From assembly GCA_002293825.1 (NCBI GenBank), contig DBDW01000009.1:26170-90169 (forward strand): a stretch of DNA of 64,000 nucleotides, written 5' to 3'. The translations under genes and the position numbers were made by a program. Under the pieces are notes generated by a model. The model did no database searches and was not told the DNA's origin. It was given only the letters and a program-made list of their open reading frames with translations. This document shows, one piece after another, positions 1 through 64,000 of this stretch. The stretch comes from Candidatus Magasanikbacteria bacterium UBA922. Its GTDB lineage: Bacteria > Patescibacteriota > Patescibacteriia > Magasanikbacterales > UBA922. How positions within the stretch are numbered: the first letter of the stretch is position 1; each line of letters begins with the position of its first letter.

Positions 1-780
1 CGGCTGATCAAAAATTTCTTTAATCATAAAATGTGGATACCCTTGGGTCTGCGCCTCTGCCTCGCTCCACTCGATGGTCGTCACTTCTTTTTCTACATGC
101 GTATGAGTCTTTGAAAAAGTCTCAAATGAATCTCTAGAAATTACCGCTACTTCCCCATCATCGAGAAACACCATATCAGAAGTATAAGGCAATAATGGCG
201 TCGCATCACTCGCAACAAAATATTCTCCTTTTCCCACCCCAATTACCAACGGACTTCCCATACGTGCGGCGACAATCATATCAGGATGATCAGCATGAAC
301 CACAACAAGACCATACGTTCCTCGTACACGCATGAGTGCAGCCTCAACAGATGAAACAAGGTTTCCAGAATAGAGAGACCCAATCAGATGAGCCAATACT
401 TCAGTATCAGTTTCAGAAACAAACGTAAATCCTTTTTTCTCAAGCTCATCTTTAAGCTCTCTATAATTCTCAATAATTCCATTATGACAGATAGCCAATT
501 TTCCATCGAGAGAAACATGCGGATGCGCATTTTCTTCCGTCACTCCTCCATGCGTCGCCCATCTCGTATGCGCAATCCCAACAGTTCCACTTAAATCAAA
601 ATCTTTCACTTTTTCAGCAAGTGTATCAATCTTACCAACCGACCGCACTCTTTGTATTTTTTGATCATTGATAATTGCAATTCCAGCACTATCATACCCA
701 CGATATTCAAGACGACGTAATCCTTGAATAAGGACGGGTAGTGTATCCTTTTTTCCGATGTATCCAATTATTCCGCACAT
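1..780 (-). CDS. glmS: Glutamine--fructose-6-phosphate aminotransferase, N-terminal part. The gene runs off the window start.
   Basis: Reverse-complement translation from ATG at 778-780 gives MCGIIGYIGKKD..GIAHTRWATHG..., the class II glutaminase domain with an N-terminal Cys nucleophile typical of GlmS. No stop codon before the window edge. Confidence 0.8.
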   Translation of the reverse strand, partial: MCGIIGYIGKKDTLPVLIQGLRRLEYRGYDSAGIAIINDQKIQRVRSVGKIDTLAEKVKDFDLSGTVGIAHTRWATHGGVTEENAHPHVSLDGKLAICHNGIIENYRELKDELEKKGFTFVSETDTEVLAHLIGSLYSGNLVSSVEAALMRVRGTYGLVVVHADHPDMIVAARMGSPLVIGVGKGEYFVASDATPLLPYTSDMVFLDDGEVAVISRDSFETFSKTHTHVEKEVTTIEWSEAEAQTQGYPHFMIKEIFDQP

Positions 781-815
781 ACAATTATTTTTTTACAGTT
801 TCATCTGTAAATTAA

Positions 816-1580
816 TTACACTGTTCGAGCAATTTCCAAATCATCTAGAGTATTAATTCCCATTGCCTCTTTTGGTTCAATAGAAACAGAAGAAAGGTGT
901 TCACCTTCTTCAATTGCCAGTCCAATCAGATCAGTCAAATAGTACTCACCCTGAACATTGGTATTTTTTAATTTTTTCAAACTTTCCCACAACCACGAAG
1001 CTTTGAAACAAAAAAATGATGGATTAAGCTCCAAAATCCCCAACTCAGATTCAGTAGCATCTTTTCGCTCAACAATGCGAAGGATATGTCCATTATCTGG
1101 ATCACGCACAATCCGACCAAAGTTATAAAACGGCTGATACACCCCTTTGAAATGAGGTACCATAAAAGTCATCAGAGTCACTGCATTATCCCGCTCCACA
1201 TGCCGAGAAATCAAACGTCCAAGAGAGTCTGCAGACACAAAAGGCATATCCCCATAGAGCACAATTACATGTGTGACTTTATCTTGAAGCAAAAATTCTG
1301 CCATAGACACCGCATGCCCTGTACCCAACTGTTCCGGCTGAACCACATATTCCGCACGAGATACGAGATAATCTTGTACCATGGTATGTTTGGGAGAAAC
1401 CACAATCACTGGCTTGTGCAACAAACCCAAATCTTCAACATGTTCGACCGCGTGCTCAATAAGAGGCTTACCATGAAGCTCGTGCATTACTTTGGGTATA
1501 TCACTTTTCATGCGTTTTCCTTCTCCCGCAGCAAGAATCACCACTCCCACCTTATCTAATGTTTGATTTGATATAGTCAT
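816..1580 (-). CDS. Sugar-1-phosphate nucleotidyltransferase resembling the GlmU N-terminal uridyltransferase domain. The acetyltransferase left-handed beta-helix (LbH) domain is absent.
   Basis: ORF 816..1640. GVVILAAGEGKRMKSDIPKVMHELHGKPLIEH matches the GlmU/RmlA nucleotide-binding motif. It is only about 255-274 aa. The start is probably the internal M (MTISNQ), which avoids a long overlap with the upstream gene. Confidence 0.6.
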   Translation of the reverse strand: MTISNQTLDKVGVVILAAGEGKRMKSDIPKVMHELHGKPLIEHAVEHVEDLGLLHKPVIVVSPKHTMVQDYLVSRAEYVVQPEQLGTGHAVSMAEFLLQDKVTHVIVLYGDMPFVSADSLGRLISRHVERDNAVTLMTFMVPHFKGVYQPFYNFGRIVRDPDNGHILRIVERKDATESELGILELNPSFFCFKASWLWESLKKLKNTNVQGEYYLTDLIGLAIEEGEHLSSVSIEPKEAMGINTLDDLEIARTV

Positions 1581-2196
1581 ATATTTCTGTAAGTGTTTTG
1601 AAATACGGCACATTACTTTGTTGATAATCTTTTTCATCAATTGATGCTGATTTCTTGAGTACGATATTCAATTGTGGAAACCTATTTTTGATAAGTAATG
1701 TTTCCTCCACCTTATCATTGATAAACCACATTCCATCCTGGAAGGAATTTTCACCAACATCAATTAATTTTTGCATAACATGCTCTTTACTATCCTGAAC
1801 CATGAACATTCGATCAAAATACTCTGAAATACCCGCGCCTTTTACTTTTAATTCTTGAAATCTCACTTCACCAAGACTGAGAAGCACAAGTGATTGTCCT
1901 ATATCCTTAATTTTCTCCAGAAATTCTACCGTATCAGGAAATAGAAACTCCTGCAATTGATCACCCGTAGTTTGTTCAAGTGAAGAGAGTACTTTCTCCA
2001 CAGAATATCCTCGCAAACCAAGTAATTCTGCATGCCACTCATTGGAATAGTTAAACGAATCATTTTTCTTTAAGGCTTCGACATAGGTCTCCTGATAATC
2101 TGATTCAGTAACTCCAATTTTTATCAATGATTCAAGCCGTACTTTTTTGAAATCATGCGTATTAAAAAGCGTATCATCAAAATCAATAATAAACAT
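1552..2196 (-). CDS. HAD-superfamily hydrolase
   Basis: ORF 1552..2259. The DxDxT motif FIIDFDDTLF lies near the N-terminus. The start was chosen at MFIIDFDD so that it abuts the upstream trmB-like gene. Confidence 0.55.
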   Translation of the reverse strand: MFIIDFDDTLFNTHDFKKVRLESLIKIGVTESDYQETYVEALKKNDSFNYSNEWHAELLGLRGYSVEKVLSSLEQTTGDQLQEFLFPDTVEFLEKIKDIGQSLVLLSLGEVRFQELKVKGAGISEYFDRMFMVQDSKEHVMQKLIDVGENSFQDGMWFINDKVEETLLIKNRFPQLNIVLKKSASIDEKDYQQSNVPYFKTLTEIYDYIKSNIR

Positions 2197-2200
2197 ATCG

Positions 2201-2935
2201 CTAAATTTTATCCCACAACGAATCAAATACTGCTTTTTCAGTACGAAAAATTCCTTCATTCTCTATTACTACACCAAGTGGCTGTTTTTTTCTATCAAGT
2301 GAAACAAATGCAGTTTTCCCTGGATAAATAATAATATACGTTGATAATTCTTCACTCGAAGAAAGTTTTTTCCGCTGATCGAGACCTCGCAATTCTCCAC
2401 CCTCACCAATAGCGATTGCTCGAACTGAAATTCCTTTGGCAATCCGTGCATCGCTGAAGGTAGGAAATTGTTCGTACAAAAATTCTTTGACACCTTCAGC
2501 AGAATAAATCCGATACATTTTTTCTTCACTATGCTCACAAGTAAAAAGCACATCTTCAAGAATACTATTCAATTCACCAGCAGGCACATAGCGTGCAACA
2601 GGCCGATCACCACCCGTATGGTGTAATGCAACAAGCTCCGGTATCATTTTCGCCAACTCTTTTTCTGATCGCTCAGCCTCTTGTTTTTGTTCTTGGACAA
2701 GGAATAGAAGCCTGTCTGGATGTTCAGCCACAAAAAACTGTTTAGTATCTTTATGATAAAAACTCACCAACCCCTTATCTTCAAGCCATTTAAGCGCATC
2801 ATATACGCTTCCTCGATTTAACCCTGACTCTTGAGCCAAAGATCGAACTGAACTAGGGCCAAGGGAAAGTAAAGACTGGTAAATTTGGGCTATCTTGTCA
2901 GACATTCCCAATTTTTTAAAAATTTCAATATTCAT
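2201..2935 (-). CDS. TrmB-family HTH transcriptional regulator
   Basis: The N-terminal winged helix (IAQIYQSLLSLGPSSVRSLAQESGLNRGSVYDALKWLEDKGLV) is typical of TrmB-like sugar regulators. Confidence 0.5.
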   Translation of the reverse strand: MNIEIFKKLGMSDKIAQIYQSLLSLGPSSVRSLAQESGLNRGSVYDALKWLEDKGLVSFYHKDTKQFFVAEHPDRLLFLVQEQKQEAERSEKELAKMIPELVALHHTGGDRPVARYVPAGELNSILEDVLFTCEHSEEKMYRIYSAEGVKEFLYEQFPTFSDARIAKGISVRAIAIGEGGELRGLDQRKKLSSSEELSTYIIIYPGKTAFVSLDRKKQPLGVVIENEGIFRTEKAVFDSLWDKI

Positions 2936-3024
2936 ATATATAATAGATTTAGCATAATTTAAAGTATAAAACTTGTCAACTTTTTATCGACAATTATGTT
3001 TATAAGATATGAAATAACACAAAA

Positions 3025-3050
3025 AAACAGCGTATATACGCTGTTTTTAT
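3025..3050 (-). terminator. Rho-independent terminator hairpin downstream of the aldolase gene
   Basis: acagcgtatatacgctgt is a perfect hairpin flanked by T/A runs on both strands. Confidence 0.5.
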
Positions 3051-3063
3051 AGAAAACATTAAA

Positions 3064-4185
3064 TTATGCCACAGTCACTTCTTTACACAAATACACATCC
3101 TGCACTGCATTCAATATTGCAATTCCTTCTTTCAGAGGTTTCTCAAATGCTTTACGACCAAGAATCAGTCCCATTCCTCCAGCGCGCTTATTAATGACTG
3201 CCATTCTAACAGCTTCCTTCAAATCAGATGAACCATTACTCTCTCCACCTGAATTAATAAGCCCAATTCTTCCTGCATAGCTATTGAGCACCTGATAACG
3301 AGCAAGATCAATCGGATGATCACTCGTAAGTTCCGTATACATTCGTTCACTATATTTACCAAAACTGTGCTTACCTTTATTGAGCGCAAGATACCCACCA
3401 TTGAGCGTAGGCAATTTCTGCTTCACAATATCTGCACCAAGAGTAGCTCCAATATAATTCGCCTGCCCTGTAAAATCAGCCGCCTCCTGATAATCAATCT
3501 TACCTACTTTAAAACCAGGGTTTCTTACATAGCACCACAATACCGTAAACATTCCCTTTTCATGAGCATGTGCAAATGCCTCAGAAACTTCAGTAATCTG
3601 ACGCTTTGATTCTGGTGAGCCAAAATAAATAGTGGCGCCTACCCCACGTGCACCCATCTCATACGCCTTGTGCACATTCGAAAACATAATCTGATCATAT
3701 TCATTTGGATATCGAAACAAATCATTGTGATTAAGTTTTACAATAAATGGAATACGGCCAGCATACTTCTTGCTCAAGAGCGCAAGTGTGCCATAGGAAG
3801 ACGCCACAGCATTGCATCCGCCCTCGATTGCAAGTTTTATAATATTCTCAGGATCAAAATAGAGCGGATTCGTAGAAAATCGTGCACCAGCTGTGTGTTC
3901 AATCCCCTGATCCACAGGTAAAATCGAGAGATATCCTGTTTTCTTGAGTCTGCCTGTACTCCTCATACGAATCAAATTGTCAATCACTTTATGCGATCGA
4001 TCTGACGCTGAAAACGTATCATAAAAAAAATGTTTATGAGGAAGATGCAAAGAATCTTTTGAGATTTTAGGATTAGAAAAATTGAGCAAATACTCAGCTT
4101 CATCACCCAAAAGTTCAGTTATTTTTAAAAAATCAAGCATAAAAAAATGATAGTACTCATATACTACCATTTTTTTATAATTCAA
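3064..4185 (-). CDS. fbaB: Class I fructose-bisphosphate aldolase (DhnA/FbaB archaeal-type)
   Basis: [12 protein letters not shown] and the GxG-rich TIM-barrel signature of DhnA-family class I aldolases. Length 373 aa. Confidence 0.65.
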
Positions 4186-4215
4186 ACAATGTAAACGTGA
4201 ACAAAAAAGAAGTTT

Positions 4216-4482
4216 TTATTCTTGCTCTTCTACTCGTGCCACCGCCTGAGCCCACATCTCATCAATTTCATATTCAAGTTCCAAATCCTCAGAATGATCT
4301 GCAAACCATTGCTCAAACGCTACTTTCAATTCAGCAACATCAGATGCATTTTCAAGCGCATCTTCGAGTAATGCATATTTTTCTTCATGAGAACGTGCAA
4401 GCCCATCTTCAATTTCTTCAAATGTTTCACGGACATGATCAAGAATAGCGTCTTTTACTGAATCGTAATGAAAATCTGACAT
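4216..4482 (-). CDS. Hypothetical small acidic protein
   Basis: ORF 4216..4509. Same strand as the flanking genes. The protein is highly acidic with no recognisable domain. Confidence 0.3.
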   Translation of the reverse strand: MSDFHYDSVKDAILDHVRETFEEIEDGLARSHEEKYALLEDALENASDVAELKVAFEQWFADHSEDLELEYEIDEMWAQAVARVEEQE

Positions 4483-4581
4483 ACAGATAAAATAGGTTAG
4501 TGTAAGCAAAGCGGGTTACAATATACCACACCACATGAACTTTGCAAGCCCCACACAAATGTGGATAATACGTACCCGTAC

Positions 4582-5496
4582 CTATTGTTGATGTTCTACA
4601 ATCGTGCGCACATTGTATTCAATCATTTCAATATACGAAGATCGAGCACCCGAACCTTCCGGATCCAAAACAGCAATAGAAAGTTCGTTATCTGTAGCAA
4701 ACGTTTCAAGCGCAGAAAGAGAAATCTGTGGCTCACTATAAAGCACCGTAACGCCATGTTCCTCAATTTCTTCTTTTAAATGAAGTATATACTGAGGAGT
4801 TGGCTCTTTCCCAGGAAATGGTTCAACTGTAGAAACAATTTCAAGACCAAAATGATCTGCAAAATATCCAAACGCATCATGAAATGTAATTAATTCTTTG
4901 TGAGAAATGGCGCCAAACATACGCTCCCACTCTACATTCTTACGCGCAAGTTCATCCTTGAAATCAGTTGCACGACGGACAAAATTATCTGCACGTTCAG
5001 GGACGAGCTGTGACAATTCATGTACAACTGTGTCAACCATAATAGAAGCATTCAATGGATTTAGCCAATAATGTGGATCAATGAGCCCATGACTGTGGAT
5101 TTCACCCTCTTCATGATGCATGTCTTCATGTTCATGAAGAGAATCCGACATACGAAGCGAGATCGCACGATCAAGCACGACACGTGACAAGCCAGGCACT
5201 GAAGCGCTAATCGAGGAAACCCATGAATCAAGGCCATGTCCAACCTCAAAAATTAATGAAGCTCCCTGCAAATCTTTGATTGTTGATGGGGTAGGCTCAA
5301 ACATGTGTGGACTCGATCCTGGCGGAAGCACAAGTACCGTCTCCACATCTTCTCCACCCACCACGCGAACTAAATCATAAATCGGAAATATGGTTGCAGC
5401 AACTTTTGGACCCTGAGATGATTCGGGAACAGAATTACATCCAGCACCCATAACTACCAACATGACAATGGATACAAAGATCGTACGAAAATACAT
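4582..5496 (-). CDS. znuA: Zinc/manganese ABC transporter substrate-binding lipoprotein (TroA/ZnuA family)
   Basis: Signal peptide plus Cys (GAGCNS). His/acidic-rich metal-binding loop HEHEDMHHEEGEIHSHG. TroA-like fold motifs. It lies divergent from the zur-znuCB genes. Confidence 0.7.
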   Translation of the reverse strand: MYFRTIFVSIVMLVVMGAGCNSVPESSQGPKVAATIFPIYDLVRVVGGEDVETVLVLPPGSSPHMFEPTPSTIKDLQGASLIFEVGHGLDSWVSSISASVPGLSRVVLDRAISLRMSDSLHEHEDMHHEEGEIHSHGLIDPHYWLNPLNASIMVDTVVHELSQLVPERADNFVRRATDFKDELARKNVEWERMFGAISHKELITFHDAFGYFADHFGLEIVSTVEPFPGKEPTPQYILHLKEEIEEHGVTVLYSEPQISLSALETFATDNELSIAVLDPEGSGARSSYIEMIEYNVRTIVEHQQ

Positions 5497-5524
5497 ATAT
5501 TCACATGATAAATTAATTGTATAA

Positions 5525-5558
5525 AATCATTGCAGCGTGACAAATGATTATGATATTT
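5525..5558. promoter_or_regulatory. Candidate Zur/Fur-type operator palindrome in the znuA / zur-znuCB divergent intergenic region
   Basis: AATCATT-N11-AATGATT inverted repeat followed by AATGATTATGATATT, which resembles Fur/Zur box half-sites. It sits between divergent zinc-uptake genes. Confidence 0.3.
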
Positions 5559-5691
5559 GAAGTGGAAAAACACACATCATTCCAACAACCGTACCGAACA
5601 ATAGTATAATGCAAATCATTTTCAATTGCAAGTAAATTGCTGTGGATAATCAGTTGCAATTTTATACATCGTAGGGTATACTAACATCACT

Positions 5692-6108
5692 ATGTCTCAT
5701 GCATCTGAAAATAAAAATTGGCTCCTCGAAGGTCTCACACACAGAGGATACAAAGCAACAACCCCTCGCAGAGTCTTAACCGAACACCTCTTAAAACACG
5801 AGGGTTTGTTTTGTGCTCTTACGATAGCAACGAAACTTCCAAAACTAGACAAAGTTTCAATTTATCGAACACTTGAAACCCTCAAAGAACTCAATCTCAT
5901 AAACCCTGTCATCAATATTGATGGACAACAATTTTACGAAAAAAGTGAAGAAGATCATCACCACCATATCATCTGTACAACCTGTAAAAAAACCAAATGT
6001 ATTGATTGTTTTCACGAAGAAAAACCTAAAATACCCGGATTCTCAAATATTCGCCACTCATTTATTTTGACTGGTTTGTGTACCATATGCAAAAAAAAAT
6101 CAGCATAA
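5692..6108 (+). CDS. zur: Fur-family metalloregulator, probably the zinc uptake regulator Zur
   Basis: Fur-like winged helix plus C-terminal CxxC..CxxC and a His-rich segment (HHHH). Followed directly by znuC and znuB. Confidence 0.65.
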   Translation: MSHASENKNWLLEGLTHRGYKATTPRRVLTEHLLKHEGLFCALTIATKLPKLDKVSIYRTLETLKELNLINPVINIDGQQFYEKSEEDHHHHIICTTCKKTKCIDCFHEEKPKIPGFSNIRHSFILTGLCTICKKKSA

Positions 6109-6821
6109 AACCATACATTGAAATCAAAGACGTGACCCATCGGTACGGTACGATCACCGTACTTGATCAAATTTCATGTACGATTGAAAAAGGATCACTA
6201 ACAGCGATTCTCGGTCCAAATGGATCTGGAAAAACCACGCTTGTCCGCGCAATCATGGGACTACTCACACCTGACAAAGGTACCATTACAATTAACGGAA
6301 AAAATCCAAAAGAAATGCGTACAAACATCGGATACGTTCCTCAACAACTGCAATTTGACCGAACACTCCCTATTACCGTCAAAGAATTTTTAGAAGTATA
6401 CACCTGTACAAATACACATCATCAACACAAAGATAGTACACACATTCTTGCTGAGGTAGGACTTACTGAACATATACACCAAAAAATTGGAACCCTCTCA
6501 GGTGGACAATTTCAACGCGCCCTGATTGCACGAGCACTACTTCATAAAAAAGATATTCTCATTCTAGACGAACCATCTGCCGCAATTGATGCCGAAGGAG
6601 AGGAAACACTCTATCAAATGATTGAAAAACTAAACCGCGAACACGGAATCACGTGTATCCTTATTTCTCACGATATTACCATGGTACATCGATTTGCGGA
6701 CTCTGTACTCTGTCTCAACAAAGAAAAAATATGCCAAGGCACCCCATCAGACACTATCACACCAGACGTGCTTAAAAAACTCTATGGTTCAGAAATGGGA
6801 ATGTACCATCACCATCACTAG
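6078..6821 (+). CDS. znuC: Zinc ABC transporter ATP-binding protein
   Basis: Walker A GPNGSGKTT, signature LSGGQFQR, Walker B ILILDEP, and a C-terminal His tail. Confidence 0.8.
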   Translation: MYHMQKKISIKPYIEIKDVTHRYGTITVLDQISCTIEKGSLTAILGPNGSGKTTLVRAIMGLLTPDKGTITINGKNPKEMRTNIGYVPQQLQFDRTLPITVKEFLEVYTCTNTHHQHKDSTHILAEVGLTEHIHQKIGTLSGGQFQRALIARALLHKKDILILDEPSAAIDAEGEETLYQMIEKLNREHGITCILISHDITMVHRFADSVLCLNKEKICQGTPSDTITPDVLKKLYGSEMGMYHHHH

Positions 6822-6824
6822 CCT

Positions 6825-7646
6825 ATGCTGGAATTATTTTCCTATCCATTCATGCAACGAGCACTCCTGTCAGGAATCCTAATCTCGCTTATTTTAGGAT
6901 GGTTAGGCACTTTTATTGTCTCGCGTAAAATGAGTTTTATTGGTGACGGAATTGCACACGCATCTCTCGGTGGTATTGCACTCGCCGTGCTCGTAGGTAT
7001 CGCACCCCTGCCAACCGCGCTCATATTCGGAATACTGCTCGCATGTATCTTATTTACCATCGAACAAAAAACTAATATTGGAACAGATTCGGCAATTGGT
7101 ATTATTTTTACTAGCTCACTCGCTCTAGGTATCATGTTGATAAGTTTACATCAGGGATATCAACCAGAATTGATAAGCTATCTCTTTGGCAATATACTTG
7201 CAATCAGTACACACGATCTCGTGATTACCTTAGTTATAAGCACAATCGCACTTATTGCACTCAGTATATGGAATAACAAACTTATCTTTATCACCTTTGA
7301 TAAAGATGGGGCATATTTATCAGGAATTTCGCCCGCTCGATACGATCTCGCTCTCTATATACTTACCGCACTCTCGATTATCTTGAGTGTAAAACTCGTA
7401 GGTGTCATCCTCGTCTCAGCCCTCCTAATCACTCCAAGTGCTACAGCAAAACTAATCGCACCTTCATTTGCTGCATTCCAAAAAATTGCAATTACACTTG
7501 CATGTATGACTACATGTATTGGTCTACTCATGTCCTACTATCTCGACCTCCCTTCAGGGGCAGCAATCATTTTGACAGGATCTTTCATATTCACACTCAC
7601 GCTCCTCGGTAAAAAAATGAAAATGATATATGACAAACAATCTTGA
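6825..7646 (+). CDS. znuB: Zinc ABC transporter permease
   Basis: Polytopic membrane protein of the ABC-3 family. Immediately downstream of znuC. Confidence 0.75.
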   Translation: MLELFSYPFMQRALLSGILISLILGWLGTFIVSRKMSFIGDGIAHASLGGIALAVLVGIAPLPTALIFGILLACILFTIEQKTNIGTDSAIGIIFTSSLALGIMLISLHQGYQPELISYLFGNILAISTHDLVITLVISTIALIALSIWNNKLIFITFDKDGAYLSGISPARYDLALYILTALSIILSVKLVGVILVSALLITPSATAKLIAPSFAAFQKIAITLACMTTCIGLLMSYYLDLPSGAAIILTGSFIFTLTLLGKKMKMIYDKQS

Positions 7647-8415
7647 TCCGATAGTAGTACAATTTGGACCCCTACTAATTCGATGGTACGGACTCATGCT
7701 CGGAATTGGAGTTCTCGCATGCCTCTTGGTGTATTACATATGTAACAAAAAAAATACAGAAAAACTCACCATCATATACGATCTTACAATCTGGCTCATC
7801 ATCGGGGGTCTCCTCGGTGCACGAGTGGGACACATATTCTTTTACAATTTTCCGTATTTTGTAGCAAACCCCAAAGAAATCATATTTATCAATCATGGTG
7901 GACTTTCAAGCCACGGGCTCACAATTGGACTACTCGTTACTGCATGGATGTACCACAAGATAAAAAAGATTGATCTTCGAGAATATCTCGACCTAATGAT
8001 CCTGCCGATTCCTTTACTTGCAGGGTGTATTAGAATTGGCAACTATTTTAATTCAGAAATTATTGGAAAAATTACCAATGTACCTTGGGGAGTGTATTTT
8101 GCTCGAGTTGATTCTGAAATCGTATTTCGCCACCCACAGCAACTCTACGAAGCACTTACCTGTTTCATCATCTTCGGAATCATGTTGTATACCTATAAAA
8201 AAATTCAGCCAAAAAAATCTCAACTTTTCACCTTTTTCTTTTTCCTTTTGATGTATTTTACCACTCGATTTTTACTTGAATTTACCAAAGAACCACACAA
8301 TCTCAAAAACTTCTTTTTGACCACTGGACAGATACTTAGTATTCCTTTTATGATATGGAGTGGGTGGTGGATTTTTACCAATCACAACAAAAATAATACG
8401 TTATCTAAAATTTAA
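7630..8415 (+). CDS. lgt: Prolipoprotein diacylglyceryl transferase
   Basis: IRWYGLMLGIGVL plus conserved HGGL and GxRxGN motifs of Lgt. Confidence 0.7.
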   Translation: MTNNLDPIVVQFGPLLIRWYGLMLGIGVLACLLVYYICNKKNTEKLTIIYDLTIWLIIGGLLGARVGHIFFYNFPYFVANPKEIIFINHGGLSSHGLTIGLLVTAWMYHKIKKIDLREYLDLMILPIPLLAGCIRIGNYFNSEIIGKITNVPWGVYFARVDSEIVFRHPQQLYEALTCFIIFGIMLYTYKKIQPKKSQLFTFFFFLLMYFTTRFLLEFTKEPHNLKNFFLTTGQILSIPFMIWSGWWIFTNHNKNNTLSKI

Positions 8416-8427
8416 TATACGCAAACT

Positions 8428-8832
8428 ATGTCATCATTTATTATTGCCTACATCACAACCTTGATTCCTATGTTAGTCATTGATGCAGTGTGGCTTACCA
8501 CAATGGCACCCCGACTATATCGAGCATACATAGGACATCTACTAGCAGATACACCAAAATTCGGACCCGCAGCACTATTCTACGCACTATACGCACTTGG
8601 AATAACACTATTTGTAGTACTCCCAGGAATACAGGAAAAACAAAGTCTGGTAAAAATATGTATGCATGGAGGTCTCTTCGGCCTTATCGCATACGCTACC
8701 TACGATCTCACCAATCATGCGACACTGAAAAATTGGCCAGCTACAATTACCATCATAGATCTTATATGGGGTACCCTACTTACCGCAACCGTAAGTCTCA
8801 TCGCCGTAAGTATTATAAAACTCTGGCAATAA
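8428..8832 (+). CDS. Small integral membrane protein (DUF2177-like)
   Basis: Four predicted transmembrane segments. No catalytic motif. Confidence 0.35.
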   Translation: MSSFIIAYITTLIPMLVIDAVWLTTMAPRLYRAYIGHLLADTPKFGPAALFYALYALGITLFVVLPGIQEKQSLVKICMHGGLFGLIAYATYDLTNHATLKNWPATITIIDLIWGTLLTATVSLIAVSIIKLWQ

Positions 8833-8839
8833 CACAATT

Positions 8840-9622
8840 ATGAACATACTTATTTCTACATATACTTTCGTCATACCTGTATTACTCATCTACTTCTCGA
8901 GCTGGTTCATCATCTCTCTGATAAAAAAGAGAAATGATGTTGCAGATATTGCATGGGGTCTGGGTTTTTGTGTGGTAGCATGGGCTACATATCAAAAAAA
9001 TCAAGAGATTTTAAGTACTTCAACGATTGTAACCGCACTGGTAACTATCTGGGCACTCAGACTTTCAACACATATTTATCTTAGAAATCGAACAAAAACC
9101 GAAGATTACCGCTATCGTGCGTGGCGTGAAGCATGGGGTAAATGGTTTTATATCAGAAGTTTTTTGCAAGTATTTATACTCCAAGGTTTTTTTCTCCTAA
9201 TCATCTCAACTCCTGTACTTATCGCCAACACACAAAATACTCAAAACGAAAGTATACTACTAAAAATAATTGGTGTGGGTATATGGATAATCGGATTCTT
9301 TTTTGAATCAATTGGAGATAGACAGCTCTCTGTATTTATAAAAAATAAAAGCAACCAAGGAAAAATTCTAACAACCGGACTCTGGAAATACAGTCGACAC
9401 CCAAATTACTTCGGTGAAATCACACAATGGTGGGGATTGTGGATACTTACACTATCACAATCATATGGATTGATCGGTGTGATAGGACCACTGACAATCA
9501 CATTCTTGATCTTAAAAGTTTCAGGAATACCTCTATTGGAAAAAAAGATGGAAGCCAACCCTGCTTTCCAAGCATACAAAGAAAAAACAAGTATATTAAT
9601 TCCTCTTCCTCCAAAAAAGTGA
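8840..9622 (+). CDS. DUF1295 / steroid 5-alpha-reductase-like membrane protein
   Basis: C-terminal GLWKYSRHPNYFGE motif typical of the DUF1295 / ICMT / 5-alpha-reductase superfamily. Confidence 0.55.
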   Translation: MNILISTYTFVIPVLLIYFSSWFIISLIKKRNDVADIAWGLGFCVVAWATYQKNQEILSTSTIVTALVTIWALRLSTHIYLRNRTKTEDYRYRAWREAWGKWFYIRSFLQVFILQGFFLLIISTPVLIANTQNTQNESILLKIIGVGIWIIGFFFESIGDRQLSVFIKNKSNQGKILTTGLWKYSRHPNYFGEITQWWGLWILTLSQSYGLIGVIGPLTITFLILKVSGIPLLEKKMEANPAFQAYKEKTSILIPLPPKK

Positions 9623-9657
9623 TACGTAGACCAATGTAATTAAGTGTGATCAAGATT

Positions 9658-9685
9658 AAAAAAACCACCTGATGATAGGTGGTTT
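9658..9685 (+). terminator. Rho-independent terminator
   Basis: ccacctgatgataggtgg hairpin followed by TTTTT. Confidence 0.55.
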
Positions 9686-9711
9686 TTAGCAATAAAAAAA
9701 CTGAGTACAGA

Positions 9712-9822
9712 ATCTAGGCGCCGACCTACTCTCGCCTTGCGACTACCATTGGCGCTGAAGGGCTTAACTGCCGTGTTCGGGATGGGAACGGGTGGACCCC
9801 CTTCGCAAAAAGCACCTAGATT
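9712..9822 (-). rRNA. rrf: 5S ribosomal RNA
   Basis: The reverse complement contains CCCGAACACGGCAGTTAAGCCC and GGTAGTCGCAAGGCGAGAGTAGG 5S core motifs. A flanking inverted repeat (ctgagtacagaatctaggcg / cacctagattctatactcag) forms a processing stem. Confidence 0.85.
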
Positions 9823-9896
9823 CTATACTCAGTTGAATTGAAAAAGTAACAAGCTGTGTAGTTAACAGTCTTCGAAACACAACTCTGTGTTTCTGT

Positions 9897-13232
<3,336 letters not shown>

Positions 13233-13676
13233 GCAATTGTGTTTCTTGTATATTCAAAGATGCTAACTTACAATTAGATTGCGTTTTCAACCGTAGCTGA
13301 AAAAACGCAATTTGCTTTATTACTTTCATTGGTTTAGTTGTAACGATCACTTATCGCGGAACCTTTCGGCACGCAGTCTTCACAATATACGTATTGTAGA
13401 GGCTGCGGTACAAAAGTTGAAATTGATTTTGAGATAAAAAAAGAACCGCTACAGCGGCTCCAAACATTATCATGTTTGAGTTATCCGCTTGGATACTTAG
13501 AGTAACAACGAGTTGTATCTTGTGTACATCATGTTTTAAATAATGTAGAAGTACGATTGTGTATGTTACCCAGAGGTCCAAGTGATAGATGCGTGTGTTT
13601 TTGGACATGGTTCCGAAATACTTCGGTACTGATCACGCTTGCACATAGTACATTCTTTTTTTGGTGATGTCAAGCG

Positions 13677-13955
13677 TTATTGATGTGGATAAAAACGTAC
13701 GGTCGTAGCACCCCCATGCGAATCAAGAAAAAATGCCTCAATCAACGGATTTTCTGCTAATTCTACGTGGACAATCTCTCTCAATTTTCCACTTCCGACC
13801 CCATGTATAATTCGACAGAATGAAAACTTATTCACATGCATTGTGTACAATTCATGCTGCATCGTTTCAATAGCATCGTCAGGTCTCAAATTATGCAAAT
13901 CAATAACCGGAATATTGGTTAGGTTTTCAAGTAATGATGTATCAATGCGGGACAT
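13677..13955 (-). CDS. Smr-domain protein
   Basis: RIIHGVGSGKLREIVH matches the Smr (small MutS-related) motif. 92 aa. Confidence 0.5.
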   Translation of the reverse strand: MSRIDTSLLENLTNIPVIDLHNLRPDDAIETMQHELYTMHVNKFSFCRIIHGVGSGKLREIVHVELAENPLIEAFFLDSHGGATTVRFYPHQ

Positions 13956-14212
13956 GTTAAAAAACCAAAAGGTAAAAAATAAAAAGCAAAAAGATAATTC
14001 GGGTCTTTATTTTTTATTCTTCAATCTTTTGCCTTTTTATATTAATTCAATGTCTGCTGAAAACCATTATAACATGATTTGCATGAGACATCCGGTTCCC
14101 GCGCACTGCAACAATGCTTTGCACGGGTCCCGTTTGACTCCTTGATAAACTACTCGAAGTAGCGTGAGTGCCGACTCGTGTGTTTATCCCTGAAAAGAAC
14201 TAGCGACCAACA

Positions 14213-15003
14213 TCAGGGTTGATAGAAATGTCGAGGTTCCCACCCCGAGATCACATTCTTCTGGCGAGGATTGAAAATCCCACCAAAGATGTTCTCATCC
14301 TTTCGAACCACATCATTCACGCCCTTGACCTCGATAAGCTGGGTATCCAAGCGCAGGAGGCTCGTCGTGGTTCTCGTACAGTTACGCACGACCTTGATGT
14401 CGAAGCCCTGGTCCTTCTTTGACTCGAGCGCAATCACCTCTTCGTCACTGAGGACGACAGAAATTTTTGCACTCTTCTCGCTGATGCGTTCGACGGCAGC
14501 GTCCCAACACCACTCCGAATTGTCCGTATTACAAAGGCGAATGTCACGCAGTCGATACGTGCGAGTCATATCACCATCAAAGAGACGGCGCTCAGCATCT
14601 TCGTTACCCATAATCTTAGGAATCTCGAACAGGAAATTGAATCCCGTCAAGGTGAGAGTGCCCGAACCACAGTTGGTAATGCGAACTCGGTACACAAGCC
14701 CTTCTTCTCCGCAGGTAAGCGGACCTCGATGTTGTATCTCTGGCACAGCCACAAAGTCCTTGGTGAGGCAAGCCTCATCCTTGGAACCAGTGACCGTCTC
14801 GAGAGCCATCTCAGACACATTGATCTCGCCAAAGATATATTCCTTCGACTTGACCCCTCCCTCCTCAGGAAGGGACGGGAACGACTCGATCGTCGAAATG
14901 AACGACCGATGAGAATGCTCGGGAGGCGATGGATCTTCACACCCTGAGTACTGAACACCCGTGAGGATGAAGACGAGACAGCAGATAATCTGTGACGGAA
15001 ACA
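14213..15003 (-). CDS. Hypothetical secreted protein in a GC-rich island
   Basis: ORF 14213..15055. The start is probably MFPSQIICCLVFILTGV, a signal peptide, preceded by AGGAG 9 nt upstream. GC and codon usage (ctg/gag/gtg/cgc) differ from the flanking genes. No known domain. Confidence 0.45.
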
Positions 15004-15156
15004 TGTGTAGTGACTCCTGATGACAGGTTGTCGAAGAATCCAAAATACACGACATGTGTATCCTGAAAACCGCAATAGTATACTAAAAAAACACCTTTTT
15101 GTCAAGGTGAGGAATAGATAAAACAAACACAAAAAATGATTATGTGATACAAAAAA

Positions 15157-15411
15157 TCAACGTGATCGATGAGGACATCCTGCCCAACAACATGGACGAC
15201 GCATACCACCAAGAAGTTTCGAACGCCCAACTTCTATTCGTCGAGCTCTAGTCTCTGGTTTCTTTGCATCCTCGATCCAACAGATCCATTCATTGCGCGC
15301 CACAGGAGTAATATCTTCCCACAAAGCTAAAATATGCGAAGAAGAAAGCAGCATACGACGCAGGTCGGGAGGAACGGTATGTACTACACCATGAGAGACC
15401 TTTTTATTCAT
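15157..15411 (-). CDS. YdeI/OmpD-associated (OmdA, bacteriocin-protection-like) domain protein
   Basis: LALWEDITPVARNEWICWIEDAKKPETRARRIE matches the OmdA/DUF1801 C-terminal motif as I recall it. An AAGGA RBS lies upstream. GC-rich. Confidence 0.45.
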   Translation of the reverse strand: MNKKVSHGVVHTVPPDLRRMLLSSSHILALWEDITPVARNEWICWIEDAKKPETRARRIEVGRSKLLGGMRRPCCWAGCPHRSR

Positions 15412-16024
15412 ACGCAGGATCCTTTCGGGCCATGTGATGTTCGATCACATGCATAGCCATGTCTGCGACTAATTTCAAGATCAAAAACAAGGACAATACC
15501 CCACCAAAAAATCCAAAGATAAGCGTAAGGTGCATCGGAATAATGCGCGCATAGGGACGAGCCATCACCGAACCGATTTTTTGTATATGAGTTTCACGAT
15601 GACGATAAAAAAGATATGAGAAAAAATGTGTAATGAAAAAAAGACCTGCACTAAGCATGATATAACGAAGTTCAGCAATACCCGGCTTTTCTCCAAACGT
15701 ATCCGTCATAATAAACGCCAAATAAATCAGATGAAAAACTCCGTAATGGAACAAAAAGAAAAAAGCAGAAAAATACCGAGTGGTCGAAGTAGGTGCAGCA
15801 GGACGCCCATTGAACCCAAATCCTTCAGTAGAAAATTCTTTGAGTTGAAGTATTCGGATAAAATTGAAAAACCCAATAATAATGCTTTGAAACCAATAAA
15901 CCAACAATACAGTGACAGGATTCCAATCTTCAGTGAATGCGAAATAGATTGTGACAATATTTGAGATGAGAAGTAACCAAAAAGAAGGGTCGACTAGTTG
16001 ACTTTTCGTAAAATATATACGCAT
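15404..16024 (-). CDS. Hypothetical polytopic membrane protein
   Basis: Six or more hydrophobic segments. It overlaps the downstream OmdA-like ORF by 8 nt. Confidence 0.4.
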   Translation of the reverse strand: MRIYFTKSQLVDPSFWLLLISNIVTIYFAFTEDWNPVTVLLVYWFQSIIIGFFNFIRILQLKEFSTEGFGFNGRPAAPTSTTRYFSAFFFLFHYGVFHLIYLAFIMTDTFGEKPGIAELRYIMLSAGLFFITHFFSYLFYRHRETHIQKIGSVMARPYARIIPMHLTLIFGFFGGVLSLFLILKLVADMAMHVIEHHMARKDPAYE

Positions 16025-16052
16025 ACGTCACAAAAATTACACGAGATTTTAT

Positions 16053-16137
16053 TGGTGCCGCAGGAGAGACTCGAACTCTCACACCTTTCGGTACGTGCTC
16101 CTAAGGCACGCGTGTATACCAATTTCACCACTGCGGC
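16053..16137 (-). tRNA. tRNA-Leu (anticodon UAG), type II with long variable arm, CCA encoded
   Basis: Hand-folded cloverleaf: acceptor gccgcag/ctgcggc, anticodon stem cgtgc/gcacg with loop cttagga, T-loop ttcgagt, 3' ACCA. Confidence 0.8.
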
Positions 16138-16332
16138 ATTATGCTATTTTCTCACATTACTTATATGAAAACAAGAAAAAGGGTGGAGTGAGTCAATCTG
16201 CTTTGTGTATTGATAGTCGAACCCACTGACAACTACACCGCCACAGAAATAACCCACTCCGCATTCACCCTACAAAATAATAGATAAAAAATCAACCCCA
16301 TCATATGACAGGGTTGATTAACATCTGTTAGG

Positions 16333-18561
16333 TTACGGTCTTCGAGGGCCCCGAGCGTGTCCTCCACGGAATCCTCCGCGATCACCATTTCCTCTTCGAG
16401 GACCACGATCTTCACGAGGTGGCTGTTCCACGTATCCCTCAGGTTTCGGCAACAATGCCTTCATCGAGAGATTCACTCGTCCGAGATTATCAATTTCTTT
16501 TACAATCACTTTCACCGTGTCACCAAGCTTCAAGACTTCAGACGGCTTATTGGTACGTTCCCATGCGATTTCACTCACATGTACCAGGCCATCTTTTCCT
16601 GGAAGAATTTCCACAAACGCACCAAAATCTTCAAGTCGACTCACCGTTCCTTCATAAGTCTCACCTGCGGTAACCTCATGAGTAAGGTCTTCAATCATTT
16701 TTATAGCTTTATTCATTCCATCAGAATCACTTGAAGTTACCATTACTCGACCATCCTGTTCAATATCAATCTGCACTCCTGTCTCATCAATAATCTTGTT
16801 GATGACTTTTCCACCTGGACCAATCACTTCACGAATCTTATCAGGATTAATCGTAATTGTAGTGATGCGTGGTGCATGAGTCGAGAGTTCTGTGCGAGGA
16901 GTAGCAATTCGTGCACGCATCACGTCGAGAATTTGAATTCGCGCATCACGAGCTTGAGCAATAGTCTGGTCCACAATATCCCAAATCAAACCATTGGTTT
17001 TGGTATCCATCTGAATTGCAGTAATTCCATCCACCGTTCCTGCAATCTTGAAATCCATTCCACCTGGACCATCCTCGACATCTTGTAAATCAGTAAGTAC
17101 TTTCCATTCACCTCGCTCATTTGAAGCTAACCCCATTGCAATTCCTGCAACTGCCTTTGTGATTGGCACTCCAGCTGCCATAAGAGAAAGCGTTGAACCA
17201 CACGCAGAAGCCATTGAACTAGAACCATTTGATCCCATAACTTCAGAAACCACACGAATGGTATATGGAAAATCAGCCTGTGCCGGTAATACTGGCTCAA
17301 GCGCACGCTCCGCAAGAGCTCCGTGTCCAATAGCTCGGCGTCCAGGGCCACGAATCGGAGAAACCTCACCGTATGTATATGGCGCATCATTGTAGTGATG
17401 CATATATCGTTTCGTACCATCTTCTTCCATACTGTCGAGTGTCTGCACATCCCCAGGGGCTCCGAGCGTAACCACTGAAAGTACCTGTGTATCACCACGC
17501 ATAAACATAGCGGAACCGTGTACACGAGGAAGAAGATCGATATCAGTCTGAAGCTCTCGAATTTCAGTCATAGTCCGACCATCCAATCGCTTGCCTTTTT
17601 CGAGAATGCATTTCGTTACCTCTTCTGCAACATATGATTTTACCTGACTAAGCGCCTTTTTAATTACATCTTCTTCAAAACCACGTGAGAGTAAATGCTC
17701 TTTACCACCTGTTTTGAGCATATCCATAGCACCATATCGATCGGCTCGAGTAATTTTTGGAGTATTAAACACCACCTCGTGTACATGTGATGCGACATAG
17801 TCACGAAATGCCATTTTTGCTTTATCAGCATCACTTAATTCAGCCGAAGTTTTTGAAGCATCTTTTTCTAATCCAACTTCTTTTTGAATTTGTGCAATAA
17901 GATCAATCACAGGCTTGAGTTCACGACAGCCCCATTTCATAGCTTCAAGCATCGTTGCTTCAGGCACCTCATGTGCCGCAGCCTCGACCATAACCAATTT
18001 TTCAGGAGTGCCTGCTACTACCAAATCAAGTTTTGAACACACCTCCATCTGACTTGATGTAATATTCAAAATAAATTCCCCATTTTGATCAAGACCAATA
18101 CGTGCCCCTGCAATCGGACCATTCCATGGCACTGATGAAATCGACAATACCGCACTTGCAGCCACCAATCCCACAATAGACGCATCGTGCTCACCATCAA
18201 CAGCAAGTGTAGTAATCACTACCTGTACATCCGTGCGAGTCGCATCATTAAATAATGGTCGAATTGCTCGATCGATCAAACGCGCCGAAAGAATGGCGTC
18301 TTCGCTCGGTCTGCCTTCACGCTTGATAAAGCGTGACCCTTTAATTTTCCCTGCTGCATACAATTTTTCTTCGAAATCTACCATGAGTGGAAAATAATCA
18401 ATTCCATCACGTGGCTCAGTACTCTTCATCACACTTGCAAGCACCACTGTATCGCCGTATCGCACGGTACATGACGCAAGCGCCTGAAGCGCTAATCGTC
18501 CAGTCTCAACAGTAAGTGTTCTCCCACCCCATTCAATTGACCATTGTTTTGGTTGTAACAT
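16333..18561 (-). CDS. pnp: Polynucleotide phosphorylase with an Arg/Gly-rich C-terminal tail
   Basis: 742 aa with two RNase PH domains, KH and S1 domains (GRVMVTS.., S1 VKVIVKEID), and a C-terminal RGG-like tail GPRRGNGDRGGFRGG. Confidence 0.9.
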   Translation of the reverse strand: MLQPKQWSIEWGGRTLTVETGRLALQALASCTVRYGDTVVLASVMKSTEPRDGIDYFPLMVDFEEKLYAAGKIKGSRFIKREGRPSEDAILSARLIDRAIRPLFNDATRTDVQVVITTLAVDGEHDASIVGLVAASAVLSISSVPWNGPIAGARIGLDQNGEFILNITSSQMEVCSKLDLVVAGTPEKLVMVEAAAHEVPEATMLEAMKWGCRELKPVIDLIAQIQKEVGLEKDASKTSAELSDADKAKMAFRDYVASHVHEVVFNTPKITRADRYGAMDMLKTGGKEHLLSRGFEEDVIKKALSQVKSYVAEEVTKCILEKGKRLDGRTMTEIRELQTDIDLLPRVHGSAMFMRGDTQVLSVVTLGAPGDVQTLDSMEEDGTKRYMHHYNDAPYTYGEVSPIRGPGRRAIGHGALAERALEPVLPAQADFPYTIRVVSEVMGSNGSSSMASACGSTLSLMAAGVPITKAVAGIAMGLASNERGEWKVLTDLQDVEDGPGGMDFKIAGTVDGITAIQMDTKTNGLIWDIVDQTIAQARDARIQILDVMRARIATPRTELSTHAPRITTITINPDKIREVIGPGGKVINKIIDETGVQIDIEQDGRVMVTSSDSDGMNKAIKMIEDLTHEVTAGETYEGTVSRLEDFGAFVEILPGKDGLVHVSEIAWERTNKPSEVLKLGDTVKVIVKEIDNLGRVNLSMKALLPKPEGYVEQPPREDRGPRRGNGDRGGFRGGHARGPRRP

Positions 18562-18738
18562 AGTCGCTATATATACTTAGCGAACGTATGATCATAGAGC
18601 GATAGATCGGGTAAGTCTGATAGACTATACTGACCTAGATGTCCTATGACCATGCATTCATTGATAAAAATACACAACACACGGCACTCGATATTCTGCA
18701 AAAAATATCATGTCCCACATGTCGTCTATCGACGCATC

Positions 18739-19308
18739 TTACCTGCGTTTTTTTCGATAATCCGCAATCAAAAACAAATCTTTACGCTCACTCAAATCCA
18801 TAAAATCATCAACCTCATCACGCAAAAGCGAAGATGTAGTTTCGCCAAATGCCGCAACTTCGACCTGTTTACCCATACTGCGCAAATATTCAACCAATGG
18901 TAAATAGTCCCCATCTCCAGACACAATCACAATTGCATCCAAACTTTGAGACAAACGAATAGCATCAACCGCAAGCCCCACATCCCAATCAGCTTTCTTC
19001 ATACCACTATTAAAAATCTGCAAATCTTTCTCACGAGTTTCAATACCCAAATTGTACAGTGCTTCAAAAAACGGCTGCTCATCCTGAGTTTCAGTCCGTA
19101 CTACATACGCAATCGCACGAATAAGCTTTCGATTCCCTACGGCCTCTTTTACAATTGCACCAAAATTGACCTTGCGTTGAAACAAATTCTTTGCAGAATA
19201 ATACATATTCTGCACATCAATAAACACCCCAATACGTTGATCGGGGTGTTTCAGAGGATTATAGTTAGGTTGTTTCTTCTGATTCTTCATGTGAGTCGGT
19301 TTCTTCAT
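18739..19308 (-). CDS. NYN-domain (LabA-like PIN) protein
   Basis: ORF 18739..19362. RIGVFIDVQNMYYS ... IVIVSGDGDYLPLVEYLR matches the NYN/LabA acidic motifs. The start is uncertain (an internal Met was chosen) and it overlaps the rpsO 3' end. Confidence 0.55.
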   Translation of the reverse strand: MKKPTHMKNQKKQPNYNPLKHPDQRIGVFIDVQNMYYSAKNLFQRKVNFGAIVKEAVGNRKLIRAIAYVVRTETQDEQPFFEALYNLGIETREKDLQIFNSGMKKADWDVGLAVDAIRLSQSLDAIVIVSGDGDYLPLVEYLRSMGKQVEVAAFGETTSSLLRDEVDDFMDLSERKDLFLIADYRKKRR

Positions 19309-19621
19309 CTTCGTCTTCAAGCTTATCAGCTTCAATAAACTGTTTTGCTTGTTTGAGATCAAGTTTCTTCACCAAGTCTTCATATGAAGCAGCGTTTTCA
19401 CGTTGCAAATATTTGAGTAATCGTCGACGTTCTCCTACTTTACGGAGAAGACCTCGGCGACTTGAGTGATCTTTTGGATGACTCTTCAGATGAGATGCAA
19501 GTTCTTCGATTTCCGCAGTCAGAATTGCAATCTGTACTTCGGTAGAACCAGTATCTCCCTCATGGGTCTGAAACTTCTTAATTAAACGTTGTTTTTTCTG
19601 CTTACTCAGCATAGCATGCAT
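19265..19621 (-). CDS. rpsO: 30S ribosomal protein S15 with an acidic C-terminal extension
   Basis: LSKQKKQRLIKKFQTHEGDTGSTEVQIAILT...RRGLLRKVGERRRLLKYL matches the S15 core. It carries an extra roughly 30-aa DE-rich tail. Sits upstream of pnp as in the classic rpsO-pnp arrangement. Confidence 0.8.
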   Translation of the reverse strand: MHAMLSKQKKQRLIKKFQTHEGDTGSTEVQIAILTAEIEELASHLKSHPKDHSSRRGLLRKVGERRRLLKYLQRENAASYEDLVKKLDLKQAKQFIEADKLEDEDEETDSHEESEETT

Positions 19622-19761
19622 TCATTATCGGGCCAGGCAAAAGGCATGTCTTGTGCGGTCCGTTCCGAAGCATTGTATTCACGCTCGGATAAATAATATA
19701 TAGAGAGTGTACCACAAAAAGGCCATATAGTCAAGACGAGGTTTGATATAAAAAACGAACA

Positions 19762-19795
19762 CCGGATACCTGCCCACAGCACAGTATCCGGTAAA
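19762..19795 (-). terminator. Rho-independent terminator downstream of the GC-rich membrane-protein gene
   Basis: ccggatac...gtatccgg hairpin followed by a T-run on the minus strand. Confidence 0.45.
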
Positions 19796-19803
19796 AGCAC
19801 TGA

Positions 19804-20547
19804 TCAGATGCCTGCAGTAGCCACAGCGTAAAACGCCACCGACCCTACACATGGCACCAAAAAATTATCATCGACGATCTTCGAGAAAAGATCACCGCCT
19901 TTCTCACACATCGACTCGAAAAACGCCGTACATGCTGCGGTTATAAGCACCGCAATCACGAGACGCACCGTCGAGAAATATGTAGGATACAACGGAAAAG
20001 CATCCTGCAGAGCCACACTCAGAAGCCCTGAAAAAGATGCCGCATAGAAGTATCCAGCCAACCCTGCCCACGTCTTCGTTCCCTGTTTCCAGACTCGACG
20101 GACACCGAATTTGATTCCAGACAGACGCGCAGCCGGATCACCAAATCCGAACATCACGACCGCAGGTACCACCGCCCAGATCGGAATTCCAATCATGAGC
20201 GGAATCATAACACCGAGTGTGAAATGCGCAGCCGTTGCAGGCATACCACGTTCGTGCATCCTGAGAATCTTGGTACGGAGCAGTAGCCGATCTTCGAGTA
20301 GTAGAAATAGTTTCTTCAACTTCGAAGATCGAGGTTCCCATTCACGTCGATGTACGAGCCAGTAATACAGTGGCAGTCGAACACCGAGATCGAGAGTAGA
20401 CAGCGTGACACCGACCACGAGTGCGACATGCACTTTTTCCGACTCACTGAACGGGAGCATCTGCCCGCAGATCAGCGCGAGAAGACCGATCGAAGCGTGT
20501 ACGACAGCACGTCCCCACTCAACTCCAATGTTGTAAACAGCTTCCAC
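19804..20547 (-). CDS. Polytopic membrane protein in a GC-rich island, possibly of the CTP-dependent dolichol-kinase / cytidylyltransferase-like family
   Basis: GTG start with GGAGGG RBS. About 52% GC against roughly 40% in the flanks. The C-terminal GFGDPAARLSGIKFG resembles the DGK/SEC59/CdsA-type motif. Only the island status is well supported. Confidence 0.35.
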   Translation of the reverse strand: MEAVYNIGVEWGRAVVHASIGLLALICGQMLPFSESEKVHVALVVGVTLSTLDLGVRLPLYYWLVHRREWEPRSSKLKKLFLLLEDRLLLRTKILRMHERGMPATAAHFTLGVMIPLMIGIPIWAVVPAVVMFGFGDPAARLSGIKFGVRRVWKQGTKTWAGLAGYFYAASFSGLLSVALQDAFPLYPTYFSTVRLVIAVLITAACTAFFESMCEKGGDLFSKIVDDNFLVPCVGSVAFYAVATAGI

Positions 20548-20642
20548 GAGACCCTCCGATAGCAGAAGTTACACATTCTTGTAACATTTTTAACACAAAA
20601 AAGCAAGGTTTCCCTTGCTTTTAATGATACTAGAAAGTATTA

Positions 20643-21293
20643 CTACGCTCCAAGTTGCTCTTGTACTTCGGACACAAAATCCGTTTGCTTCTTTTCAATA
20701 CCCTCACCTACTTCAAATCGTACAAAACGTCGGAGACTTATTTTTTCACCAATTTCTCCAGTAGCAGCAGTAAGTAATTGTTCAATTGTTTTATCCTCAT
20801 CTTTGATGAATGCTTGTTCAAGTAAACACACTTCAGAATAATATCGTCCCATTTTACCCACCAAAATCTTTTCAATCATCTCAGCAGGCTTTCCTTCAGC
20901 TACCAACTGTTCTCGATACACCGCTGATTCACGATCCAGATCTTCTGAAGAAACTTCTTCACGAGAAAGATATTTCGGATTCATTGCAGCCACATGCATA
21001 GCAATATCCTGACCTAGTTGCAAAAATTTTTCATTCTTTGCCACAAAATCAGTTTCTGAATTAAGCTCAAGCATGACACCTACTTTTCCTGCTCCATGTA
21101 CATAGGTAAAAACTTTTCCTTCAGCAGCCACCTTGTCAGCACGCTTAGCAGCCTTAGCAGCACCTTTTTTTCGAAGCCAATCAATCGCAGCTTCCATGTT
21201 TCCATTTGATTCTTCGAGTGCTTTTTTGCAATCGAGCATTCCAGCACCCGTCTGTGCACGAAGTTTTGCAATATCACTAGCAGTAATAGCCAT
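20643..21293 (-). CDS. tsf: Elongation factor Ts
   Basis: N-terminal ITASDIAKLRAQTGAGMLDCKKAL is the UBA-like signature of EF-Ts. Located downstream of rpsB. Confidence 0.85.
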   Translation of the reverse strand: MAITASDIAKLRAQTGAGMLDCKKALEESNGNMEAAIDWLRKKGAAKAAKRADKVAAEGKVFTYVHGAGKVGVMLELNSETDFVAKNEKFLQLGQDIAMHVAAMNPKYLSREEVSSEDLDRESAVYREQLVAEGKPAEMIEKILVGKMGRYYSEVCLLEQAFIKDEDKTIEQLLTAATGEIGEKISLRRFVRFEVGEGIEKKQTDFVSEVQEQLGA

Positions 21294-21357
21294 AGAAAAA
21301 AGTAATTAAGAAGAATGAAACGGTAGTATACACCACCGAGATAACTCTAGAAAAGAG

Positions 21358-22119
21358 TTATGCTTGTACCGTGCTCTCAGGACTCTTTGATACCACTTTT
21401 GGCTGTGCTGCGATTTTTGCAGCATTCTTCTGCTCAAATTCTTGTACACCTTCTTTGATTGCAGCTGCAACCAATTCGACCATAAGCTGGATAGATTTTA
21501 CAGCATCATCATTTGCAGGAATTACATGCGTAGCTTTCATCGGATTTGCATTGGTGTCACAGATACCAATAATATCGATTCCTGTACTGTTTGCTTCGGT
21601 TACTGCTGTTTTTTCACGCTGCATCGAAGGAATAAACAATGCATCAGGCATACGAGTAAGACTCGTGAGACCACCGAGATACCCATCCTTCTTTTCAAGA
21701 TCTTTTGCAATTTCAAGCTGTTCTTTCTTGGTATAATGTCCCAACTCACCTTTCGCCTGCTTTTCTTTCATCTCTACATAATGACGAATAAGTTTTCTCA
21801 TTTCAGAGAAATTGGTAAGCATACCACCAAGCCATCGATCTGTAAGATATGGCATTCCACAATCAATTGCAGCAGCTTTAACGATTTCTCGAGCCTGTGG
21901 TTTGGTAGATACAAACAAAATCTTCTTTCCATCAGCAGCCATTGCCTTGACTACAGGCAACACACGCTCAAGCTGAGCCTTGGTTTCTTCAAGGTTCATA
22001 ATATGCACGCCATTGCGCTCAGTAAAGATGAATGGCTTCATCTTCGGATGCCAACGTGAGTTCTTGTGTCCGAAGTGAACTCCGGACTGAAGCATTTCAA
22101 GAATGCTAGGGATTTTCAT
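21358..22119 (-). CDS. rpsB: 30S ribosomal protein S2
   Basis: MLQSGVHFGHKNSRWHPKM matches the S2 N-terminal signature. rpsB-tsf operon. Confidence 0.9.
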   Translation of the reverse strand: MKIPSILEMLQSGVHFGHKNSRWHPKMKPFIFTERNGVHIMNLEETKAQLERVLPVVKAMAADGKKILFVSTKPQAREIVKAAAIDCGMPYLTDRWLGGMLTNFSEMRKLIRHYVEMKEKQAKGELGHYTKKEQLEIAKDLEKKDGYLGGLTSLTRMPDALFIPSMQREKTAVTEANSTGIDIIGICDTNANPMKATHVIPANDDAVKSIQLMVELVAAAIKEGVQEFEQKNAAKIAAQPKVVSKSPESTVQA

Positions 22120-22228
22120 AACATTTTCCTTTAACCTCGCTCGAAACGCCCGGTAGAAGGGTCTACCAGAGGAAAATATGTCTCGGCTGAGGGATTAATA
22201 AAAGTGTGGGGAGTGTAATGAAAAAAAC

Positions 22229-22293
22229 AATTTTTGTCAAGAAAGCGAATCAATTTACCAATCCTTGACAAATACGAACCTGCCTGCTATACT
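22229..22293. promoter_or_regulatory. Back-to-back sigma70-like promoters for rpsB (minus strand) and rpmE (plus strand)
   Basis: Plus strand: TTGACA(22265-22270)-17 nt-TATACT(22288-22293). Minus strand: TTGACA-17 nt-TACACT from the reverse complement of 22218-22246. The two -35 hexamers form an inverted pair TTGTCAAG...CTTGACAA. Confidence 0.5.
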
Positions 22294-22345
22294 CCCGCTC
22301 ACTAGTTTATCCTAAGCGTAGCAAAGGATCTCAACCTAAATCACT

Positions 22346-22684
22346 ATGAAACAGAAAACACATCCAGAAGTGCATCCAGTCGTCTTCATCGATAACTCAG
22401 CAAACGCGGAATTTATCACCACTTCAACCCTCAAATCGGAAAAAACCCGAGAAATTGACGGTGTAAAGCATTACGAAATCAATATCGAAATTTCTTCAGC
22501 ATCTCATCCATTCTTCACAGGTAAACAAGTGTTCGTAGACACTGCTCGACGTGTGGAAAAGTTCAATGAAAAGAAAGCAAAAACAGTAGCAGCAGCTGAA
22601 TCACGCAAAGGAAAAAAAGTAAAGCGAACAGCGCGAGCCACTGCACGACAAGCAAAAGAAGACGCAAAACCAAACGCGGCGTAG
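22346..22684 (+). CDS. rpmE: 50S ribosomal protein L31 (type B, no Cys zinc motif) with a Lys/Ala-rich C-terminal extension
   Basis: HPFFTGKQ is the L31 core motif. The CxxC pairs are absent. A basic tail is appended. Confidence 0.65.
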   Translation: MKQKTHPEVHPVVFIDNSANAEFITTSTLKSEKTREIDGVKHYEINIEISSASHPFFTGKQVFVDTARRVEKFNEKKAKTVAAAESRKGKKVKRTARATARQAKEDAKPNAA

Positions 22685-22698
22685 ATACATACATTTTA

Positions 22699-22730
22699 AA
22701 AACAGACCTTTTCTTCGGTCTGTTTTTGTT
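22699..22730 (+). terminator. Rho-independent terminator
   Basis: aaacagacc-ttttcttc-ggtctgttttt. Confidence 0.55.
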
Positions 22731-22799
22731 TAGCATATGACGGTATACTCTTTCTATAAACTACCGACTTTCTCGCTACTGGCTATGAACTAATCTGTT

Positions 22800-23858
22800 A
22801 TGCTCCAAAAATATCTTGACCTCAAAACCAAATTCCAATCACTTGAAGCAGATTTACAAAATCCAGCAGTGCTTGGCGATCAACAAAAATTAAAATCAAT
22901 ATCACAAGAATACAATGAACTAAAAGAAATAGTAGAAGAAATCAATAATCTTGAAAAAATAGAATCAGCAATTGCTGAATATCAGACCATGCTCACTACC
23001 GAGGAAGAAGCTGATATAGTAGAACTCGCACGAACCGAAATTCCTGAGCTCGAAGAAAAACAAAAAGCACTCGAAAAAAAACTTGCTGAGCTCACTCGCC
23101 CCACTGACCCCATGGACAAAAAAAGTGTAATTATTGAAATTCGTGCAGGAGCAGGTGGAGACGAAGCAGCACTATTTGCAGGAGACCTCCTTCGCATGTA
23201 TATGCGCTATGCAGAAAAAAAAGGTTGGAAAACCGGACTTGTGAGCGAACACCAAATCGGAATTGGCGGATTCAAAGAAGTAGTATTCTCAATCGAAGGG
23301 TACAATGTATACAAAGACATGAAATATGAAATGGGAGTACATCGTGTACAGAGAATTCCAGAAACAGAAAAAAGTGGACGCATCCACACATCGACCGCAA
23401 GCGTGGTCGTGCTTCCTGAAGTAGAAGAAACAGAAGTAACGATCGACCCCAAAGATCTTCGTATCGATACCTTCATGGCAGGTGGAAAAGGTGGACAAAG
23501 TGTGAATACCACCTACTCAGCCGTACGCATCGTGCACATTCCGAGTGGCCTCATTGTGCAATGCCAAGACGAACGATCGCAACAGCAAAACCGTATCAAA
23601 GCCATGAACGTACTCCGTGCTCGTATCTTCGAAATGGAGCAGGAAAAAAAGCGAGCCGTCCTTGATGCAAAACGCAAAAGCCAGATCGGGACCGGCGACC
23701 GTAGTGAAAAAATCCGCACCTACAATGTTCCACAGGATCGCATCACCGATCATCGCATTCACCAAAGCTGGAATACGATCGAAACAATTCTAAACGGAGA
23801 CTTGGGTCCCGTGATTGAAGCGATTCGAACTGAAGAATACAAACAACTTGATGCGTAA
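22800..23858 (+). CDS. prfA: Peptide chain release factor 1
   Basis: GGQ motif [12 protein letters not shown]. The RF1-type stop-recognition loop [14 protein letters not shown] reads PET where the canonical tripeptide is PAT/PVT. Confidence 0.85.
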
Positions 23859-24782
23859 TTATTCTGTAGAAGATTTCATTAGAAACCTCTCAAACAAGGA
23901 ATTGACTTTAGCAGCACCTTGGTCCTTGTCTAAAATTCTACCATTTATCTCTTCCATCTTAAGGGAATGCACCCCATTCGAGTTCTCAATACTGACCATA
24001 CCAGTATCAACTGCAATAATCTTACCAACACGAAGTTTACCATCGTCACCGATAAAAGTTACAAAATCGTGTAATTGAAAATTTCGGTCACGCAAATCAA
24101 CATATTGCATGGATTTCTCTGGAAGATCAGGTTCAAAATAAGCAGTACTGATATAGACTGGTGTAACTATCCGCCCCCTGAGAAGAAACATATTAATAAT
24201 AAACAATCCACCAATAAAAATAGTAACGAGGAAAAAAGAAATAACAACGCTTTCAAAAAAGCGAATTACTAAATTCTTTCTTTTCAGCTTAAGAAATACA
24301 ATTACATACAATGGAAAAAGAACTGTGAGAAGAATTCTAAATGGTAAAAAAACTTTTGGAGTCGCAATCCACGCAAAAACAATAAGGATGCCTTGTAAGC
24401 CGAAAAGTGTGACAAACCCAGCAATCAAATATAGCTCAGGAAATACAAAGGTAATTGCAATTTGACTCAAAATTACCACAACAGCAGCAAAAAATATATA
24501 TTTCACCTTTAGAGAAGTAGAAAGAACATCGGTAACCTCAATCTCTTCCTCTCTAAGAGTGTTCCAACCTGTAACATCAGCAATCACTAATATAATCCAG
24601 AACACATATGGCACTACAGTTCCAATGCCTGGAACAGTATGTAATTGAAACAAAGAAAAGACAATAATTAATAGAACAAAAGAAATTAAGATAACCCCAA
24701 GTGCACGCTGATATGCCTTGCTATAGAGTACTTGTTCTCGCTCATCGACAGGCTTATGTAGAAACCACAAAATATTTTTCAT
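23859..24782 (-). CDS. Membrane protein with a cytoplasmic C-terminal domain (DUF2975-like?), paired with an XRE regulator
   Basis: Six predicted TM helices. It is followed by an XRE HTH gene in the same orientation, which is the usual DUF2975 / y4mF-type pairing. Confidence 0.3.
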   Translation of the reverse strand: MKNILWFLHKPVDEREQVLYSKAYQRALGVILISFVLLIIVFSLFQLHTVPGIGTVVPYVFWIILVIADVTGWNTLREEEIEVTDVLSTSLKVKYIFFAAVVVILSQIAITFVFPELYLIAGFVTLFGLQGILIVFAWIATPKVFLPFRILLTVLFPLYVIVFLKLKRKNLVIRFFESVVISFFLVTIFIGGLFIINMFLLRGRIVTPVYISTAYFEPDLPEKSMQYVDLRDRNFQLHDFVTFIGDDGKLRVGKIIAVDTGMVSIENSNGVHSLKMEEINGRILDKDQGAAKVNSLFERFLMKSSTE

Positions 24783-24800
24783 ACAGATGCATTAGATAAG

Positions 24801-25004
24801 TTAGGGTAAAAAACGAAAAATGTCTTCAATTTTTACATTAAAAAGCTCAGCACACTTATAGGCAAGATAGAGGGTTGGTTGATATTTCCCCTGCTCTATG
24901 GCATTAATGGTCTGTCGAGTAACACCCAGTTTGAGTGCCAACTCTTCTTGGGTCATATCCTGCCGCACCCGCAAATCTTTCAAATTACAGATAATGCTAG
25001 GCAT
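24801..25004 (-). CDS. XRE-family (Cro/C1-type) HTH transcriptional regulator
   Basis: LRVRQDMTQEELALKLGVTRQTINAIEQGKYQPTLYLAYKCAELFNVKIEDIF is a canonical HTH_XRE. The start is probably the internal Met. Confidence 0.7.
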   Translation of the reverse strand: MPSIICNLKDLRVRQDMTQEELALKLGVTRQTINAIEQGKYQPTLYLAYKCAELFNVKIEDIFRFLP

Positions 25005-25076
25005 AGGTAATGTAAAATACTTTTTACACAATCTATTCGTAATGTAAAATACTTTTTACATATTGTCAAGTATCAA

Positions 25077-25949
25077 ATGTGGATAAATATGACTACAATC
25101 AAAAACCTACTAATAGTTGGAACAAAAAAAATTGACCGCCTAGATGCTGAGCTTATATTGGCACATGTTCTTAAAAAAAAACGAGAATTTGTGATTACTC
25201 ATCCAGAATTCTTAGTCCCCTGTTTTCCAAAGTTTAGATTCCAAAATAGTGTTTCGAAGAGAACAAAAGGAATCCCTCTTGCCTATCTCACCGGACACAA
25301 AGAGTTTTTTGGGCTCGATTTTTTGGTAAACAAGCACACGCTAATCCCTCGACCAGAAACTGAAGTATTGATAGAAGAAGCACTGAAAGAAATTAAAAAA
25401 AATACTACGATAATTGATGTGGGTACTGGCTCAGGCTGTATCCCTATTTCAATTATAAAATCTCTCAAAGCCAATAGCACAACCTACGCAACTGACATCT
25501 CAGCCAAAGCTCTTAGAATGGCACGAAAAAATGCCGCTAAACATGCTGTTGAAATAAAATTTTTCAAAGGGAACCTTCTTGAGCCAATAATCAAAAACTA
25601 TGATCTATTGACTATTGGCTCTGAACTAATCATCACAGCCAATCTTCCCTATCTTACACAGAAACAATTTGACGAAGAAGTATCGATCCAACACGAACCA
25701 CATTCAGCACTGGTAGCTGAAGACAATGGTCTTGCGCTCTACAAAAATTTACTGAATCAAATACAATTTCTAATTTCCAATTTTCAATTTCGTATTTCTG
25801 CATTTTTCGAAATCGATCCCTCTCAATCTCTCCCCCTTTCAAAACATGTACACAACCTCTTCCCTAATCCAGAAATCAAAATTATCAAAGATGGTATGGG
25901 AAACGATCGAGTGATACATATCATCATTGACAAATCCACTCACTCGTGA
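25077..25949 (+). CDS. prmC: Release factor glutamine N5-methyltransferase PrmC/HemK, with variant motif NLPY in place of NPPY
   Basis: SAM-binding IIDVGTGSGCIPISI. PLAYLTGHKEFFGLDF...LIPRPETE matches the HemK N-terminal motifs. Catalytic motif TANLPYL. Near prfA. Confidence 0.7.
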   Translation: MWINMTTIKNLLIVGTKKIDRLDAELILAHVLKKKREFVITHPEFLVPCFPKFRFQNSVSKRTKGIPLAYLTGHKEFFGLDFLVNKHTLIPRPETEVLIEEALKEIKKNTTIIDVGTGSGCIPISIIKSLKANSTTYATDISAKALRMARKNAAKHAVEIKFFKGNLLEPIIKNYDLLTIGSELIITANLPYLTQKQFDEEVSIQHEPHSALVAEDNGLALYKNLLNQIQFLISNFQFRISAFFEIDPSQSLPLSKHVHNLFPNPEIKIIKDGMGNDRVIHIIIDKSTHS

Positions 25950-25996
25950 TAGGTTCAGGCATCCGCACTGGTGCGGAGCTACACAGGAGAACACCA

Positions 25997-26389
25997 ATGA
26001 AAGTTCGAGGAGACCTCAGCATTCAGAATCGGACGATCATCTTCAGCACAAACATTGAAATCACGCGAAACCCACTCAACATCACGTTCCCGATGAAGAA
26101 AAAAGACTGGGGACGACTGCATGCAGAAAGCACATCTGGCAAACGCCTGATTGAGCACTTGATGTCCGTGATCGAAATCGAGAAGGTACTGATCGATCCA
26201 TACCAGGTCGAGATCATTTTCAAAGACACGCTCTCACGCACACAAGAAAGAAAATTCGTAGAAGCAATGATGGAGGCAATGGGCACGATCATGAAGATCA
26301 GGTCCGAGCACGTCATCGTGACGAATCGTGCGGTAGACGAAGATGTCCTACCAGAACTGAGCCAACCCACATCCGAGGAATCGGACTGA
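25997..26389 (+). CDS. Hypothetical protein, first gene of a GC-rich island
   Basis: ORF 25946..26389. The start was chosen at MKVRGDL with AGGAG 8 nt upstream. About 50% GC. No recognisable domain. Confidence 0.4.
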   Translation: MKVRGDLSIQNRTIIFSTNIEITRNPLNITFPMKKKDWGRLHAESTSGKRLIEHLMSVIEIEKVLIDPYQVEIIFKDTLSRTQERKFVEAMMEAMGTIMKIRSEHVIVTNRAVDEDVLPELSQPTSEESD

Positions 26390-26408
26390 CAGAGGAAGGA
26401 GAAAGAAA

Positions 26409-26759
26409 ATGAAGTGGTCAGAACTCTACGCTGGCATGACAGTGATCCCCGAGATCATCCTGTCCGAGCGAATCGAAGCCTACCTGGAATACAGGGAAGG
26501 CACCTATCCTGCCGAGACGAGAGATGAGCTCAACCTCACGGTGAAGCTGCTCGAGCTCAAGAACAACCCGCACGAAGTGATCCTCAAGTTCGACACTTCG
26601 GGCGTGGAATTACCAGAGGGCATGAAACACGGTATCTATGACATCGTGTTCAAATGGAAAAACGGTGGCGTGACACTGAAAGCCGAGACACTGCCCGCAA
26701 CCATGTTCGAAGATGCGAAAGTGCCACACGCACTGCTCGTAAAACTCGGTCTGAAGTAG
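26409..26759 (+). CDS. Hypothetical protein, second gene of a GC-rich island
   Basis: Strong RBS AGGAAGGAGAAA. About 54% GC. No recognisable domain. Confidence 0.4.
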   Translation: MKWSELYAGMTVIPEIILSERIEAYLEYREGTYPAETRDELNLTVKLLELKNNPHEVILKFDTSGVELPEGMKHGIYDIVFKWKNGGVTLKAETLPATMFEDAKVPHALLVKLGLK

Positions 26760-26816
26760 ACAATAGGGCTCCGCTCACTGACAGTGGTCAGGGGCGGAGT
26801 TCTCAACAAAACTATT

Positions 26817-26840
26817 TTGCACCATAACGGTGCTTTTTTA
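26817..26840 (+). terminator. Rho-independent terminator closing the GC-rich cassette
   Basis: gcaccataacggtgc hairpin followed by TTTTTTA. Confidence 0.5.
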
Positions 26841-26850
26841 TATAAAAAAG

Positions 26851-27921
26851 CTATTCCCATGCAACGGTACCACGCCCGTTCACAACCTCAATCCAAATCG
26901 TTCCTGGAGTAAAAGGAATTTCTTTTCCATCCATATCATAAAAACGAGTTTTTGATTCACGTGAATTTTTGACCCACGTTCCAGTCACCAATCTACCCTT
27001 GGTAAATACGTGCGCACCACCTTCCCCCACAGTAGTGATATCAAGTCTTCCCACCTCATCAAGAACACGAGACTCGACCTGCTGTACGACAATTGTATCA
27101 GCAGTAATTACTGTGCCATCCTGATCTGCATGAGGCTTACCCATCTGAAATCGAGTATACTTCTCAGTAGATGAGGAATACACCCACACTGCCTCATACA
27201 CCGGAGGACTAAAAGAAATCGTAATAGTAATAACACAGGCATCGTCACAAACAGGCACCGATCCATATAGCCATGTAGATGAGACAAATAATGTGGAAGT
27301 TGTCCCATATTCTTCAAAACCTTTTTTCAATAATTCAGTCGAGGTATACACATTATGCGGTGCATACCGATCCGTACTCCTCCAAAAATATGAACCTCGA
27401 TAAAATTCATTAAAATCAAAATAGCGCGATGACTTGAGTGCAGCGAGTGCCGCAGGAGAACCGCCCACATGTGCATACAATGGTGTTCCGTATTCACTCA
27501 CCCAATCAAGAAAATAAGACCGCGCACTACGTACGGGACCAATCTTTGAGACACCCTGTTGACTGGTATACAAAGCCATAAACCGAGAAAAATTCGCTTC
27601 GACTGGTGCTTCATATACCACTGACGCACGCGCAAGTCCTGACTGAGGACGAGCATCACGATGATTTTCAATCATGACCGCATATAATTCGTATTCCTGC
27701 TCCTCCAAATCTACACAACGCCCATCGAGTGCTCGCGGCTCACACACCACCGATGATTCATCAGGAACAAAAGATTCATCTACCAAAGACACGGTGCTAC
27801 GATATGACGAATGGAATACAAACCACACCAACAAAACAACACCAAGCACAGTAATTACTGCTGATGCAATATATAATAACTTTATTTCACGATTACCGAT
27901 CGTAACAGTATCATTACGCAT
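26851..27921 (-). CDS. DUF3048-family lipoprotein-like protein (YerB-like), N-terminally membrane anchored
   Basis: ORF 26851..27987. TM anchor, then ENHRDARPQSGL and a C-terminal Gly-rich segment, as recalled for DUF3048 N/C domains. Confidence 0.45.
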   Translation of the reverse strand: MRNDTVTIGNREIKLLYIASAVITVLGVVLLVWFVFHSSYRSTVSLVDESFVPDESSVVCEPRALDGRCVDLEEQEYELYAVMIENHRDARPQSGLARASVVYEAPVEANFSRFMALYTSQQGVSKIGPVRSARSYFLDWVSEYGTPLYAHVGGSPAALAALKSSRYFDFNEFYRGSYFWRSTDRYAPHNVYTSTELLKKGFEEYGTTSTLFVSSTWLYGSVPVCDDACVITITISFSPPVYEAVWVYSSSTEKYTRFQMGKPHADQDGTVITADTIVVQQVESRVLDEVGRLDITTVGEGGAHVFTKGRLVTGTWVKNSRESKTRFYDMDGKEIPFTPGTIWIEVVNGRGTVAWE

Positions 27922-28038
27922 AGTAAAAATATTACAAAAGAGACTGTAATTGTACCACACCACCCAAACACAATGATACAAAAACACTTCTCACTAATTC
28001 AAAAACCGCCAGAGTAACCGGCGGTTTTGTGTAATTTG

Positions 28039-28707
28039 TTATTTCTTTTCAGCAGACTCTCCTTCACCAGCATCTTCTTCTTTCTTTCCTTTCTTTTCCA
28101 CTTCAATATCTTCAATAGTTGTAGATGAAGATTCTTCCATCGCCTTCAACTGTTCTTCAGAGAGTGGAGCAGAAACTTTAGCAATCAATGCGTCTGCATC
28201 TTCAAGTGCGGTAATACCTACAGGAAGCGCAATATCTTTTACATAAATCGCATCATCAAAGGTTTTCAACACTGAAAGATCTACAGTAACTTCACTCACC
28301 AAATCTTTTGGCAAACATTTAATTTCAAGAGTATCTTGTGTCTTCATAAGTGTACCACCCTCTTTCACTGCTGCTGATTCTCCAACAAACACGAGATCAA
28401 TCGCCGCATGCATCTCTTCGTTCATATTAATCTGTCGAAGATCAAAATGGATGATCACACTCTTTACCGGATCATACTGTACATCCTGAATCAGGGCTTT
28501 TACTGCACCTGACTGCCCTTCTACAACAACATCAATAAGACTTGATTCCCCGGCTTCATTGTATAACTTCAAAAATTCATTAGAAGCAACACTGACTGAA
28601 GTAGGTTCACGATCAGGACCATAGATAACACCAGGAATCTGTCCTGCGGTTCGAAGTTCCTGTGATTTTTCAGCACCACGTGCTTTGAGTGTAAGTGAAT
28701 ACGGCAT
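28039..28707 (-). CDS. rplY: 50S ribosomal protein L25 / general stress protein Ctc, with an acidic/Lys-rich C-terminal tail
   Basis: LTLKARGAEKSQELRTAGQIPGVIYG matches the L25 N-terminal signature. Confidence 0.75.
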   Translation of the reverse strand: MPYSLTLKARGAEKSQELRTAGQIPGVIYGPDREPTSVSVASNEFLKLYNEAGESSLIDVVVEGQSGAVKALIQDVQYDPVKSVIIHFDLRQINMNEEMHAAIDLVFVGESAAVKEGGTLMKTQDTLEIKCLPKDLVSEVTVDLSVLKTFDDAIYVKDIALPVGITALEDADALIAKVSAPLSEEQLKAMEESSSTTIEDIEVEKKGKKEEDAGEGESAEKK

Positions 28708-28726
28708 ACTACGCTAGTAAAACAAG

Positions 28727-29083
28727 TTAATTCATTATCGTATTAAAAGAAGTTGAAAAAGTGGGATTGGTAAGTGCCTGATAGCACTCAATAACCATAT
28801 CTTCAGTAAGTGCCTCTCGATGACGAAAACGGACACTATCCTCATAGACGAGATCACTCATCATTCCAATGAGCCCAAGTCCGAGCTGTGTACTCCCGAT
28901 AAAAAAAATCAAGGAATTATGACACATGACACAGGTCGTATGTAGTACATGTGAACTTTCAGTAGATTCTACAGTTTTGATATGTTCGTGTTCGAACACT
29001 GTAGCGCACACCGGGCATTCACGCATGACTTTGAACTGGGACCGAAGTGAATCGAGAGAAAATTGTGGTTGTGGTCTACCCAT
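28727..29083 (-). CDS. Hypothetical Cys-containing (putative zinc-ribbon) protein
   Basis: CPVC ... CVMC pairs. No other recognisable motif. Confidence 0.3.
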   Translation of the reverse strand: MGRPQPQFSLDSLRSQFKVMRECPVCATVFEHEHIKTVESTESSHVLHTTCVMCHNSLIFFIGSTQLGLGLIGMMSDLVYEDSVRFRHREALTEDMVIECYQALTNPTFSTSFNTIMN

Positions 29084-29113
29084 ACAAAGCTGAAATACTA
29101 TAGCAAAAGAATA

Positions 29114-30244
29114 TCAACTCGTCAAGAGAGAGCGTGAGCTTGATCGAGCAGCACTCTGAGCGATACCAATCAAGAGAAAATTCGCAATCAAAGACGAACC
29201 TCCATAACTCACCAAAGGTAATGTAACACCAGTTACCGGTAAAAGTCCAATCGCAGCTCCAACATTGATAATGACCTGTAATAAAAACATAAGAGCAATA
29301 CCAAGCGCAACATACGAAGAAAACTCTGCACGAGCTCGATACGCAATAAGACTAAGTCGAAACAAGAGAAGACCATACAACACCAATACCAAACACGTAC
29401 CGATAAACCCAAGCTCTTCTCCAATAACTGAAAAAATAAAGTCTGTCTGAGCTTCAGGCAAAAAATGAAGTTGTGATTGTGACCCAAACCCAAGACCTCG
29501 TCCAAAAATTCCACCTGCACCAATTGCAATAATTGACTGTGTAACATTATACCCAGAACCCAACGGATCTCGTTCAGGCTCAAGAAATGTCAAAATACGA
29601 TCTTTTTGATAGGGTTGAAGTAAAAACATCCATGCACAGATAGAGATAATAACACCAGACATCACGAGTCCGATCGTATATCGTTTTGGTATACCAGCCA
29701 ACAGTATCATACCAAACCATACCCCCACCAAAACCATAGACGAGCCAAGGTCAGGTTGCAACATAATCAATCCAGCCAAAAGACCAGCTAATGTAGTCAT
29801 CACCAATAAAAATTGCCATCGCTGAAACTGACGAGCCTGCCGATCAATCCGCCACGCCAGAAAAATAATCAAAGCAATTTTTGCAAATTCAGCGGGCTGA
29901 AATGAAAAACCAAACACTCGAAACCAGCCTGTCGTACCACGAATCGTGGTACCAAAAAATAATACCGAGACAAGCAGTATTACGGCAGTAAGATAAAAAA
30001 ACTTAGCATGCGCTTCATAAAAGGTAATATGCACCCGAGAAAAAATAAATAAACCAACAAATCCGATACCCAGTGCCAAAACCTGTCTCGAAAAAAAACT
30101 CAACCCTTCACCTCGAGAAAGATCTACACTATAAATTGCAGCAAGACCGATACACGAAAGAATCAATGCGGTAAAAAGTAAAATCGCATCATACCCCCGA
30201 AATGTCTTAACCAAAAAATCAAGCATACGAAACAACAAGTTCAC
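29114..30244 (-). CDS. SEDS-family peptidoglycan glycosyltransferase (FtsW/RodA)
   Basis: Ten-TM SEDS pattern with conserved PxxDxGS..LPxxGxxLPxxSYGGSS at the C-terminus. Confidence 0.75.
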   Translation of the reverse strand: MNLLFRMLDFLVKTFRGYDAILLFTALILSCIGLAAIYSVDLSRGEGLSFFSRQVLALGIGFVGLFIFSRVHITFYEAHAKFFYLTAVILLVSVLFFGTTIRGTTGWFRVFGFSFQPAEFAKIALIIFLAWRIDRQARQFQRWQFLLVMTTLAGLLAGLIMLQPDLGSSMVLVGVWFGMILLAGIPKRYTIGLVMSGVIISICAWMFLLQPYQKDRILTFLEPERDPLGSGYNVTQSIIAIGAGGIFGRGLGFGSQSQLHFLPEAQTDFIFSVIGEELGFIGTCLVLVLYGLLLFRLSLIAYRARAEFSSYVALGIALMFLLQVIINVGAAIGLLPVTGVTLPLVSYGGSSLIANFLLIGIAQSAARSSSRSLLTS

Positions 30245-30297
30245 CTAATAGGTACCATACGTGAAAAAAGAATTCAAATATAGACCCCACACACATG

Positions 30298-31311
30298 TCA
30301 ATTCATGAAAACCTGTGAATCAAACACATTGACCAAAGGTTCAATAATGACACCGTCAATCAAAACGTCTTCAGAAAAAACACCAAGAGAAACTTGACGC
30401 ACTTCCCCACCCATAAATTGAGAAAGAGTCACAGGAGCGACACCGATCAATTGTCCTGCACGTTCAAATCTCACTAATACCGGAAATTCCCAAAAATCAA
30501 ATACTGAATTATTGGTAATGGAAAAAGACACAATAGGCGCTGCAATATTTTCAGTCTGATTGGTAGGAAGATATGAAAAATCACTAACACTCGTATCAAT
30601 TCGCTGAGTATAATATGCGACCGGATCAGAAATGATATGTGGATCTATGCGTTTCCATGTCACCGACACAATGTCGAGCACAGCAGAATTCAAAACATCC
30701 CCTGATTCATATCCGAGAAAAAAAAGTGAGCGCTGAGTATTCGGCAAAACCAGTGCCTCACGTGTCTCAGTAACGCCACGAGGTAATGTAAATCGATAAG
30801 AAACTTCTGCAATCCAATTACGATTAGGGTTATTCACTTCAGCAAAAATATCATACTGACCTTCTACTCCAGGAAAAATACGTGTGGCCGTAAACGAAAG
30901 ATCTTGTGGCTGAAAACGCAACCCGACATTCGTCGGTAAATACGAATATGATAAGTTTTTCAAATTTGCCCGATCCACCTGATAATCAAAAATAGCATAC
31001 TTCCCAATAAAAAAGAGGCTCGTGCCGAGCGTACCTACAGACCACACAGTCAATACCGTGATCACCACCGTGCGCACAGTCGCACGATGTTTCGCATACC
31101 ACGTTGCAGCACGAAGCGACTGATTGGAAAATTCACCAGTCGGATCTTCATATCGATCCAATAATGATGGTTTGTTATTAAACATAGTACATACTAGTAT
31201 AGCATAAAAAAGTACAATACAGAACGCACACAAAATATAGTAGGTATAAGCGTAAATTTTTTCCAAAAAGAAATCATTCGTCACACCAAAAATTACACGA
31301 TCCGTATTCAC
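30298..31311 (-). CDS. Hypothetical N-terminally membrane-anchored extracytoplasmic protein
   Basis: One or two N-terminal TM helices followed by a large domain with no recognised motifs. Confidence 0.35.
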   Translation of the reverse strand: MNTDRVIFGVTNDFFLEKIYAYTYYILCAFCIVLFYAILVCTMFNNKPSLLDRYEDPTGEFSNQSLRAATWYAKHRATVRTVVITVLTVWSVGTLGTSLFFIGKYAIFDYQVDRANLKNLSYSYLPTNVGLRFQPQDLSFTATRIFPGVEGQYDIFAEVNNPNRNWIAEVSYRFTLPRGVTETREALVLPNTQRSLFFLGYESGDVLNSAVLDIVSVTWKRIDPHIISDPVAYYTQRIDTSVSDFSYLPTNQTENIAAPIVSFSITNNSVFDFWEFPVLVRFERAGQLIGVAPVTLSQFMGGEVRQVSLGVFSEDVLIDGVIIEPLVNVFDSQVFMN

Positions 31312-31418
31312 AGATCCCCCACCCAGACTTTACGACTTAGGCCCTCCATGCTAAACTCTCTACCGTACGCAAGCCTTTTAAGCATTTCAGGCCTTTGTGG
31401 CCTCTCAAGCCGTCTTTT

Positions 31419-33464
31419 ATGTCCAAAACAGCAAAAGTAAACTCATCATACAGTGCAAAAAATATTCAAGTACTTGAAGGATTAGCAGCAGTGCGCAAAC
31501 GACCAGGAATGTACATCGGCTCTACAGGTGCCCCAGGTCTACACCATCTCATCTGGGAAGTGGTTGACAATTCGATTGACGAAGCAATGGCTGGACACTG
31601 TGATCAAATTACCATCAAATTATTGCCCGATCATTGGATTGAAGTAACAGACAATGGACGTGGTATTCCTGTAGATATTCATCCACAAAAAAAAGTAAGT
31701 GCACTCGAACTCGTACTCTCGACCCTTCATGCCGGAGGTAAATTTGGCGAAGAAGATGGTGGATACAAAGTATCCGGAGGTCTACATGGTGTCGGTGTGT
31801 CAGTAGTAAACGCACTCTCGACCGATCTGATTGCTACCGTACATCGTGATGGAAAAATTTGGGAACAACGATACAAAATCGGTAACCCTCAAAACAAAGT
31901 AAAAGCAATCGGCACGACAAAAACCACCGGAACTACGATTGCATTTCGTGCAGATGACTCAATTTTTGAAACCATTGACTACGAATGGAAATATATCATC
32001 GACCATATCAGACAGCAGACCTATCTCAATAAAGGTGTGCGTATTGTAATTATCGACGAACGCAGCGAAGAAGAACGAAAAAAAGACAAAACCGCACTTC
32101 CATTCAAAAAAAATACTCATCAATTCTTTTTTGAAGGAGGAATCGAGAGTTATATTCGCCACATCAATAAAAACAAGGAGCCAAAACACGAAAGTATTTT
32201 CTATACTGAAAAAACAGTAGATAATACAATCGTAGAAATTGCACTGCAATACACAGGAGACTTCACTGAATCACTCCACGCATTTACCAATAACATCACC
32301 AATCCAGATGGCGGTACACATGTCTCAGGATTTCGTACAGCACTCACAAGAACATTGAATACCTACGCTCGAAACAAAGGAATGCTCAAAGAAAAAGACG
32401 GCAATCTTACGGGAGAAGATGTGCGTGAAGGACTAAGTACAATCATCTCAGTAAAAACCCCAAATCCTCAATTCGAGGGACAGACCAAAGCAAAATTGGG
32501 AAATCCAGAAGTAAAACCAGCGGTAGAATCTGTCTTTTCTGAGCAATTCATGATCTTCCTCGAAGAACACCCGAAAGACGCTGAAGCAATCATCGGACAA
32601 TGTATGATTGCGGCAAAAGCTCGTGCGGCAGCAAAAATGGCACGCGACACCGTACTCCGCAAAAGTGCCTTGGAAGGATTTACCTTACCAGGAAAACTTG
32701 CAGACTGCTCCAGCAGAAAACCGGAACGCTGTGAACTCTACATCGTAGAGGGAGACTCAGCAGGCGGTAGTGCAAAACAAGGTCGTGATCGAAATACTCA
32801 AGCAATCCTCCCACTTCGTGGTAAAGTCTTGAATGTAGAACGAGCACGACTCGACAAAATTCTCACAAACAATGAATTGAAGTCACTCATCATTGCAATG
32901 GGAACCAATATCGGAGAAATGTTTGAAATCGCACGTCTAAGATACCACAAAATCATCATCATGACCGATGCGGACGTCGATGGATCACATATCCGCACCC
33001 TCCTCCTCACCCTCTTCTTCCGCTACTTCCCCGATCTCATCTACCAGGGACACATCTACGTAGCACAGCCACCACTTTTCAGTATCAAGAAAGGCAAAGA
33101 AGTAACCTGGATCTACAATGAGACCGCGCTCAATGACTACAAAAAGAAATTCGGAATTACAGACGAAGACATGCAGGTAGTCGAGGAAGAGACTGATGTA
33201 GACGCTCCAGCACCCGAAGTAGTCGAAAGTAAAGCTGGAAAATCAAAGCTCAACATTCAACGATATAAAGGTTTGGGAGAAATGAATCCAGAACAACTCT
33301 GGGAAACAACCATGAATCCAGAAAACCGAGTGTTGAAACGTGTCACTATCGAAGATGCAGAAAAAGCTAGTGAGACCTTCGACATTCTCATGGGAAGCGA
33401 AGTCGCTCCTCGCAAAAAGTTTATCCAAACTCATGCGAAGAATGTGAAGAACTTGGATATATAA
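31419..33464 (+). CDS. gyrB: DNA gyrase subunit B
   Basis: ORF 31395..33464. The real start is probably MSKTAKVN. GHKL ATPase motifs, Toprim EGDSAGG, and C-terminal PLRGK. There is no long enterobacterial insertion. Confidence 0.9.
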   Translation: MSKTAKVNSSYSAKNIQVLEGLAAVRKRPGMYIGSTGAPGLHHLIWEVVDNSIDEAMAGHCDQITIKLLPDHWIEVTDNGRGIPVDIHPQKKVSALELVLSTLHAGGKFGEEDGGYKVSGGLHGVGVSVVNALSTDLIATVHRDGKIWEQRYKIGNPQNKVKAIGTTKTTGTTIAFRADDSIFETIDYEWKYIIDHIRQQTYLNKGVRIVIIDERSEEERKKDKTALPFKKNTHQFFFEGGIESYIRHINKNKEPKHESIFYTEKTVDNTIVEIALQYTGDFTESLHAFTNNITNPDGGTHVSGFRTALTRTLNTYARNKGMLKEKDGNLTGEDVREGLSTIISVKTPNPQFEGQTKAKLGNPEVKPAVESVFSEQFMIFLEEHPKDAEAIIGQCMIAAKARAAAKMARDTVLRKSALEGFTLPGKLADCSSRKPERCELYIVEGDSAGGSAKQGRDRNTQAILPLRGKVLNVERARLDKILTNNELKSLIIAMGTNIGEMFEIARLRYHKIIIMTDADVDGSHIRTLLLTLFFRYFPDLIYQGHIYVAQPPLFSIKKGKEVTWIYNETALNDYKKKFGITDEDMQVVEEETDVDAPAPEVVESKAGKSKLNIQRYKGLGEMNPEQLWETTMNPENRVLKRVTIEDAEKASETFDILMGSEVAPRKKFIQTHAKNVKNLDI

Positions 33465-33465
33465 A

Positions 33466-33497
33466 AAATAAACAACCGCTTACGCGGTTGTTTTGTA
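33466..33497 (+). terminator. Rho-independent terminator after gyrB
   Basis: aacaaccgcttacgcggttgtt hairpin followed by TTTGT. Confidence 0.55.
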
Positions 33498-33564
33498 ATA
33501 TAAGTTAGTTGAGGGGTCGGACGCATTGTTGCAATCCGCCCCCTCTCGTCGACACACTAGCCCT

Positions 33565-34368
33565 CTACCGAAGGAGTTCATCCTTCAGCTTTCGAAGCCC
33601 GGGGACGTACGGAAGTCCTGTGGACAGAAACTTAGCATGAAGCGCACGCTTCAAGCCAACTAGTCCAGTCTTCTTGTAATCACTGCAAAAGTCGAGAAAA
33701 CACTCCCAACCCTGCGCGACAGCAAATGCACATTCCCGATCGTAGGCCTCGACCTCCCTCTTAAACCAAACTCTTACCACCTCATCACTCAGAGAATCAG
33801 TCACACGGAGCGGGCCGAATTCTTTCGATGCAGACTCCTCTCCATACTGACTCACAAATTCCTTGTACTGCAGATAATGTACATACTCATGCAGAACAAT
33901 GAGCTGAAGAAGTTGTTTAGGCGTCTGTGGATTATACATCGCTTGTAGCGATATGTGCATGATAGGTGTACTACCTTTCCCCTCGATAGAGCGAACCATG
34001 AACAATGCAATAGTCGCCCCGCCTCCAAGTCCATGGTCCTCGAGATTAAGCCAAAGAACGCGTTCGTCGATGAGACGGAACATATCCTCTCTGATCTCAC
34101 GATCAGGATGCGAGAGCACTAGATCCTTGAGAATCATACTCGGATCTTCACTCACGATCTTGCGAGGTACACTAGTTGCAGCCAGAACTTCGCACGAGTT
34201 CACGGGCTGATTTGAAGGAGGGCTACTGATCGTACCCCTCACACCCGCGCTCTTGGTCTGTGTAACCTCTTTAACGACCACCAACACGACCACGATGCCG
34301 AAGACGATGAGGAACCATTTCCACCACTCCTGATCACTGGAATTCTTGATGTTAGTACGACGAGCCAT
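33565..34368 (-). CDS. Membrane-anchored putative zinc metallopeptidase (HExxH) in a GC-rich island
   Basis: N-terminal TM anchor. LHEYVHYLQ contains an HExxH motif. AGGAG RBS. About 50% GC with G/C-ending codons. Confidence 0.4.
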   Translation of the reverse strand: MARRTNIKNSSDQEWWKWFLIVFGIVVVLVVVKEVTQTKSAGVRGTISSPPSNQPVNSCEVLAATSVPRKIVSEDPSMILKDLVLSHPDREIREDMFRLIDERVLWLNLEDHGLGGGATIALFMVRSIEGKGSTPIMHISLQAMYNPQTPKQLLQLIVLHEYVHYLQYKEFVSQYGEESASKEFGPLRVTDSLSDEVVRVWFKREVEAYDRECAFAVAQGWECFLDFCSDYKKTGLVGLKRALHAKFLSTGLPYVPGLRKLKDELLR

Positions 34369-34429
34369 GAGTTTCTCCTATCTTTGTTGATGAGCACCCT
34401 AATGAAGAACATTCTTCAAAGGGACCAAA

Positions 34430-34505
34430 CAATATACCAGTTTTAAACATTTTTGTCAAGGTAAATACCTACCACCTTGACACAGCCAAAATCCTATAGT
34501 ATAGT
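34430..34505. promoter_or_regulatory. Back-to-back sigma70-like promoters: plus strand for secE-nusG, minus strand for the metallopeptidase gene
   Basis: Plus strand: TTGACA(34477-34482)-17 nt-TATAGT(34500-34505). Minus strand: TTGACA-17 nt-TATATT from the reverse complement of 34430-34465. Same TTGTCAAG...CTTGACA inverted arrangement as at rpsB/rpmE. Confidence 0.5.
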
Positions 34506-34598
34506 TCTCTCATCAATCGGCCCCGGGCCGTTTTTAAAATACTGAATTTACGTCAGTAGCCTCAAAAACATTAACAACATCAGCTACCTTAAACCCAT

Positions 34599-34775
34599 AT
34601 GAATCTCATCACCTACGTCAAAGATTCAATTAGTGAGCTCAGAAAAGTAACCTGGCCTACAAAAAAACAAGCCATCAACTACACGATTATCGTGGTAGCG
34701 CTTGCAATCGGCATGGCACTCTTTTTTGCAATCCTAGACCAAATTCTCAATATCGGTCTTGGAAAACTTATTTAA
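34599..34775 (+). CDS. secE: Preprotein translocase subunit SecE. At 58 aa it is below the ORF-track cutoff.
   Basis: Manual translation gives MNLITYVKDSISELRKVTWPTKKQAINYTIIVVALAIGMALFFAILDQILNIGLGKLI. This shows the SecE KVxWPT motif and a single TM helix, immediately upstream of nusG. Confidence 0.7.
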   Translation: MNLITYVKDSISELRKVTWPTKKQAINYTIIVVALAIGMALFFAILDQILNIGLGKLI

Positions 34776-34808
34776 TCTTACCTTTTAAGCATTTCAAGCC
34801 TTCCTACT

Positions 34809-35354
34809 ATGGCTAAGCAACAAAGCAATCTTGGTAAACGCTGGTACGTGATCCATACGTACAGTGGATATGAGGAAAATGTAAAACACAATCTCGAACA
34901 ACGTATCGAATCATTCGATATGCAAGATAAAATCTTCCAAGTACTCGTTCCAAAAGAAAAGAAAATCAAAATCAAAAATGGTAAACGCAATGTGGTCGAA
35001 GAAAAAATCTTCCCTGGATATGTACTTGTTGAAATGATTGTAACCGATGATTCATGGTATGTAGTACGAAATACTCCAAATGTAACAGGATTTATCGGTA
35101 CCGGCACCACTCCGACCCCTATCGATGCCAAAGAAATGCTCTCACTGAACAAGCGCATGGACGTAGCAGACCCAAGTCACAAGATCGACGTAGAAGTAAA
35201 TACGCCAGTTCGTATCGTTGATGGTCCGTTCAAAAACTTCGAAGGAAAAGTAGCAGAAGTCGACAGTTCACGAGGAAAAATCAAAGTATTGGTCAACATG
35301 TTTGGTCGCGAAACCCCAGTAGAACTCGACGCACTGCAAGTGAAAAAAATCTAA
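34809..35354 (+). CDS. nusG: Transcription termination/antitermination factor NusG
   Basis: NGN domain WYVIHTYSGYE plus KOW domain GKVAEVDSSRGKIKVLV. Confidence 0.85.
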   Translation: MAKQQSNLGKRWYVIHTYSGYEENVKHNLEQRIESFDMQDKIFQVLVPKEKKIKIKNGKRNVVEEKIFPGYVLVEMIVTDDSWYVVRNTPNVTGFIGTGTTPTPIDAKEMLSLNKRMDVADPSHKIDVEVNTPVRIVDGPFKNFEGKVAEVDSSRGKIKVLVNMFGRETPVELDALQVKKI

Positions 35355-35367
35355 CACAAATCTACAG

Positions 35368-35455
35368 GCATATAATGCTTAAAAGGCATATAATGCTTAA
35401 AAGGCTTGAGAGAATAATACTTCTCCGCTTCTAAACCTTTTACGCATTTCTGCCT
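35368..35455. repeat. Tandem 18-bp direct repeat (ggcatataatgcttaaaa x2) plus degenerate copies of a recurring ~20-nt motif
   Basis: Read directly from the sequence. On the opposite strand the copies read ttttaagcattatatgcc. A related ccttttacgcatttctgcc follows at 35437-35455. Confidence 0.6.
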
Positions 35456-35496
35456 TATAAGCATCTAAATCCTTATAGGCCTTATACACTAATACT

Positions 35497-35919
35497 ATGG
35501 CAAAAAAAATCACAACCCAAATTAAACTCCAGATCGTGGGTGGCGCTGCAAACCCAGCACCTCCCGTAGGTCCAGCACTTGGACAGCACGGTCTCAATAT
35601 CCAGGACTTCTGTACAAAATTCAATGCAGCAACCCAGGACAAAAAAGGTGAAGTCGTACCAGTAATCATCAATGTATACGATGACAGAACATTTGACTTC
35701 ATCATGAAAGTAGCTCCAGCAAGTGAGCTTATCAAAAAAGTAGCAAAAATCAGTAAAGGCGCTGGCAATCCACTCAAAGAAAAAGTGGGAAAAATCACCC
35801 GAGCACAGCTCCGTGAAATTGCTGAGAAAAAAATGCCAGACCTCAATGCAAACGATATTGATGCGGCAATGAAAATCATCGAAGGAACCGCTCGTCAAAT
35901 GGGAGTAACCGTAGAATAA
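35497..35919 (+). CDS. rplK: 50S ribosomal protein L11
   Basis: [35 protein letters not shown] is the L11 signature. Confidence 0.9.
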
Positions 35920-36028
35920 TATTTGTCACACATTCAGCCCTGTACCACTCTGGTACAGGGTTTTGTTTTAGTATCATTACTTTCTGTAGTTTGGAAAAAA
36001 TGCTATACTTCGAACATAGTTTGTTTTT

Positions 36029-37405
36029 ATGAAAAAATTATCTCTCATTCTCACACTTGCGACAGCAGTAATAACACTTCACTCCCCTATCGCACACGCC
36101 TCGACCACCTGCTCACTCCGCATCAACTCAGCATACCAATCATCGCTCAGTAGTGATATTTATTATATTACAGAAAGTTGTACAAAACAGCTTTTCAGAA
36201 GTGAAGCTGATTTTTTGACCTATTTCAAATCTACAAGCGCGATCAATCGGATTGACGACCTGACGCTACGTGTGGTGCCAAACGATGTTGAAAAATATGT
36301 TCCTGCTCGAGCCATACCCGACACCACTCCTCCAAGCACAGGAAGTGGTAGTACAGGAAATTCCACAGGATCACAGGCCAGTGGACGCTCTGAGACACTC
36401 ATACTACGTGATGGATCAGTGATCAAATCACGAAACAATGCTAGTGTGTATCTCGTGATCAACAACGTAAAATATCACATCGCAAACGGAGAAACGTTTA
36501 CTGAGTTAGGATTACGCACACAATGGATCGAAATCGTTTCAGACACCGTACTCAACTCCATACCAACAGGCTCCGTGCTCAATATGTTCCCGAATAGCAA
36601 TCTTATGAGTGAGGCAGTCCCAAACTACATGCTCTTCAAAGACAAAAACAGTGCGCATATATATCGAGTAGAACCAAGTTCACAAGATCCAAAATATCAA
36701 GTACTGAGAAAAATCACTACCGAGGCTGCATTCAAGCGACTCAATTATCGTACAGATCGATTGCCTCAGGTCACGATATATCCTTTCAAAGAAATATCAC
36801 TCATCGGAATCAATGCAAAAACCATATTCCGAGAAGGAACTGATTTTACCACAAACACTGAACTCAGTTATCGAGGCACCTTTGCAGATATCATGAAAGA
36901 AAGACAGTCTGGTACAAACACCAATAGATTCGTACGAAAAGAAGTACGAGAAAAAATATATTATGAATATCCTTCCTCATACAAAGTGGTGAGAGGATTT
37001 TCATATACACGTGCGTTTGGAAATGAATATCTCGCGGGATTTATGAAATCAAGCTCTCCCGATGATGTGCTGTATATATCAATCATGCCCCTACCACAAA
37101 AAAGCAAACCATACACCGCCTCAGAACTTCGAGATGAATTAGATACCGCACACAAAAATACAGTTGGATTTGAACAATCTGATCTTATTCGAAAAAACTG
37201 GAGCACTGAAGCTAAAACACATACCACCCTCGGTCATGTAAAAATTACCACAACAGAATTCACAAATGGAAAATTCGAAACTCGAATCACCGTGCTGTAT
37301 AAAAACAATATATTCTCAGGTCTCATCAAGACCACCAATGCACGTAAACCAGAATTTGAAGAACTATTCTACCTCGTTGCAAGCACATTCAAAAGAACAA
37401 ATTAA
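36029..37405 (+). CDS. Hypothetical secreted protein
   Basis: Clear signal peptide MKKLSLILTLATAVITLHSPIAHAST. Ser/Thr-rich linker. No known domain. Confidence 0.45.
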   Translation: MKKLSLILTLATAVITLHSPIAHASTTCSLRINSAYQSSLSSDIYYITESCTKQLFRSEADFLTYFKSTSAINRIDDLTLRVVPNDVEKYVPARAIPDTTPPSTGSGSTGNSTGSQASGRSETLILRDGSVIKSRNNASVYLVINNVKYHIANGETFTELGLRTQWIEIVSDTVLNSIPTGSVLNMFPNSNLMSEAVPNYMLFKDKNSAHIYRVEPSSQDPKYQVLRKITTEAAFKRLNYRTDRLPQVTIYPFKEISLIGINAKTIFREGTDFTTNTELSYRGTFADIMKERQSGTNTNRFVRKEVREKIYYEYPSSYKVVRGFSYTRAFGNEYLAGFMKSSSPDDVLYISIMPLPQKSKPYTASELRDELDTAHKNTVGFEQSDLIRKNWSTEAKTHTTLGHVKITTTEFTNGKFETRITVLYKNNIFSGLIKTTNARKPEFEELFYLVASTFKRTN

Positions 37406-37454
37406 AAAAGTACGACAACACCTGCATTAATATGATATACTGATCGATATAGCA

Positions 37455-38462
37455 TTGCCTGTTATGCACCATGTAATTAGACTCACGAGTATCGATCCTG
37501 AATTCCAATCAGGAATTGTCCGTTCACTCGAGTCGCACGACGTTGCTCTCTCTTCGACAACGATCGAAAATACACATATCGATTCAGACACCACCATTCT
37601 TGGTGTATTTGTCGATTCTATAGTCGACAAACGTGTGATCGATTCTATGCCCCGACTGATGCATATCGCCACATTTTCTACAGGCTTCGATCATATCGAT
37701 CTTGCATATGCAAGAAAGAAAAAGATAACGATCTCAAATGTGCCGACCTATGGAGAAAACACCGTCGCAGAACATGCGCTCGCCCTCCTTCTCGATCTTT
37801 CACGAAAAATATATCCTTCGATCAAACGAGTAAAGGAAGGTAGATATGATTATCACAATCTCCGTGGTTTTGATATCAGAGGAAAAACTATCGGAGTAGT
37901 AGGAACCGGACACATCGGCATTCATTTCATCAAACTTCTCTCAGGATTCGAAGCCCGTGTACTCGCATATGATGCATTCCCAAATCCAACATTAGAAAAA
38001 GAATACGGATTCACATACACCGCTCTCGATCGCCTACTAAAAGAATCGGATATAATTTCACTGCATGTACCACTACTTCCCTCGACCACCCATCTCATCA
38101 ATACTTCCGCAGTAAAAAAAATGAAACGAGGAACATATATTATCAATACTGCTCGAGGTGCGCTAATCGAACCTGAAGCACTTCTTAGCGGTCTACAAGA
38201 CGGCACTATCGCAGGCGCCGGACTTGATGTACTCGAAGAAGAATTAATCTTCAAAACACCGGAAAATATCATTCGTTTGAAAAACCCAAAAGAAATCAGA
38301 CATGCACTCATTGAAAATGCAATTATTGATCATCCACACACGATCATTACTCCTCATAACGCATTTAATAGTACCGAGGCACTCAATCGCATAATCGAAA
38401 CCGCGACCGAAAATATCAAAAACTTCATTGCAGGACTCCCTACCAATCTCGTACATAAATAA
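37455..38462 (+). CDS. D-isomer-specific 2-hydroxyacid dehydrogenase (NAD-binding)
   Basis: GKTIGVVGTGHIGIHFIKLL Rossmann motif and the catalytic R/E/H arrangement of the D-2-HADH family. Confidence 0.65.
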   Translation: MPVMHHVIRLTSIDPEFQSGIVRSLESHDVALSSTTIENTHIDSDTTILGVFVDSIVDKRVIDSMPRLMHIATFSTGFDHIDLAYARKKKITISNVPTYGENTVAEHALALLLDLSRKIYPSIKRVKEGRYDYHNLRGFDIRGKTIGVVGTGHIGIHFIKLLSGFEARVLAYDAFPNPTLEKEYGFTYTALDRLLKESDIISLHVPLLPSTTHLINTSAVKKMKRGTYIINTARGALIEPEALLSGLQDGTIAGAGLDVLEEELIFKTPENIIRLKNPKEIRHALIENAIIDHPHTIITPHNAFNSTEALNRIIETATENIKNFIAGLPTNLVHK

Positions 38463-38469
38463 ATACGAT

Positions 38470-39465
38470 ATGCGTGCAGAAACTCTCGGACACTCGTCAC
38501 TCGCCCATATCTATATCATCGTACTCATAAGCTCGCTCGCGATCGGACTCTTTCTCCCCACGTACGGTTCACTACTCTATCCCTTTGTCACCTACCTACT
38601 CGGTGCAATTTTCTTTTTTTCTGCACTCAAACTTCATGTGAAAGATATAATTGAGACCGCTCATGAATGGAAGACCATTGTACTCATCACCCTGCTAAAA
38701 CTAATACTCATCCCGATTGTAATCTACAGTCTCACCTCGATACTAATTCCTCATATTGCTTTTGCATTTCTACTACTCTCAGTAATGCCCACCGCCATGA
38801 CCGCGCCATTGTTTACTGCTATGGCTCACGGAAAACAAAGTCTATCGCTCGTGTTGTCGATTATTACATCTCTCATCGTACCGATCAGCGCACCATTCAT
38901 GATACGTTTTCTTGCACCAGCAAGTGTATCAATCGACATCGTAACTATGGGAATACGGATGGCACTCGTCATCGCAATCCCCATTCTAGCAGCCGAATTT
39001 ATCAAACATGCCACACCAAAAATTGGACAAAAATTGAGTACATTATCGCGCGGAGGATCTTTGACAGCACTCGGACTGTTGCTTATTGGAGTAATCTCAG
39101 TCAATGCAAAGATCATCATCGACACACTCATACAACACCCCTTTACGTATCTACTTCCTTTATGCGGACTATTTATTATCATGCACATAATGAGCTATTT
39201 TCTCTTTTCATGGCTATCGTATAAAAAACGTATCGCCGCTACAGTCTCAATTGCATACATGAATTTCACACTTGCAATCTATATCGCAACAACGTTCTTT
39301 CCAGACCCACACATTGTATTACCAATCATCATCTCTGCAATCCCCTGGAGTATCGCAATCATCCCATTTGCTGAATTTGCAGAACATCACGAACCCGAGA
39401 CTTCAAAAGCTAAAACCCTCACAAAAAGACCGAATCGAAAACGCGTCATCAAAAAACCTCAATAA
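38470..39465 (+). CDS. Polytopic membrane transporter, possibly of the bile-acid:sodium-symporter-like fold
   Basis: ORF 38428..39465. Ten or more TM helices. Only a weak resemblance to the SBF/BASS family. Confidence 0.3.
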   Translation: MRAETLGHSSLAHIYIIVLISSLAIGLFLPTYGSLLYPFVTYLLGAIFFFSALKLHVKDIIETAHEWKTIVLITLLKLILIPIVIYSLTSILIPHIAFAFLLLSVMPTAMTAPLFTAMAHGKQSLSLVLSIITSLIVPISAPFMIRFLAPASVSIDIVTMGIRMALVIAIPILAAEFIKHATPKIGQKLSTLSRGGSLTALGLLLIGVISVNAKIIIDTLIQHPFTYLLPLCGLFIIMHIMSYFLFSWLSYKKRIAATVSIAYMNFTLAIYIATTFFPDPHIVLPIIISAIPWSIAIIPFAEFAEHHEPETSKAKTLTKRPNRKRVIKKPQ

Positions 39466-39471
39466 TACACC

Positions 39472-39500
39472 TTGACAATTGTCTTAAAATAGCGTATTCT
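39472..39500 (+). promoter_or_regulatory. Sigma70-like promoter upstream of rplA
   Basis: TTGACA-17 nt-TATTCT, followed by a roughly 70-nt leader before the rplA start. Confidence 0.45.
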
Positions 39501-39571
39501 CTCCGCATTATTCACGTGGGACCTCGCCATATCATCTATGAGAGGGTTTGTACCACTAACAAGGACTATTT

Positions 39572-40255
39572 ATGTCAAAACGCATGAAAGATCTTGCAAG
39601 CAAGATCGATGCATCAAAGGCATACACGCTTGATGAAGCGCTTGCCCTAGTAAAAGAGACGTCAAATGTAAAATTCGACGCATCTGTCGAAATCCATGCT
39701 CGTCTTGGAATCGATACTAAAAAGAGTGACCAACAAATTCGCTCTACCGTCGCCCTTCCTCACGGAACTGGTAAGACCAAAAGTGTAGCAGCTTTCGTAG
39801 GACCTAACGACGAAAAAGCTGCACAAGAAGCTGGTGCCGACTTCGTCTACGGAGAAAACGAAATCAAAGGAATTCAGTCAGGAACGGTAAAAATTACTTT
39901 CGATATCGCAATTGCGACCCCTGAAATGATGCCTAAACTCGCCATCGCTGCTAAAGTTTTGGGACCAAAAGGACTGATGCCTAACCCAAAAACTGGAACC
40001 GTTGATAAAGATGTCAAAAAAATGGTAACTGACCTCAAAAAAGGTAAAGTTGCATTCAAAAATGATGACACTGGAAACGTACACGCATCAATTGGTAAAG
40101 TAAGTTTTGAGACTGCAAAACTTAAAGAAAATTTCGAAAGCTTTATCGATGCTTTGAAAAAAGTAAAACCAAATTCTGCAAAAGGTACCTACCTCAAAGC
40201 GGTATACCTCACGAGCAGTATGGGACCAAGTATCAAAGTAGAAATCGCTCAGTAA
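39572..40255 (+). CDS. rplA: 50S ribosomal protein L1
   Basis: [34 protein letters not shown] is the L1 signature. Confidence 0.9.
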
Positions 40256-40261
40256 AAAATC

Positions 40262-40292
40262 AATCAAAAAACCTGCCTATCTGGCGGGTTTT
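40262..40292 (+). terminator. Rho-independent terminator after rplA
   Basis: aaacctgcctatctggcgggtttttt. Confidence 0.55.
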
Positions 40293-40347
40293 TTATTACT
40301 TGCCCCACCCCACTCGATTTGCTACACTTCAACTATTATTTTTATCT

Positions 40348-40860
40348 TTTGGGACTATGTCTGACATCACCCAGACACACACACATCACAGACCGAGCTG
40401 GGATGAATATTTCATGGAAATTGCCCAAACCGTAGCAAAACGTGCGAGCTGCGATCGTGGACGATCGGGCTGTGTAATTGCAAAAGACAAACAAATTCTA
40501 GTAACGGGGTACGTGGGAGCAGCAGCAGGACTCCCACACTGTGATGAGGTGGGTCATCAGATGAAAACAATAACCCACGAAGACGGACGCCAGAGTCAAC
40601 ACTGTATGCGAACCACACATGCCGAACAAAATGCAATTGTACAAGCAGCACGTATCGGTGTCGCGATCAGTGGCTCAACGCTCTACTGCAAGATGACGCC
40701 CTGCGCTGCATGTGGACGTATGATTATCAATGCAGGAATCAAACGAGTTGTCTGTGAAAAAAGATACCACGCAGGAAGTGAATCAGAAGACATGTTTAAA
40801 AAAGTGGGAATTGAACTTGAGTATTTCAATGAAGAAGTAGAACACTATGCAAACCAATAA
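40348..40860 (+). CDS. Deoxycytidylate (dCMP) deaminase
   Basis: ORF 40300..40860. Zinc motifs HAEQNAI and PCAACGRMI of the CMP/dCMP deaminase family. Starts at MSDITQ. Confidence 0.7.
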   Translation, partial: FGTMSDITQTHTHHRPSWDEYFMEIAQTVAKRASCDRGRSGCVIAKDKQILVTGYVGAAAGLPHCDEVGHQMKTITHEDGRQSQHCMRTTHAEQNAIVQAARIGVAISGSTLYCKMTPCAACGRMIINAGIKRVVCEKRYHAGSESEDMFKKVGIELEYFNEEVEHYANQ

Positions 40861-41422
40861 AATCATTTTCGGATTCGTAGGAGACCTCGCCAGTGGAAAA
40901 GGAACTGCCGCAAAATATCTACAAGAAAAATACGGAGCGACCACCTACCGATTCTCGACGATGCTACGAGACATCCTCGACCGCGTATACGTACCAAAAT
41001 CGAGAGAAAATTTACAACAGCTCTCGACATTTCTTCGCGAATCATATGGACAAGATGTCATGAGCAGGGTTATCGCAGAAGATGTTGCGCGGGATAACAA
41101 CACACTCGTGATTGTCGAGGGAATCAGACGACCAAGCGATATTGAATATTTGAAAAAACTCGAAGGTTTTCATCTCGTATATTTAACGGGTGAGCCTCGC
41201 ATTAGATGGGAACGTCTCGTGGCACGAAAAGAAAATCCTGGAGACAGTGAAAAGACATTTGAAGAATTTCTAAGAGACGAACAAGCCGAGGCAGATAAGC
41301 TCATAAAAGAACTTGGAAACACAGCTCCTGACAAAATTGAAAACAATGGGGGATTCGACGAATTTTACCAAAAACTTGATACACTTGTTTCAACCTATGA
41401 ACATTACGATCAAACGAATTGA
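40847..41422 (+). CDS. P-loop nucleoside/nucleotide kinase of uncertain specificity (putative deoxynucleoside or dNMP kinase)
   Basis: P-loop GDLASGKGT. Size and layout of small NMP/dN kinases. Embedded in the thymidylate-synthesis cluster. Confidence 0.4.
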   Translation: MQTNKIIFGFVGDLASGKGTAAKYLQEKYGATTYRFSTMLRDILDRVYVPKSRENLQQLSTFLRESYGQDVMSRVIAEDVARDNNTLVIVEGIRRPSDIEYLKKLEGFHLVYLTGEPRIRWERLVARKENPGDSEKTFEEFLRDEQAEADKLIKELGNTAPDKIENNGGFDEFYQKLDTLVSTYEHYDQTN

Positions 41423-41831
41423 CCCCTCACTCCCTCTTCCTCAATATCAGACCAAGGGAGCAGTAGCCTTCGATCTCTACGCACGAATAGAGGATGTAAT
41501 CAAACCAAAAGAATTAAAACTTATTCCAACAAATCTCATCATTGAAACACCTGAAGGCTATATGCTGATGCTCGCCGCACGATCAAGTCTTGCGAAAAAA
41601 AAGGGGCTCATGATGGCAAATAGTGTAGGTATCATTGATCAAGACTATTGTGGAGATACTGATGAAATCGGACTAATGCTCTACAACTTCACCGACACCG
41701 ATGTTAGCATTGAAAAAGGTGAACGTCTCGCACAAGGAATGTTTGTAAAAATAGAGCGAGGAGAGTGGAATGAAGTTCAAGATATGAATACCAAAAATAG
41801 AGGAGGATTTGGAACAACCGGACAATTCTAA
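41397..41831 (+). CDS. dut: dUTP diphosphatase
   Basis: ORF 41313..41831. dUTPase motifs AFDL, RSSL, GIIDQDYCGD, and C-terminal RGGFGTTG. Confidence 0.8.
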   Translation: MNITIKRIDPSLPLPQYQTKGAVAFDLYARIEDVIKPKELKLIPTNLIIETPEGYMLMLAARSSLAKKKGLMMANSVGIIDQDYCGDTDEIGLMLYNFTDTDVSIEKGERLAQGMFVKIERGEWNEVQDMNTKNRGGFGTTGQF

Positions 41832-41844
41832 ACTCACAATCACT

Positions 41845-42717
41845 ATGCAAGCCTATCTCGATCTCGTGCAAAAAATCCTCAACACCGGCGTCCTCAAATC
41901 AAATCGCACCGGAGTTGATGCATACGCAATCGCAGGAGCCATGTTTGAGCACGACATGTCGACAGGCTTTCCCTTACTTACCACAAAAAAAGTTCCATTC
42001 CGACTTGTTGCAAGCGAACTTGAATTTTTTATCAATGGAATTACAGATAAACAATGGTTGCAGGAAAGAAAAAACCACATTTGGGATGAATGGGCACGAC
42101 CTAGTAAAGCCCCATACGGACACGATGAGGTAAGTAAACAACGCATGCTCGAAGAACGAGATTTGGGACCAATCTATGGATTCCAGTGGCGTCATTTCGG
42201 AGCTCCCTATGAATCATACGACACCGATTACACCGGAAAAGGGGTAGACCAATTGAAACACGTGATCGAAAAATTAAAAACAAACCCAAATGATCGTCGA
42301 ATGATTGTAATGGCATGGAACCCTAGCATGCTTTCTGATATGGGACTACCTCCCTGTCATTATGGATTCCAAATCACCGTAATTAATGGAACATTAAATT
42401 TACTCTGGAACCAACGGTCGGTTGATGTCATGCTCGGACTACCTTTCAATATTGCAAGTTACGGACTTCTTCTTCATCTTCTTGCAAAAGAAACCGGACT
42501 AACAGAAGGAAAACTCGTAGGATTCTTAGCAGATGTCCATATCTATGAAAACCATGTCGATGGTGCCAAAGAACAGCTCACGAGAGATCCTCACAAATAT
42601 GGATTACCCACAATCAAAACCGAACCATTCACCTCAATTTTTGATTGGAAGTATACCGACAGTACCATAGAAAATTATGAAAGCTACCCTACCATTAAAT
42701 TTCCTATTGCAGTATGA
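41845..42717 (+). CDS. thyA: Thymidylate synthase (ThyA type)
   Basis: ORF 41809..42717. QAYLDLVQKIL..NRTG start. Active-site LPPCHYGFQ. DRRMIVMAWNP. Confidence 0.9.
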   Translation: MQAYLDLVQKILNTGVLKSNRTGVDAYAIAGAMFEHDMSTGFPLLTTKKVPFRLVASELEFFINGITDKQWLQERKNHIWDEWARPSKAPYGHDEVSKQRMLEERDLGPIYGFQWRHFGAPYESYDTDYTGKGVDQLKHVIEKLKTNPNDRRMIVMAWNPSMLSDMGLPPCHYGFQITVINGTLNLLWNQRSVDVMLGLPFNIASYGLLLHLLAKETGLTEGKLVGFLADVHIYENHVDGAKEQLTRDPHKYGLPTIKTEPFTSIFDWKYTDSTIENYESYPTIKFPIAV

Positions 42718-43184
42718 TTGCATTGATCGCAGCAATTTCAGAAAATAACTGTATCGGAAAATCGGGTACACTACCTTGGTATATTCCCGAAGATCTAAAA
42801 CGATTCAAAAAAATTACAACAGGTCATACCGTCCTCATGGGTAGAAAAACATGGGAATCGATTCCTGAAAAATTTCGCCCACTCCCAAATCGAAAAAATA
42901 TTGTAATAACCAGAAATACGACATATCCTGTTCCTGAAGATGTACAACGCTACCATTCAGTAGAAGAAGCACTAACGCATGAAAAGGGAGACATTATGAT
43001 CATTGGTGGCGCTGAGATATATGCACAATCAATCGATCAAGCTGACACACTCTACATTACCCATGTCCGCACCTTTATTGAAGATGGTACAGCTTTTTTC
43101 CCGACGATTGATCGGACCATCTGGAAAGAAACCGAACGTGAAGAACATGAGCACATATCGTTCGTTACATACAAAAAACAATAG
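42714..43184 (+). CDS. folA: Dihydrofolate reductase
   Basis: MIALIAAISENNCIGKSGTLPWYIPEDLKRFKKITTGHTVLMGRKTWESIP is the DHFR signature. The start overlaps the thyA stop. Confidence 0.85.
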   Translation: MIALIAAISENNCIGKSGTLPWYIPEDLKRFKKITTGHTVLMGRKTWESIPEKFRPLPNRKNIVITRNTTYPVPEDVQRYHSVEEALTHEKGDIMIIGGAEIYAQSIDQADTLYITHVRTFIEDGTAFFPTIDRTIWKETEREEHEHISFVTYKKQ

Positions 43185-43232
43185 ATAATATTTCAATCTT
43201 ACCAACCTCAATTTCCTGAATAATTTCACACT

Positions 43233-43823
43233 ATGTTCATCGTCCTCTACGGCATCAATAATCTTGGCAAAAGCACCCAAGCAAAAATGTTAGTCGAAAG
43301 AATGAATAACGAAGGATATTCAGCCGAATACCTCAAATACCCCATCTACAACCAAGCGCCTGCAGGACCCATTATCAATGATTATTTACGAGAAGGAAAT
43401 ACTCACAGACTTAGCGCACGTGAAGCTCAACTGCTCTATGTACTAGATCGCACACAATACGAACCTGCGCTTAAAGAAAAATTGGAAAGCGGCGTACATA
43501 TCATTGCCGAAGATTATGTGGGAACTGGAATCAGCTGGGGAATAGGTGCCGGGGTCAATGAAAAATTTCTCAAAGATATAAACAATCACCTTCTCATCGA
43601 AGACGTTGCTTTTTTATTTGAAGGAGCACGTTTTATTGAAGCTACAGAAACCGGTCACAAACACGAAACAAATAACGAACTCATAGAAGCCGTGCGAAAA
43701 GCACATGACATGCTGGCTCAGGAACGTGGATGGATACGCATTAATGCAAATGAATCAATTCAAGATATTCATGAAAAACTTTGGAAAATAGTGCATGAAA
43801 AAATTAATAATTCAAAAAAATAA
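43233..43823 (+). CDS. tmk: Thymidylate kinase-like P-loop kinase
   Basis: IVLYGINNLGKSTQ P-loop, DRY-like region and lid consistent with the dTMP kinase family. It is divergent from canonical Tmk. Confidence 0.55.
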   Translation: MFIVLYGINNLGKSTQAKMLVERMNNEGYSAEYLKYPIYNQAPAGPIINDYLREGNTHRLSAREAQLLYVLDRTQYEPALKEKLESGVHIIAEDYVGTGISWGIGAGVNEKFLKDINNHLLIEDVAFLFEGARFIEATETGHKHETNNELIEAVRKAHDMLAQERGWIRINANESIQDIHEKLWKIVHEKINNSKK

Positions 43824-43874
43824 CCACTGTGTGATATACTTCTTAAGAAGAATAATGCTTAAATAATCATTCGT

Positions 43875-44642
43875 ATGCTTCCGACAATGTCTGATCTTGT
43901 GCGCAGGGCAAGTGCCCCCTATCGCTCACACCCCACACTCTTACTCAAATTTATTCTTTTGTTTTTCATTCCTATTTTTGCAATTGGAATTACTCGTTTT
44001 TCCCTCGATCTCATCGGACTCGTCTACGACATTATAGCGACAGGAACAATTGTACTCATGATAGGAGCAATTTCCATGTCACTACTGTCGCTCTGGACCA
44101 CCTTATCATACATCCAGGCAATTGCTGATATCGATGAAGGTAGACCAGTACGCACAGTCAAAGAATATTTCAAAAAAACATGGGGACTTATCTTACCTGT
44201 TTTTGGCCTCTCTTTAATAGTGGGATTGATTGTGGTAGGCGGATTTATACTATTAATTATTCCTGGTATTATTTTTGGAATCTGGTTCACCTTTATCGCC
44301 CAGGCACGCGTACTCGATCAAAAAAAAGGTTTCAGTGCATTAGGATTTAGTAGATCGTTGGTCAAAGGAAACTGGTGGGGTATATTTGGTAGAATTGTAG
44401 TAGGGATGTTGATCGTATTCGCAATCACCACAGTGTACCAAAACATCGTTAACATATTCTCACGCTTTGACATAAATACCCTTACTTTTCAAAAATTAAC
44501 CATCAGTGCATTCGTCCTAACAATCATTACCTCGATCGTACATGCCTCATTAAGCCCTTTTGCCACCAGTATCCCCACTATCCTATATCTTGATCTCAAA
44601 AAAACACTAGGTGCAACAGAAGACACAGGACATAAAGAATAA
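43875..44642 (+). CDS. Hypothetical polytopic membrane protein
   Basis: Six hydrophobic segments. No catalytic motif. Confidence 0.35.
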   Translation: MLPTMSDLVRRASAPYRSHPTLLLKFILLFFIPIFAIGITRFSLDLIGLVYDIIATGTIVLMIGAISMSLLSLWTTLSYIQAIADIDEGRPVRTVKEYFKKTWGLILPVFGLSLIVGLIVVGGFILLIIPGIIFGIWFTFIAQARVLDQKKGFSALGFSRSLVKGNWWGIFGRIVVGMLIVFAITTVYQNIVNIFSRFDINTLTFQKLTISAFVLTIITSIVHASLSPFATSIPTILYLDLKKTLGATEDTGHKE

Positions 44643-44743
44643 ACCATCACAAAAGTATAGCTGTAGACCCTATCGTTTTAGAAAAAATAGGGTCTTTTCT
44701 TTTGAGAAAAAGAATGATACGCTAAGGCGTAGTAAAAAAATGT

Positions 44744-46264
44744 ATGCCAAAACTTATCCCAATTATCGGAATGGAAGTACATGTGGAACTCAAAACACAT
44801 TCAAAAATGTTTTGTAGTTGTCCAAACAACCCAGACGAATCAAAACCAAATATCAATATTTGTGAAATCTGTACAGCTCAGCCAGGTACTCTTCCAGTAC
44901 CCAATAAAGCAGCAATTGCAATGACGGTAAAAATATCACAAGCACTTGGAGCATCAATTAGACCCCGCTCAAAATTTGACCGAAAACACTACTTCTATCC
45001 AGACTTGCCAAAAGGTTATCAGATTTCACAGTATGATGAACCAATTGGTGAACATGGCACACTCACACTTGAATTACCTCAAGGAGAAAATCCACGAGAT
45101 GAAGCACCGATCGGAATTCGACGCATTCATCTCGAAGAAGATACTTCGAAATTATTTCACGGTACCCATGGCACCCTTGTGGATTTTAATCGTGCTGGTA
45201 CTCCTCTAGTAGAAATTGTTACTGATCCTGATTTTATCTCCGCACTTGAAGCAAAGATCTACTGCCAAGAACTCAGAACACTTCTTCGCTCGCTCGATGT
45301 AAGTGATGCAGACATGGAAAAAGGTCACATGCGCTGTGAAGCAAATATCTCACTCCAAGAGGCAGGAACTTTTGAGATTATTAATGGTGAAGTGCGTTCA
45401 CTCAATGGAGCGAAACTCAACCCAAAAGTCGAATTAAAAAATCTAAACTCATTCAAAGCAGTAGAGAAAGGAATACTGTTTGAAATCGAACGTCAGACTC
45501 GAATGATTGAAGCTGGAGAATCATGGGTACAACAAACACGTGGCTGGAATGAAGATGAGGAAATCACTGTATTACAGCGCGTCAAAGAAAATGCAGCTGA
45601 TTATCGCTACTTCCCTGATCCAGATATTCCCCCATTCGAACCCATGATAATCGCAGGCACATTATCACTCCCCGAACTCCCACAAGCAAAACGAAAACGA
45701 TTCATAGAAGAATACAATCTGTCTCGCGCTGACGCAACACTCCTATCAGAAGACAAGATGTGGGCAAATTTCACCGAAGCAGTGATGAGCGAAGTCTCAG
45801 AATTAATCGAAGATGATATAGAAATACGCTCAAAAATTGCACGCCTTGTAGGTGGATGGATCACCAGCAAATTGATGGGTGGACTGGCTGAGCGAAATAT
45901 GAAAATTACAGATATCAAATTCACACCTGAAAATTTTGGTGAGCTTATTTCACTCATCTATGCTGAAAAAATCAATTCCACAAACGCACAAAAAATTCTA
46001 GGAATCATGCTTGACCATGATCGAGACATCGACCCTTCTCATATTATGGAAGAGCACGGTCTAGGACAAGTGAGAGACGCGAGTACTCTGAGCGCAATCG
46101 TTGATCAAGTTGTCAACGATTACCCTACGCAAGTGGCTGATTTTAAAGCAGGAAAAGAACCTATCCTCAAATTTCTCATTGGCATGGCGATGAAAGCCAC
46201 CGAAGGAAATGCTGACCCAAAAATGCTTGAAGAATTACTACGTGAAAAAATCAAAAATGTGTAA
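44744..46264 (+). CDS. gatB: Asp-tRNA(Asn)/Glu-tRNA(Gln) amidotransferase subunit B
   Basis: IIGMEVHVELKTHSKMFCSCPNN matches the GatB N-terminus. C-terminal GatB/YqeY domain. Confidence 0.85.
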   Translation: MPKLIPIIGMEVHVELKTHSKMFCSCPNNPDESKPNINICEICTAQPGTLPVPNKAAIAMTVKISQALGASIRPRSKFDRKHYFYPDLPKGYQISQYDEPIGEHGTLTLELPQGENPRDEAPIGIRRIHLEEDTSKLFHGTHGTLVDFNRAGTPLVEIVTDPDFISALEAKIYCQELRTLLRSLDVSDADMEKGHMRCEANISLQEAGTFEIINGEVRSLNGAKLNPKVELKNLNSFKAVEKGILFEIERQTRMIEAGESWVQQTRGWNEDEEITVLQRVKENAADYRYFPDPDIPPFEPMIIAGTLSLPELPQAKRKRFIEEYNLSRADATLLSEDKMWANFTEAVMSEVSELIEDDIEIRSKIARLVGGWITSKLMGGLAERNMKITDIKFTPENFGELISLIYAEKINSTNAQKILGIMLDHDRDIDPSHIMEEHGLGQVRDASTLSAIVDQVVNDYPTQVADFKAGKEPILKFLIGMAMKATEGNADPKMLEELLREKIKNV

Positions 46265-46267
46265 ACT

Positions 46268-46405
46268 ATGGAGGGATCAACACAAGAATTTTGTACATAC
46301 TGTTCCAAACCTAAAAACATTCTCTGGGTCCATGGACACGGGCAGTGCATACACTGTGGAATCAACACCGATGAATGCTGTAGAGGAGAATCATGCACAC
46401 AATAA
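46268..46405 (+). CDS. Small Cys-rich zinc-ribbon protein (45 aa), below the ORF-track cutoff
   Basis: Manual translation gives MEGSTQEFCTYCSKPKNILWVHGHGQCIHCGINTDECCRGESCTQ, with CxxC at C9/C12, a second CxxC at C27/C30 and three further Cys in a C-terminal CC..C cluster. It starts 3 nt after the gatB stop and is followed by a terminator. Confidence 0.4.
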   Translation: MEGSTQEFCTYCSKPKNILWVHGHGQCIHCGINTDECCRGESCTQ

Positions 46406-46407
46406 AA

Positions 46408-46433
46408 CGACCTACATAAGGGTCGTTTTTGTA
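46408..46433 (+). terminator. Rho-independent terminator
   Basis: acgacc-tacataag-ggtcgt hairpin followed by TTTTT. Confidence 0.5.
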
Positions 46434-46461
46434 TCTACACAAGCCATATCATCTCTCACCT

Positions 46462-47403
46462 TCATGATGTCAAAAATTTCTTGACCGCCGCTTCCGCAGA
46501 TGCAATATCAGAACACCATACAATATCCTTATCCCGCTTAAACCACGTTGCCTGACGTTTGGCATATTTTTTAGTATCCTTTTTCAACTGAGTAATCACC
46601 TGTTCAAGCGTACAATCTCCAGCTAAATACGATTTAAACTGTCGATACCCAATCCCACTCATACTGGGCAAATTCCACCCATACCTATGCTTCACCAAAA
46701 ACTGAACCTCACTCAAAAGCCCTGCAGTAAGCATACCATCGATACGACTATCAATACGTTCATGTAACACTTCACGCGGTACAGAAATTCCAAGTTTCAA
46801 CACGTTAAAAATAGGCTCCCCTTTCTTTTTTTGTTTTGAAAATTGATCACCCGATAGAATACACACTTCAAGTGCCCGAATCAGTCGACGTTTATTATGA
46901 GGATCGATCGAAGCAGCAGTATCAGGATCAAGTTTACCAAGTAAAGCCAATAATTCTGCAGGCGTTTTTTCCTCAAAACTCTCACGTAATTTTTTATTCG
47001 CAGGAATACGTGGAATTGTATAATTACTCACCAAAGCCTCAACATACAATCCAGTACCACCTACCACAAACGGTACAGCACCTGCGCGAGTAATAGACTT
47101 AATATGTTTAATTGCTCGATCACGAAATTCAGCCGCAGTGAATGTTTTCCCAGGATTCAAAAAATCGATCAGATGATGAGGGACCCCCTCGACATGAAAC
47201 ACTCTTCGCAAACCAACATATTTCCACTCGCCCGCAGGTTTTGCAGTCCCAATATTCATGTATTTATAAATTTGTCGAGAATCAGCAGAAATCACCTCTC
47301 CATCAAATTTTTTTGCAAGTTTTACACCCCAGTCTGTCTTGCCTGAAGTGGTAGGTCCGACCAATACAATAATTTTTGGTAAACTCGAAGTTTCCTTTCT
47401 CAT
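46462..47403 (-). CDS. miaA: tRNA dimethylallyltransferase
   Basis: P-loop VLVGPTTSGKT. DSRQIYKYMNIGTAKP. Confidence 0.85.
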   Translation of the reverse strand: MRKETSSLPKIIVLVGPTTSGKTDWGVKLAKKFDGEVISADSRQIYKYMNIGTAKPAGEWKYVGLRRVFHVEGVPHHLIDFLNPGKTFTAAEFRDRAIKHIKSITRAGAVPFVVGGTGLYVEALVSNYTIPRIPANKKLRESFEEKTPAELLALLGKLDPDTAASIDPHNKRRLIRALEVCILSGDQFSKQKKKGEPIFNVLKLGISVPREVLHERIDSRIDGMLTAGLLSEVQFLVKHRYGWNLPSMSGIGYRQFKSYLAGDCTLEQVITQLKKDTKKYAKRQATWFKRDKDIVWCSDIASAEAAVKKFLTS

Positions 47404-47484
47404 ATCGACATAGTTGCAAATATCGAGCTAAACTGACTATACTATAGCAAAAAAGAAATAAATAGGAAACGTACCTACCCTACT

Positions 47485-47937
47485 ATGACTATTCTCATAC
47501 ACAAACCCATCGGACAGACCAGCACAGACACGATCAGCCTCGTAAAAAAAGATATGGGCATACAAGATCTGTATCCAATCGATCATCTTCACGAAGAAAC
47601 CGAAGGATTACTCATACTCACTGAAAACTCAACTTCACCGACACTCCCAAGCGAATATGAAGTTATAATTGACCAATATCTCTCACGACAAGCGCAAAAC
47701 ATGCTTCCAAAAGGACTTGTTACTTCAGAACAAGTAATTCCTGGAATCGAACTAATCGAGGAAAAACACAAAGGCAAACGATCAGTCGTTCACCTAAAAG
47801 CAGCACGTACCACCGACACACAGCTACGCACACTATTTGAAACAATTGGATATCATGTAATAAGTATTCGTAGAATACGTCTAGGAGATTTTAAATTGGG
47901 AGTACTCTCTGCGGGAAGATGGAAAAAAATTAATTGA
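47485..47937 (+). CDS. Minimal pseudouridine synthase catalytic domain (RsuA/RluB-like) lacking the S4 domain
   Basis: ILIHKPIGQTS, and PIDHLHEETEGLLILTEN corresponds to the RsuA-family xRLDxDSxGLLLLTND catalytic motif. Confidence 0.5.
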   Translation: MTILIHKPIGQTSTDTISLVKKDMGIQDLYPIDHLHEETEGLLILTENSTSPTLPSEYEVIIDQYLSRQAQNMLPKGLVTSEQVIPGIELIEEKHKGKRSVVHLKAARTTDTQLRTLFETIGYHVISIRRIRLGDFKLGVLSAGRWKKIN

Positions 47938-48034
47938 GTTTACCATATAGCAAATACAATTTTTTGATTTCATAGACTTTCGACCATGTTCTTGCTATGA
48001 TATCCACATCATACACATCTATCTATTATTCAGT

Positions 48035-49108
48035 ATGGCAAGAAATTCTACACGAGCTACAGTAACCTTCGATCGAGTGCGTTCTATATTCTTTTTTGGA
48101 ATACTCGGATTACTCACTCTCGGCATGCTATATCTATTTCGCCCATTCTTCTACCCTATATTCTGGGCAGCAGTCACCGCAGCGGTCTTCTACCCCATGT
48201 ACAAAAAAATTTTTACATGGACCAAAAAACGTGAGGGGCTCAGTGCGTTTTTGTCAGTAATTGTCATCACATTTATTATTCTAATTCCATTGTTTACACT
48301 CTCAGCACTTGTCGTAAACGAATCCGTAGGTCTATACCAAAAAATATCTGAATCAGGTGTATTCAATAGTCCTCAACACGTATCATCATGGCTCGAAGGA
48401 ACACCACTCGCACCATATCTCGACACCATTCGTACCAATTGGACAGAGCATGCAGGAAAAATTACCCAGACAATTAGCTCTTTTCTCTTCAATAGTCTAA
48501 AAAGCACAGCTCAAGTGTCTGCAGGTGTTATCATCATGACTATAGTCATGCTCTACACACTCTACTATTTCTTCAAAGATGGAAAACGAATGTTGAATCG
48601 TCTCGGCCACATCTCACCTATTGGCTCAGAATACGAAGACATGCTCTACGATCGATTTACTTCGACCGTACGCTCGACACTCAAAAGTACAATCATTATT
48701 GGTGGCATTCAGGGACTACTCGGAGGAATACTCTTCTGGATTACTGGAATTGAAGGAGTACTTATCTGGAGTGTAATCATGGTAATCGTGGCAATTCTCC
48801 CTGCTATGGGCACCCCACTTATTCTCATTCCTGCCGCAATAATCATGTTTGCTATGGGCAATTTTTGGCAATCAATGGTACTCTTTGCAGGCACTGGAGT
48901 TATCAGTATCGTAGATAATATTCTACGCCCAATGCTGGTCGGCCGAGACACACAGATGCACCCGCTCATTATCTTTTTCAGCACACTTGGTGGAATCTTA
49001 ATATTCGGAGTTTCTGGATTTGTAATAGGTCCTGTAATTGCAGCTCTACATCTCTCTGTTCTCAGTATCTATGACTATTATTACAAGAAGCAATTGAATG
49101 AGGAATAA
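48035..49108 (+). CDS. AI-2E family transporter (UPF0118/PerM-like)
   Basis: Eight TM segments with the conserved central block of AI-2E family proteins. Confidence 0.6.
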   Translation: MARNSTRATVTFDRVRSIFFFGILGLLTLGMLYLFRPFFYPIFWAAVTAAVFYPMYKKIFTWTKKREGLSAFLSVIVITFIILIPLFTLSALVVNESVGLYQKISESGVFNSPQHVSSWLEGTPLAPYLDTIRTNWTEHAGKITQTISSFLFNSLKSTAQVSAGVIIMTIVMLYTLYYFFKDGKRMLNRLGHISPIGSEYEDMLYDRFTSTVRSTLKSTIIIGGIQGLLGGILFWITGIEGVLIWSVIMVIVAILPAMGTPLILIPAAIIMFAMGNFWQSMVLFAGTGVISIVDNILRPMLVGRDTQMHPLIIFFSTLGGILIFGVSGFVIGPVIAALHLSVLSIYDYYYKKQLNEE

Positions 49109-49119
49109 TTAAAAAGAGT

Positions 49120-49150
49120 AACAAAAAACCATCCGTACATACGGATGGTT
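49120..49150 (+). terminator. Rho-independent terminator
   Basis: aaccatccgtacatacggatggtttttta. Confidence 0.6.
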
Positions 49151-49193
49151 TTTTAAATTTACCGAATCGCCAATAAGCCAACCTTTTAATTCG

Positions 49194-49276
49194 TGCCGCG
49201 GGTGGGACTCGAACCCACACGACCTTGCGATCAAGGGATTTTAAGTCCCTCATGTCTACCATTCCATCACCGCGGC
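49194..49276 (-). tRNA. tRNA-Leu (anticodon UAA), type II, CCA not encoded
   Basis: Hand fold: acceptor gccgcgg/ccgcggc, anticodon stem aggga/tccct with loop cttaaaa, long variable arm, T-loop ttcgagt. Confidence 0.8.
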
Positions 49277-49310
49277 ATGTGGTCAAATTTACCACGCATA
49301 AAGCTAAAAA

Positions 49311-49892
49311 TCAAGCCTTCTTTGACTTTTTACTTCTAGAACGAGGTTTTTCCCATGGAATGTCTTGAATCCCCTCCCTGTGGTTTAGCCAACGAGCAAG
49401 TACAAACAAAAAATCACTCAGTCGATTCAAATACGGCACTACAAAACGATTGAGGGGCGTATGTTCCTGTGCCAAAGTCACCACACTACGCTCAGCTCTC
49501 CTGCATACCGCCCGAACAAAAAAAGCATAGGACCCTGCCTCACCACCACCTGGAAGAATGAACTGTGTAAGCGGTGGTAGTTCGGCGCTCATTCGATCTA
49601 TCGATTTCTCCAGTCTCGTAATATCACTCTTTCTAAGCTGGGGGATATTCCCAAGTGTAGTATGAATCGCGGCAATCATGGATCCCAAAGTAAAAAGATT
49701 ATGTTGAATCACACGAAGTGTATTTCGAACACGAAGTCGTCGATCATCTTCGACCTCTTCGATCAAAACACCAATACAACTATTGAGTTCATCTATCTCA
49801 CCAATCACATTGATTTCTAAACAATCTTTAGACACCCGCACACCGCCCAAAAGGGCAGTATTTCCACGATCTCCAGTTTTAGTATAAATTTT
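49311..49892 (-). CDS. ATP:cob(I)alamin adenosyltransferase, PduO type
   Basis: ORF 49311..49910. MKIYTKTGDRGNTALLGGVRVSKD is the PduO/MMAB N-terminal signature. Confidence 0.75.
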   Translation of the reverse strand, partial: KIYTKTGDRGNTALLGGVRVSKDCLEINVIGEIDELNSCIGVLIEEVEDDRRLRVRNTLRVIQHNLFTLGSMIAAIHTTLGNIPQLRKSDITRLEKSIDRMSAELPPLTQFILPGGGEAGSYAFFVRAVCRRAERSVVTLAQEHTPLNRFVVPYLNRLSDFLFVLARWLNHREGIQDIPWEKPRSRSKKSKKA

Positions 49893-49970
49893 CATAGTAC
49901 AAATACTCATCCTTGCGTTTACGATATAATCACTATATAGTAGTTTTTAAAGTCTATCTAGTATACCAAT

Positions 49971-50654
49971 ATGGAACACAATATCAAACACATCGCAGTC
50001 ATCATGGATGGAAACAGGACCTGGGCAACAGAAAAAGGATTACCCAAATTTTTGGGCCACACTGAGGGAGTGCAGGCACTAAAACGCGCACTCAAAGGTG
50101 TAATCGAACAAAATATTCCCTATTTCACAGCATGGGCACTCTCAACAGAAAATTTACAACGATCACAAGAAGAGCTAGATCACCTGTTTTCTTTATTCAA
50201 AAAAATACCTTCATCTCTTGGTGATTTTTCAAAAAACAATGTTCGTTTTAACACAATTGGAAATCTGGCACTGATTCCAAGTGATGTAAAAGAAGCACTA
50301 GAAGATTTGATGAAAAAAACAGAACACCACACCGGACTTGTGTTCACTTTGGCGATTGCGTATGGAGGGAGAGATGAAATCATTCGATCCGTACAAAAAA
50401 TTATCAAATCAGGAATAAGTTCAGAAGAAATAAATGAACAAAAATTTGAAAATTTTTTAGACACTGCCAATATGCCTGAAGTAGACCTCGTAATCAGGAC
50501 CGGTGGATATCAGCGTCTCTCTGGATACCTCCCCTGGCAATCTACCTACGCAGAACTATACTTTACATCACTCAAATTTCCTGATTTCAACGAAAAAGAA
50601 CTTGATAAAGCAATACAATGGTTCAATGAACAAGAAAGAAAGAGAGGAAAATAA
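49971..50654 (+). CDS. uppS: Undecaprenyl-diphosphate synthase (cis-isoprenyl transferase)
   Basis: HIAVIMDGNRTWA, C-terminal RTGGYQRLSGYLPWQ. Confidence 0.85.
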   Translation: MEHNIKHIAVIMDGNRTWATEKGLPKFLGHTEGVQALKRALKGVIEQNIPYFTAWALSTENLQRSQEELDHLFSLFKKIPSSLGDFSKNNVRFNTIGNLALIPSDVKEALEDLMKKTEHHTGLVFTLAIAYGGRDEIIRSVQKIIKSGISSEEINEQKFENFLDTANMPEVDLVIRTGGYQRLSGYLPWQSTYAELYFTSLKFPDFNEKELDKAIQWFNEQERKRGK

Positions 50655-50749
50655 AAAATTCTTGTTAATGCGTCAGTAAAAATCCAGAGCCCTGCTCCAT
50701 AATTCAATAAAACTGCCAAATATTTGGCAGTTTTATGTTTTATTGAGTC

Positions 50750-53700
50750 TTAGCTACATCCAAGCGAATCTCCACAGTTCAAGCATTTGTAACACGCGCC
50801 ATTACGTACGGTGATGTGCCCACACGTAGGACACGCTGGTGCATCACCCATCATCTCACCAAGAGCGGCATCAGACGCACTTACCGGACCCACCGGTGCA
50901 TCTTCTATAAGCTGTGGCTGAGTTTCTGTCACCGCAGAAGCTGCGGGAGACACGGGTTTTTCGAGTGGAATCATTTCTTGCAAAGCATGCGTACGTGCAA
51001 GTGCATCAAATTTATTTTTCTGCACGCCTTTCGGAGGTACTTGGACAAAATCAGTGCGTCCCAAATATTCCATTCCGAGCACACGGAATACAAAATCAAT
51101 AATTGAGGTACAGTTTTTGATATTTGGATGATCGGTAAAGCCACTTGGTTCGAATCGAGTAAAGACAAAATTCTCTACATATTTTTCAAGCGGTACACCA
51201 TACTGTAAGCCCATTGATACCGAAACCGCAAACATGTTGAGTAGACTTCGGACCGCAGCACCTTCTTTATACATATCGATAAAGATTTCAGCAAGTTTTC
51301 CATCTGGATATTCACCTGTGCGAAGCCAAATTTGCTGATTTCCCACCTTTGCAGCCACCGTAATGCCACTACGCTTTGCAGGAAGTCTGCGTTTCTCTCC
51401 ATGAAGATATACTCGTCGTTCAGCAACTTCCCCATCTCTCGTGTATGACTCAAGTGAACTGCTCACACCTGCATGCTTACTCAAAATCTGACTTGCTTGC
51501 ATCAATGCATCACTCATTTGATCGGTCGCAAGCACAGGTGCAGTCACTGCTGCTACAGGAACCTCTGCCTGCGCAGTCGCTGTAGCAGTTTCTTTTTTCG
51601 TTTCTGCCGCGTCTTCTTTCTTTTGCGAACCCGTAGAAAGTGGTTGTGAGAGCTTACAGCCATCACGATACAGTGCTACGGCCTTTAATCCTACTTTCCA
51701 CGATTCTTCATACGCGTGCTTCACCTCTTCGACAGTGACTTCGTGAGGCATGTTGATGGTCTTTGAAATCGCACCTGAAAGAAATGGTTGTACCGCTGCC
51801 ATCATCTTTACATGTCCCATGTAATGAATAAATCGTTTTCCTTTCTTTCCATTTTTATTCGCAGTATCAAACACTGAATAATGAATTGCCTGAAGTCCTG
51901 GCGCACCTTCAATAGTCATCGTTCCACATACATATTCATTCGCCTCTTCGATTTCAGCTTCAGTAAATCCAAGCGCTGCAAGCATGTTGAACTTAGGATC
52001 GTTATACTCAGCTTCAGTAAATCCGGCTCGTTTCATCGCTTCCTCACCCAGTGTCCAGACATTGCATGCGAATTTAATATCAAACGCACCCTCTAATGCT
52101 TTATTAATAGCTGCAATATCAACATCGATCAAGCCTTTTGTAGCAAGAGATTTCGCATTGATGTGTGGGGCATTCGTAATATCAGCAGTACCACGCATAT
52201 AGTTGAGAATGCGAGTTATCTGATCTGGAGCATATCCCAGTTGCTCGAGCGCTACAGGCACCGCATCATTCACGATACGGAAATATCCTCCACCAGCAAG
52301 TTTTTTGAATTTGACGAGTGCAAAATCAGGTTCTACACCAGTCGTCGCACAATCCATCAAAAGTCCAATGGTTCCCGTAGGAGCAAGTAACGTAGTCTGA
52401 GCATTACGATACCCATACATCTCACCCATTTCTACAGCCTCATTCCAACTTTCACGAGCAGCAGCCAGGAGATATGCAGGAGCATGTTCAGGTTTAATAC
52501 CAATAGGTTTTACGACCAATTTTTCGTATTCATGATCAGGGGTGTTAAACGCTGCTCGACGATGATTTCTCATCACACGCATCATGTGTTCTCGATTGAG
52601 TTCAAATTTTGGAAATGGTCCCAAAAATTTAGCCATCTCAGCTGAAGTCTTATAACTCTCGGCAGTCATAATAGCAGTAATCGAACCAGCAAACGCATAT
52701 GCTTCTTCTGATTCGTATGGAATTCCTGCAGTCATAAGTACCGAACCAATATTCGCATATCCTAATCCAAGGGTACGGAAATCAAAACTTCCTTGTGCAA
52801 TCTCTCGACTTGGGAACTGTGCCATCAACACACTAATCTCAAGTACTGTCGTCCACACACGTACTCCATGCTTGAATGCAGGAACATCAAAATTACTGGT
52901 TGCAGGGTCAAAAAAGTGCATGAGGTTAAGTGAGGCCAAATTACATGCAGTATTATCGAGGAACATGTATTCAGAACATGGATTTGAGCCATTGATACGA
53001 CCAGACGCAGGACACGTATGCCATTCATTAATAGTGCCATCATATTGTACTCCTGGATCAGCACACGCCCACGCAGCAAAAGCAATTTTATCCCACAAAT
53101 CACGTGCTTTTAGTGTCTTGCACACGCTTCCATCTGTTCTCCATGTGAGATTCCATGATGAACCATTCTTAATTGCATCCATGAATTTATGAGGAACACG
53201 AACAGAGTTGTTTGAATTCTGTCCAGCAACGGTCTGATATGCCTCACCTTCATAGTCAGAAGGATAGCCTGCAGCAATAAGAGCGGCAACCTTTTTTTCC
53301 TCCTCCACTTTCCAGTCAATAAATTTTTCTACATCAGGGTGATCGAGGTCTACAATAACCATCTTTGCAGCACGTCTCGTCGTACCGCCTGATTTAATCG
53401 CTCCAGCAGCACGATCTCCAATTCTAAGCCAGCTCATGAGACCACTTGATTTTCCACCTCCAGAAAGAGGTTCTCCTGAGCCACGAAGTCCAGAGAAATT
53501 AGTTCCTGTCCCTGACCCATATTTGAATAATCGAGCTTCCCGGGTCCAGAGATCCATAATTCCACCTTCACCGACCAAATCATCGCGCACAGACTGAATA
53601 AAACACGCATGTGGTTGTGGATGAGAATATGCGTCTTTTGCTTTGGTCATGACACCTGTGTCGGGATCGACATAATAATGCCCCTGTGCCCCACTATTGA

Positions 53701-54235
53701 TGTTATATGCCCAATGAATACCTGTGTTAAACCATTGTGGAGAATTGGGAGCTGCCATCTGACGAAGCAACATAACCACCAACTCATCATAAAAAATTTC
53801 AGCATCTTTTGGAGTAGCAAAATACCCATAGCGCTCTCCCCAATAACGCCACGTACCAGCAAGTCGATGAATAGTCTGTTTTGCCGAAGTTTCAGGTCCA
53901 AGCATGGGAGACCCGTCGGCATTTTTCTTGGGAGTTCCATCAGCATTCATCTGTGGTACACCTGTCTTACGAAAATACTTTTGCGCAATAATATCAGTTG
54001 CCACTTGTGACCACTGTTTTGGAATTTCAATATCTTTCATCTCAAACACTACCTTACCATTAGGCTCACGAATCGCACTTGTGCGTTTTTCATATTCCAC
54101 CATATCAAACGGACTCTTCCCTTCTTCGCTAAACAAACGTTTAAAACGAAGTCCATTTTCATTATAAAAAAACTGGGTATCGTCAGCTTGTCCCAATTTT
54201 ACGCTTTGTACAAACTTTGAATCAGTCGGACCCAT
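50750..54235 (-). CDS. nrdJ: Adenosylcobalamin-dependent class II ribonucleotide reductase with a C-terminal Cys4 zinc ribbon
   Basis: 1161 aa. RNR active-site [21 protein letters not shown]. B12-dependent family blocks. The C-terminal zinc ribbon is CPTCG...CYKCLNCG. Confidence 0.85.
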   Translation of the reverse strand: [1161 protein letters not shown]

Positions 54236-54373
54236 AGATGATAAGTTAGGAAAATGAATAAATCTTACACATCACCATACACCCTCTTAAAATCCCGAAC
54301 GTTCGTATAGTTACGAAACCGTTTAGGTGAAAAAACCTCCGCTCATTCTACTATAGAATTATTTCGGAGGTTC

Positions 54374-54419
54374 ACTGTATATAGTGTTATAAAGAATTTT
54401 ACACCACAATATGTTGTGT
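54374..54419 (-). promoter_or_regulatory. Two putative NrdR boxes upstream of nrdJ
   Basis: The reverse complement of 54374-54389 reads AACACTATATACAGTG. 54404-54419 reads CCACAATATGTTGTGT. Both approximate the 16-bp NrdR palindrome acaCwAtATaTwGtgt, with centres 30 bp apart. Confidence 0.45.
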
Positions 54420-54951
54420 TTGATGTGTCGCAGAGAGTAGTATAACATATTTAAAAATCCCCACCAAGTAAGCGAAGTAAAGGCAAAAAAAAGGCTTATC
54501 CACACAAAAGAAAAGTTGGTGTGGAAAAACCTGTGCGTAAATCAAAAAAATAGAAAACCCTCCATAACAATGGAGGGTCGCCTGTGGCCGAAAGCAGACA
54601 ATATTAGTCGCTCTCAAAGCTGATCCACCCAAACACGAGCGTATCGTAGATGGGATTTTTGCCGAGAAAAAGAACGAACACTGTACCAGGAATATTCGTG
54701 ACGACTGTGGTAAGCATCACCGTGTAGGCACCCAATGCACGGGAGACATGCGTGGGCATGAGCTTATCCAGACGATCACGAGCCTCTTCATCTCCCATAA
54801 AACTGGTCTCTCCGCCAAAAATAGATCGAGTATTTTCACTCACAGGGACACCTCCATGAGACTGTGGGAAGAAAAAAATATACACCCAAATCACGTATCT
54901 GTCAATCAGATACTATAGTTTCCACATACTCAGGTGTATCTTGTATAATGC

Positions 54952-56043
54952 ATGTGCTACACTACCCCTACTATGACACATCCCAAACAAGAACATGACT
55001 GGTTTACCGAAGAAGTAGGTACGGAAGAACGATTACTTCAGCCCGAAACCCTCGAGAATACTCCAGAGGTTGAATTTGATGTAACACTACGTCCACAATC
55101 ACTGATTGATTTTGTGGGACAAGAGCATATCAAAACCCCTCTCTCAATCTCTATTGAAGCTGCAAAAAAAAGAGAAGAGCCGCTCGAACATGTGCTCCTA
55201 TACGGAAACCCAGGACTCGGAAAAACAACACTCGCATCAATCATTGCACGAGAAATGAATGTGAATATCAAAGTAACTGCAGGACCTGCGCTTGAACGCG
55301 TCGGAGACCTCGCAGCAATACTCTCGAATCTCAAACGAGGCGACGTATTGTTTATTGATGAAATTCATCGTATCAATAAGTCGGTCGAAGAAGTATTATA
55401 CAGTGCAATGGAAGATTATGCGCTTGATATCATTATTGGCAAAGGACCAGCAGCACGAACACTCCGAATGCCACTTGAACGCTTTACACTCATCGGCGCG
55501 ACCACCAAACTCAATTTATTATCCCCCCCACTTAGGGATCGTTTTGGGCATGTATACCATCTCAATTTTTACGAACATGCAGACATTGCTCGAATCGTCT
55601 CTCGCAATGCACAGTTACTCGAAGTCACTATTGAACCTACAGCAACCACACTCATCGCCGAACGCTCACGCCGCACACCACGCGTAGCGAATCGCCTACT
55701 CAAACGTGTTCGCGATTATGCCGAAGTGAGACACAATGGTATAATTTCAGACACAAGTGCCGAACACGCACTACACATGCTGAATGTCGATCAGTACGGT
55801 CTTGATGAAATTGATCGTAAAATACTTACCTCAATTATCACCCTATTTGAAGGCGGGCCAGTAGGGCTCAACACCCTTGCAGCAGCAGTAGCCGAAGAAA
55901 TGGAAACTATCGAGCAAGTGTACGAGCCCTATCTAATCCAGATCGGCATGCTCGAACGCACACCACGCGGACGAAAAGTTACCGCAAAAGCACAAGAACA
56001 TTTGAAATCAAAAATTCGAAGCTCAAAACAAGAGAGTACATAG
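54952..56043 (+). CDS. ruvB: Holliday junction branch-migration ATPase RuvB
   Basis: Walker [12 protein letters not shown]. RuvB sensor motifs. Winged-helix C-terminus. Confidence 0.9.
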
Positions 56044-56048
56044 TAAAA

Positions 56049-56384
56049 TTGCACACACCGCACCAACTTCTTATTTATATCTTACCTGCATCTCCTGAAC
56101 AACCTCAAAAACCTCACCAACCTTATATGATCTCCTTCCCGCTTTATTTCTTCCTCTTCGCATATTTACTCTTCTTGTGTATTTTTATCATCTTTTCCCT
56201 GATCAATGCATATCACATCATTTCCACCGGCATGCTCACACTTGCGAGTTTTACGATTACCACAATCACCGTCATACTCACCGTAGCAACACTATATCTT
56301 ACCTGGCAACATATTGCTCAGATTGATTGGAAGCAGCCTTTTATATTCTTCGGAGAAGAACATTCAATCGAAACCGATTTCTAA
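56049..56384 (+). CDS. Small hypothetical membrane protein
   Basis: Two or three TM helices. The start is possibly at the internal Met (56127). Confidence 0.3.
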   Translation: MHTPHQLLIYILPASPEQPQKPHQPYMISFPLYFFLFAYLLFLCIFIIFSLINAYHIISTGMLTLASFTITTITVILTVATLYLTWQHIAQIDWKQPFIFFGEEHSIETDF

Positions 56385-56396
56385 AATACGTATTCT

Positions 56397-56939
56397 ATGC
56401 GCATACAAAGATTCGTCAAGCTAAAAGAGTATGAACAGATAGTCTACATACTTCGCAGACACCCGCTTACATTCATCCCTACGGCTGTTTTATTTATTGC
56501 ACTACTACTTATTCCCGTTATTCTATACACACTCATCAGGCCAGTATATGGAGATTTTTTTTCTGGACCAAATGTATATCCACTCATGATATTAGGAGGA
56601 AGTGTATACTACCTCTCTATTTATTTATTTTTCTACGCATATTTTATCGATTTCTATCTTGATGTCTGGATTATTACAAATGACAGAATCATCGACAACG
56701 AACAGCATGGATTATTTCACCACACCACCACCGAATTGGAACTACACAATATCCAAGACGTCACTTCACAAACAGCGGGAATCATTGGAACATTTTTCAA
56801 ATTCGGAGACGTGACAATAAAAACTTCTTCTGTAACCACCACCATTGTATTTCGACAAATTCCTAATCCAAGCAAAATTCGCGCCGAATTAATCAAACTC
56901 GCAGACGAAGATCGAAAACATCATCGCACTCAAAAATAA
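56397..56939 (+). CDS. Membrane protein with a bacterial PH-like (bPH_2/DUF304) domain
   Basis: Two TM helices followed by a roughly 90-aa beta-rich domain. This layout is typical of YdbS/YdbT-like proteins. Confidence 0.35.
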   Translation: MRIQRFVKLKEYEQIVYILRRHPLTFIPTAVLFIALLLIPVILYTLIRPVYGDFFSGPNVYPLMILGGSVYYLSIYLFFYAYFIDFYLDVWIITNDRIIDNEQHGLFHHTTTELELHNIQDVTSQTAGIIGTFFKFGDVTIKTSSVTTTIVFRQIPNPSKIRAELIKLADEDRKHHRTQK

Positions 56940-56957
56940 TAAACATTTTTAACTCAT

Positions 56958-57260
56958 GTGTACAACATAATATTTCTCGGTACGTATCTCGCGACGATAA
57001 ACCTGTTCACCTGGCTCGTATTTGCGTTCGACAAATCACAATCACTTCGAAACAAAAAAAGGGTGTCAGAAAAAACACTGCTCATGTTAAGTGCAGCTGG
57101 TGGTTCTCTCGGCGCACTTGCAGGCATGAACATGTTTCGACACAAAACCAAAAAGCTCTCATTTCAACTCCCGTTTTTTATCATCATCGCATTACAAACT
57201 CTTCTCGTGACATGGTTAATCTATCACCGATATTCGCTGTCAGATACTTTTTTTAGCTAA
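56958..57260 (+). CDS. DUF1294 family small membrane protein
   Basis: FDKSQSLRNKKRVSEKTLL...GGSLGALAGMNMFRHKT matches the DUF1294 pattern. Confidence 0.45.
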   Translation: MYNIIFLGTYLATINLFTWLVFAFDKSQSLRNKKRVSEKTLLMLSAAGGSLGALAGMNMFRHKTKKLSFQLPFFIIIALQTLLVTWLIYHRYSLSDTFFS

Positions 57261-57262
57261 AC

Positions 57263-57292
57263 AAAAACACCCGTTTCCGGGTGTTTTATGTA
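57263..57292. terminator. Bidirectional rho-independent terminator between convergent genes
   Basis: aaaacacccgtttccgggtgtttta. Confidence 0.55.
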
Positions 57293-57299
57293 TAAAATT

Positions 57300-57866
57300 T
57301 TACTCGACTACACGTCCACCGTATTCTCCAGTTTCAGTATTGACCGTGATTTCCTCACCCTCTTTGATAAAGATTGGTGCTTGAATTTTCAATCCATTAT
57401 CTAGTTCAATCTCTTTAGTCACATTACCGCTAGTACTATCACCCTTTACTGCTGGAGGTGCTGTTTTTACAGTATACGTTACTTTCTTTGGAAGCTGAAT
57501 CGCTACCACATTTCCCTCATGAAGCGAAGCTACTACCTCAAGCCCTTCCTTGAGATAGGGGGCATCCTCACCGACAACAGAAGCAGAGACATCAAGAGTT
57601 TCGTATGATTCTTTATTCATAAAAGAATAAAAATCTCCATTCTGGTATAAATACTGAAGATTTTCATGAAACACATCGACAATATCTACACTTTCTCCAC
57701 TTTTAAAAGTCATTTCAGTGCCTTTTGCCCCATCAATTGATTTAAGCTTGGTTTTGGTAAATGCCTGTCCTTTTCCAGGATTTACAAACTGAAACGTAGT
57801 CACGACATACAATGTACCGTTATGGCGAATGACGGCACCTTTCTTGATTTCTGAAGTATCTGCCAT
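57300..57866 (-). CDS. efp: Elongation factor P
   Basis: KGQAFTKTKLKS contains the conserved modified Lys loop. Three OB-fold domains. Confidence 0.85.
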   Translation of the reverse strand: MADTSEIKKGAVIRHNGTLYVVTTFQFVNPGKGQAFTKTKLKSIDGAKGTEMTFKSGESVDIVDVFHENLQYLYQNGDFYSFMNKESYETLDVSASVVGEDAPYLKEGLEVVASLHEGNVVAIQLPKKVTYTVKTAPPAVKGDSTSGNVTKEIELDNGLKIQAPIFIKEGEEITVNTETGEYGGRVVE

Positions 57867-57887
57867 AAAAAATAATAAAATAAATAA

Positions 57888-58925
57888 CTAATCACTATAC
57901 ATTTTTCGCATCGGCAATACTAACACGTCCTCGATATTTTTGCAACCAGTCAAGCTCATCACCAATCGATCTATTCCCAAAGAAATTCCAGCTGAATTCG
58001 GCAGGTTTCGTACTGCCTCGAGAAATTCGTGATCGATCGGATATATTTTTTTTCCATACATACGTCGCTCACTCTGTTCAAAAATAAATCGACGCTCCTG
58101 CTCATCAGCATCAGTCAATTCTTCAAAACCATTAGTCAATTCTACCCCATCAATATACGCCTCAACCCGTCGTGCATACCGGCCATCAGAAGTGAGAAGG
58201 GATAAAGACGCCATTGCACTCGGATACTCATAAATCATCACCAACCCCATAGAAGATATCACGGGCTCAATTTCACTCAAAAAAATACGATAAAAAACCT
58301 CCTCATACTGCTCAGCATCTGAAACCACAAATCCTTTCTCACGTACACATGCAATCAAATCCTGAGTAGTAAGCGCAGTATCAAGATCAATCGCAAGAAT
58401 ATCAAGCCACAATTGTCGCATACTAATACGCTTCCAGGACTCCGTGAGAAATCGATCTGTATACACGCGAAATTCTGGATATCGATCGCTCACACGAGTA
58501 GCAACAAAACGACATAATTGTTCGGTATCATCCATAATATCCTCAAGCGAAGATCCGACACGATACCACTCGGCCATGGTAAATTCAGGATGGTGTGTAT
58601 GGCTCATGCTCTCATGATTACGAAAAACTTTTCCCAGATAAAAAATTCGATCAAACCCAGAAGCAAGCATTTTCTTCATCGTATATTCAGGTGACGTGTG
58701 CAACACACCAGGAAACACACGTGCACGATCATCGCGCACCGCAAGTTCCATAACCTCAATATTGGGTTCCTGCCCAGGAGAAGCTACGATATGGGGTGAT
58801 TCAATTTCCATCAATCCTTGGGTCCAAAAATATTCTCGAACTGCACGAAGAATTTCAAAACGAGCCTCAAGAGTTGATCGATGAGACGTAATGTGATGAA
58901 GATGAATACCAAGACTATGTTTCAT
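57888..58925 (-). CDS. epmA: EF-P--(R)-beta-lysine ligase (PoxA/GenX, class II LysRS paralog)
   Basis: Class II aaRS motifs 1-3 without an anticodon-binding domain. Adjacent to efp. Confidence 0.7.
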   Translation of the reverse strand: MKHSLGIHLHHITSHRSTLEARFEILRAVREYFWTQGLMEIESPHIVASPGQEPNIEVMELAVRDDRARVFPGVLHTSPEYTMKKMLASGFDRIFYLGKVFRNHESMSHTHHPEFTMAEWYRVGSSLEDIMDDTEQLCRFVATRVSDRYPEFRVYTDRFLTESWKRISMRQLWLDILAIDLDTALTTQDLIACVREKGFVVSDAEQYEEVFYRIFLSEIEPVISSMGLVMIYEYPSAMASLSLLTSDGRYARRVEAYIDGVELTNGFEELTDADEQERRFIFEQSERRMYGKKIYPIDHEFLEAVRNLPNSAGISLGIDRLVMSLTGCKNIEDVLVLPMRKMYSD

Positions 58926-59006
58926 ACTATCCTGAACATAGAGTAAAAAAGGTCATTTGTCAATCGTGATACAGGGTCAGTATAACACGATCCAAGCGAT
59001 AAAATG

Positions 59007-59035
59007 TTGACAACAGATTGAAAATCACGTACTAT
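59007..59035 (+). promoter_or_regulatory. Sigma70-like promoter for the tRNA gene cluster
   Basis: TTGACA-17 nt-TACTAT ending 8 nt before tRNA-Gly. Confidence 0.5.
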
Positions 59036-59043
59036 ACGGCCTA

Positions 59044-59115
59044 CACAAAACAAGCGGGTATCGTATAACGGCTATTATCTCAGTTTTCCAAACTGATGAC
59101 GCGGGTTCGACTCCC
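59044..59115 (+). tRNA. tRNA-Gly (anticodon UCC)
   Basis: Hand fold: acceptor gcgggta/tacccgc, anticodon stem tcagt/actga with loop tttccaa, T-arm gcggg-ttcgact-cccgc. Confidence 0.75.
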
Positions 59116-59325
59116 GCTACCCGCTCAGGATCTTCATACAAGATCATTGAAATTTTCATTCTTCAGTACCTATCCTGACATGTCGAACAAGGGAAGGGTG
59201 AAACCGTCAGGTTTCACATGCTGAGGAAAGTATTTGAAAACCCGAAGGTTTTCAAAAGAAGAGCGAAGCGATGAGTGAGACTCCCGCTACCCGCTCAGGA
59301 TCTTCATACAAGATCTACATGTTCC
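59099..59325 (+). repeat. 37-bp direct repeat: the tRNA-Gly(UCC) 3' end plus 22 nt of downstream flank, duplicated 190 bp downstream
   Basis: gactcccgctacccgctcaggatcttcatacaagatc is present at 59099-59135 and again at 59289-59325. The spacer contains two perfect hairpins, gtgaaacc..ggtttcac and tttgaaaacc..ggttttcaaa. Confidence 0.7.
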
Positions 59326-59405
59326 AGCACTTCCTGATCACACATCGGAACCACATCAAAAAATGCTGGTAAAAATGAGATAAAGGACGTACAATATATA
59401 CACAT

Positions 59406-59479
59406 CGCGGGGTAGAGCAGCCAGGCAGCTCGTCGGGCCCATAACCCGAAGGTCGGGGGTTCAAATCCCTCCCCCGCAA
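59406..59479 (+). tRNA. Initiator tRNA-fMet (anticodon CAU)
   Basis: Near-identical to E. coli tRNAfMet, with the C1xA72 mismatch and three G:C pairs closing the anticodon stem (tcggg/cccga). Confidence 0.85.
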
Positions 59480-59502
59480 CAAAGGATCTCACAATTTAGA
59501 AT

Positions 59503-59576
59503 GCGGTAGTAGCTCAGTTGGTTAGAGCGTCTCCTTGCCAAGGAGAAGGTCGCCAGTTCGAATCTGGTTTACCGCT
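59503..59576 (+). tRNA. tRNA-Gly (anticodon GCC)
   Basis: Hand fold: acceptor gcggtag/ttaccgc, anticodon stem tctcc/ggaga with loop ttgccaa, T-arm gccag-ttcgaat-ctggt. Confidence 0.8.
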
Positions 59577-59578
59577 CA

Positions 59579-59702
59579 GTGAATTGTTTACAATTCACGT
59601 TTGGTATGGTAACATATCAGACATACACATGGGATTAGAAATTGTCCCCTACTGTATGGCCAACGCAAAATCCACCCAAAAGGGTGGATTTGTGTTTTAT
59701 TG
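59579..59702. terminator. Two terminator hairpins after the tRNA cluster
   Basis: gtgaattg-ttta-caattcac at 59579-59598. aaatccaccc-aaaa-gggtggattt followed by TTTTATT at 59669-59702. Confidence 0.5.
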
Positions 59703-59714
59703 AGGCCATGTTTA

Positions 59715-61274
59715 TTACCGAAGCAAACGCCTTTTCAAAGAAAAATAGCGATACCACCCACCACACATTGCCACAAACAAGACAACGAATGAACCTCCCA
59801 CAAACAATGGACTTGAAATAAAATTCCAAACTTTCATAGTACGCGTAATCTGCATCTCACGCACCTCTACTTGATGGACCACAGATCGCGGACCAAGCTC
59901 ATCAAAAGCTCCCAGCACTTGCATCGACAATTCATACACACCTGTGGACAAAATAGGGTCACTTACAAACAAAAAGTTTCCCTCTGTATCAGTTTCAATA
60001 ACATATGTTTCTATTTTTCCACCAGGAGTCTTCAAAGAAACATGAATTTTTGCATTCGAATATGAAACCACCCCTCGTGCATACACATTTTCACCTACTA
60101 CAATAGGATACAATGTATTGAGAATGCGCGGAGTAAACAATGGCGGAACTACTATTGAAAAAATTTGTTCACGGAAATTCCCTGCTTTATCATACACAAC
60201 TACCCGAATTTTCTGCTGACCTAATATAGTATCAGGCACAGTCAAAGAAGTTCCCAGAGCCCCTTCCCCCATACGCACCATGGAACCATCGTCAAAAAAG
60301 ATTTCATAAAAATTCACACCAGAAACACCATCAGTGGCCTGAAGAGAGATTAGCACACGCTCAGAATCTTTATCTTCTTGCAGAGAAAGGTTCTCAGGAA
60401 TACCTGTATCCACCTGTATCGCATAACTAGCTACAGGCGACCATACATTATTTTTTCGATATCTGATAGTAAAATACCAGACACCGTCATCAGAAAGGAT
60501 TATTTCTTGTGAAGAATTTTTTACAGACACCTCAGTAGTAGGAATAAATCCCGGCTCTCTACTTACCCCAAACTGAAGATTTTGTAAATTTTGCAAAATG
60601 TTCCATTCCATTTTCACTTTTCTACTGTTATACCAAAAATTTTGATTCGAGTGTGTAGGAGAAGAAAGAGATAGTGTGGAAAGCTGTTCAGGCACATTTT
60701 TATTAATCTCAGTCGGCAGTGGTTTGGATACAGCGGGAATAGAAGGAAGTACTGCTTGTTCTGGCTTAGTCACTTCTTGAACATCAATCAAAATTGAGGC
60801 AGAACCAGCCCCTTGAAAAATATTTGTACCAAGGCCATCATTTTCTCGTATTGAGGCACCCGAGATTGCAAATGAAGCAGTGCCTGTTTTTTTTGTCTTA
60901 AAAGTGACAGAAAAAATCTCACCAACACCACTAAAACCCGGATTAACAACTCCACCATTAAAAGATATAAGGCCCGAAGCGTTTGAAAAATTTGGGCTCT
61001 CTACCCACAATGAAAAAATTGATTTCCCAGTGTTCAACGATGTTACCTCAACCAAATCTGCAGGAAAGGTGATCACAGCTTCAGCGTTATTAATAAATTT
61101 TTCTTTCGTATTTATCACAACACGAAGCGTAAAAGAATCCCCCTGAGTTACACGCGTAGCAGAAACAGTCGCCCCCATAGTCGCAGCAAAAACACGTTCA
61201 GTAAAATAACCAAAAAACAAAAGAAAAAATCCTAGAAAAAATAAATAAAAAACACGCGAATAAACCTGTTTCAT
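59715..61274 (-). CDS. Cell-surface protein with an N-terminal cohesin-like domain, Ig-like middle region and a C-terminal TM anchor
   Basis: Signal/TM at the N-terminus. The cohesin-like beta-sandwich stretch is ...FTLRVVINTKEKFINNAEAVITFPADLVEV.... C-terminal hydrophobic anchor plus basic tail. Shares a YDKAGN motif with the adjacent paralog. Confidence 0.5.
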   Translation of the reverse strand: MKQVYSRVFYLFFLGFFLLFFGYFTERVFAATMGATVSATRVTQGDSFTLRVVINTKEKFINNAEAVITFPADLVEVTSLNTGKSIFSLWVESPNFSNASGLISFNGGVVNPGFSGVGEIFSVTFKTKKTGTASFAISGASIRENDGLGTNIFQGAGSASILIDVQEVTKPEQAVLPSIPAVSKPLPTEINKNVPEQLSTLSLSSPTHSNQNFWYNSRKVKMEWNILQNLQNLQFGVSREPGFIPTTEVSVKNSSQEIILSDDGVWYFTIRYRKNNVWSPVASYAIQVDTGIPENLSLQEDKDSERVLISLQATDGVSGVNFYEIFFDDGSMVRMGEGALGTSLTVPDTILGQQKIRVVVYDKAGNFREQIFSIVVPPLFTPRILNTLYPIVVGENVYARGVVSYSNAKIHVSLKTPGGKIETYVIETDTEGNFLFVSDPILSTGVYELSMQVLGAFDELGPRSVVHQVEVREMQITRTMKVWNFISSPLFVGGSFVVLFVAMCGGWYRYFSLKRRLLR

Positions 61275-62194
61275 GCAAGTGTTTTAGAACGCATATTTCG
61301 TCTTTTTTTCACAAAGACAAAACTTATTAGAAAAACAAGTATCAAAACAGCGCCCAATACAAACCAAGGCATGTTCCCATCAGATATCTCACGAGGCACA
61401 AATTCAACAACTCGACGATTTCCTGCTTTATCAAAAGCAACAATCTCAACACGAGAGGTTCCATCCTGATTCTGAAGCACATATTCAGATCCAGATCGCA
61501 CTGACACAAAACCATCTTCAGTTATCTGAAGATAATCAATACCAGATTCTTCGTCACGCACCTCAATAGACAAAAATAATTGCCCACCAAAAAGACTAGG
61601 ATCGCTTCCTAGAGTTGCCTGAAGTACTGAAGGAGGAGTATTATCACTCGCAATCATCTCTCGAAGCATATCTTTACGCTCTCCATCTTTTTCTACAGAA
61701 ACAATATCCAATACCAAAGGAGTAAAATCTACTGCTTGTACAGTGCCGGCACCATTATGTAAATATGCAATCAAATCAACCGCACTAATCTCTAAACGCC
61801 CTTCTTTCTGACCTTCGAGCGCCAACGTAAAGACTTGGGCACCATCACTCTTAACACCTCCTGGCTCACCCGCTACAAAGGAAATAGAATGATCCTGTGA
61901 AGACCATGATGGTTTTCGAGACCACAAAGAAAATTGGCTCCCTCCGACACTAATTTCTCTCACTCGCACACTCTCAAAATCACCATTAAAACGAAGAGAT
62001 CCTTCGAGAACATTTATTTCTGCACCTTGTGTATTTATTCGAACAGTTACAAGCACGGTATCTCCAATCTGGAAGACTGACTCATCTACACCTACCTGCA
62101 ATAGCGCTCCATATGCCGGCGTACCTGAAAAAATAAACACTATAAATAATGCACAAACACACAAACACTTTTTTATCAAAAAGGAAGTAAACAT
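61271..62194 (-). CDS. Cohesin-like domain surface protein with a C-terminal TM anchor (paralog of the downstream gene)
   Basis: N-terminal signal, then LLQVGVDESVFQIGDTVLVTVRINTQGAEINVLEGSLRFNGDFESV, which is cohesin-like. C-terminal TM plus KKRRN. Overlaps the next gene by 4 nt (operon). Confidence 0.5.
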   Translation of the reverse strand: MFTSFLIKKCLCVCALFIVFIFSGTPAYGALLQVGVDESVFQIGDTVLVTVRINTQGAEINVLEGSLRFNGDFESVRVREISVGGSQFSLWSRKPSWSSQDHSISFVAGEPGGVKSDGAQVFTLALEGQKEGRLEISAVDLIAYLHNGAGTVQAVDFTPLVLDIVSVEKDGERKDMLREMIASDNTPPSVLQATLGSDPSLFGGQLFLSIEVRDEESGIDYLQITEDGFVSVRSGSEYVLQNQDGTSRVEIVAFDKAGNRRVVEFVPREISDGNMPWFVLGAVLILVFLISFVFVKKRRNMRSKTLA

Positions 62195-62203
62195 ACAGAA
62201 AAA

Positions 62204-64000
62204 TTATTTTTTGGCATCCCATTCATACATCAAAATTGAAAAATCAACAGAATCTACACGACCATCAGCATTGATATCTACATACAAATTACGGAACGGT
62301 GGTGATGTCCTCCAAAAAGCAAGTAAGATAGAAAAATCAACTGAATTTACTTTTGTATCACGGTTAAAATCAGCTCGCTTATATGTAACATTGGTACTGG
62401 TATTTGTCTGAATCAATGGTGGAACAAATCCGGCTCCACCACCTCCACCACCCGACGGAGGCGTGGGAGGAGTCGTACCAGTAGCCGCAAATGTTCGCGA
62501 AGCACTGGATGATTCATCGCCAAAGTACACCACTAATTTAAAAAAATAATTACCTGCCTGAGGCACAGTAGCGCTTAAAACAGTATTAAAATCTTCACCA
62601 GGATTAATAAATTTTGCCGCAGAAGCATAATATACATCATTATTTCCACCACACGCATTTTCAACACTGGTCACCACGCACCATTCGTACTGATACTCAT
62701 ATCCACTCAGACCTTCATTAGTAATCGTGACATTTGCTGCAATTGTAGGAATTGTGGTATCAGAAACCGTATTAATCAATACCTGAGCAGGAGAAGACCC
62801 TACTGCCCAATAATCATTGGTTTGCAATGTTTTACCTACTTCTACCACAGAAGATATCACTGACTCCCAAAGACCGCCCTCAGCTCCATTTGGAACAGAA
62901 TAGGTGTATTCATACACTCCTGTACTCACAGGTGTCATTGCAACTCCCGAAACAACAGTGTTTCGAGTTGCATCATAAATAGTAATTGTTGGTGCGGTCA
63001 CCGGATTTGTTGGCTGTGTTTCTTTATTAGAAATAAATATTTTAGCTCGATATGTTTTTCCAGCAGCAATTGAATCCACGTCTGACATTCGAACCGTCCA
63101 CAGTGCATCTTGAGTAACAAGAGATGCTCGTGTGGAAAGCATTACATCCACATTATCCACCAATTGCTTTCCAATCGAACCAACAGTGGTCAAACTAGAA
63201 GACAATACATTCCACACATCAGCAGCAGTGATGTCATTACCATAATTGGTGAGGGTGCGCGCAGCATTACTCCAGACTGCAGCAGAAATTGTAGAAGTTG
63301 AGTAATCAGTGAGTGAACGCGTCGCCGCACTCCACACATCAGCAGCAGTGAGATTACTCGTACCACGAGTAGAGACCTGTGCATCGAGATTGTCAACAAT
63401 CAATTTTCCAATACTCCCAAATGAGGTCAGCGTATCAACACCTACTGACCATAAATCCTGAATAGAAGAACTTGTAAACTCAACGGTCGTTGAAACGGTT
63501 CTACCCGCATAGCTCCACACATCCGCAGCACTAATATTATTGAGTGCATTAATGAGTGCTCGATTTGCAAGTATTTCATCTAAAATTCGAGTGGTTGAAA
63601 CCGTCGTATTATCCGCCAACTGTTTTCCAATCGATCCAACACTAGTCAAACTAGAAGACAATACATTCCACACATCTGCTGCGGTGATGTCATTGCCATA
63701 GTTGGTGAGGGTGCGCGCAGCGTTACTCCAGACTGCAGCAGAAATTGTAGAAGTTGAGTAATCAGTGAGTGAACGCGTGGGAGCACTCCACACATCAGCA
63801 GCAGTGAGATTACTCGTACCACGAGTAGAAATTTGAATATCCACATTCTCTCCCAACTGTTTTCCAATTGATCCAACAGTAGTCAAGGCACCTGTAGGTA
63901 CAGACCAAATTGCAGACGCAATACTGGTTGTCGAATAATCCGTGAGAGATCGTGTGCCTGCCTGCCACACATCAGCAGCAGTGAGATTACTCGTACCACG
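62204..64000 (-). CDS. Large tandem-repeat protein with a C-terminal type-I dockerin module. Its N-terminus lies beyond the window end.
   Basis: The C-terminus has two dockerin Ca-binding segments, DFNRDTKVNSVDFSILLAFW and DINADGRVDSVDFSILMYEW, preceded by a TPPTPPSGGGGGG linker. Upstream there are three or more copies of a roughly 152-aa repeat (TAADVW..TRSLTDYS..). Confidence 0.6.
   Translation of the reverse strand, partial: RGTSNLTAADVWQAGTRSLTDYSTTSIASAIWSVPTGALTTVGSIGKQLGENVDIQISTRGTSNLTAADVWSAPTRSLTDYSTSTISAAVWSNAARTLTNYGNDITAADVWNVLSSSLTSVGSIGKQLADNTTVSTTRILDEILANRALINALNNISAADVWSYAGRTVSTTVEFTSSSIQDLWSVGVDTLTSFGSIGKLIVDNLDAQVSTRGTSNLTAADVWSAATRSLTDYSTSTISAAVWSNAARTLTNYGNDITAADVWNVLSSSLTTVGSIGKQLVDNVDVMLSTRASLVTQDALWTVRMSDVDSIAAGKTYRAKIFISNKETQPTNPVTAPTITIYDATRNTVVSGVAMTPVSTGVYEYTYSVPNGAEGGLWESVISSVVEVGKTLQTNDYWAVGSSPAQVLINTVSDTTIPTIAANVTITNEGLSGYEYQYEWCVVTSVENACGGNNDVYYASAAKFINPGEDFNTVLSATVPQAGNYFFKLVVYFGDESSSASRTFAATGTTPPTPPSGGGGGGAGFVPPLIQTNTSTNVTYKRADFNRDTKVNSVDFSILLAFWRTSPPFRNLYVDINADGRVDSVDFSILMYEWDAKK
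63183..64000. repeat. Tandem 456-bp coding repeats (about 95% identical cores) inside the dockerin-protein gene
   Basis: The roughly 200-bp core beginning at 63183 recurs beginning at 63639. A third partial copy lies near 63940-64000. Confidence 0.7.

What the first reader, a model, noticed from the sequence alone, without database searches (positions are those of the whole stretch)
13960..34400. Four short GC-rich islands whose genes have strong Shine-Dalgarno sites absent from the housekeeping genes around them
Four segments stand out: about 14.2-15.4 kb (secreted protein plus OmdA-like), 19.8-20.55 kb (membrane protein with GTG start), 25.95-26.8 kb (two unknown genes) and 33.5-34.4 kb (HExxH metallopeptidase). 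By eye they run at roughly 50% GC against roughly 40% in the flanks. They use G/C-ending codons (ctg, gag, gtg, cgc). Every gene in them is preceded by AGGAG or GGAGG 5-10 nt from the start. Native genes such as rplK, nusG, gyrB, pnp and rpmE show essentially no SD sequence. Two independent compositional signals point the same way, so recent horizontal acquisition from higher-GC donors is the simplest explanation.
Basis: partly seen in the sequence, partly recalled or inferred. Interest (0 to 1): 0.62.

Follow-up and report, generated by a model that had tools for sequence, protein, structure and literature searches.

The report
GC-rich, Shine-Dalgarno-led accessory gene cassettes
Five small genes in this Magasanikbacteria (candidate phyla radiation) genome use different codon and translation-start signals from all their neighbours; they are real, fast-evolving accessory cassettes that sit in the same slots in related genomes and are swapped between relatives, not recent one-off imports.

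Summary
Their GC3 is 0.52-0.70 against 0.334±0.040 for 52 native genes (z 4.5-9.1). All have AGGAG or GGAGG 5-9 nt before the start, while native genes have no more SD than random positions. The OmdA-like gene is native in every respect and does not belong.

A third signal separates the classes: 85% of native genes have T at position -1 of the start codon, and none of the five do.

"Recent acquisition by this genome" is only partly right. Four of the five have homologues in the same slots in genus-level relatives, also GC3-rich and SD-led, although neutral sites are near saturation. The loci are hypervariable and laterally exchanged. The 33.5-34.5 kb cassette is 90-96% identical to that of a relative whose flanking genes are 59-88% identical (dS 0.16 vs about 1.2). 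Genomes with 94-96% identical pnp carry alleles only 26-50% identical.

Across about 160 related loci, GC3-rich genes are SD-led and lack T(-1) (p about 1e-18, replicated).

Best reading: an accessory cassette class with a foreign expression dialect, imported from GC-richer SD-using bacteria, probably other Patescibacteria, then exchanged among relatives. What keeps GC3 high is unresolved.

The parts
14213..15004 (-). ISL1 ORF (263 aa): N-terminal hydrophobic signal ending in ...YSGC, so a secreted or lipoprotein-like protein with no recognised family
   Evidence: GC3 0.598, z 6.6. No Pfam, PHROG or PADLOC family. Positional homologues lie between pnp/DUF6498 and smr in L013, L014, L016 and L018, with GC3 0.63-0.69 and a conserved AGGAG. 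dN/dS is 0.20 against L014.
15014..15018 (-). ISL1 Shine-Dalgarno AGGAG, 9 nt before the ATG
   Evidence: The same AGGAG is present in four orthologues.
15077..15105 (-). ISL1 promoter, TTGACA-17-TATACT
   Evidence: 11 of 12 consensus matches. It shares the 13-mer ACCTTGACAAAAA with the ISL4 promoter.
19804..20547 (-). ISL2 ORF (247 aa, GTG start): polytopic membrane protein with the CdsA/CarS (CTP-transferase, dolichol-kinase-like) fold
20553..20557 (-). ISL2 Shine-Dalgarno GGAGG, 5 nt before the GTG
   Evidence: GGAGG is conserved in L011, L015, L016 and L018.
19751..19792 (-). ISL2 intrinsic terminator (accggatac...gtatccggt followed by a T run)
   Evidence: Read from the sequence.
25997..26389 (+). 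ISL3a ORF (130 aa), unknown function, SD AGGAG at 25985-25989
   Evidence: GC3 0.618, z 7.1. Homologues lie between prmC and DUF3048 in L014, L016 and L017 (29-34% identity, GC3 0.52-0.68).
26409..26759 (+). ISL3b ORF (116 aa), unknown function, SD GGAAGGAG at 26394-26401, followed by hairpins up to about 26845
   Evidence: GC3 0.701, z 9.1. Found only in near-identical strains. A weak PHROG/DUF7270 match. Terminator at 26819-26833.
33565..34368 (-). ISL4 ORF (267 aa): N-terminal TM anchor, then an extracytoplasmic domain with invariant HExxH (H160, E161, H164) and four invariant Cys
33500..34480 (-). ISL4 cassette as a transferable unit: promoter at 34428-34462, SD at 34375-34379, the ORF, and a 3' hairpin at about 33511-33545
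   Evidence: 90-96% nt identity to L092 and 80-98% to L093 inside these limits. Flanking secE, nusG, rplK, gyrB and the intergenic DNA are 43-88% identical. dS is 0.16 inside, against 1.29 for nusG and 1.16 for rplK.

Best explanation
The four "islands" are five genes in four small accessory cassettes wedged between core operons of a Candidatus Magasanikbacteria (Patescibacteria/CPR) genome. ISL1 and ISL4 each carry their own sigma-70-type promoter, a Shine-Dalgarno site, an ORF and a 3' hairpin. ISL2 has an SD and a terminator. ISL3a and ISL3b each have an SD and follow prmC.

They belong to a clade-wide minority class of genes written in a different expression dialect from the resident genome. 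The class is GC3-rich and SD-led, and it lacks the resident start context, which is U at -1 with no SD.

**Shown.**
- The class is accessory, mostly without recognised families, under purifying selection, and evolving several-fold faster than its neighbours.
- The slots are old and shared with relatives.
- Their contents are replaced laterally between lineages.

**Inferred.**
- The dialect comes from GC-richer, SD-using donors, most plausibly other Patescibacteria.
- Cassettes then spread among relatives by recombination and slowly decay toward AT in the resident genome.
- The SD is kept by selection because a GC-rich message lacking U(-1) and an unstructured AU-rich start region cannot use the resident SD-independent initiation route.

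**Likely roles (inferred).** Cell-envelope functions under diversifying pressure: a secreted or lipoprotein-like protein, a CdsA/dolichol-kinase-fold membrane enzyme, and a membrane-anchored HExxH protein.
For: **Organism and class.**
- pnp relatives are Magasanikbacteria.
- GC3 z-scores are 4.5-9.1.
- SD appears only on the five genes.
- T(-1) is present in 47 of 55 native genes and 0 of 5 island genes, p = 2e-4.

**Generality.**
- In pnp-anchored loci, SD occurs in 41 of 63 GC3-rich genes against 118 of 864 others, p = 8e-19. At genus level the counts are 15 of 27 against 12 of 153.
- The SD signal is not a composition artefact: 62% at true 5' ends against 14% in internal control blocks.
- T(-1) occurs in 10-19% of GC3-rich genes against 61-67% of the rest.
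- The pattern replicates in nusG-anchored metagenome loci: SD 40% vs 9%, and T(-1) 27% vs 77%.

**Accessory nature.**
- Each Pfam family hit matched only one or two of 82 GC3-rich genes, so the large majority have none.
- The five window proteins have none.
- dN/dS is 0.10-0.31, against 0.02-0.10 for neighbours.

**Old slots.** Syntenic GC3-rich, SD-led homologues exist for ISL1, ISL2, ISL3a and ISL4.

**Lateral exchange.**
- ISL4 dS is 0.16, against 1.2-1.3 in flanks, with sharp cassette boundaries in two relatives.
- Genomes with 94-96% identical pnp carry ISL2 alleles 32-50% identical and ISL1 alleles 26-29% identical. L018's ISL2 is 85% identical to that of L015, whose pnp is only 84% identical.
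- The gyrB-secE slot is empty in many relatives and filled by unrelated GC3-rich SD-led genes in L104, L118 and L135.

**Donor plausibility.** Named ISL4-family members are Patescibacteria. In the 54%-GC contig L097 the homologue has native-like GC3 (0.69 among 0.41-0.81, most 0.64-0.81) and an SD, as do several neighbouring genes.

**Decay in this genome.** There are 13 synonymous S>W changes and 0 W>S on the window's ISL4 branch. The outgroup supports the polarity 8 to 3.

**Basis for U(-1).** The window's initiator tRNA has A37. U(-1):A37 pairing has been demonstrated in E. coli (PMC10018350).
Against: - On the three other ISL4 branches, synonymous changes run 9 S>W to 15 W>S. That implies an equilibrium GC3 of about 0.7 rather than decay.
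- ISL2-family genes are GC3-elevated even in a genome with median GC3 0.51.
- A single ancient import followed by neutral decay would require implausibly high starting GC3 for ISL1 and ISL3a, given 4-fold-site near-saturation. So something beyond import and decay may be acting.
- No donor has been identified for ISL1, ISL2 or ISL3.
- The GC-richer Magasanikbacteria sampled here do not use SD much.
- The 16S anti-SD could not be read.
- No integrase, flanking repeats or other transfer machinery was seen.
Confidence: 0.5

Rival explanations
1. A resident, selected "second dialect". The GC3-rich SD-led genes would form a functional regulon. Their translation would depend on SD/anti-SD pairing, available perhaps only under some conditions, as with the few SD-led genes of Bacteroidetes. 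Their G/C-ending codons, rare in this genome, would tune elongation. Both features would be held in place by selection in each lineage.
For: - SD motifs are conserved across orthologues that share only 25-55% protein identity.
- High GC3 persists although dS in flanks is about 1-2.4.
- Synonymous changes run 9 S>W to 15 W>S on three ISL4 branches.
- ISL2-family genes are elevated in 14 of 14 genomes, including a GC-rich one.
- SD and GC3 are tightly coupled, and the native U(-1) is excluded.
- The cassette promoters match the resident consensus.
Against: - The window lineage shows pure AT-ward decay in ISL4, 13 to 0.
- ISL2 GC3 ranges from 0.46 to 0.78 and does not track host GC3.
- The genes are mostly accessory, patchily distributed and laterally replaced.
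- No shared function or shared membrane localisation was found: 42% vs 34% with a TM segment, p = 0.13.
Confidence: 0.22
2. GC-biased gene conversion at recombination hot spots. These slots recombine far more often than their surroundings, and biased repair of heteroduplexes drives GC3 up. The SD then arises secondarily, because the start region has become GC-rich.
For: - Recombination is frequent and local at exactly these loci.
- The shift is mainly at third positions, and both G and C rise.
- There is W>S excess on some branches.
Against: - The effect is +0.2 to +0.47 in GC3 and is gene-exact, far larger than anything I know to be reported for bacteria (my recollection, not tested).
- Whole-cassette replacement between alleles 30-50% identical leaves little heteroduplex to convert.
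- Promoters and 5'UTRs inside the exchanged unit stay AT-rich.
Confidence: 0.1
3. One reading: each island was acquired recently by this particular genome from an unrelated higher-GC donor.
For: - ISL3b has no homologue outside near-identical strains.
- The composition and start signals are atypical.
Against: - Syntenic homologues of ISL1, ISL2, ISL3a and ISL4 occur in relatives with saturated synonymous divergence.
- Homologues are confined to the genus or to Patescibacteria.
- The cassette promoters fit the resident consensus.
Confidence: 0.08
4. Phage- or mobile-element-borne morons or defence genes dropped into the chromosome.
For: - The units are small and self-contained, each with its own promoter and terminator.
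- There is a weak PHROG hit for ISL3b, E = 6e-4.
Against: - No relatives were found in IMG/VR for ISL1, ISL2, ISL3b or ISL4.
- There are no PADLOC hits.
- No integrase, att-like repeats or phage genes lie nearby.
Confidence: 0.05

Closest known systems
Compositionally atypical horizontally acquired genes (genomic islets, "atypical genes" of gene finders) and amelioration
   Same: - Gene-exact GC3 and codon-usage deviation.
- Mostly genes without recognised families.
- Patchy distribution.
- AT-ward synonymous decay on the window's ISL4 branch.
   Different: - The anomaly is shared by positional homologues across a genus and, for ISL2, across distant members of the phylum, despite saturated neutral sites.
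- It is coupled to a switch of translation-initiation signal.
- There is no integrase, tRNA target or flanking repeat.
Hypervariable surface-structure loci replaced by recombination between conserved flanks (O-antigen or capsule loci; hypervariable islands of marine picocyanobacteria and SAR11)
   Same: - Deeply divergent alleles occupy one slot in near-identical backgrounds.
- Alleles are shared across species.
- The products are envelope-associated.
- Composition differs from the core genome.
   Different: - Each unit is a single 0.4-0.9 kb gene, not a multi-gene cluster.
- The ISL4 similarity tract ends at the cassette edges rather than inside the flanking genes.
- The compositional shift is toward GC, whereas I recall those classical loci being typically AT-rich (my recollection).
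SD-poor genomes with a few SD-led genes (Bacteroidetes, where the anti-SD is sequestered and rpsU keeps a strong SD)
   Same: - Native genes have no SD above the random level.
- A small minority of genes has strong, conserved SD sites.
   Different: - Here the native signal is U at -1 rather than an A-rich Kozak-like context.
- The SD-led genes are accessory and GC3-rich, not ribosomal.
- Anti-SD status and any sequestration were not tested.
U(-1):A37 quadruplet pairing between mRNA and initiator tRNA (E. coli, chloroplasts; PMC10018350)
   Same: - U immediately 5' of the start codon.
- The window's initiator tRNA has A37.
   Different: - In E. coli it is a modest modulator used alongside SD.
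- Here it appears to be the near-universal native start signal, in 85-100% of genes.
- It is absent from the SD-led class.

Membership tests
Classical genomic island | Integrase or recombinase, insertion next to a tRNA gene, and flanking direct repeats | tested here: not met
   No integrase or transposase appears among the called genes. No flanking repeats were found. Only ISL1 lies within 1.1 kb of a tRNA-Leu gene, and two native genes separate them.
Classical genomic island | Composition deviating from the host genome | tested here: met
   GC3 z-scores are 4.5-9.1.
Integron gene cassette | An attC recombination site at the 3' end, a promoterless ORF, and a nearby intI gene | tested here: not met
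   ISL1 and ISL4 have their own strong promoters. The 3' hairpins share no common sequence beyond one 11-mer present in two of them, which is within chance expectation. No integrase was found.
CTP_transf_1 superfamily (CdsA, CarS, dolichol/phytol kinase) - ISL2 | Polytopic fold of CdsA/CarS | tested here: met
CTP_transf_1 superfamily (CdsA, CarS, dolichol/phytol kinase) - ISL2 | Sequence match to PF01148 at the curated threshold | tested here: not met
   The window protein does not match. Eight of 13 homologues match only weakly, best E = 3e-4. A PDB profile search was negative.
CTP_transf_1 superfamily (CdsA, CarS, dolichol/phytol kinase) - ISL2 | Catalytic activity and substrate (CTP-dependent kinase or cytidylyltransferase) | not testable with these tools
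   The only lead is one source's annotation of a homologue as dolichol kinase.
Zincin (HExxH) metallopeptidase - ISL4 | Invariant HExxH on a helix | tested here: met
   H160, E161 and H164 are invariant in five homologues and lie in helix 151-175 of the model.
Zincin (HExxH) metallopeptidase - ISL4 | Zincin fold with a third metal ligand | tested here: inconclusive
Bacterial lipoprotein - ISL1 | Lipobox [LVI][ASTVI][GAS]C after a hydrophobic segment, with lgt present in the genome | tested here: inconclusive
   The N-terminus is MFPSQIICCLVFILTGVQYSGC. Positions -1 (G) and -2 (S) fit the lipobox, but -3 is Y. An LGT gene is present at 7630-8415.
SD-led translation initiation | A purine-rich motif complementary to CCUCC, 5-10 nt upstream of the start, conserved in orthologues | tested here: met
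SD-led translation initiation | An anti-SD (CCUCC) at the 3' end of the organism's 16S rRNA | not testable with these tools
   No 16S is present in the window or in any fetched locus. The literature reports the motif missing in about half of Parcubacteria, mostly those lacking uL1 (PMC9297842). This genome encodes uL1 at 39572-40255.

The most novel reading that the evidence does not exclude
Magasanikbacteria, and perhaps many Patescibacteria, may run two mutually exclusive translation-initiation systems in one cell. The core genome would use an SD-independent mode based on U(-1) pairing with A37 of the initiator tRNA. A small, fast-evolving, laterally exchanged set of envelope and accessory genes would use a selectively maintained SD-led, GC3-rich mode. 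Those genes could then be translated under different conditions or by a differently equipped ribosome pool. More speculatively, they would stay expressible after transfer into SD-using cells, such as the host of an episymbiont.
Probability: 0.18. Interest if true: 0.8.

Novelty: new variant of a known kind. Interest (0 to 1): 0.57.

Why it matters
Candidate phyla radiation bacteria are mostly uncultured, and how they express genes is inferred largely from sequence.

Three points follow from this case.
- The core genome of a whole CPR phylum seems to start translation with a U(-1) signal and no Shine-Dalgarno site, which affects gene calling and start prediction in these genomes.
- GC3, SD and U(-1) together give a simple, sharp marker for the flexible, laterally exchanged genes in these tiny genomes. 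These are likely the genes facing hosts and phages.
- The anomaly persists over saturated neutral divergence. That makes a testable case for asking whether foreign expression signals are merely slow to erode or are actively kept.

Tried and rejected
- **OmdA-like gene as part of island 1.** Rejected: GC3 0.306, native T(-1), and only a weak AAAGGA.
- **SD enrichment as a by-product of GC-rich sequence.** Rejected: the internal-block control gives 14% against 62% at true 5' ends.
- **Non-coding GC-rich RNA elements with accidental ORFs.** Rejected: there is strong three-base periodicity (GC3 well above GC2), dN/dS is 0.1-0.3, the protein features are conserved, and Rfam has no hits.
- **A membrane-protein-specific effect.** Rejected: TM content is 42% vs 34%, p = 0.13, and native membrane proteins are AT-rich.
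- **Phage or defence origin.** No support from PHROGs, PADLOC or IMG/VR.
- **A shared cassette-end motif (TGCAACAATGC).** Its frequency is at chance level. The shared 13-mer ACCTTGACAAAAA is just the resident strong-promoter consensus.
- **More stable start-region mRNA structure in islands.** This is only a trend: mean -9.3 vs -5.9 kcal/mol, p = 0.075, n = 5.
- **Concatenated query for ISL1 + ISL3a + ISL3b.** It returned only two ISL1 relatives and did not even recover the self-matches, so it says little about ISL3a and ISL3b.
- **Retrieving the 16S.** This failed. It is not in the window, not in about 1.7 Mb of fetched loci, and not in the reachable parts of the source contig.
- **Structure libraries and metagenome scan.** afdb50 was unavailable. 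Foldseek against PDB was uninformative for ISL2. The metagenome scan with the ISL4 profile found nothing.
Full report
**Organism and setting.** The window is 41.7% GC. It carries a 23S-5S rRNA pair without a 16S, plus five tRNA genes. It derives from a 112-kb JGI metagenome contig, and the same gene order appears in independent ENA and Logan assemblies. The closest pnp relatives are Candidatus Magasanikbacteria, in the Patescibacteria/CPR.

**Checking the observation.** GC peaks of 0.47-0.53 sit at the four stated places.

I curated 57 genes in the window. The five island genes have GC3 of 0.52-0.70, against 0.334 ± 0.040 for 52 native genes whose maximum is 0.428. That gives z-scores of 4.5-9.1, while GC1 and GC2 hardly move. 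Twenty further genes from the same contig, outside the window, all have GC3 of 0.23-0.35.

Each of the five has AGGAG or GGAGG 5-9 nt before its start codon. Predicted pairing energy with the canonical anti-SD is -6.9 to -10.0 kcal/mol. Native starts have a median of +0.1, and 5.7% reach -6, the same as random positions at 6.5%.

The observation therefore stands for five genes, not six.

At 100-nt resolution the GC rise covers the ORFs and their 3' hairpins. The promoters and leaders stay AT-rich.

**A third discriminating signal.** Native genes have T immediately before the start codon in 47 of 55 cases in the window, and in 20 of 20 cases in the extra contig sequence. None of the five island genes does (p = 2e-4).

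The window's tRNA-Met has the hallmarks of an initiator: a C1:A72 mismatch and three G-C pairs in the anticodon stem. It also has A37. Pairing of U(-1) with A37 has been demonstrated in E. coli (PMC10018350). The resident genome thus appears to use a U(-1), SD-independent start signal, and the island genes use SD instead.

**What the five proteins are.**
- None matches a Pfam family at E ≤ 0.01, and none matches a PADLOC family at E ≤ 0.1. In PHROGs the only match below E 0.05 is ISL3b to an unannotated family, E = 6e-4.
- ISL1 has an N-terminal hydrophobic signal ending in YSGC.
- ISL4 has a TM anchor followed by a domain with invariant HExxH and four invariant cysteines. An exhaustive HMMER search finds about 150 clusters of similar length. 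The members that carry names are from Patescibacteria.
- ISL3a and ISL3b are small proteins of unknown function.
- dN/dS of 0.10-0.31 shows the island genes measured (ISL1, ISL2 and ISL4) are real genes under purifying selection. They evolve several-fold faster than their neighbours, which have dN/dS of 0.02-0.10.

**They are not recent arrivals in this genome.** In genus-level relatives (pnp 82-92% identical) homologues sit in the same slots:
- ISL2 between tsf and rpsO;
- ISL1 between pnp/DUF6498 and smr;
- ISL3a between prmC and DUF3048;
- ISL4 between secE/nusG and gyrB.

In almost every relative these homologues are again GC3-rich, at 0.52-0.69 against about 0.30 for neighbours. Nearly all are SD-led, and the motif itself is conserved while the surrounding bases differ.

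Four-fold sites of the flanking native genes are close to saturation: 43-54% identical against 30-36% expected by chance, with dS about 1-2.4.

The ISL2 family also lies just upstream of rpsO in six distant Magasanikbacteria (pnp 65-72% identical). It is always GC3-elevated relative to its own genome, for example 0.71 vs 0.24 and 0.78 vs 0.32, and it is SD-led in all of them.

**But the loci are hypervariable and laterally exchanged.**
- Genomes L013, L014, L017 and L018 have pnp 94-96% identical. Yet their ISL2 alleles are 32-50% identical and the three ISL1 alleles among them (L013, L014, L018) are 26-29% identical.
- L018's ISL2 is 85% identical to that of L015, whose pnp is only 84% identical. 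L014's ISL1 is closest to the window's.
- The ISL4 cassette (about 33500-34480) is 90-96% identical at the nucleotide level to L092 and 80-98% to L093. The adjacent secE, nusG, rplK, gyrB and intergenic DNA are only 43-88% identical.
- dS is 0.16 inside the cassette, against 1.29 for nusG and 1.16 for rplK. That is a recent transfer limited to the cassette.
- In many other Magasanikbacteria the gyrB-secE junction is empty. In others it holds unrelated, oppositely oriented, GC3-rich SD-led genes (L104, L118, L135).
- Relatives also carry other non-homologous GC3-rich genes in the same gaps.

**Generality.** I pooled about 80 pnp-anchored loci, masking rRNA.
- Genes with GC3 at least 0.15 above their locus median have an SD in 41 of 63 cases, against 118 of 864 for the rest (p = 8e-19). 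Within the genus the counts are 15 of 27 against 12 of 153.
- Internal control blocks inside GC3-rich genes give only 14%, against 62% at true 5' ends, so the SD signal is not a composition artefact.
- T(-1) is found in 10-19% of GC3-rich genes against 61-67% of the rest, even with noisy start calls.
- An independent set of nusG-anchored metagenome loci replicates both results: SD 40% vs 9%, p = 0.003, and T(-1) 27% vs 77%, p = 9e-5.
- Each Pfam family hit matched only one or two of 82 such genes, so most have none. Those that do are mostly scattered metabolic enzymes and metallopeptidases.
- The class is not enriched in membrane proteins.

**Origin and maintenance.** A homologue of ISL4 lies in a 54%-GC Patescibacteria contig where its GC3 (0.69) is typical. 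Several genes there, including the homologue, have strong SD sites. GC-richer, SD-using Patescibacteria are therefore plausible donors.

On the window's own ISL4 branch, synonymous changes are 13 S>W and 0 W>S, and the outgroup supports this polarity 8 to 3. That is the pattern expected for decay toward the resident composition.

On the other three branches the counts are 9 S>W to 15 W>S, which implies a high equilibrium GC3. ISL2-family genes are elevated even in a GC-rich host. Import followed by exchange and decay therefore explains much of the data but not all of it. Selection or biased gene conversion acting on these loci cannot be excluded. I rank them as rivals, at 0.22 and 0.10.

The SD is probably under selection in any case, since it is conserved over divergences that erased most of the protein similarity. 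A reasonable functional link is that a GC-rich message without U(-1) and without an AU-rich unstructured start cannot use the resident initiation route. The start regions of the five genes are on average more structured, but with n = 5 this is only a trend (p = 0.075).

**Caveats.**
- The 16S anti-SD could not be read. The literature reports loss of the motif in about half of Parcubacteria, mainly the lineages lacking uL1 (PMC9297842). This genome encodes uL1.
- Start sites in the pooled analyses are heuristic.
- The polarised counts are small.
- No transfer machinery was identified.

**Verdict.** It is wrong that they are recent imports specific to this genome. This is a new variant of a known kind, namely compositionally atypical flexible genes, and it has an unusual coupling to a switch of translation-start signal.

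Noticed in passing
window-wide; initiator tRNA at 59406-59480: Native genes have T at position -1 of the start codon in 85% of cases, and in 20 of 20 cases in adjacent contig sequence. Position -2 is mostly C or G. There is no SD. The tRNA-Met here is an initiator (C1:A72 mismatch, GGG:CCC anticodon stem) with A37, which fits U(-1):A37 quadruplet pairing as the resident start signal. The bias is clade-wide.
   Followed up: partly
window 9891-13226 (23S) and 9713-9819 (5S): The 23S gene spans 3336 nt against a 2925-nt model, so it carries about 400 nt of insertion. No 16S is linked to it. The nearest upstream gene is an Smr-domain ORF at 13677-13955.
   Followed up: no
window 23859-25060: An AT-rich (GC 0.35) two-gene module lies between prfA and prmC: a 307-aa membrane protein and a 67-aa HTH regulator. 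It is absent from otherwise near-identical strains (L005, L006). Two perfect 22-nt direct repeats, GTAATGTAAAATACTTTTTACA, sit at 25007-25028 and 25039-25060 and look like operators. Accessory genes written in the native AT-rich dialect therefore also exist.
   Followed up: partly
window ~25950-26020 vs L005: Strain L005 is about 100% identical to the window from the 5' end of ISL3a rightwards through ftsW. To the left it is only 50-86% identical (prmC) and 81% (prfA). A recombination breakpoint therefore falls at the cassette edge.
   Followed up: partly
window 31374-31395, 34781-34802, 35436-35474; inverted copies at 35366-35417: A 22-nt motif, CCTTTTAAGCATTTCAGGCCTT, recurs directly upstream of gyrB, nusG and rplK, with inverted copies in the nusG-rplK spacer. 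It may be a shared regulatory or promoter element of these core genes.
   Followed up: no
window 22120-22140 (rpsB leader) and relatives L011, L014-L018: rpsB is the one native gene with a conserved SD-like leader, GAGGTTAAAGGAAAATGTT-ATG. It is present in all relatives and comes together with a native T(-1). It may be an autoregulatory leader of the rpsB-tsf operon.
   Followed up: no
window 54604-54894: A 96-aa ORF called by JGI lies in the 716-nt gap between the ribonucleotide reductase gene and ruvB. It has GC3 0.495 but no SD. There is no Rfam match in this gap at E <= 1. It may be a spurious ORF or an unrecognised leader element.
   Followed up: partly
L092 6904-7707; L017 7988-8713; L015 5836-6198; L018 3082-3471: Relatives carry additional GC3-rich genes (0.55-0.68) in the same inter-operon gaps, with no detectable homology to the window's cassettes. 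Some have clear SD sites. This suggests the gaps are general landing sites.
   Followed up: partly

Follow-up and report, generated by a model that had tools for sequence, protein, structure and literature searches.

The motif that recurs before gyrB and nusG and in the nusG–rplK spacer is probably a dispersed, fast-changing short tandem repeat located at gene boundaries, and not a dedicated regulatory site. The 20-mer described in the initial annotation is not a unit in itself, and consists of two 9-nt units followed by the GCC of a third. The unit (consensus GCNTTTNAR, also written GC(C/A/T)TTT(Y)A(R)) is non-palindromic and tandemly iterated, and no consistent reading frame was found in the 9-nt arrays. 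Among the 7–9-nt array families that fill Magasanikbacteria intergenic spacers, GCNTTTNAR is the most widely shared seen here.

Recurrence of the motif within the window

The window (the whole 64-kb stretch of DNA analysed) belongs to a Candidatus Magasanikbacteria genome: homologues of its NusG, 81–94% identical, are nearly all annotated as Magasanikbacteria where they are named. It contains far more copies of the motif than expected by chance. Searching with the 13-mer core CCTTTTAAGCATT at ≤1 mismatch returned 5 copies against 0.12 expected, a count reached in 0 of 100 shuffles, while the 11-mer of the initial annotation at ≤1 mismatch returned 6 copies against 1.8 expected (6 reached in 2/100 shuffles). 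All copies are non-coding and intergenic, and a scan of the 64 kb found none beyond those at gyrB, at nusG and in the nusG–rplK spacer. The strong copies are CCTTTTAAGCATTTCAGGCC (31374-31393, plus strand) before gyrB, CCTTTTAAGCATTTCAAGCC (34781-34800, plus strand) before nusG, and CCTTTTAAGCATTATATGCC, which occurs twice on the minus strand at 35367-35386 and 35385-35404.

These results confirm that the motif reported at gyrB and nusG is real, with some corrections. The gyrB copy had been placed one base too low, and it lies upstream of the ATG (31419) as described but at 25 nt instead of 27, while the reported distance of 8 nt between the nusG copy and its ATG (34809) is exact. The perfect 18-bp tandem noted on the opposite strand after nusG was recovered by Tandem Repeats Finder at 35366-35405 (period 18, 2.2 copies, 100% match). 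The two TATAAT hexamers seen in this tandem are present, but as a promoter they have no -35 partner that passes a promoter scan. Degenerate copies do exist before rplK (ATG 35497), but only as weak matches with four (35436-35455) and five (35453-35472) mismatches.

Placement and polarity at gene edges

Across 226 kb of sequence, 18 of 23 strict arrays are intergenic, although intergenic DNA makes up only 14% of the total (p = 6e-12), and the other five, which were scored as coding, are only apparent exceptions produced by ORF starts called too far upstream. GCNTTTNAR arrays are confined to non-coding DNA. As a side effect, the arrays mislead gene-calling programs into extending proteins falsely at the N-terminus, as with the 'PFKHFKP...' added to trmD.

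The polarity of the arrays follows the gene. In 16 forward arrays the final GCC lies 6–10 nt upstream of a start codon and no reverse array abuts a start, while reverse arrays lie 7–12 nt after stop codons (four script-scored at 7–8 nt, that of the window at 11–12 nt). The mRNA carries GCCUUU before starts and the complementary AAAGGC after stops. Orientation tracks the gene even within a single region, as seen for rpmB (minus strand) and M50 (plus strand) in loci L039/L040. The initial annotation had named two outcomes that would count against a functional element, and they came out differently: the motif is essentially part of a common dispersed repeat, but its placement with respect to gene starts is not random. 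The strict polarity and the narrow 6–10-nt start spacing exceed what a neutral repeat needs, and so hint at a selected role.

Could the arrays act at the DNA level? In such a scenario the 9-bp direct repeats would bind a transcription factor or nucleoid protein, or phased T-tracts would act as UP elements or curved DNA around promoters. Three true arrays do lie 7–22 nt upstream of a -35 box (TTGACA), several begin within about 1–12 nt of transcription starts (all promoter and transcript assignments are predictions), and a span of 4.1 kb contains all three sites of the window (for three points in 64 kb, p is about 0.012). However, the arrays are not conserved at orthologous promoters, their unit number is variable, many are intercistronic and promoter-distant (nusG, fusA, M50), they keep strictly to one polarity with respect to the coding strand, and a repeat every 9 bp does not keep step with the turn of the DNA helix. 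Together these observations leave a DNA-level site very unlikely. An operator or regulon motif is likewise not supported: a single site holds about 1.5–4 units with no fixed architecture, and the motif is not conserved at orthologous promoters. The suggestion that the motif is an operator for a shared regulator therefore finds no support, as the arrays also occur between cistrons and after stops.

Array turnover among relatives

The gyrB array (31373..31411, plus strand) contains four units plus GCC (GCCTTTTAA GCATTTCAG GCCTTTGTG GCCTCTCAA GCC), and its final GCC lies 7 nt upstream of the ATG. A probable promoter at 31330..31357 (plus strand; TTACGA, 16 nt, TGc-TAAACT) puts the array in the 5′ UTR. 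Because this promoter does not pass a strict consensus scan we can only infer it; its ATGcTAAACT -10 block is conserved in the relatives L012, L024, and L027. The array itself is an insertion of 32 nt specific to the window lineage, since the close relative L012, whose gyrB is 84.5% identical, shows a clean gap of 32 nt in its place. The older nusG array, at a distance of 3.4 kb, is the probable template from which it was copied.

The nusG array (34780..34800, plus strand) contains two units plus GCC, (A)CCTTTTAA GCATTTCAA GCC, and sits in the 33-nt secE–nusG spacer, ending 8 nt before the ATG. Its unit number is two in the window and L019, three in L008, four in L012, and about 1.5 in L024, with insertions of 9 nt and 18 nt setting L008 and L012 apart from the window and L019. 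Whole units are therefore gained and lost between close relatives, and arrays appear at new spacers. In the syntenic relatives L024–L028 and L032–L037, arrays are absent at gyrB, nusG, and rplK, apart from the partial array at L024 nusG. The comparison of orthologous upstream regions that the initial annotation had proposed thus found the promoter -10 box to be conserved, but not the arrays.

Elsewhere the family is common. Three GTDB Magasanikbacteria carry non-orthologous copies before ATGs, downstream of canonical promoters, and other Magasanikbacteria carry arrays before fusA, trmD, rpsL, secE, and other genes. Loci L038–L040 have abundant arrays before fusA, trmD, rpsL, and M50, after the rpsG and fusA stops, and upstream of TTGACA boxes, and a subfamily, GCCTTGTAA, is present in L035 and L040. 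Tandem arrays reach a density of 32 per 100 kb in relatives, 4.1 in unrelated loci, and 1.6 in the window itself, in a sample biased by the inclusion of some loci found via the motif. The relatives also hold many further unrelated families with 7–9-nt units, for example CGGATnnn and TGTTGTAAA. Of the readings offered in the initial annotation, a small dispersed repeat is the one borne out: unit number varies, the gyrB insertion is restricted to one lineage, and the motif recurs at non-orthologous Magasanikbacteria spacers.

The same observations invite a neutral reading, in which slippage and template switching in this lineage litter unconstrained DNA with tandem and inverted arrays, and placement simply marks where selection spares them. 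The VNTR-like unit changes, the recent gyrB insertion, the many unrelated unit families, and the occurrence of arrays even within the prmC coding sequence are all consistent with a by-product of this kind. It does not, however, predict the sense-only orientation before starts (16 forward, 0 reverse), the narrow range of distances from start and stop codons, or the retention of one unit family at different loci in several species, and we consider it quite unlikely as a full account. Even species with spacers that cannot otherwise be aligned have retained this unit family, which suggests that it has a sequence-specific partner or generator.

The predicted nusG–rplK spacer hairpin

The reverse array of the window (35366..35405, minus strand) is the perfect 18-bp tandem, whose 2.2 copies comprise four units (GCCTTTTAA GCATTATAT, twice). 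It begins 11–12 nt past the nusG stop codon (35352-35354), an arrangement that is the same in L008 and L012, and in the predicted fold it forms the 5′ arm of a hairpin in the nusG–rplK spacer. The 3′ arm is formed by degenerate forward units before rplK (35436..35487, plus strand; CCTTTTAC GCATTTCT GCCTTATAA GCATCTAAAT CCTTATAG GCCTTATAC). Between the two arms lies a conserved rplK-leader core (35405..35435, plus strand), a short inner stem-loop followed by an invariant GCUUCU on its 3′ side. The whole hairpin (35366..35482, plus strand; about 117 nt) folds at -38.1 kcal/mol (z = -4.56; equalled by 1 of 200 shuffles). On the sense strand none of its 42 pairs is G-U, and folding of the antisense strand is more favourable (-47.7 kcal/mol).

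The architecture of the rplK leader (outer helix, inner hairpin, GCTTCT) is shared by L024, L026, L027, L032, and L035, with helix sequences that are unrelated and covariation judged by eye. The window arrays are predicted to lengthen the basal helix of this conserved hairpin. A search of Rfam with the motif and the rplK leader, whether run at the gathering threshold or with E-values of up to 10, returned no relevant match. Reverse arrays pair with their own partner no better than with forward arrays elsewhere, and there is therefore no evidence for selection on the pairing itself; this lack of partner-specific covariation is also in keeping with the neutral reading above.

Ribosome binding and translation initiation

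The initial annotation proposed that the motif occupies the place of a ribosome-binding site in genes that lack Shine-Dalgarno (SD) sequences. The premise is mostly right: within the -30..-1 region of 46 ATG genes, GGAG is not enriched (2 against 3.4 expected), but AGGA and AAGG are enriched about 2.4-fold, and a minority of genes therefore carry a weak SD-like site. The proposed role as a translation-initiation or leader element was correct about placement (one orientation, 6–10 nt before starts), but a ribosome-binding signal is not supported. The location fits an SD-type RBS, but pairing to the 16S tail and conservation at orthologues do not. In a related Magasanikbacterium, the complete 16S gene (L042, 12462-13965) has the canonical 3′ end GGATCACCTCCTTTCT. 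Pairing of a forward array with this tail, which is the relative's and not that of the window organism, reaches only -0.3 kcal/mol, whereas an SD control gives -13.4 kcal/mol. Shuffled motifs pair at least as well with the 5′ part of 16S, with 23S, and with 5S: the motif falls below every shuffle for 16S and 23S and near the average for 5S.

A broader version of this idea holds that the pyrimidine-rich GCCUUUYAA units substitute for or enhance an SD by recruiting the 30S subunit through rRNA or an OB-fold protein (S1 or a cold-shock protein), with reverse copies serving as anti-enhancers. The always-sense orientation of the 16 forward arrays, their narrow distance to starts, and the unenriched GGAG upstream of window genes would fit such a role, and in the nusG–rplK spacer the reverse units sequester forward units in an anti-RBS-like manner. 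The optimal binding sequence of Bacillus CspB is GTCTTTG/T, with C preferred at position 3 (PMC1904285); GCCTTTT matches six of its seven positions, including the preferred C, and an exact GTCTTTT is found at the end of the gyrB leader. Like U-rich or epsilon-type enhancers and CSP/S1 sites, the arrays place a pyrimidine-rich single strand directly before starts, but unlike them they are variable, dispensable between relatives, and also found outside 5′ UTRs. The link to CSP or S1 is one of resemblance. Moreover, arrays are carried by only three of about 65 window genes, are missing at the same genes in close relatives, lack meaningful pairing to rRNA, and also occur upstream of promoters and past stop codons, and the other unit families (CGGATnnn, TGTTGTAAA) are not pyrimidine-rich. 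Finally, the energy needed to open the start region is similar in genes with arrays and in other genes, so that accessibility is not raised, a result that a neutral by-product would also give. We regard an enhancer function as unlikely.

Possible mode of action

As a dispersed repeat of gene boundaries, the arrays would arise by slippage and short-range ectopic copying, and would survive only where they are compatible with expression. They appear to be dispensable, because the same genes are expressed without them in close relatives. Any action would be at the RNA level. A lone forward array, predicted to be unstructured (folding z = +0.56 at gyrB; -0.23 for another forward array), would account for the greater part of a 5′ UTR that is poor in G and unstructured, as seen at gyrB and nusG. 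Where a reverse array past an upstream stop is followed by a forward array before the next start, as between nusG and rplK, the two may pair with each other and form a hairpin, with the whole spacer looped out. In such a fold the stop and start codons would come close to each other and the forward arm would be masked. We propose that the hairpin could in this way influence the rplK message, through re-initiation or coupling, processing, or stability, a role like that suggested for the STRR hairpins of cyanobacteria. As counterpoints, an RNA-level role is not obvious for the three arrays upstream of promoters, and it is the antisense strand of the window hairpin that folds more stably.

More speculatively, the polar arrays might constitute an SD-independent device. 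Sense arrays about 8 nt before a start would provide a landing platform for S1, a cold-shock protein, or another single-stranded RNA binder, and reverse arrays about 8 nt past the upstream stop would fold back, loop out the whole spacer, terminator and promoter included, and deliver the terminating ribosome to the next start. In the window, nusG and rplK would be coupled in this manner and the conserved rplK leader gated. We hold this proposal to be rather improbable.

Relation to known repeats

The closest parallels are found among other short intergenic repeats. Cyanobacterial STRR sequences are short tandem units in non-coding DNA, with several families per genome, that often form hairpins between operon genes such as hupS–hupL, and roles in transcript stability or translational coupling have been proposed for them (PMC2670836). 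The Magasanikbacteria arrays share the non-coding location, the several unit families, and the hairpin-forming inverted arrays, but their unit is 9 nt (7–9 nt in other families) instead of a heptanucleotide, and they occur in a CPR/Patescibacteria phylum. We know of no description for STRR of the rule seen here, sense before starts (6–10 nt) and reverse after stops (7–12 nt). In the copy-number change of whole units between close relatives at the nusG leader the arrays resemble VNTRs, and in lying between operon genes in one orientation relative to transcription they resemble mycobacterial MIRUs. MIRU units are, however, 40–100 bp long with small ORFs overlapping the adjacent stop and start codons, while the units here are 9 nt without a consistent reading frame. 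REP units of proteobacteria are imperfect palindromes mobilised by a RAYT transposase. REP, BIME, and REPIN elements are similarly dispersed, intergenic, often just past stops, paired as inverted copies into mRNA hairpins, and subject to fast turnover, but the unit here is not palindromic, is tandemly iterated, and forms forward arrays predicted to be unstructured.

Implications

Viewed in isolation, the repeat in the window is of minor importance. Its significance lies in the lineage-wide pattern to which it leads in an uncultured CPR group, where arrays of 7–9-nt units with quick turnover are placed at gene boundaries in a fixed orientation and at fixed distances, and form whole 5′ UTRs and spacer-spanning hairpins. 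Variation in unit number could serve as a strain marker in metagenomes. If the placement is neutral, the arrays would be a record of an unusual mutational regime in reduced genomes; if it is selected, they would show how operon genes are initiated or coupled in bacteria that use little Shine-Dalgarno pairing.

A Dispersed 9-nt Tandem Repeat in Non-coding DNA

The 20-mer that recurs upstream of gyrB, nusG, and rplK in the window is part of a dispersed tandem repeat of variable unit number, built from 9-nt units, restricted to non-coding DNA, and positioned at gene edges with a polarity linked to the gene. Copies occur in the gyrB leader (CCTTTTAAGCATTTCAGGCC, 31374-31393) and the nusG leader (CCTTTTAAGCATTTCAAGCC, 34781-34800), two minus-strand copies (CCTTTTAAGCATTATATGCC) form a perfect 18-bp tandem at 35367-35404, and two poor copies, one with 4 mismatches and one with 5, occupy 35436-35472, the corresponding start codons being the ATGs at 31419 (gyrB), 34809 (nusG), and 35497 (rplK). 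The copies claimed in the initial annotation were borne out, with coordinates right to within one base; all are non-coding, and no further copies were found elsewhere in the 64 kb. The 13-mer core, allowing at most one mismatch, occurs five times against 0.12 expected, a count reached by 0 of 100 shuffles.

The motif and its flanks resolve into 9-nt units with the consensus GC(C/A/T)TTT(Y)A(R), and the 20-mer comprises two such units plus GCC. The gyrB leader reads GCCTTTTAA GCATTTCAG GCCTTTGTG GCCTCTCAA GCC, followed by GTCTTTT and the ATG, and the nusG leader reads (A)CCTTTTAA GCATTTCAA GCC, followed by TTCCTACT and the ATG. Because the common variants of a unit number only about a dozen, the "exact" 20-mer is found again in different species. 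Scanning 185,579 species genomes for the pattern returned 18 exact matches, about the number expected by chance, and scans of metagenome and viral collections returned only 5 and 3. Three of the 18 are Magasanikbacteria, with the match downstream of canonical promoters in the leaders of a sugar transferase, a Clp-like protein, and trmD, and two, although wrongly labelled as Gammaproteobacteria, are relatives of the window. These two, L008 (CAYWFD010000017.1) and L012 (CAZNAO010000016.1), carry the MAG label "uncultured Gammaproteobacteria"; their DNA is 85-87% identical to the Magasanikbacteria window over gyrB-secE-nusG-rplK, and an error in binning or labelling is the probable cause.

Array Placement and Polarity

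Three loci obtained via TrmD homologues (L038, L039, and L040) are rich in the same arrays, which precede fusA, trmD, rpsL, and an M50 peptidase gene, lie in reverse directly 3' of the rpsG and fusA stop codons, and in some cases sit directly upstream of TTGACA boxes. One subfamily, GCCTTGTAA, occurs in L040 in the rpsL and trmD leaders and in reverse 3' of fusA, and in the syntenic relative L035 upstream of secE. Under a strict definition 23 arrays were counted in 226 kb, 18 of them scored intergenic; the other five scored coding only because ORF starts had been over-extended. Intergenic DNA makes up 14% of the 226 kb (enrichment p = 6e-12). Forward arrays, which place the GCCUUU strand in the mRNA, end 6-10 nt upstream of the start codon (n = 16), and reverse arrays, with the complementary AAAGGC strand, begin 7-8 nt after the stop codon, the one in the window lying farther off at 11-12 nt; none of the reverse arrays is next to a start codon. 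Orientation tracks the gene rather than the replichore, as seen for rpmB (minus) and the M50 gene (plus) within 1 kb.

In ORF listings and gene calls, arrays were also misread as false N-terminal extensions of TrmD, for example MPFKHFKPFRLFNH in the longest ORF of L009 (3997-4038) and ...EKPFEHFKLFRHFKPFYF at the N-terminus of the database TrmD protein P0180 (L038, 10001-10084).

Transcription and Translation Initiation

NusG homologues assign the window to Candidatus Magasanikbacteria (CPR/Patescibacteria). Predicted promoters are of the canonical sigma-70 type, such as TTGACA-17-TATAGT upstream of secE (34477-34505). The probable gyrB promoter, TTACGA-16-TGcTAAACT, has a -10 block kept in relatives, and from its position the array would occupy the 5' UTR between about +9 and the start codon. 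At nusG, the copy takes up the 33-nt intra-operon secE-nusG spacer. About 6 nt past the predicted secE transcription start, a leader hairpin (CGGCC-CCG-GGCCG then TTTTT, 34518-34535) is kept in L024, L026, and L027/L028, where the loop differs. It could either stabilise the 5' end of the transcript or attenuate the secE-nusG operon.

The initial annotation proposed that the motif might serve as a translation-initiation or leader element. Upstream of the window's 46 ATG-start genes GGAG shows no enrichment (2 occurrences, 3.4 expected), AGGA and AAGG show a mild one (about 2.4-fold), and position -1 is T in 78%, often within ACT-ATG. Part of the Parcubacteria lacks the anti-Shine-Dalgarno (anti-SD) motif (PMC9297842), which is not the case in the one Magasanikbacteria 16S read, a complete gene (L042) that ends in a canonical anti-SD. 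Low SD use in the window contrasts with this tail. A role as SD substitute found no support: no pairing is seen between the forward array and the L042 16S tail, and pairing of the motif with the 5' part of 16S, 23S, or 5S does not exceed that of shuffled motifs. The start regions of array-bearing genes have ordinary opening energies, with no sign of more accessible start sites. Only the placement component of the proposal is supported. The narrow spacing and polarity give some weight to a translation-related role; we consider an enhancer function of the arrays unlikely. GCCTTTT resembles the CspB binding optimum GTCTTTG/T (PMC1904285), a resemblance that serves as a lead.

An upstream ORF or N-terminal extension was also rejected, there being no consistent frame and, in most cases, no upstream start codon; the array is in an open frame with the ATG at gyrB, L020, L022, and L009, and the frame is closed at nusG and a second L020 site. 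Separately, the 23S rRNA match in the window (9891-13226, minus strand) is 3336 nt long where the model has 2925 nt, and so holds ~400 nt of inserted sequence; no 16S gene is adjacent.

Gain and Loss at Orthologous Sites

Syntenic relatives sharing the order gyrB, variable gene, secE, nusG, rplK (L024-L028 and L032-L037; NusG 83-94% identical) are array-free at the gyrB, nusG, and rplK sites, apart from a nusG remnant of ~1.5 units in L024. Since close relatives do without them, the arrays are dispensable for expression of the three genes. At gyrB, the close relative L012 is 84.5% identical to the window and keeps the promoter and start region, and the array corresponds to a clean 32-nt gap. 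At nusG, unit number is 2 in the window, 2 in L019, 3 in L008, 4 in L012, and ~1.5 in the L024 remnant, with length differences in multiples of 9 nt. The nusG array, given these unit changes and the gyrB gap in L012, is older than the gyrB array and shows VNTR-like behaviour. At gyrB the array was gained recently, probably by copying from a neighbouring site, which would also account for the clustering of the three window sites within 4.1 kb.

A Conserved rplK Leader Within the nusG-rplK Spacer

The nusG-rplK spacer contains a single long hairpin (35366-35482; -38.1 kcal/mol, z = -4.56), with the reverse tandem as one arm and the degenerate forward units as the other. At its apex (35405-35435), GCUUCU follows a small stem-loop. 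The same apex lies upstream of rplK in all five relatives examined (L024, L026, L027, L032, and L035) with unrelated helix sequences, and the shared architecture combines an outer helix and an inner hairpin, GCUUCU being invariant on the 3' side, with helices that covary between species as judged by eye only. The apex is a conserved rplK-leader structure, which has no Rfam match and may be an r-protein autoregulatory leader; the repeat arrays, in the window's lineage, merely lengthen its basal helix. Between the two hairpin arms there is no partner-specific covariation beyond the subfamily level, and the motif matches no known RNA family. A sense-strand G-U signature of an RNA hairpin was rejected as inconsistent, the sense strand being more stable in fusA-trmD spacers and the antisense in the window and L038. 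A promoter reading of the two TATAAT hexamers was likewise rejected, as they have no -35 partner and this spacer is promoter-free in relatives. Predicted trans pairing of the reverse tandem RNA (35362-35406) with the gyrB leader (31369-31418) reaches -39.1 kcal/mol against -34.7 kcal/mol with its own cis partner, and may be a mere by-product of membership in one repeat family.

Other Tandem Arrays in the Same Loci

Other spacers of these loci hold tandem arrays of different 7-9-nt units, often as inverted pairs (CGGATnnn, TGTTGTAAA, GTGATTAn, CGAATTn, AGTTCnn, and GATGATA), and some unit families are common to more than one species. Counted at period 7-10 and at least 2.8 copies, arrays number 32 per 100 kb in the relatives; unrelated control loci have 4.1, and the window has 1.6.

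Coding sequences of Magasanikbacteria prmC (HemK) also hold 7-8-nt tandem arrays that leave protein length unaltered: 25764-25799 in the window (prmC 25077-25949), 1421-1450, 1599-1630, and 2030-2056 in L026, 582-698 in L024, and 2099-2284 in L035. One is a perfect AAAGTTGG x3.75; the arrays occupy homologous protein positions with a unit that differs per species, and some are inverted pairs around the SAM-binding motif. In the divergent region between prmC and the gene for a 76-aa HTH_3 protein (24801-25031, minus strand), a direct repeat, GTAATGTAAAATACTTTTTACA x2 (about 24990-25076), includes the dyad TGTAAAA-TAC-TTTTACA and is probably the operator of this HTH_3 repressor.

Origin and Relationship to Known Repeats

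Among the readings offered by the initial annotation, a dispersed repeat is supported by the unit-number variation, the gain at gyrB, and the recurrence in other Magasanikbacteria, and an operator for a shared regulator found no support. We infer that slippage and short-range copying generate the arrays, which would survive only where their placement is compatible with expression and would form G-poor leaders in mRNA. An array with an inverted partner could then form a spacer-spanning hairpin and may modulate coupling, processing, or stability, a type of role proposed for cyanobacterial STRR hairpins (PMC2670836). A full coupling model, in which the arrays would act as a device for both translation initiation and coupling, is less probable still than the enhancer function.

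The closest analogues are STRR sequences, VNTR/MIRU-type intercistronic repeats, and REP/REPIN elements, and the element misses a defining feature of each (unit length, palindromy, or embedded ORFs). Our literature search found no paper describing it. Because these defining features are absent, we place the element outside the described families, as a new form of short tandem repeat in the intergenic DNA of a CPR lineage. The window's own instance is small; of greater interest are the rule by which such arrays are placed and their abundance across the lineage.

Follow-up and report, generated by a model that had tools for sequence, protein, structure and literature searches.

A structured two-hairpin module followed by a copy of the adjacent tRNA 3' end behind tRNA genes of Patescibacteria

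A structured module of about 97 nt, located directly in front of a copy of the 3' end of the adjacent tRNA gene, was identified in five lineages: the window (the whole 64,000-nt stretch of DNA that was analyzed), L007, L008/L009, L015, and L014. In four of these lineages the module is located behind the gene for tRNA-Gly(UCC), which is represented by two sequence variants, and in L014 behind the gene for tRNA-Lys(UUU). As the best explanation, we propose that the unit in the window belongs to a small family of inserts in Patescibacteria. It may be a miniature, non-autonomous insert that targets tRNA genes, including a regenerated tRNA, a displaced fragment, and a core working as a folded nucleic acid; this is the reading that we place first, with a confidence that falls somewhat short of even.

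The repeated tRNA 3' end and its operon

The source organism is a Patescibacteria (CPR) bacterium, and the best named relatives of its EpmA protein are from Magasanikbacteria/Patescibacteria. The neighboring genes in the window code for EF-P, the EF-P lysine aminoacylase EpmA, RuvB, and a class II ribonucleotide reductase. The tRNA operon is preceded by a promoter-like site on the plus strand (TTGACA-17-TACTAT, 59007..59035), which is kept in L007, and starts with an intact tRNA-Gly(UCC) gene on the same strand (59054..59126; identified by ARAGORN and by the Rfam tRNA model with 59.2 bits), in which the T-loop TTCGACT is located at 59106-59112 and the discriminator U at 59125. The downstream members of the same operon are tRNA-Met(CAU) (59406-59480) and tRNA-Gly(GCC) (59503-59577), both on the plus strand and together within 59406..59577. 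Two terminator-like sites were identified, at 59579-59598 and 59668-59691, both 3' of tRNA-Gly(GCC). Since none was detected between the promoter-like site (59007..59035) and position 59579, the module is probably co-transcribed with the tRNA operon, as judged from these sequence signals.

The 37-nt sequence GACTCCCGCTACCCGCTCAGGATCTTCATACAAGATC forms an exact direct repeat with exactly two occurrences in the window, 59109-59145 and 59279-59315. None of the shuffled sequences contained two matches to this 37-mer, the expected number being 0.00. The period of the repeat is 170 nt from start to start, and the spacer is 133 nt in length (59146-59278). Copy 1 (59109..59145, plus strand) is composed of the last 17 nt of the tRNA (59109-59125), starting at G57 of the T-loop directly after GGTTC and ending at the discriminator U, and of a 20-nt trailer, which includes the hairpin GATCTT-CATAC-AAGATC (59129-59145, plus strand). 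Copy 2 (59279..59315, plus strand) represents a displaced or mimicking tRNA 3' end together with the trailer hairpin, so that each copy has its own 6-bp hairpin, GATCTT/AAGATC. A sequence-only reading of this DNA had already recognized the exact 37-nt duplication of the tRNA-Gly(UCC) 3' end, its composition of 17 nt of tRNA plus 20 nt of flank, and the presence of two perfect hairpins in the spacer, all of which were confirmed, the hairpins being located as stems of 8 bp and 10 bp (see below); its coordinates (59099 and 59289-59325) were wrong by 10 nt, and its distance of 190 bp and spacer of about 150 bp are replaced by the 170 nt and 133 nt given above.

The similarity between the two copies ends sharply at 59109 and 59279, the preceding 9 nt matching at only 3 of 9 positions. 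This boundary bears on the reading of copy 2 as a pseudo-tRNA, which would have arisen by tandem duplication of the tRNA gene and then decayed, its 5' two-thirds having drifted. The direct orientation and the joint duplication of tRNA 3' end and trailer agree with such a duplicate, but the similarity stops abruptly at G57 without any gradual fade, no tRNA was called at the second copy by either ARAGORN or Rfam, and the sequence upstream is the same non-tRNA module as that located behind different tRNAs. The pseudo-tRNA reading is hardly credible, being refuted by this sharp boundary and by the module common to the tRNA-Lys and the variant tRNA-Gly loci.

The arrangement is 100% identical in two JGI assemblies (L001/L028 and L002/L030) and one ENA assembly (L029), and is present in four or five independent assemblies. 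In the Logan assembly at k=31, one contig stops exactly 30 nt into copy 1 and another starts exactly 30 nt before the end of copy 2, as predicted for a 37-nt exact repeat at this k value. An artefact of assembly is excluded for the repeat arrangement. A tandem island would be marked by a third copy of the tRNA end, which was detected neither in the window nor in L014, and an extension of the duplication past the identity block, as expected for a long target duplication from a staggered cut, was not seen (p=0.12-0.81).

The order EpmA (minus strand), tRNA-Gly(UCC), tRNA-Met, and tRNA-Gly(GCC) is kept in most of the relatives sampled; in L020, L022, and L026 the tRNA cluster is located farther from EpmA and in the opposite orientation. 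Several other features were observed around this cluster. The region of about 120 nt located 3' of tRNA-Gly(GCC) (59578-59700, plus strand) is conserved throughout the eight relatives compared; four helices are predicted therein by RNAalifold, the last of which is the operon terminator, and seven pairs stay paired despite changes on both sides. Its sole Rfam match is rnk_pseudo, with 24.9 bits against a threshold of 55. To the right of the cluster (59700-64000), the genes vary across L003, L007, L008, L010, L011, and L013, forming a synteny break and a variable region: proteins of 519 aa and 307 aa and a dockerin protein are encoded in the window, an Rce1-like protein in L003, a GC-rich 152-aa ORF in L008, and tRNA-Pro/Phe/Ala in L010 and L011. 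The gene for the dockerin-type surface protein (62204-63970, minus strand) includes internal direct repeats of about 260 nt with 88% identity at 63152-63868, and its length differs among otherwise identical assemblies (875 aa versus 1027 aa as called). Elsewhere in the window, the 23S rRNA match (9891-13226, minus strand) covers 3336 nt against a model of 2925 positions, giving an insertion of about 400 nt; a 5S rRNA gene (9713-9819, minus strand) adjoins it, and no 16S rRNA was found in the window.

In L020 (minus strand, about 1600-1800 nt upstream of EpmA) and at the same position in L022, a partial duplication of a tRNA 5' end was observed, in which the first 13 nt or so of tRNA-Ala(UGC) (GGGCCAGTAGCTC) are repeated upstream of the gene and followed by a GC-rich hairpin-forming insert.

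A structured module in five lineages

In the window, copy 1 is followed by a lineage-specific linker (59146..59181, plus strand) and then by the conserved module of about 97 nt (59182..59278, plus strand), which is composed of GTCGAACAAGGGAAGG, hairpin P1, ATGCTGAGGAAAG, hairpin P2, and AGAAGAGCGAAGCGATGAGTGA. The consensus of the five lineages is (G/A)TCGAACAAGGGAAGG, P1, NTGCNGAGGAAAG, P2, and a purine-rich stretch with the end (G/C)AGTGA. P1 (59198..59217, plus strand; GTGAAACC / GGTTTCAC) has a stem of 8 bp between 59198-59205 and 59210-59217, which is invariant, and its loops in the five lineages are GTCA, GTAA (three times), and GTGA. P2 (59233..59256, plus strand; TTTGAAAACC / GGTTTTCAAA) has a stem of 10 bp between 59233-59242 and 59247-59256, of which the three outer pairs are altered on both sides with the pairing kept (UA, CG, AU, GC). 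A standard pair is formed in 100% of the cells of the five-lineage alignment of P1 and P2, and sliding the partner abolishes the pairing. The module is under selection for structure, because all cells pair, three pairs of P2 have changed on both sides, and the covariation score was reached by none of 500 shuffles. In addition, the plus strand folds far better than its shuffles (z = -5.8).

The cues to the functional strand are in conflict. Four of the five P1 loops are of GNRA type on the plus strand, whereas in three lineages the P2 loop is UUCG on the minus strand, so that the transcribed strand is not fixed by the loops. A helix between the segment upstream of the module and the tail, i.e. 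the copied tRNA end behind it, is formed in L014 with 10 bp (p<0.001) and in L007 with 7 bp including a G-U pair (p=0.017), and did not reach significance in the window, L008, or L015; the complementarity is thus significant in two of the five lineages, in different registers. Part of the tail is enclosed in a helix in L014 and L015.

A covariance model of the module, R1, scored 110-129 bits on the five instances and 15 bits or less elsewhere in the 215 kb searched, with one copy for each module-bearing locus, indicating that the module is not a high-copy element. No Rfam family was assigned to the module by searches of the window, L007, L014, and L015 in both E-value and gathering modes. The sole Rfam match overlapping the module in the window was SNORA52, with 19 bits against a gathering score of 71 (E=0.88), and the weak matches of the L014 copy, ylbH (16.8 bits) and BSnc120 (17.7 bits), were equally far below threshold; self-cleaving ribozymes, tRNA-like, Y-like, and HEARO/omega RNAs are among the Rfam families without a match near the gathering threshold. 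A conserved small ORF is absent from the spacer, the ATG being missing in L007 and the frame being different in L014. A terminator module captured at the repeat, as suggested by the sequence-only reading, was not supported: both P1 and P2 lack a following T-run, and neither was called as an intrinsic terminator. No description of the motif was found in the literature.

Four of the five instances of the module are located at the same orthologous locus. The EpmA protein of L007 is 70% identical to that of the window, with flanking genes 75-80% identical at the DNA level, and that of L008/L009 is 64% identical. L015 carries the orthologous locus, with the EpmA N-terminus upstream, and a different tRNA-Gly(UCC) sequence; its EpmA is less than about 60% identical to that of the window, which is not included in the 25 best matches among 120 listed EpmA proteins, the best being 68% identical. 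The L007 sequence comes from a metagenome-assembled genome (CAZNAO010000001.1) labelled 'uncultured Gammaproteobacteria bacterium'; since its locus is syntenic with the Patescibacteria window and 75-80% identical to it, either this label or the binning seems to be in error.

In all five lineages, the module directly precedes a copy of the 3' end of the adjacent tRNA itself. The tails matching the local tRNA are GACTCCCGCTACCCGCTCTGGGTC in L008, ATTCCGGTCATCCGCTCA in L015, and CCCCAGCCGGATCAC in L014, and the L015 tail bears the same variant bases as the L015 tRNA-Gly. The left boundary of the copy is identical in all five, right after GGTTC of the T-loop, apart from a 1-nt insertion in L014 and L015. 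As reportedly described by Williams in 2002, elements targeting tRNA genes often cross over in the T-loop, the anticodon loop and the T-loop being the preferred sublocations. The duplication is 15-37 nt in length across the five lineages, and the copy reaches 2 to 20 nt beyond the discriminator, into the genomic flank and not into CCA. This flank is lineage-specific and the same in both copies (TCAGGATC in the window and TCTGGGTC in L008), which, together with the lack of CCA, indicates that local DNA was duplicated and not the mature tRNA. A pattern of the retroviral primer-binding-site type was rejected on the same ground, the repeat going on into the genomic flank (CAGG...) and not into CCA. 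The distance from the end of GGTTC to the end of the module is 168-178 nt, and that from the tRNA end to the start of the module is 54-58 nt, in all five lineages; despite this constant spacing, the linker sequences of the window, L008, L014, and L015 are unrelated to each other.

The two copies in the window are identical at 37 of 37 positions, with the hairpin loop CATAC, whereas in L007 the loop of copy 1 is GACAC and the second copy is decayed (GACTCCCGC--CCTGCTCAGGGTC), faint similarity running on for about 45 nt. Perfect copies in the window against a decayed copy in L007 fit either events of different age or re-homogenization.

A shared anatomy of this kind has to be weighed against a neutral scar, left by a large prophage or island that had integrated into tRNA-Gly(UCC) and later lost its interior. 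A scar would explain the direct repeat of the tRNA 3' end, and the tRNA cluster is indeed a synteny break-point with different right-hand genes among relatives. Random deletions, however, would not yield one unit of 168-178 nt with constant boundaries in five lineages and behind two species of tRNA, nor stretches of 25 invariant nucleotides and compensatory changes across lineages with EpmA proteins 64-70% identical (less than about 60% for L015). The neutral deletion scar is thus very unlikely and largely refuted. The sequence-only reading had interpreted the repeats as an att scar of integration into the tRNA gene. The integration-like anatomy and the polymorphic presence (see below) agree with that interpretation, but the 'deletion remnant' is the least likely of the three options it offered, because the same architecture of about 170 nt with a selected module is present in five lineages and at two tRNA species; the 'miniature non-autonomous element' and the 'captured sRNA module' are both retained here.

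A constant module, behind which a segment matches the local tRNA from one fixed position in every case, is also reminiscent of a guide-type RNA, with the module as scaffold, the 3' segment agreeing exactly with the tRNA gene from T-loop position 57, and GGTTC as the adjacent motif. Guides are located at the 3' side in TnpB/Cas12 RNAs, and the short homing crRNA of type V-K CRISPR-associated transposons targets tRNA genes. By this analogy, a conserved scaffold and a target-matching segment are formally present, and the distance between the 'target' and the module is constant. On the other hand, no effector gene was detected at the locus: TnpB, IscB, Cas, and Tn7-like genes are absent from the surroundings of the module in the window and from the ten ORFs scanned around the L014 module, and no gene for an RNA-guided effector is included in the gene tables of L001/L002, L008, L010, L011, and L013. 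The match, moreover, runs into the non-tRNA flank, varies between 15 and 37 nt in length, and is partly buried in a helix in L014 and L015. A guide-type function appears improbable.

Two features near the L014 module were observed in addition. A gene for a large serine recombinase with Resolvase, Recombinase, and zinc-ribbon domains (11167-12807, minus strand) abuts or overlaps tRNA-Gly(CCC) (11171-11242, plus strand) at a distance of 4.6 kb from the module; it is probably unrelated to the module and may represent the edge of an integrated element. Directly 3' of the terminator of the module, a GC-rich island (6600-7130; 57% GC against about 38% GC of the contig) includes a basic, cysteine-rich ORF of 113 aa on the minus strand, for which no match was obtained in Pfam or PHROG, and behind it short tandem repeats (GCACCTGA...). 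Between L014 and L008, the small GC-rich genes close to the module show no relationship, and none of them matched a PHROG.

Loci without the module and the search for a recombinase

About nine further lineages (L003/L005/L006, L010, L011/L012, L013, L024, L020, L022, L025, and L026) have the orthologous EpmA-tRNA-Gly(UCC) locus without the module; among them is L025, which carries the same tRNA variant as L015. The closest module-free relatives, L003/L005/L006, have an EpmA protein identical to that of the window, but lack the second copy and the spacer, leaving about 100 nt between tRNA-Gly and tRNA-Met. Identity between the window and L003 is 98.3% as far as 59134 and 89.5% over 59355-59699; past this point the sequences are unrelated, and L003 has a different gene there. 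In addition, the structured region 3' of tRNA-Gly(GCC) is a mosaic, of which the first half is L007-like and the second half L003-like. Because the right flank is diverged or replaced and the downstream region is mosaic, the difference between the window and L003 in the presence of the module is a recombinational replacement anchored in the conserved RNA genes, with no visible precise excision. A clean empty site with both flanks conserved was not found among the relatives compared, and the insert was present in all four samples with the right flank of the window.

The comparison with related genomes proposed by the sequence-only reading thus revealed polymorphic presence, but no relative with a full element and an integrase between the repeats. 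The same reading named a conserved tandem pseudo-tRNA without polymorphism as the arrangement that would speak against it; relatives do share the arrangement, yet it is polymorphic and not a pseudo-tRNA.

The 133-nt interval between the repeats has no conserved ORF and codes for no integrase, transposase, or other recombinase. A domain scan of 10 unassigned ORFs of the window detected no recombinase domain; the other ORFs of the window, about 57 in number, were judged by eye only and read as housekeeping genes. In L001/L002 and L008, the genes tabulated around the module are housekeeping genes only. Genome and metagenome scans for the module were made with exact patterns; four of the six metagenome matches to a 20-mer (L016-L019) were by chance, with no module there. 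Neither the module nor the att-junction was matched in viral contigs (pattern scans) or in phages and plasmids (BLAST), and no larger autonomous relative carrying the module was found.

The patchy distribution also bears on a rival in which no mobility is involved, namely a host non-coding RNA of the tRNA operon, which would be cut by tRNA-processing enzymes from the tRNA-Gly/module/tRNA-Met/tRNA-Gly transcript and carry a functional tail. This tail is identical to the 3' strand of the T-stem and acceptor stem of the tRNA, and might serve as an alternative partner for the 5' half of the tRNA, or as a decoy for a binder of the tRNA 3' end or trailer; its match to the local tRNA would be kept by selection or gene conversion. 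Such an RNA is in agreement with an operon promoter and module not separated by a terminator, with the compensatory changes in P2 and the GNRA-type P1 loops on the plus strand in four of five lineages, with the orthologous locus in the distant L015, where the tail varies along with the tRNA-Gly variant, and with the complementarity of the pre-module segment to the tail in L014 (10 bp, p<0.001) and L007 (7 bp, p=0.017); another conserved, structured, RNA-like region with covariation ends the same operon. Strong conservation of a host function, however, fits poorly with the loss in about nine of 13 sampled lineages and the decaying copy in L007. The instance behind tRNA-Lys needs a jump to another tRNA together with a newly matched tail, the upstream-tail helix is not significant in the window, L008, and L015, and the UUCG loop of P2 on the minus strand in three lineages leaves the transcribed strand ambiguous. 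A purely host-encoded RNA is possible but doubtful, and we rank the insert about one step ahead of it, the two readings being not mutually exclusive.

With respect to the insert, the first part of the unit, directly behind GGTTC of the T-loop, would be a copied tRNA 3' end plus a short trailer, which leaves the tRNA intact. A linker of conserved length and non-conserved sequence would come next, and the two-hairpin module of about 97 nt would form the end of the unit, with the second copy of the tRNA 3' end directly behind it. As far as the anatomy goes, either copy could have arrived with the insert. Since such a unit carries no cargo, it could not move by itself, and would be inserted by a site-specific recombinase acting in trans; it may also spread between lineages when homologous recombination takes place in the conserved tRNA genes on either side. 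The module would act as a folded single strand, most simply as an RNA co-transcribed with the tRNA operon.

This proposal accounts for an intact tRNA whose 3' end recurs as a direct copy of 37 nt, not explained by chance, for a tail that matches the local tRNA every time, flank included, with more than one tRNA species used, and for the T-loop boundary and fixed distances in all five lineages despite unrelated linkers, as well as for the patchy distribution and for repeats that are perfect in some lineages and decayed in L007. It has to be set against the lack of a recombinase between the repeats or among the window ORFs scanned, of an autonomous relative, and of a clean empty site, and against the low copy number, one in the 215 kb searched. 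Furthermore, four of the five instances are orthologous, so that vertical descent with repeated loss is possible; compensatory changes in hairpins are not predicted for classical double-stranded attP arm sites; and the linker, placed inside the element by this proposal, is not conserved in sequence.

Comparison with known elements and RNAs

After a tyrosine integrase has acted at a tRNA gene, the ends of the element are marked by a regenerated gene and by a displaced fragment, which Islander uses for the finding of islands (PMC4383910). As in such tRNA-targeting islands and prophages, the intact tRNA is followed by a direct 3' copy (a displaced 3' fragment), which in all five lineages has its start in the T-loop and extends beyond the end of the gene; the presence is polymorphic, and changes of gene content are concentrated at the tRNA cluster. 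Unlike them, the copies are only 133-160 nt apart with neither an integrase nor cargo in between, the same miniature size recurs in five lineages, and the interior consists of conserved hairpins with compensatory changes. CIMEs, the cis-mobilisable elements, are flanked by att sites and lack genes for recombination or conjugation (PMC6323972, PMC5704250). The unit in the window likewise is flanked by att-like direct repeats, has no recombination or conjugation genes of its own, and would depend on a related element in trans or cis, but no autonomous ICE or IME with the same att sites was found. Described CIMEs are kilobases long and derived from known ICEs or IMEs; in contrast, this unit is about 170 bp in size, has no known parent element, and resides in a CPR host with a reduced genome.

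MITEs, REP/BIME, and Rickettsia palindromic elements are small palindromic or hairpin-forming bacterial repeats, sometimes located in or next to RNA genes. The unit is similar to these in being about 100-170 bp long, non-coding, and hairpin-rich, but consistent terminal inverted repeats are absent, the target duplication is not short (15-37 nt in place of 2-10 bp), and the unit is strictly linked to a tRNA 3' end and present in one copy and not in many within the 215 kb searched; a MITE was therefore rejected. Non-coding RNAs are processed from tRNA operons, for example the spacer-derived sRNA 3'ETS-leuZ of Escherichia coli, and the module is alike in its location between the tRNA genes of one operon, in its lack of an own terminator, and in its structure. 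It differs from them in a tail that copies the 3' strand of the adjacent tRNA and in its recurrence behind different tRNAs; we know of no tRNA-operon sRNA with either property.

Other candidates were rejected as well. A CRISPR mini-array agrees in repeat length (28-37 nt), but the spacer is 133 nt against about 30-40 nt, the repeat is a tRNA end with two copies only, and no cas gene is included in the gene tables. Insertions of casposons carry a fixed target duplication of 14-15 bp, terminal inverted repeats, and cas1; here the duplication varies between 15 and 37 nt, and neither terminal inverted repeats nor cas1 were found, against an insertion of this Cas1-dependent type. The patterns of hammerhead, HDV-like, integron attC, IS200/IS605-end, and IS91 (GTTC target) were compared by eye, and gave no consistent fit across the five lineages.

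Altogether, among known kinds the unit comes closest to integrative elements that target tRNA genes and to the CIMEs, which are derivatives of these without a recombinase (PMC6323972, PMC5704250). It differs from both in its cargo-free size of about 170 bp, the recurrence of this size, and the selected hairpin core. We regard it as a variant of these elements, with a considerable chance, though well short of even, that it is something more unusual. A mobile unit that recognizes GGTTC of the T-loop through a folded strand and copies the tRNA 3' end, or an RNA with a tRNA-directed switch, decoy, or guide tail, would represent a new class with a 'programmable' end, which we consider a real possibility, though less likely than not; in the RNA form, the tail would be aimed at the very tRNA, or tRNA gene, that had served as its source.

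The tRNA genes are classic landing sites of mobile DNA, and short direct repeats of tRNA ends are usually taken as dead debris. What would pass for 'debris' here is a selected, structured module of about 97 nt, held in a fixed geometry behind different tRNAs in Patescibacteria. As an RNA, it would constitute a family that is not yet catalogued, with a tail that mimics a tRNA. As a mobile unit, it would rank with the smallest known tRNA-gene-targeting units, and would point to a recombinase yet to be identified in organisms with very reduced genomes. Under either reading, the model R1 provides a concrete search motif, and the 'tRNA plus fragment' logic used for the finding of islands will encounter cargo-free cases.
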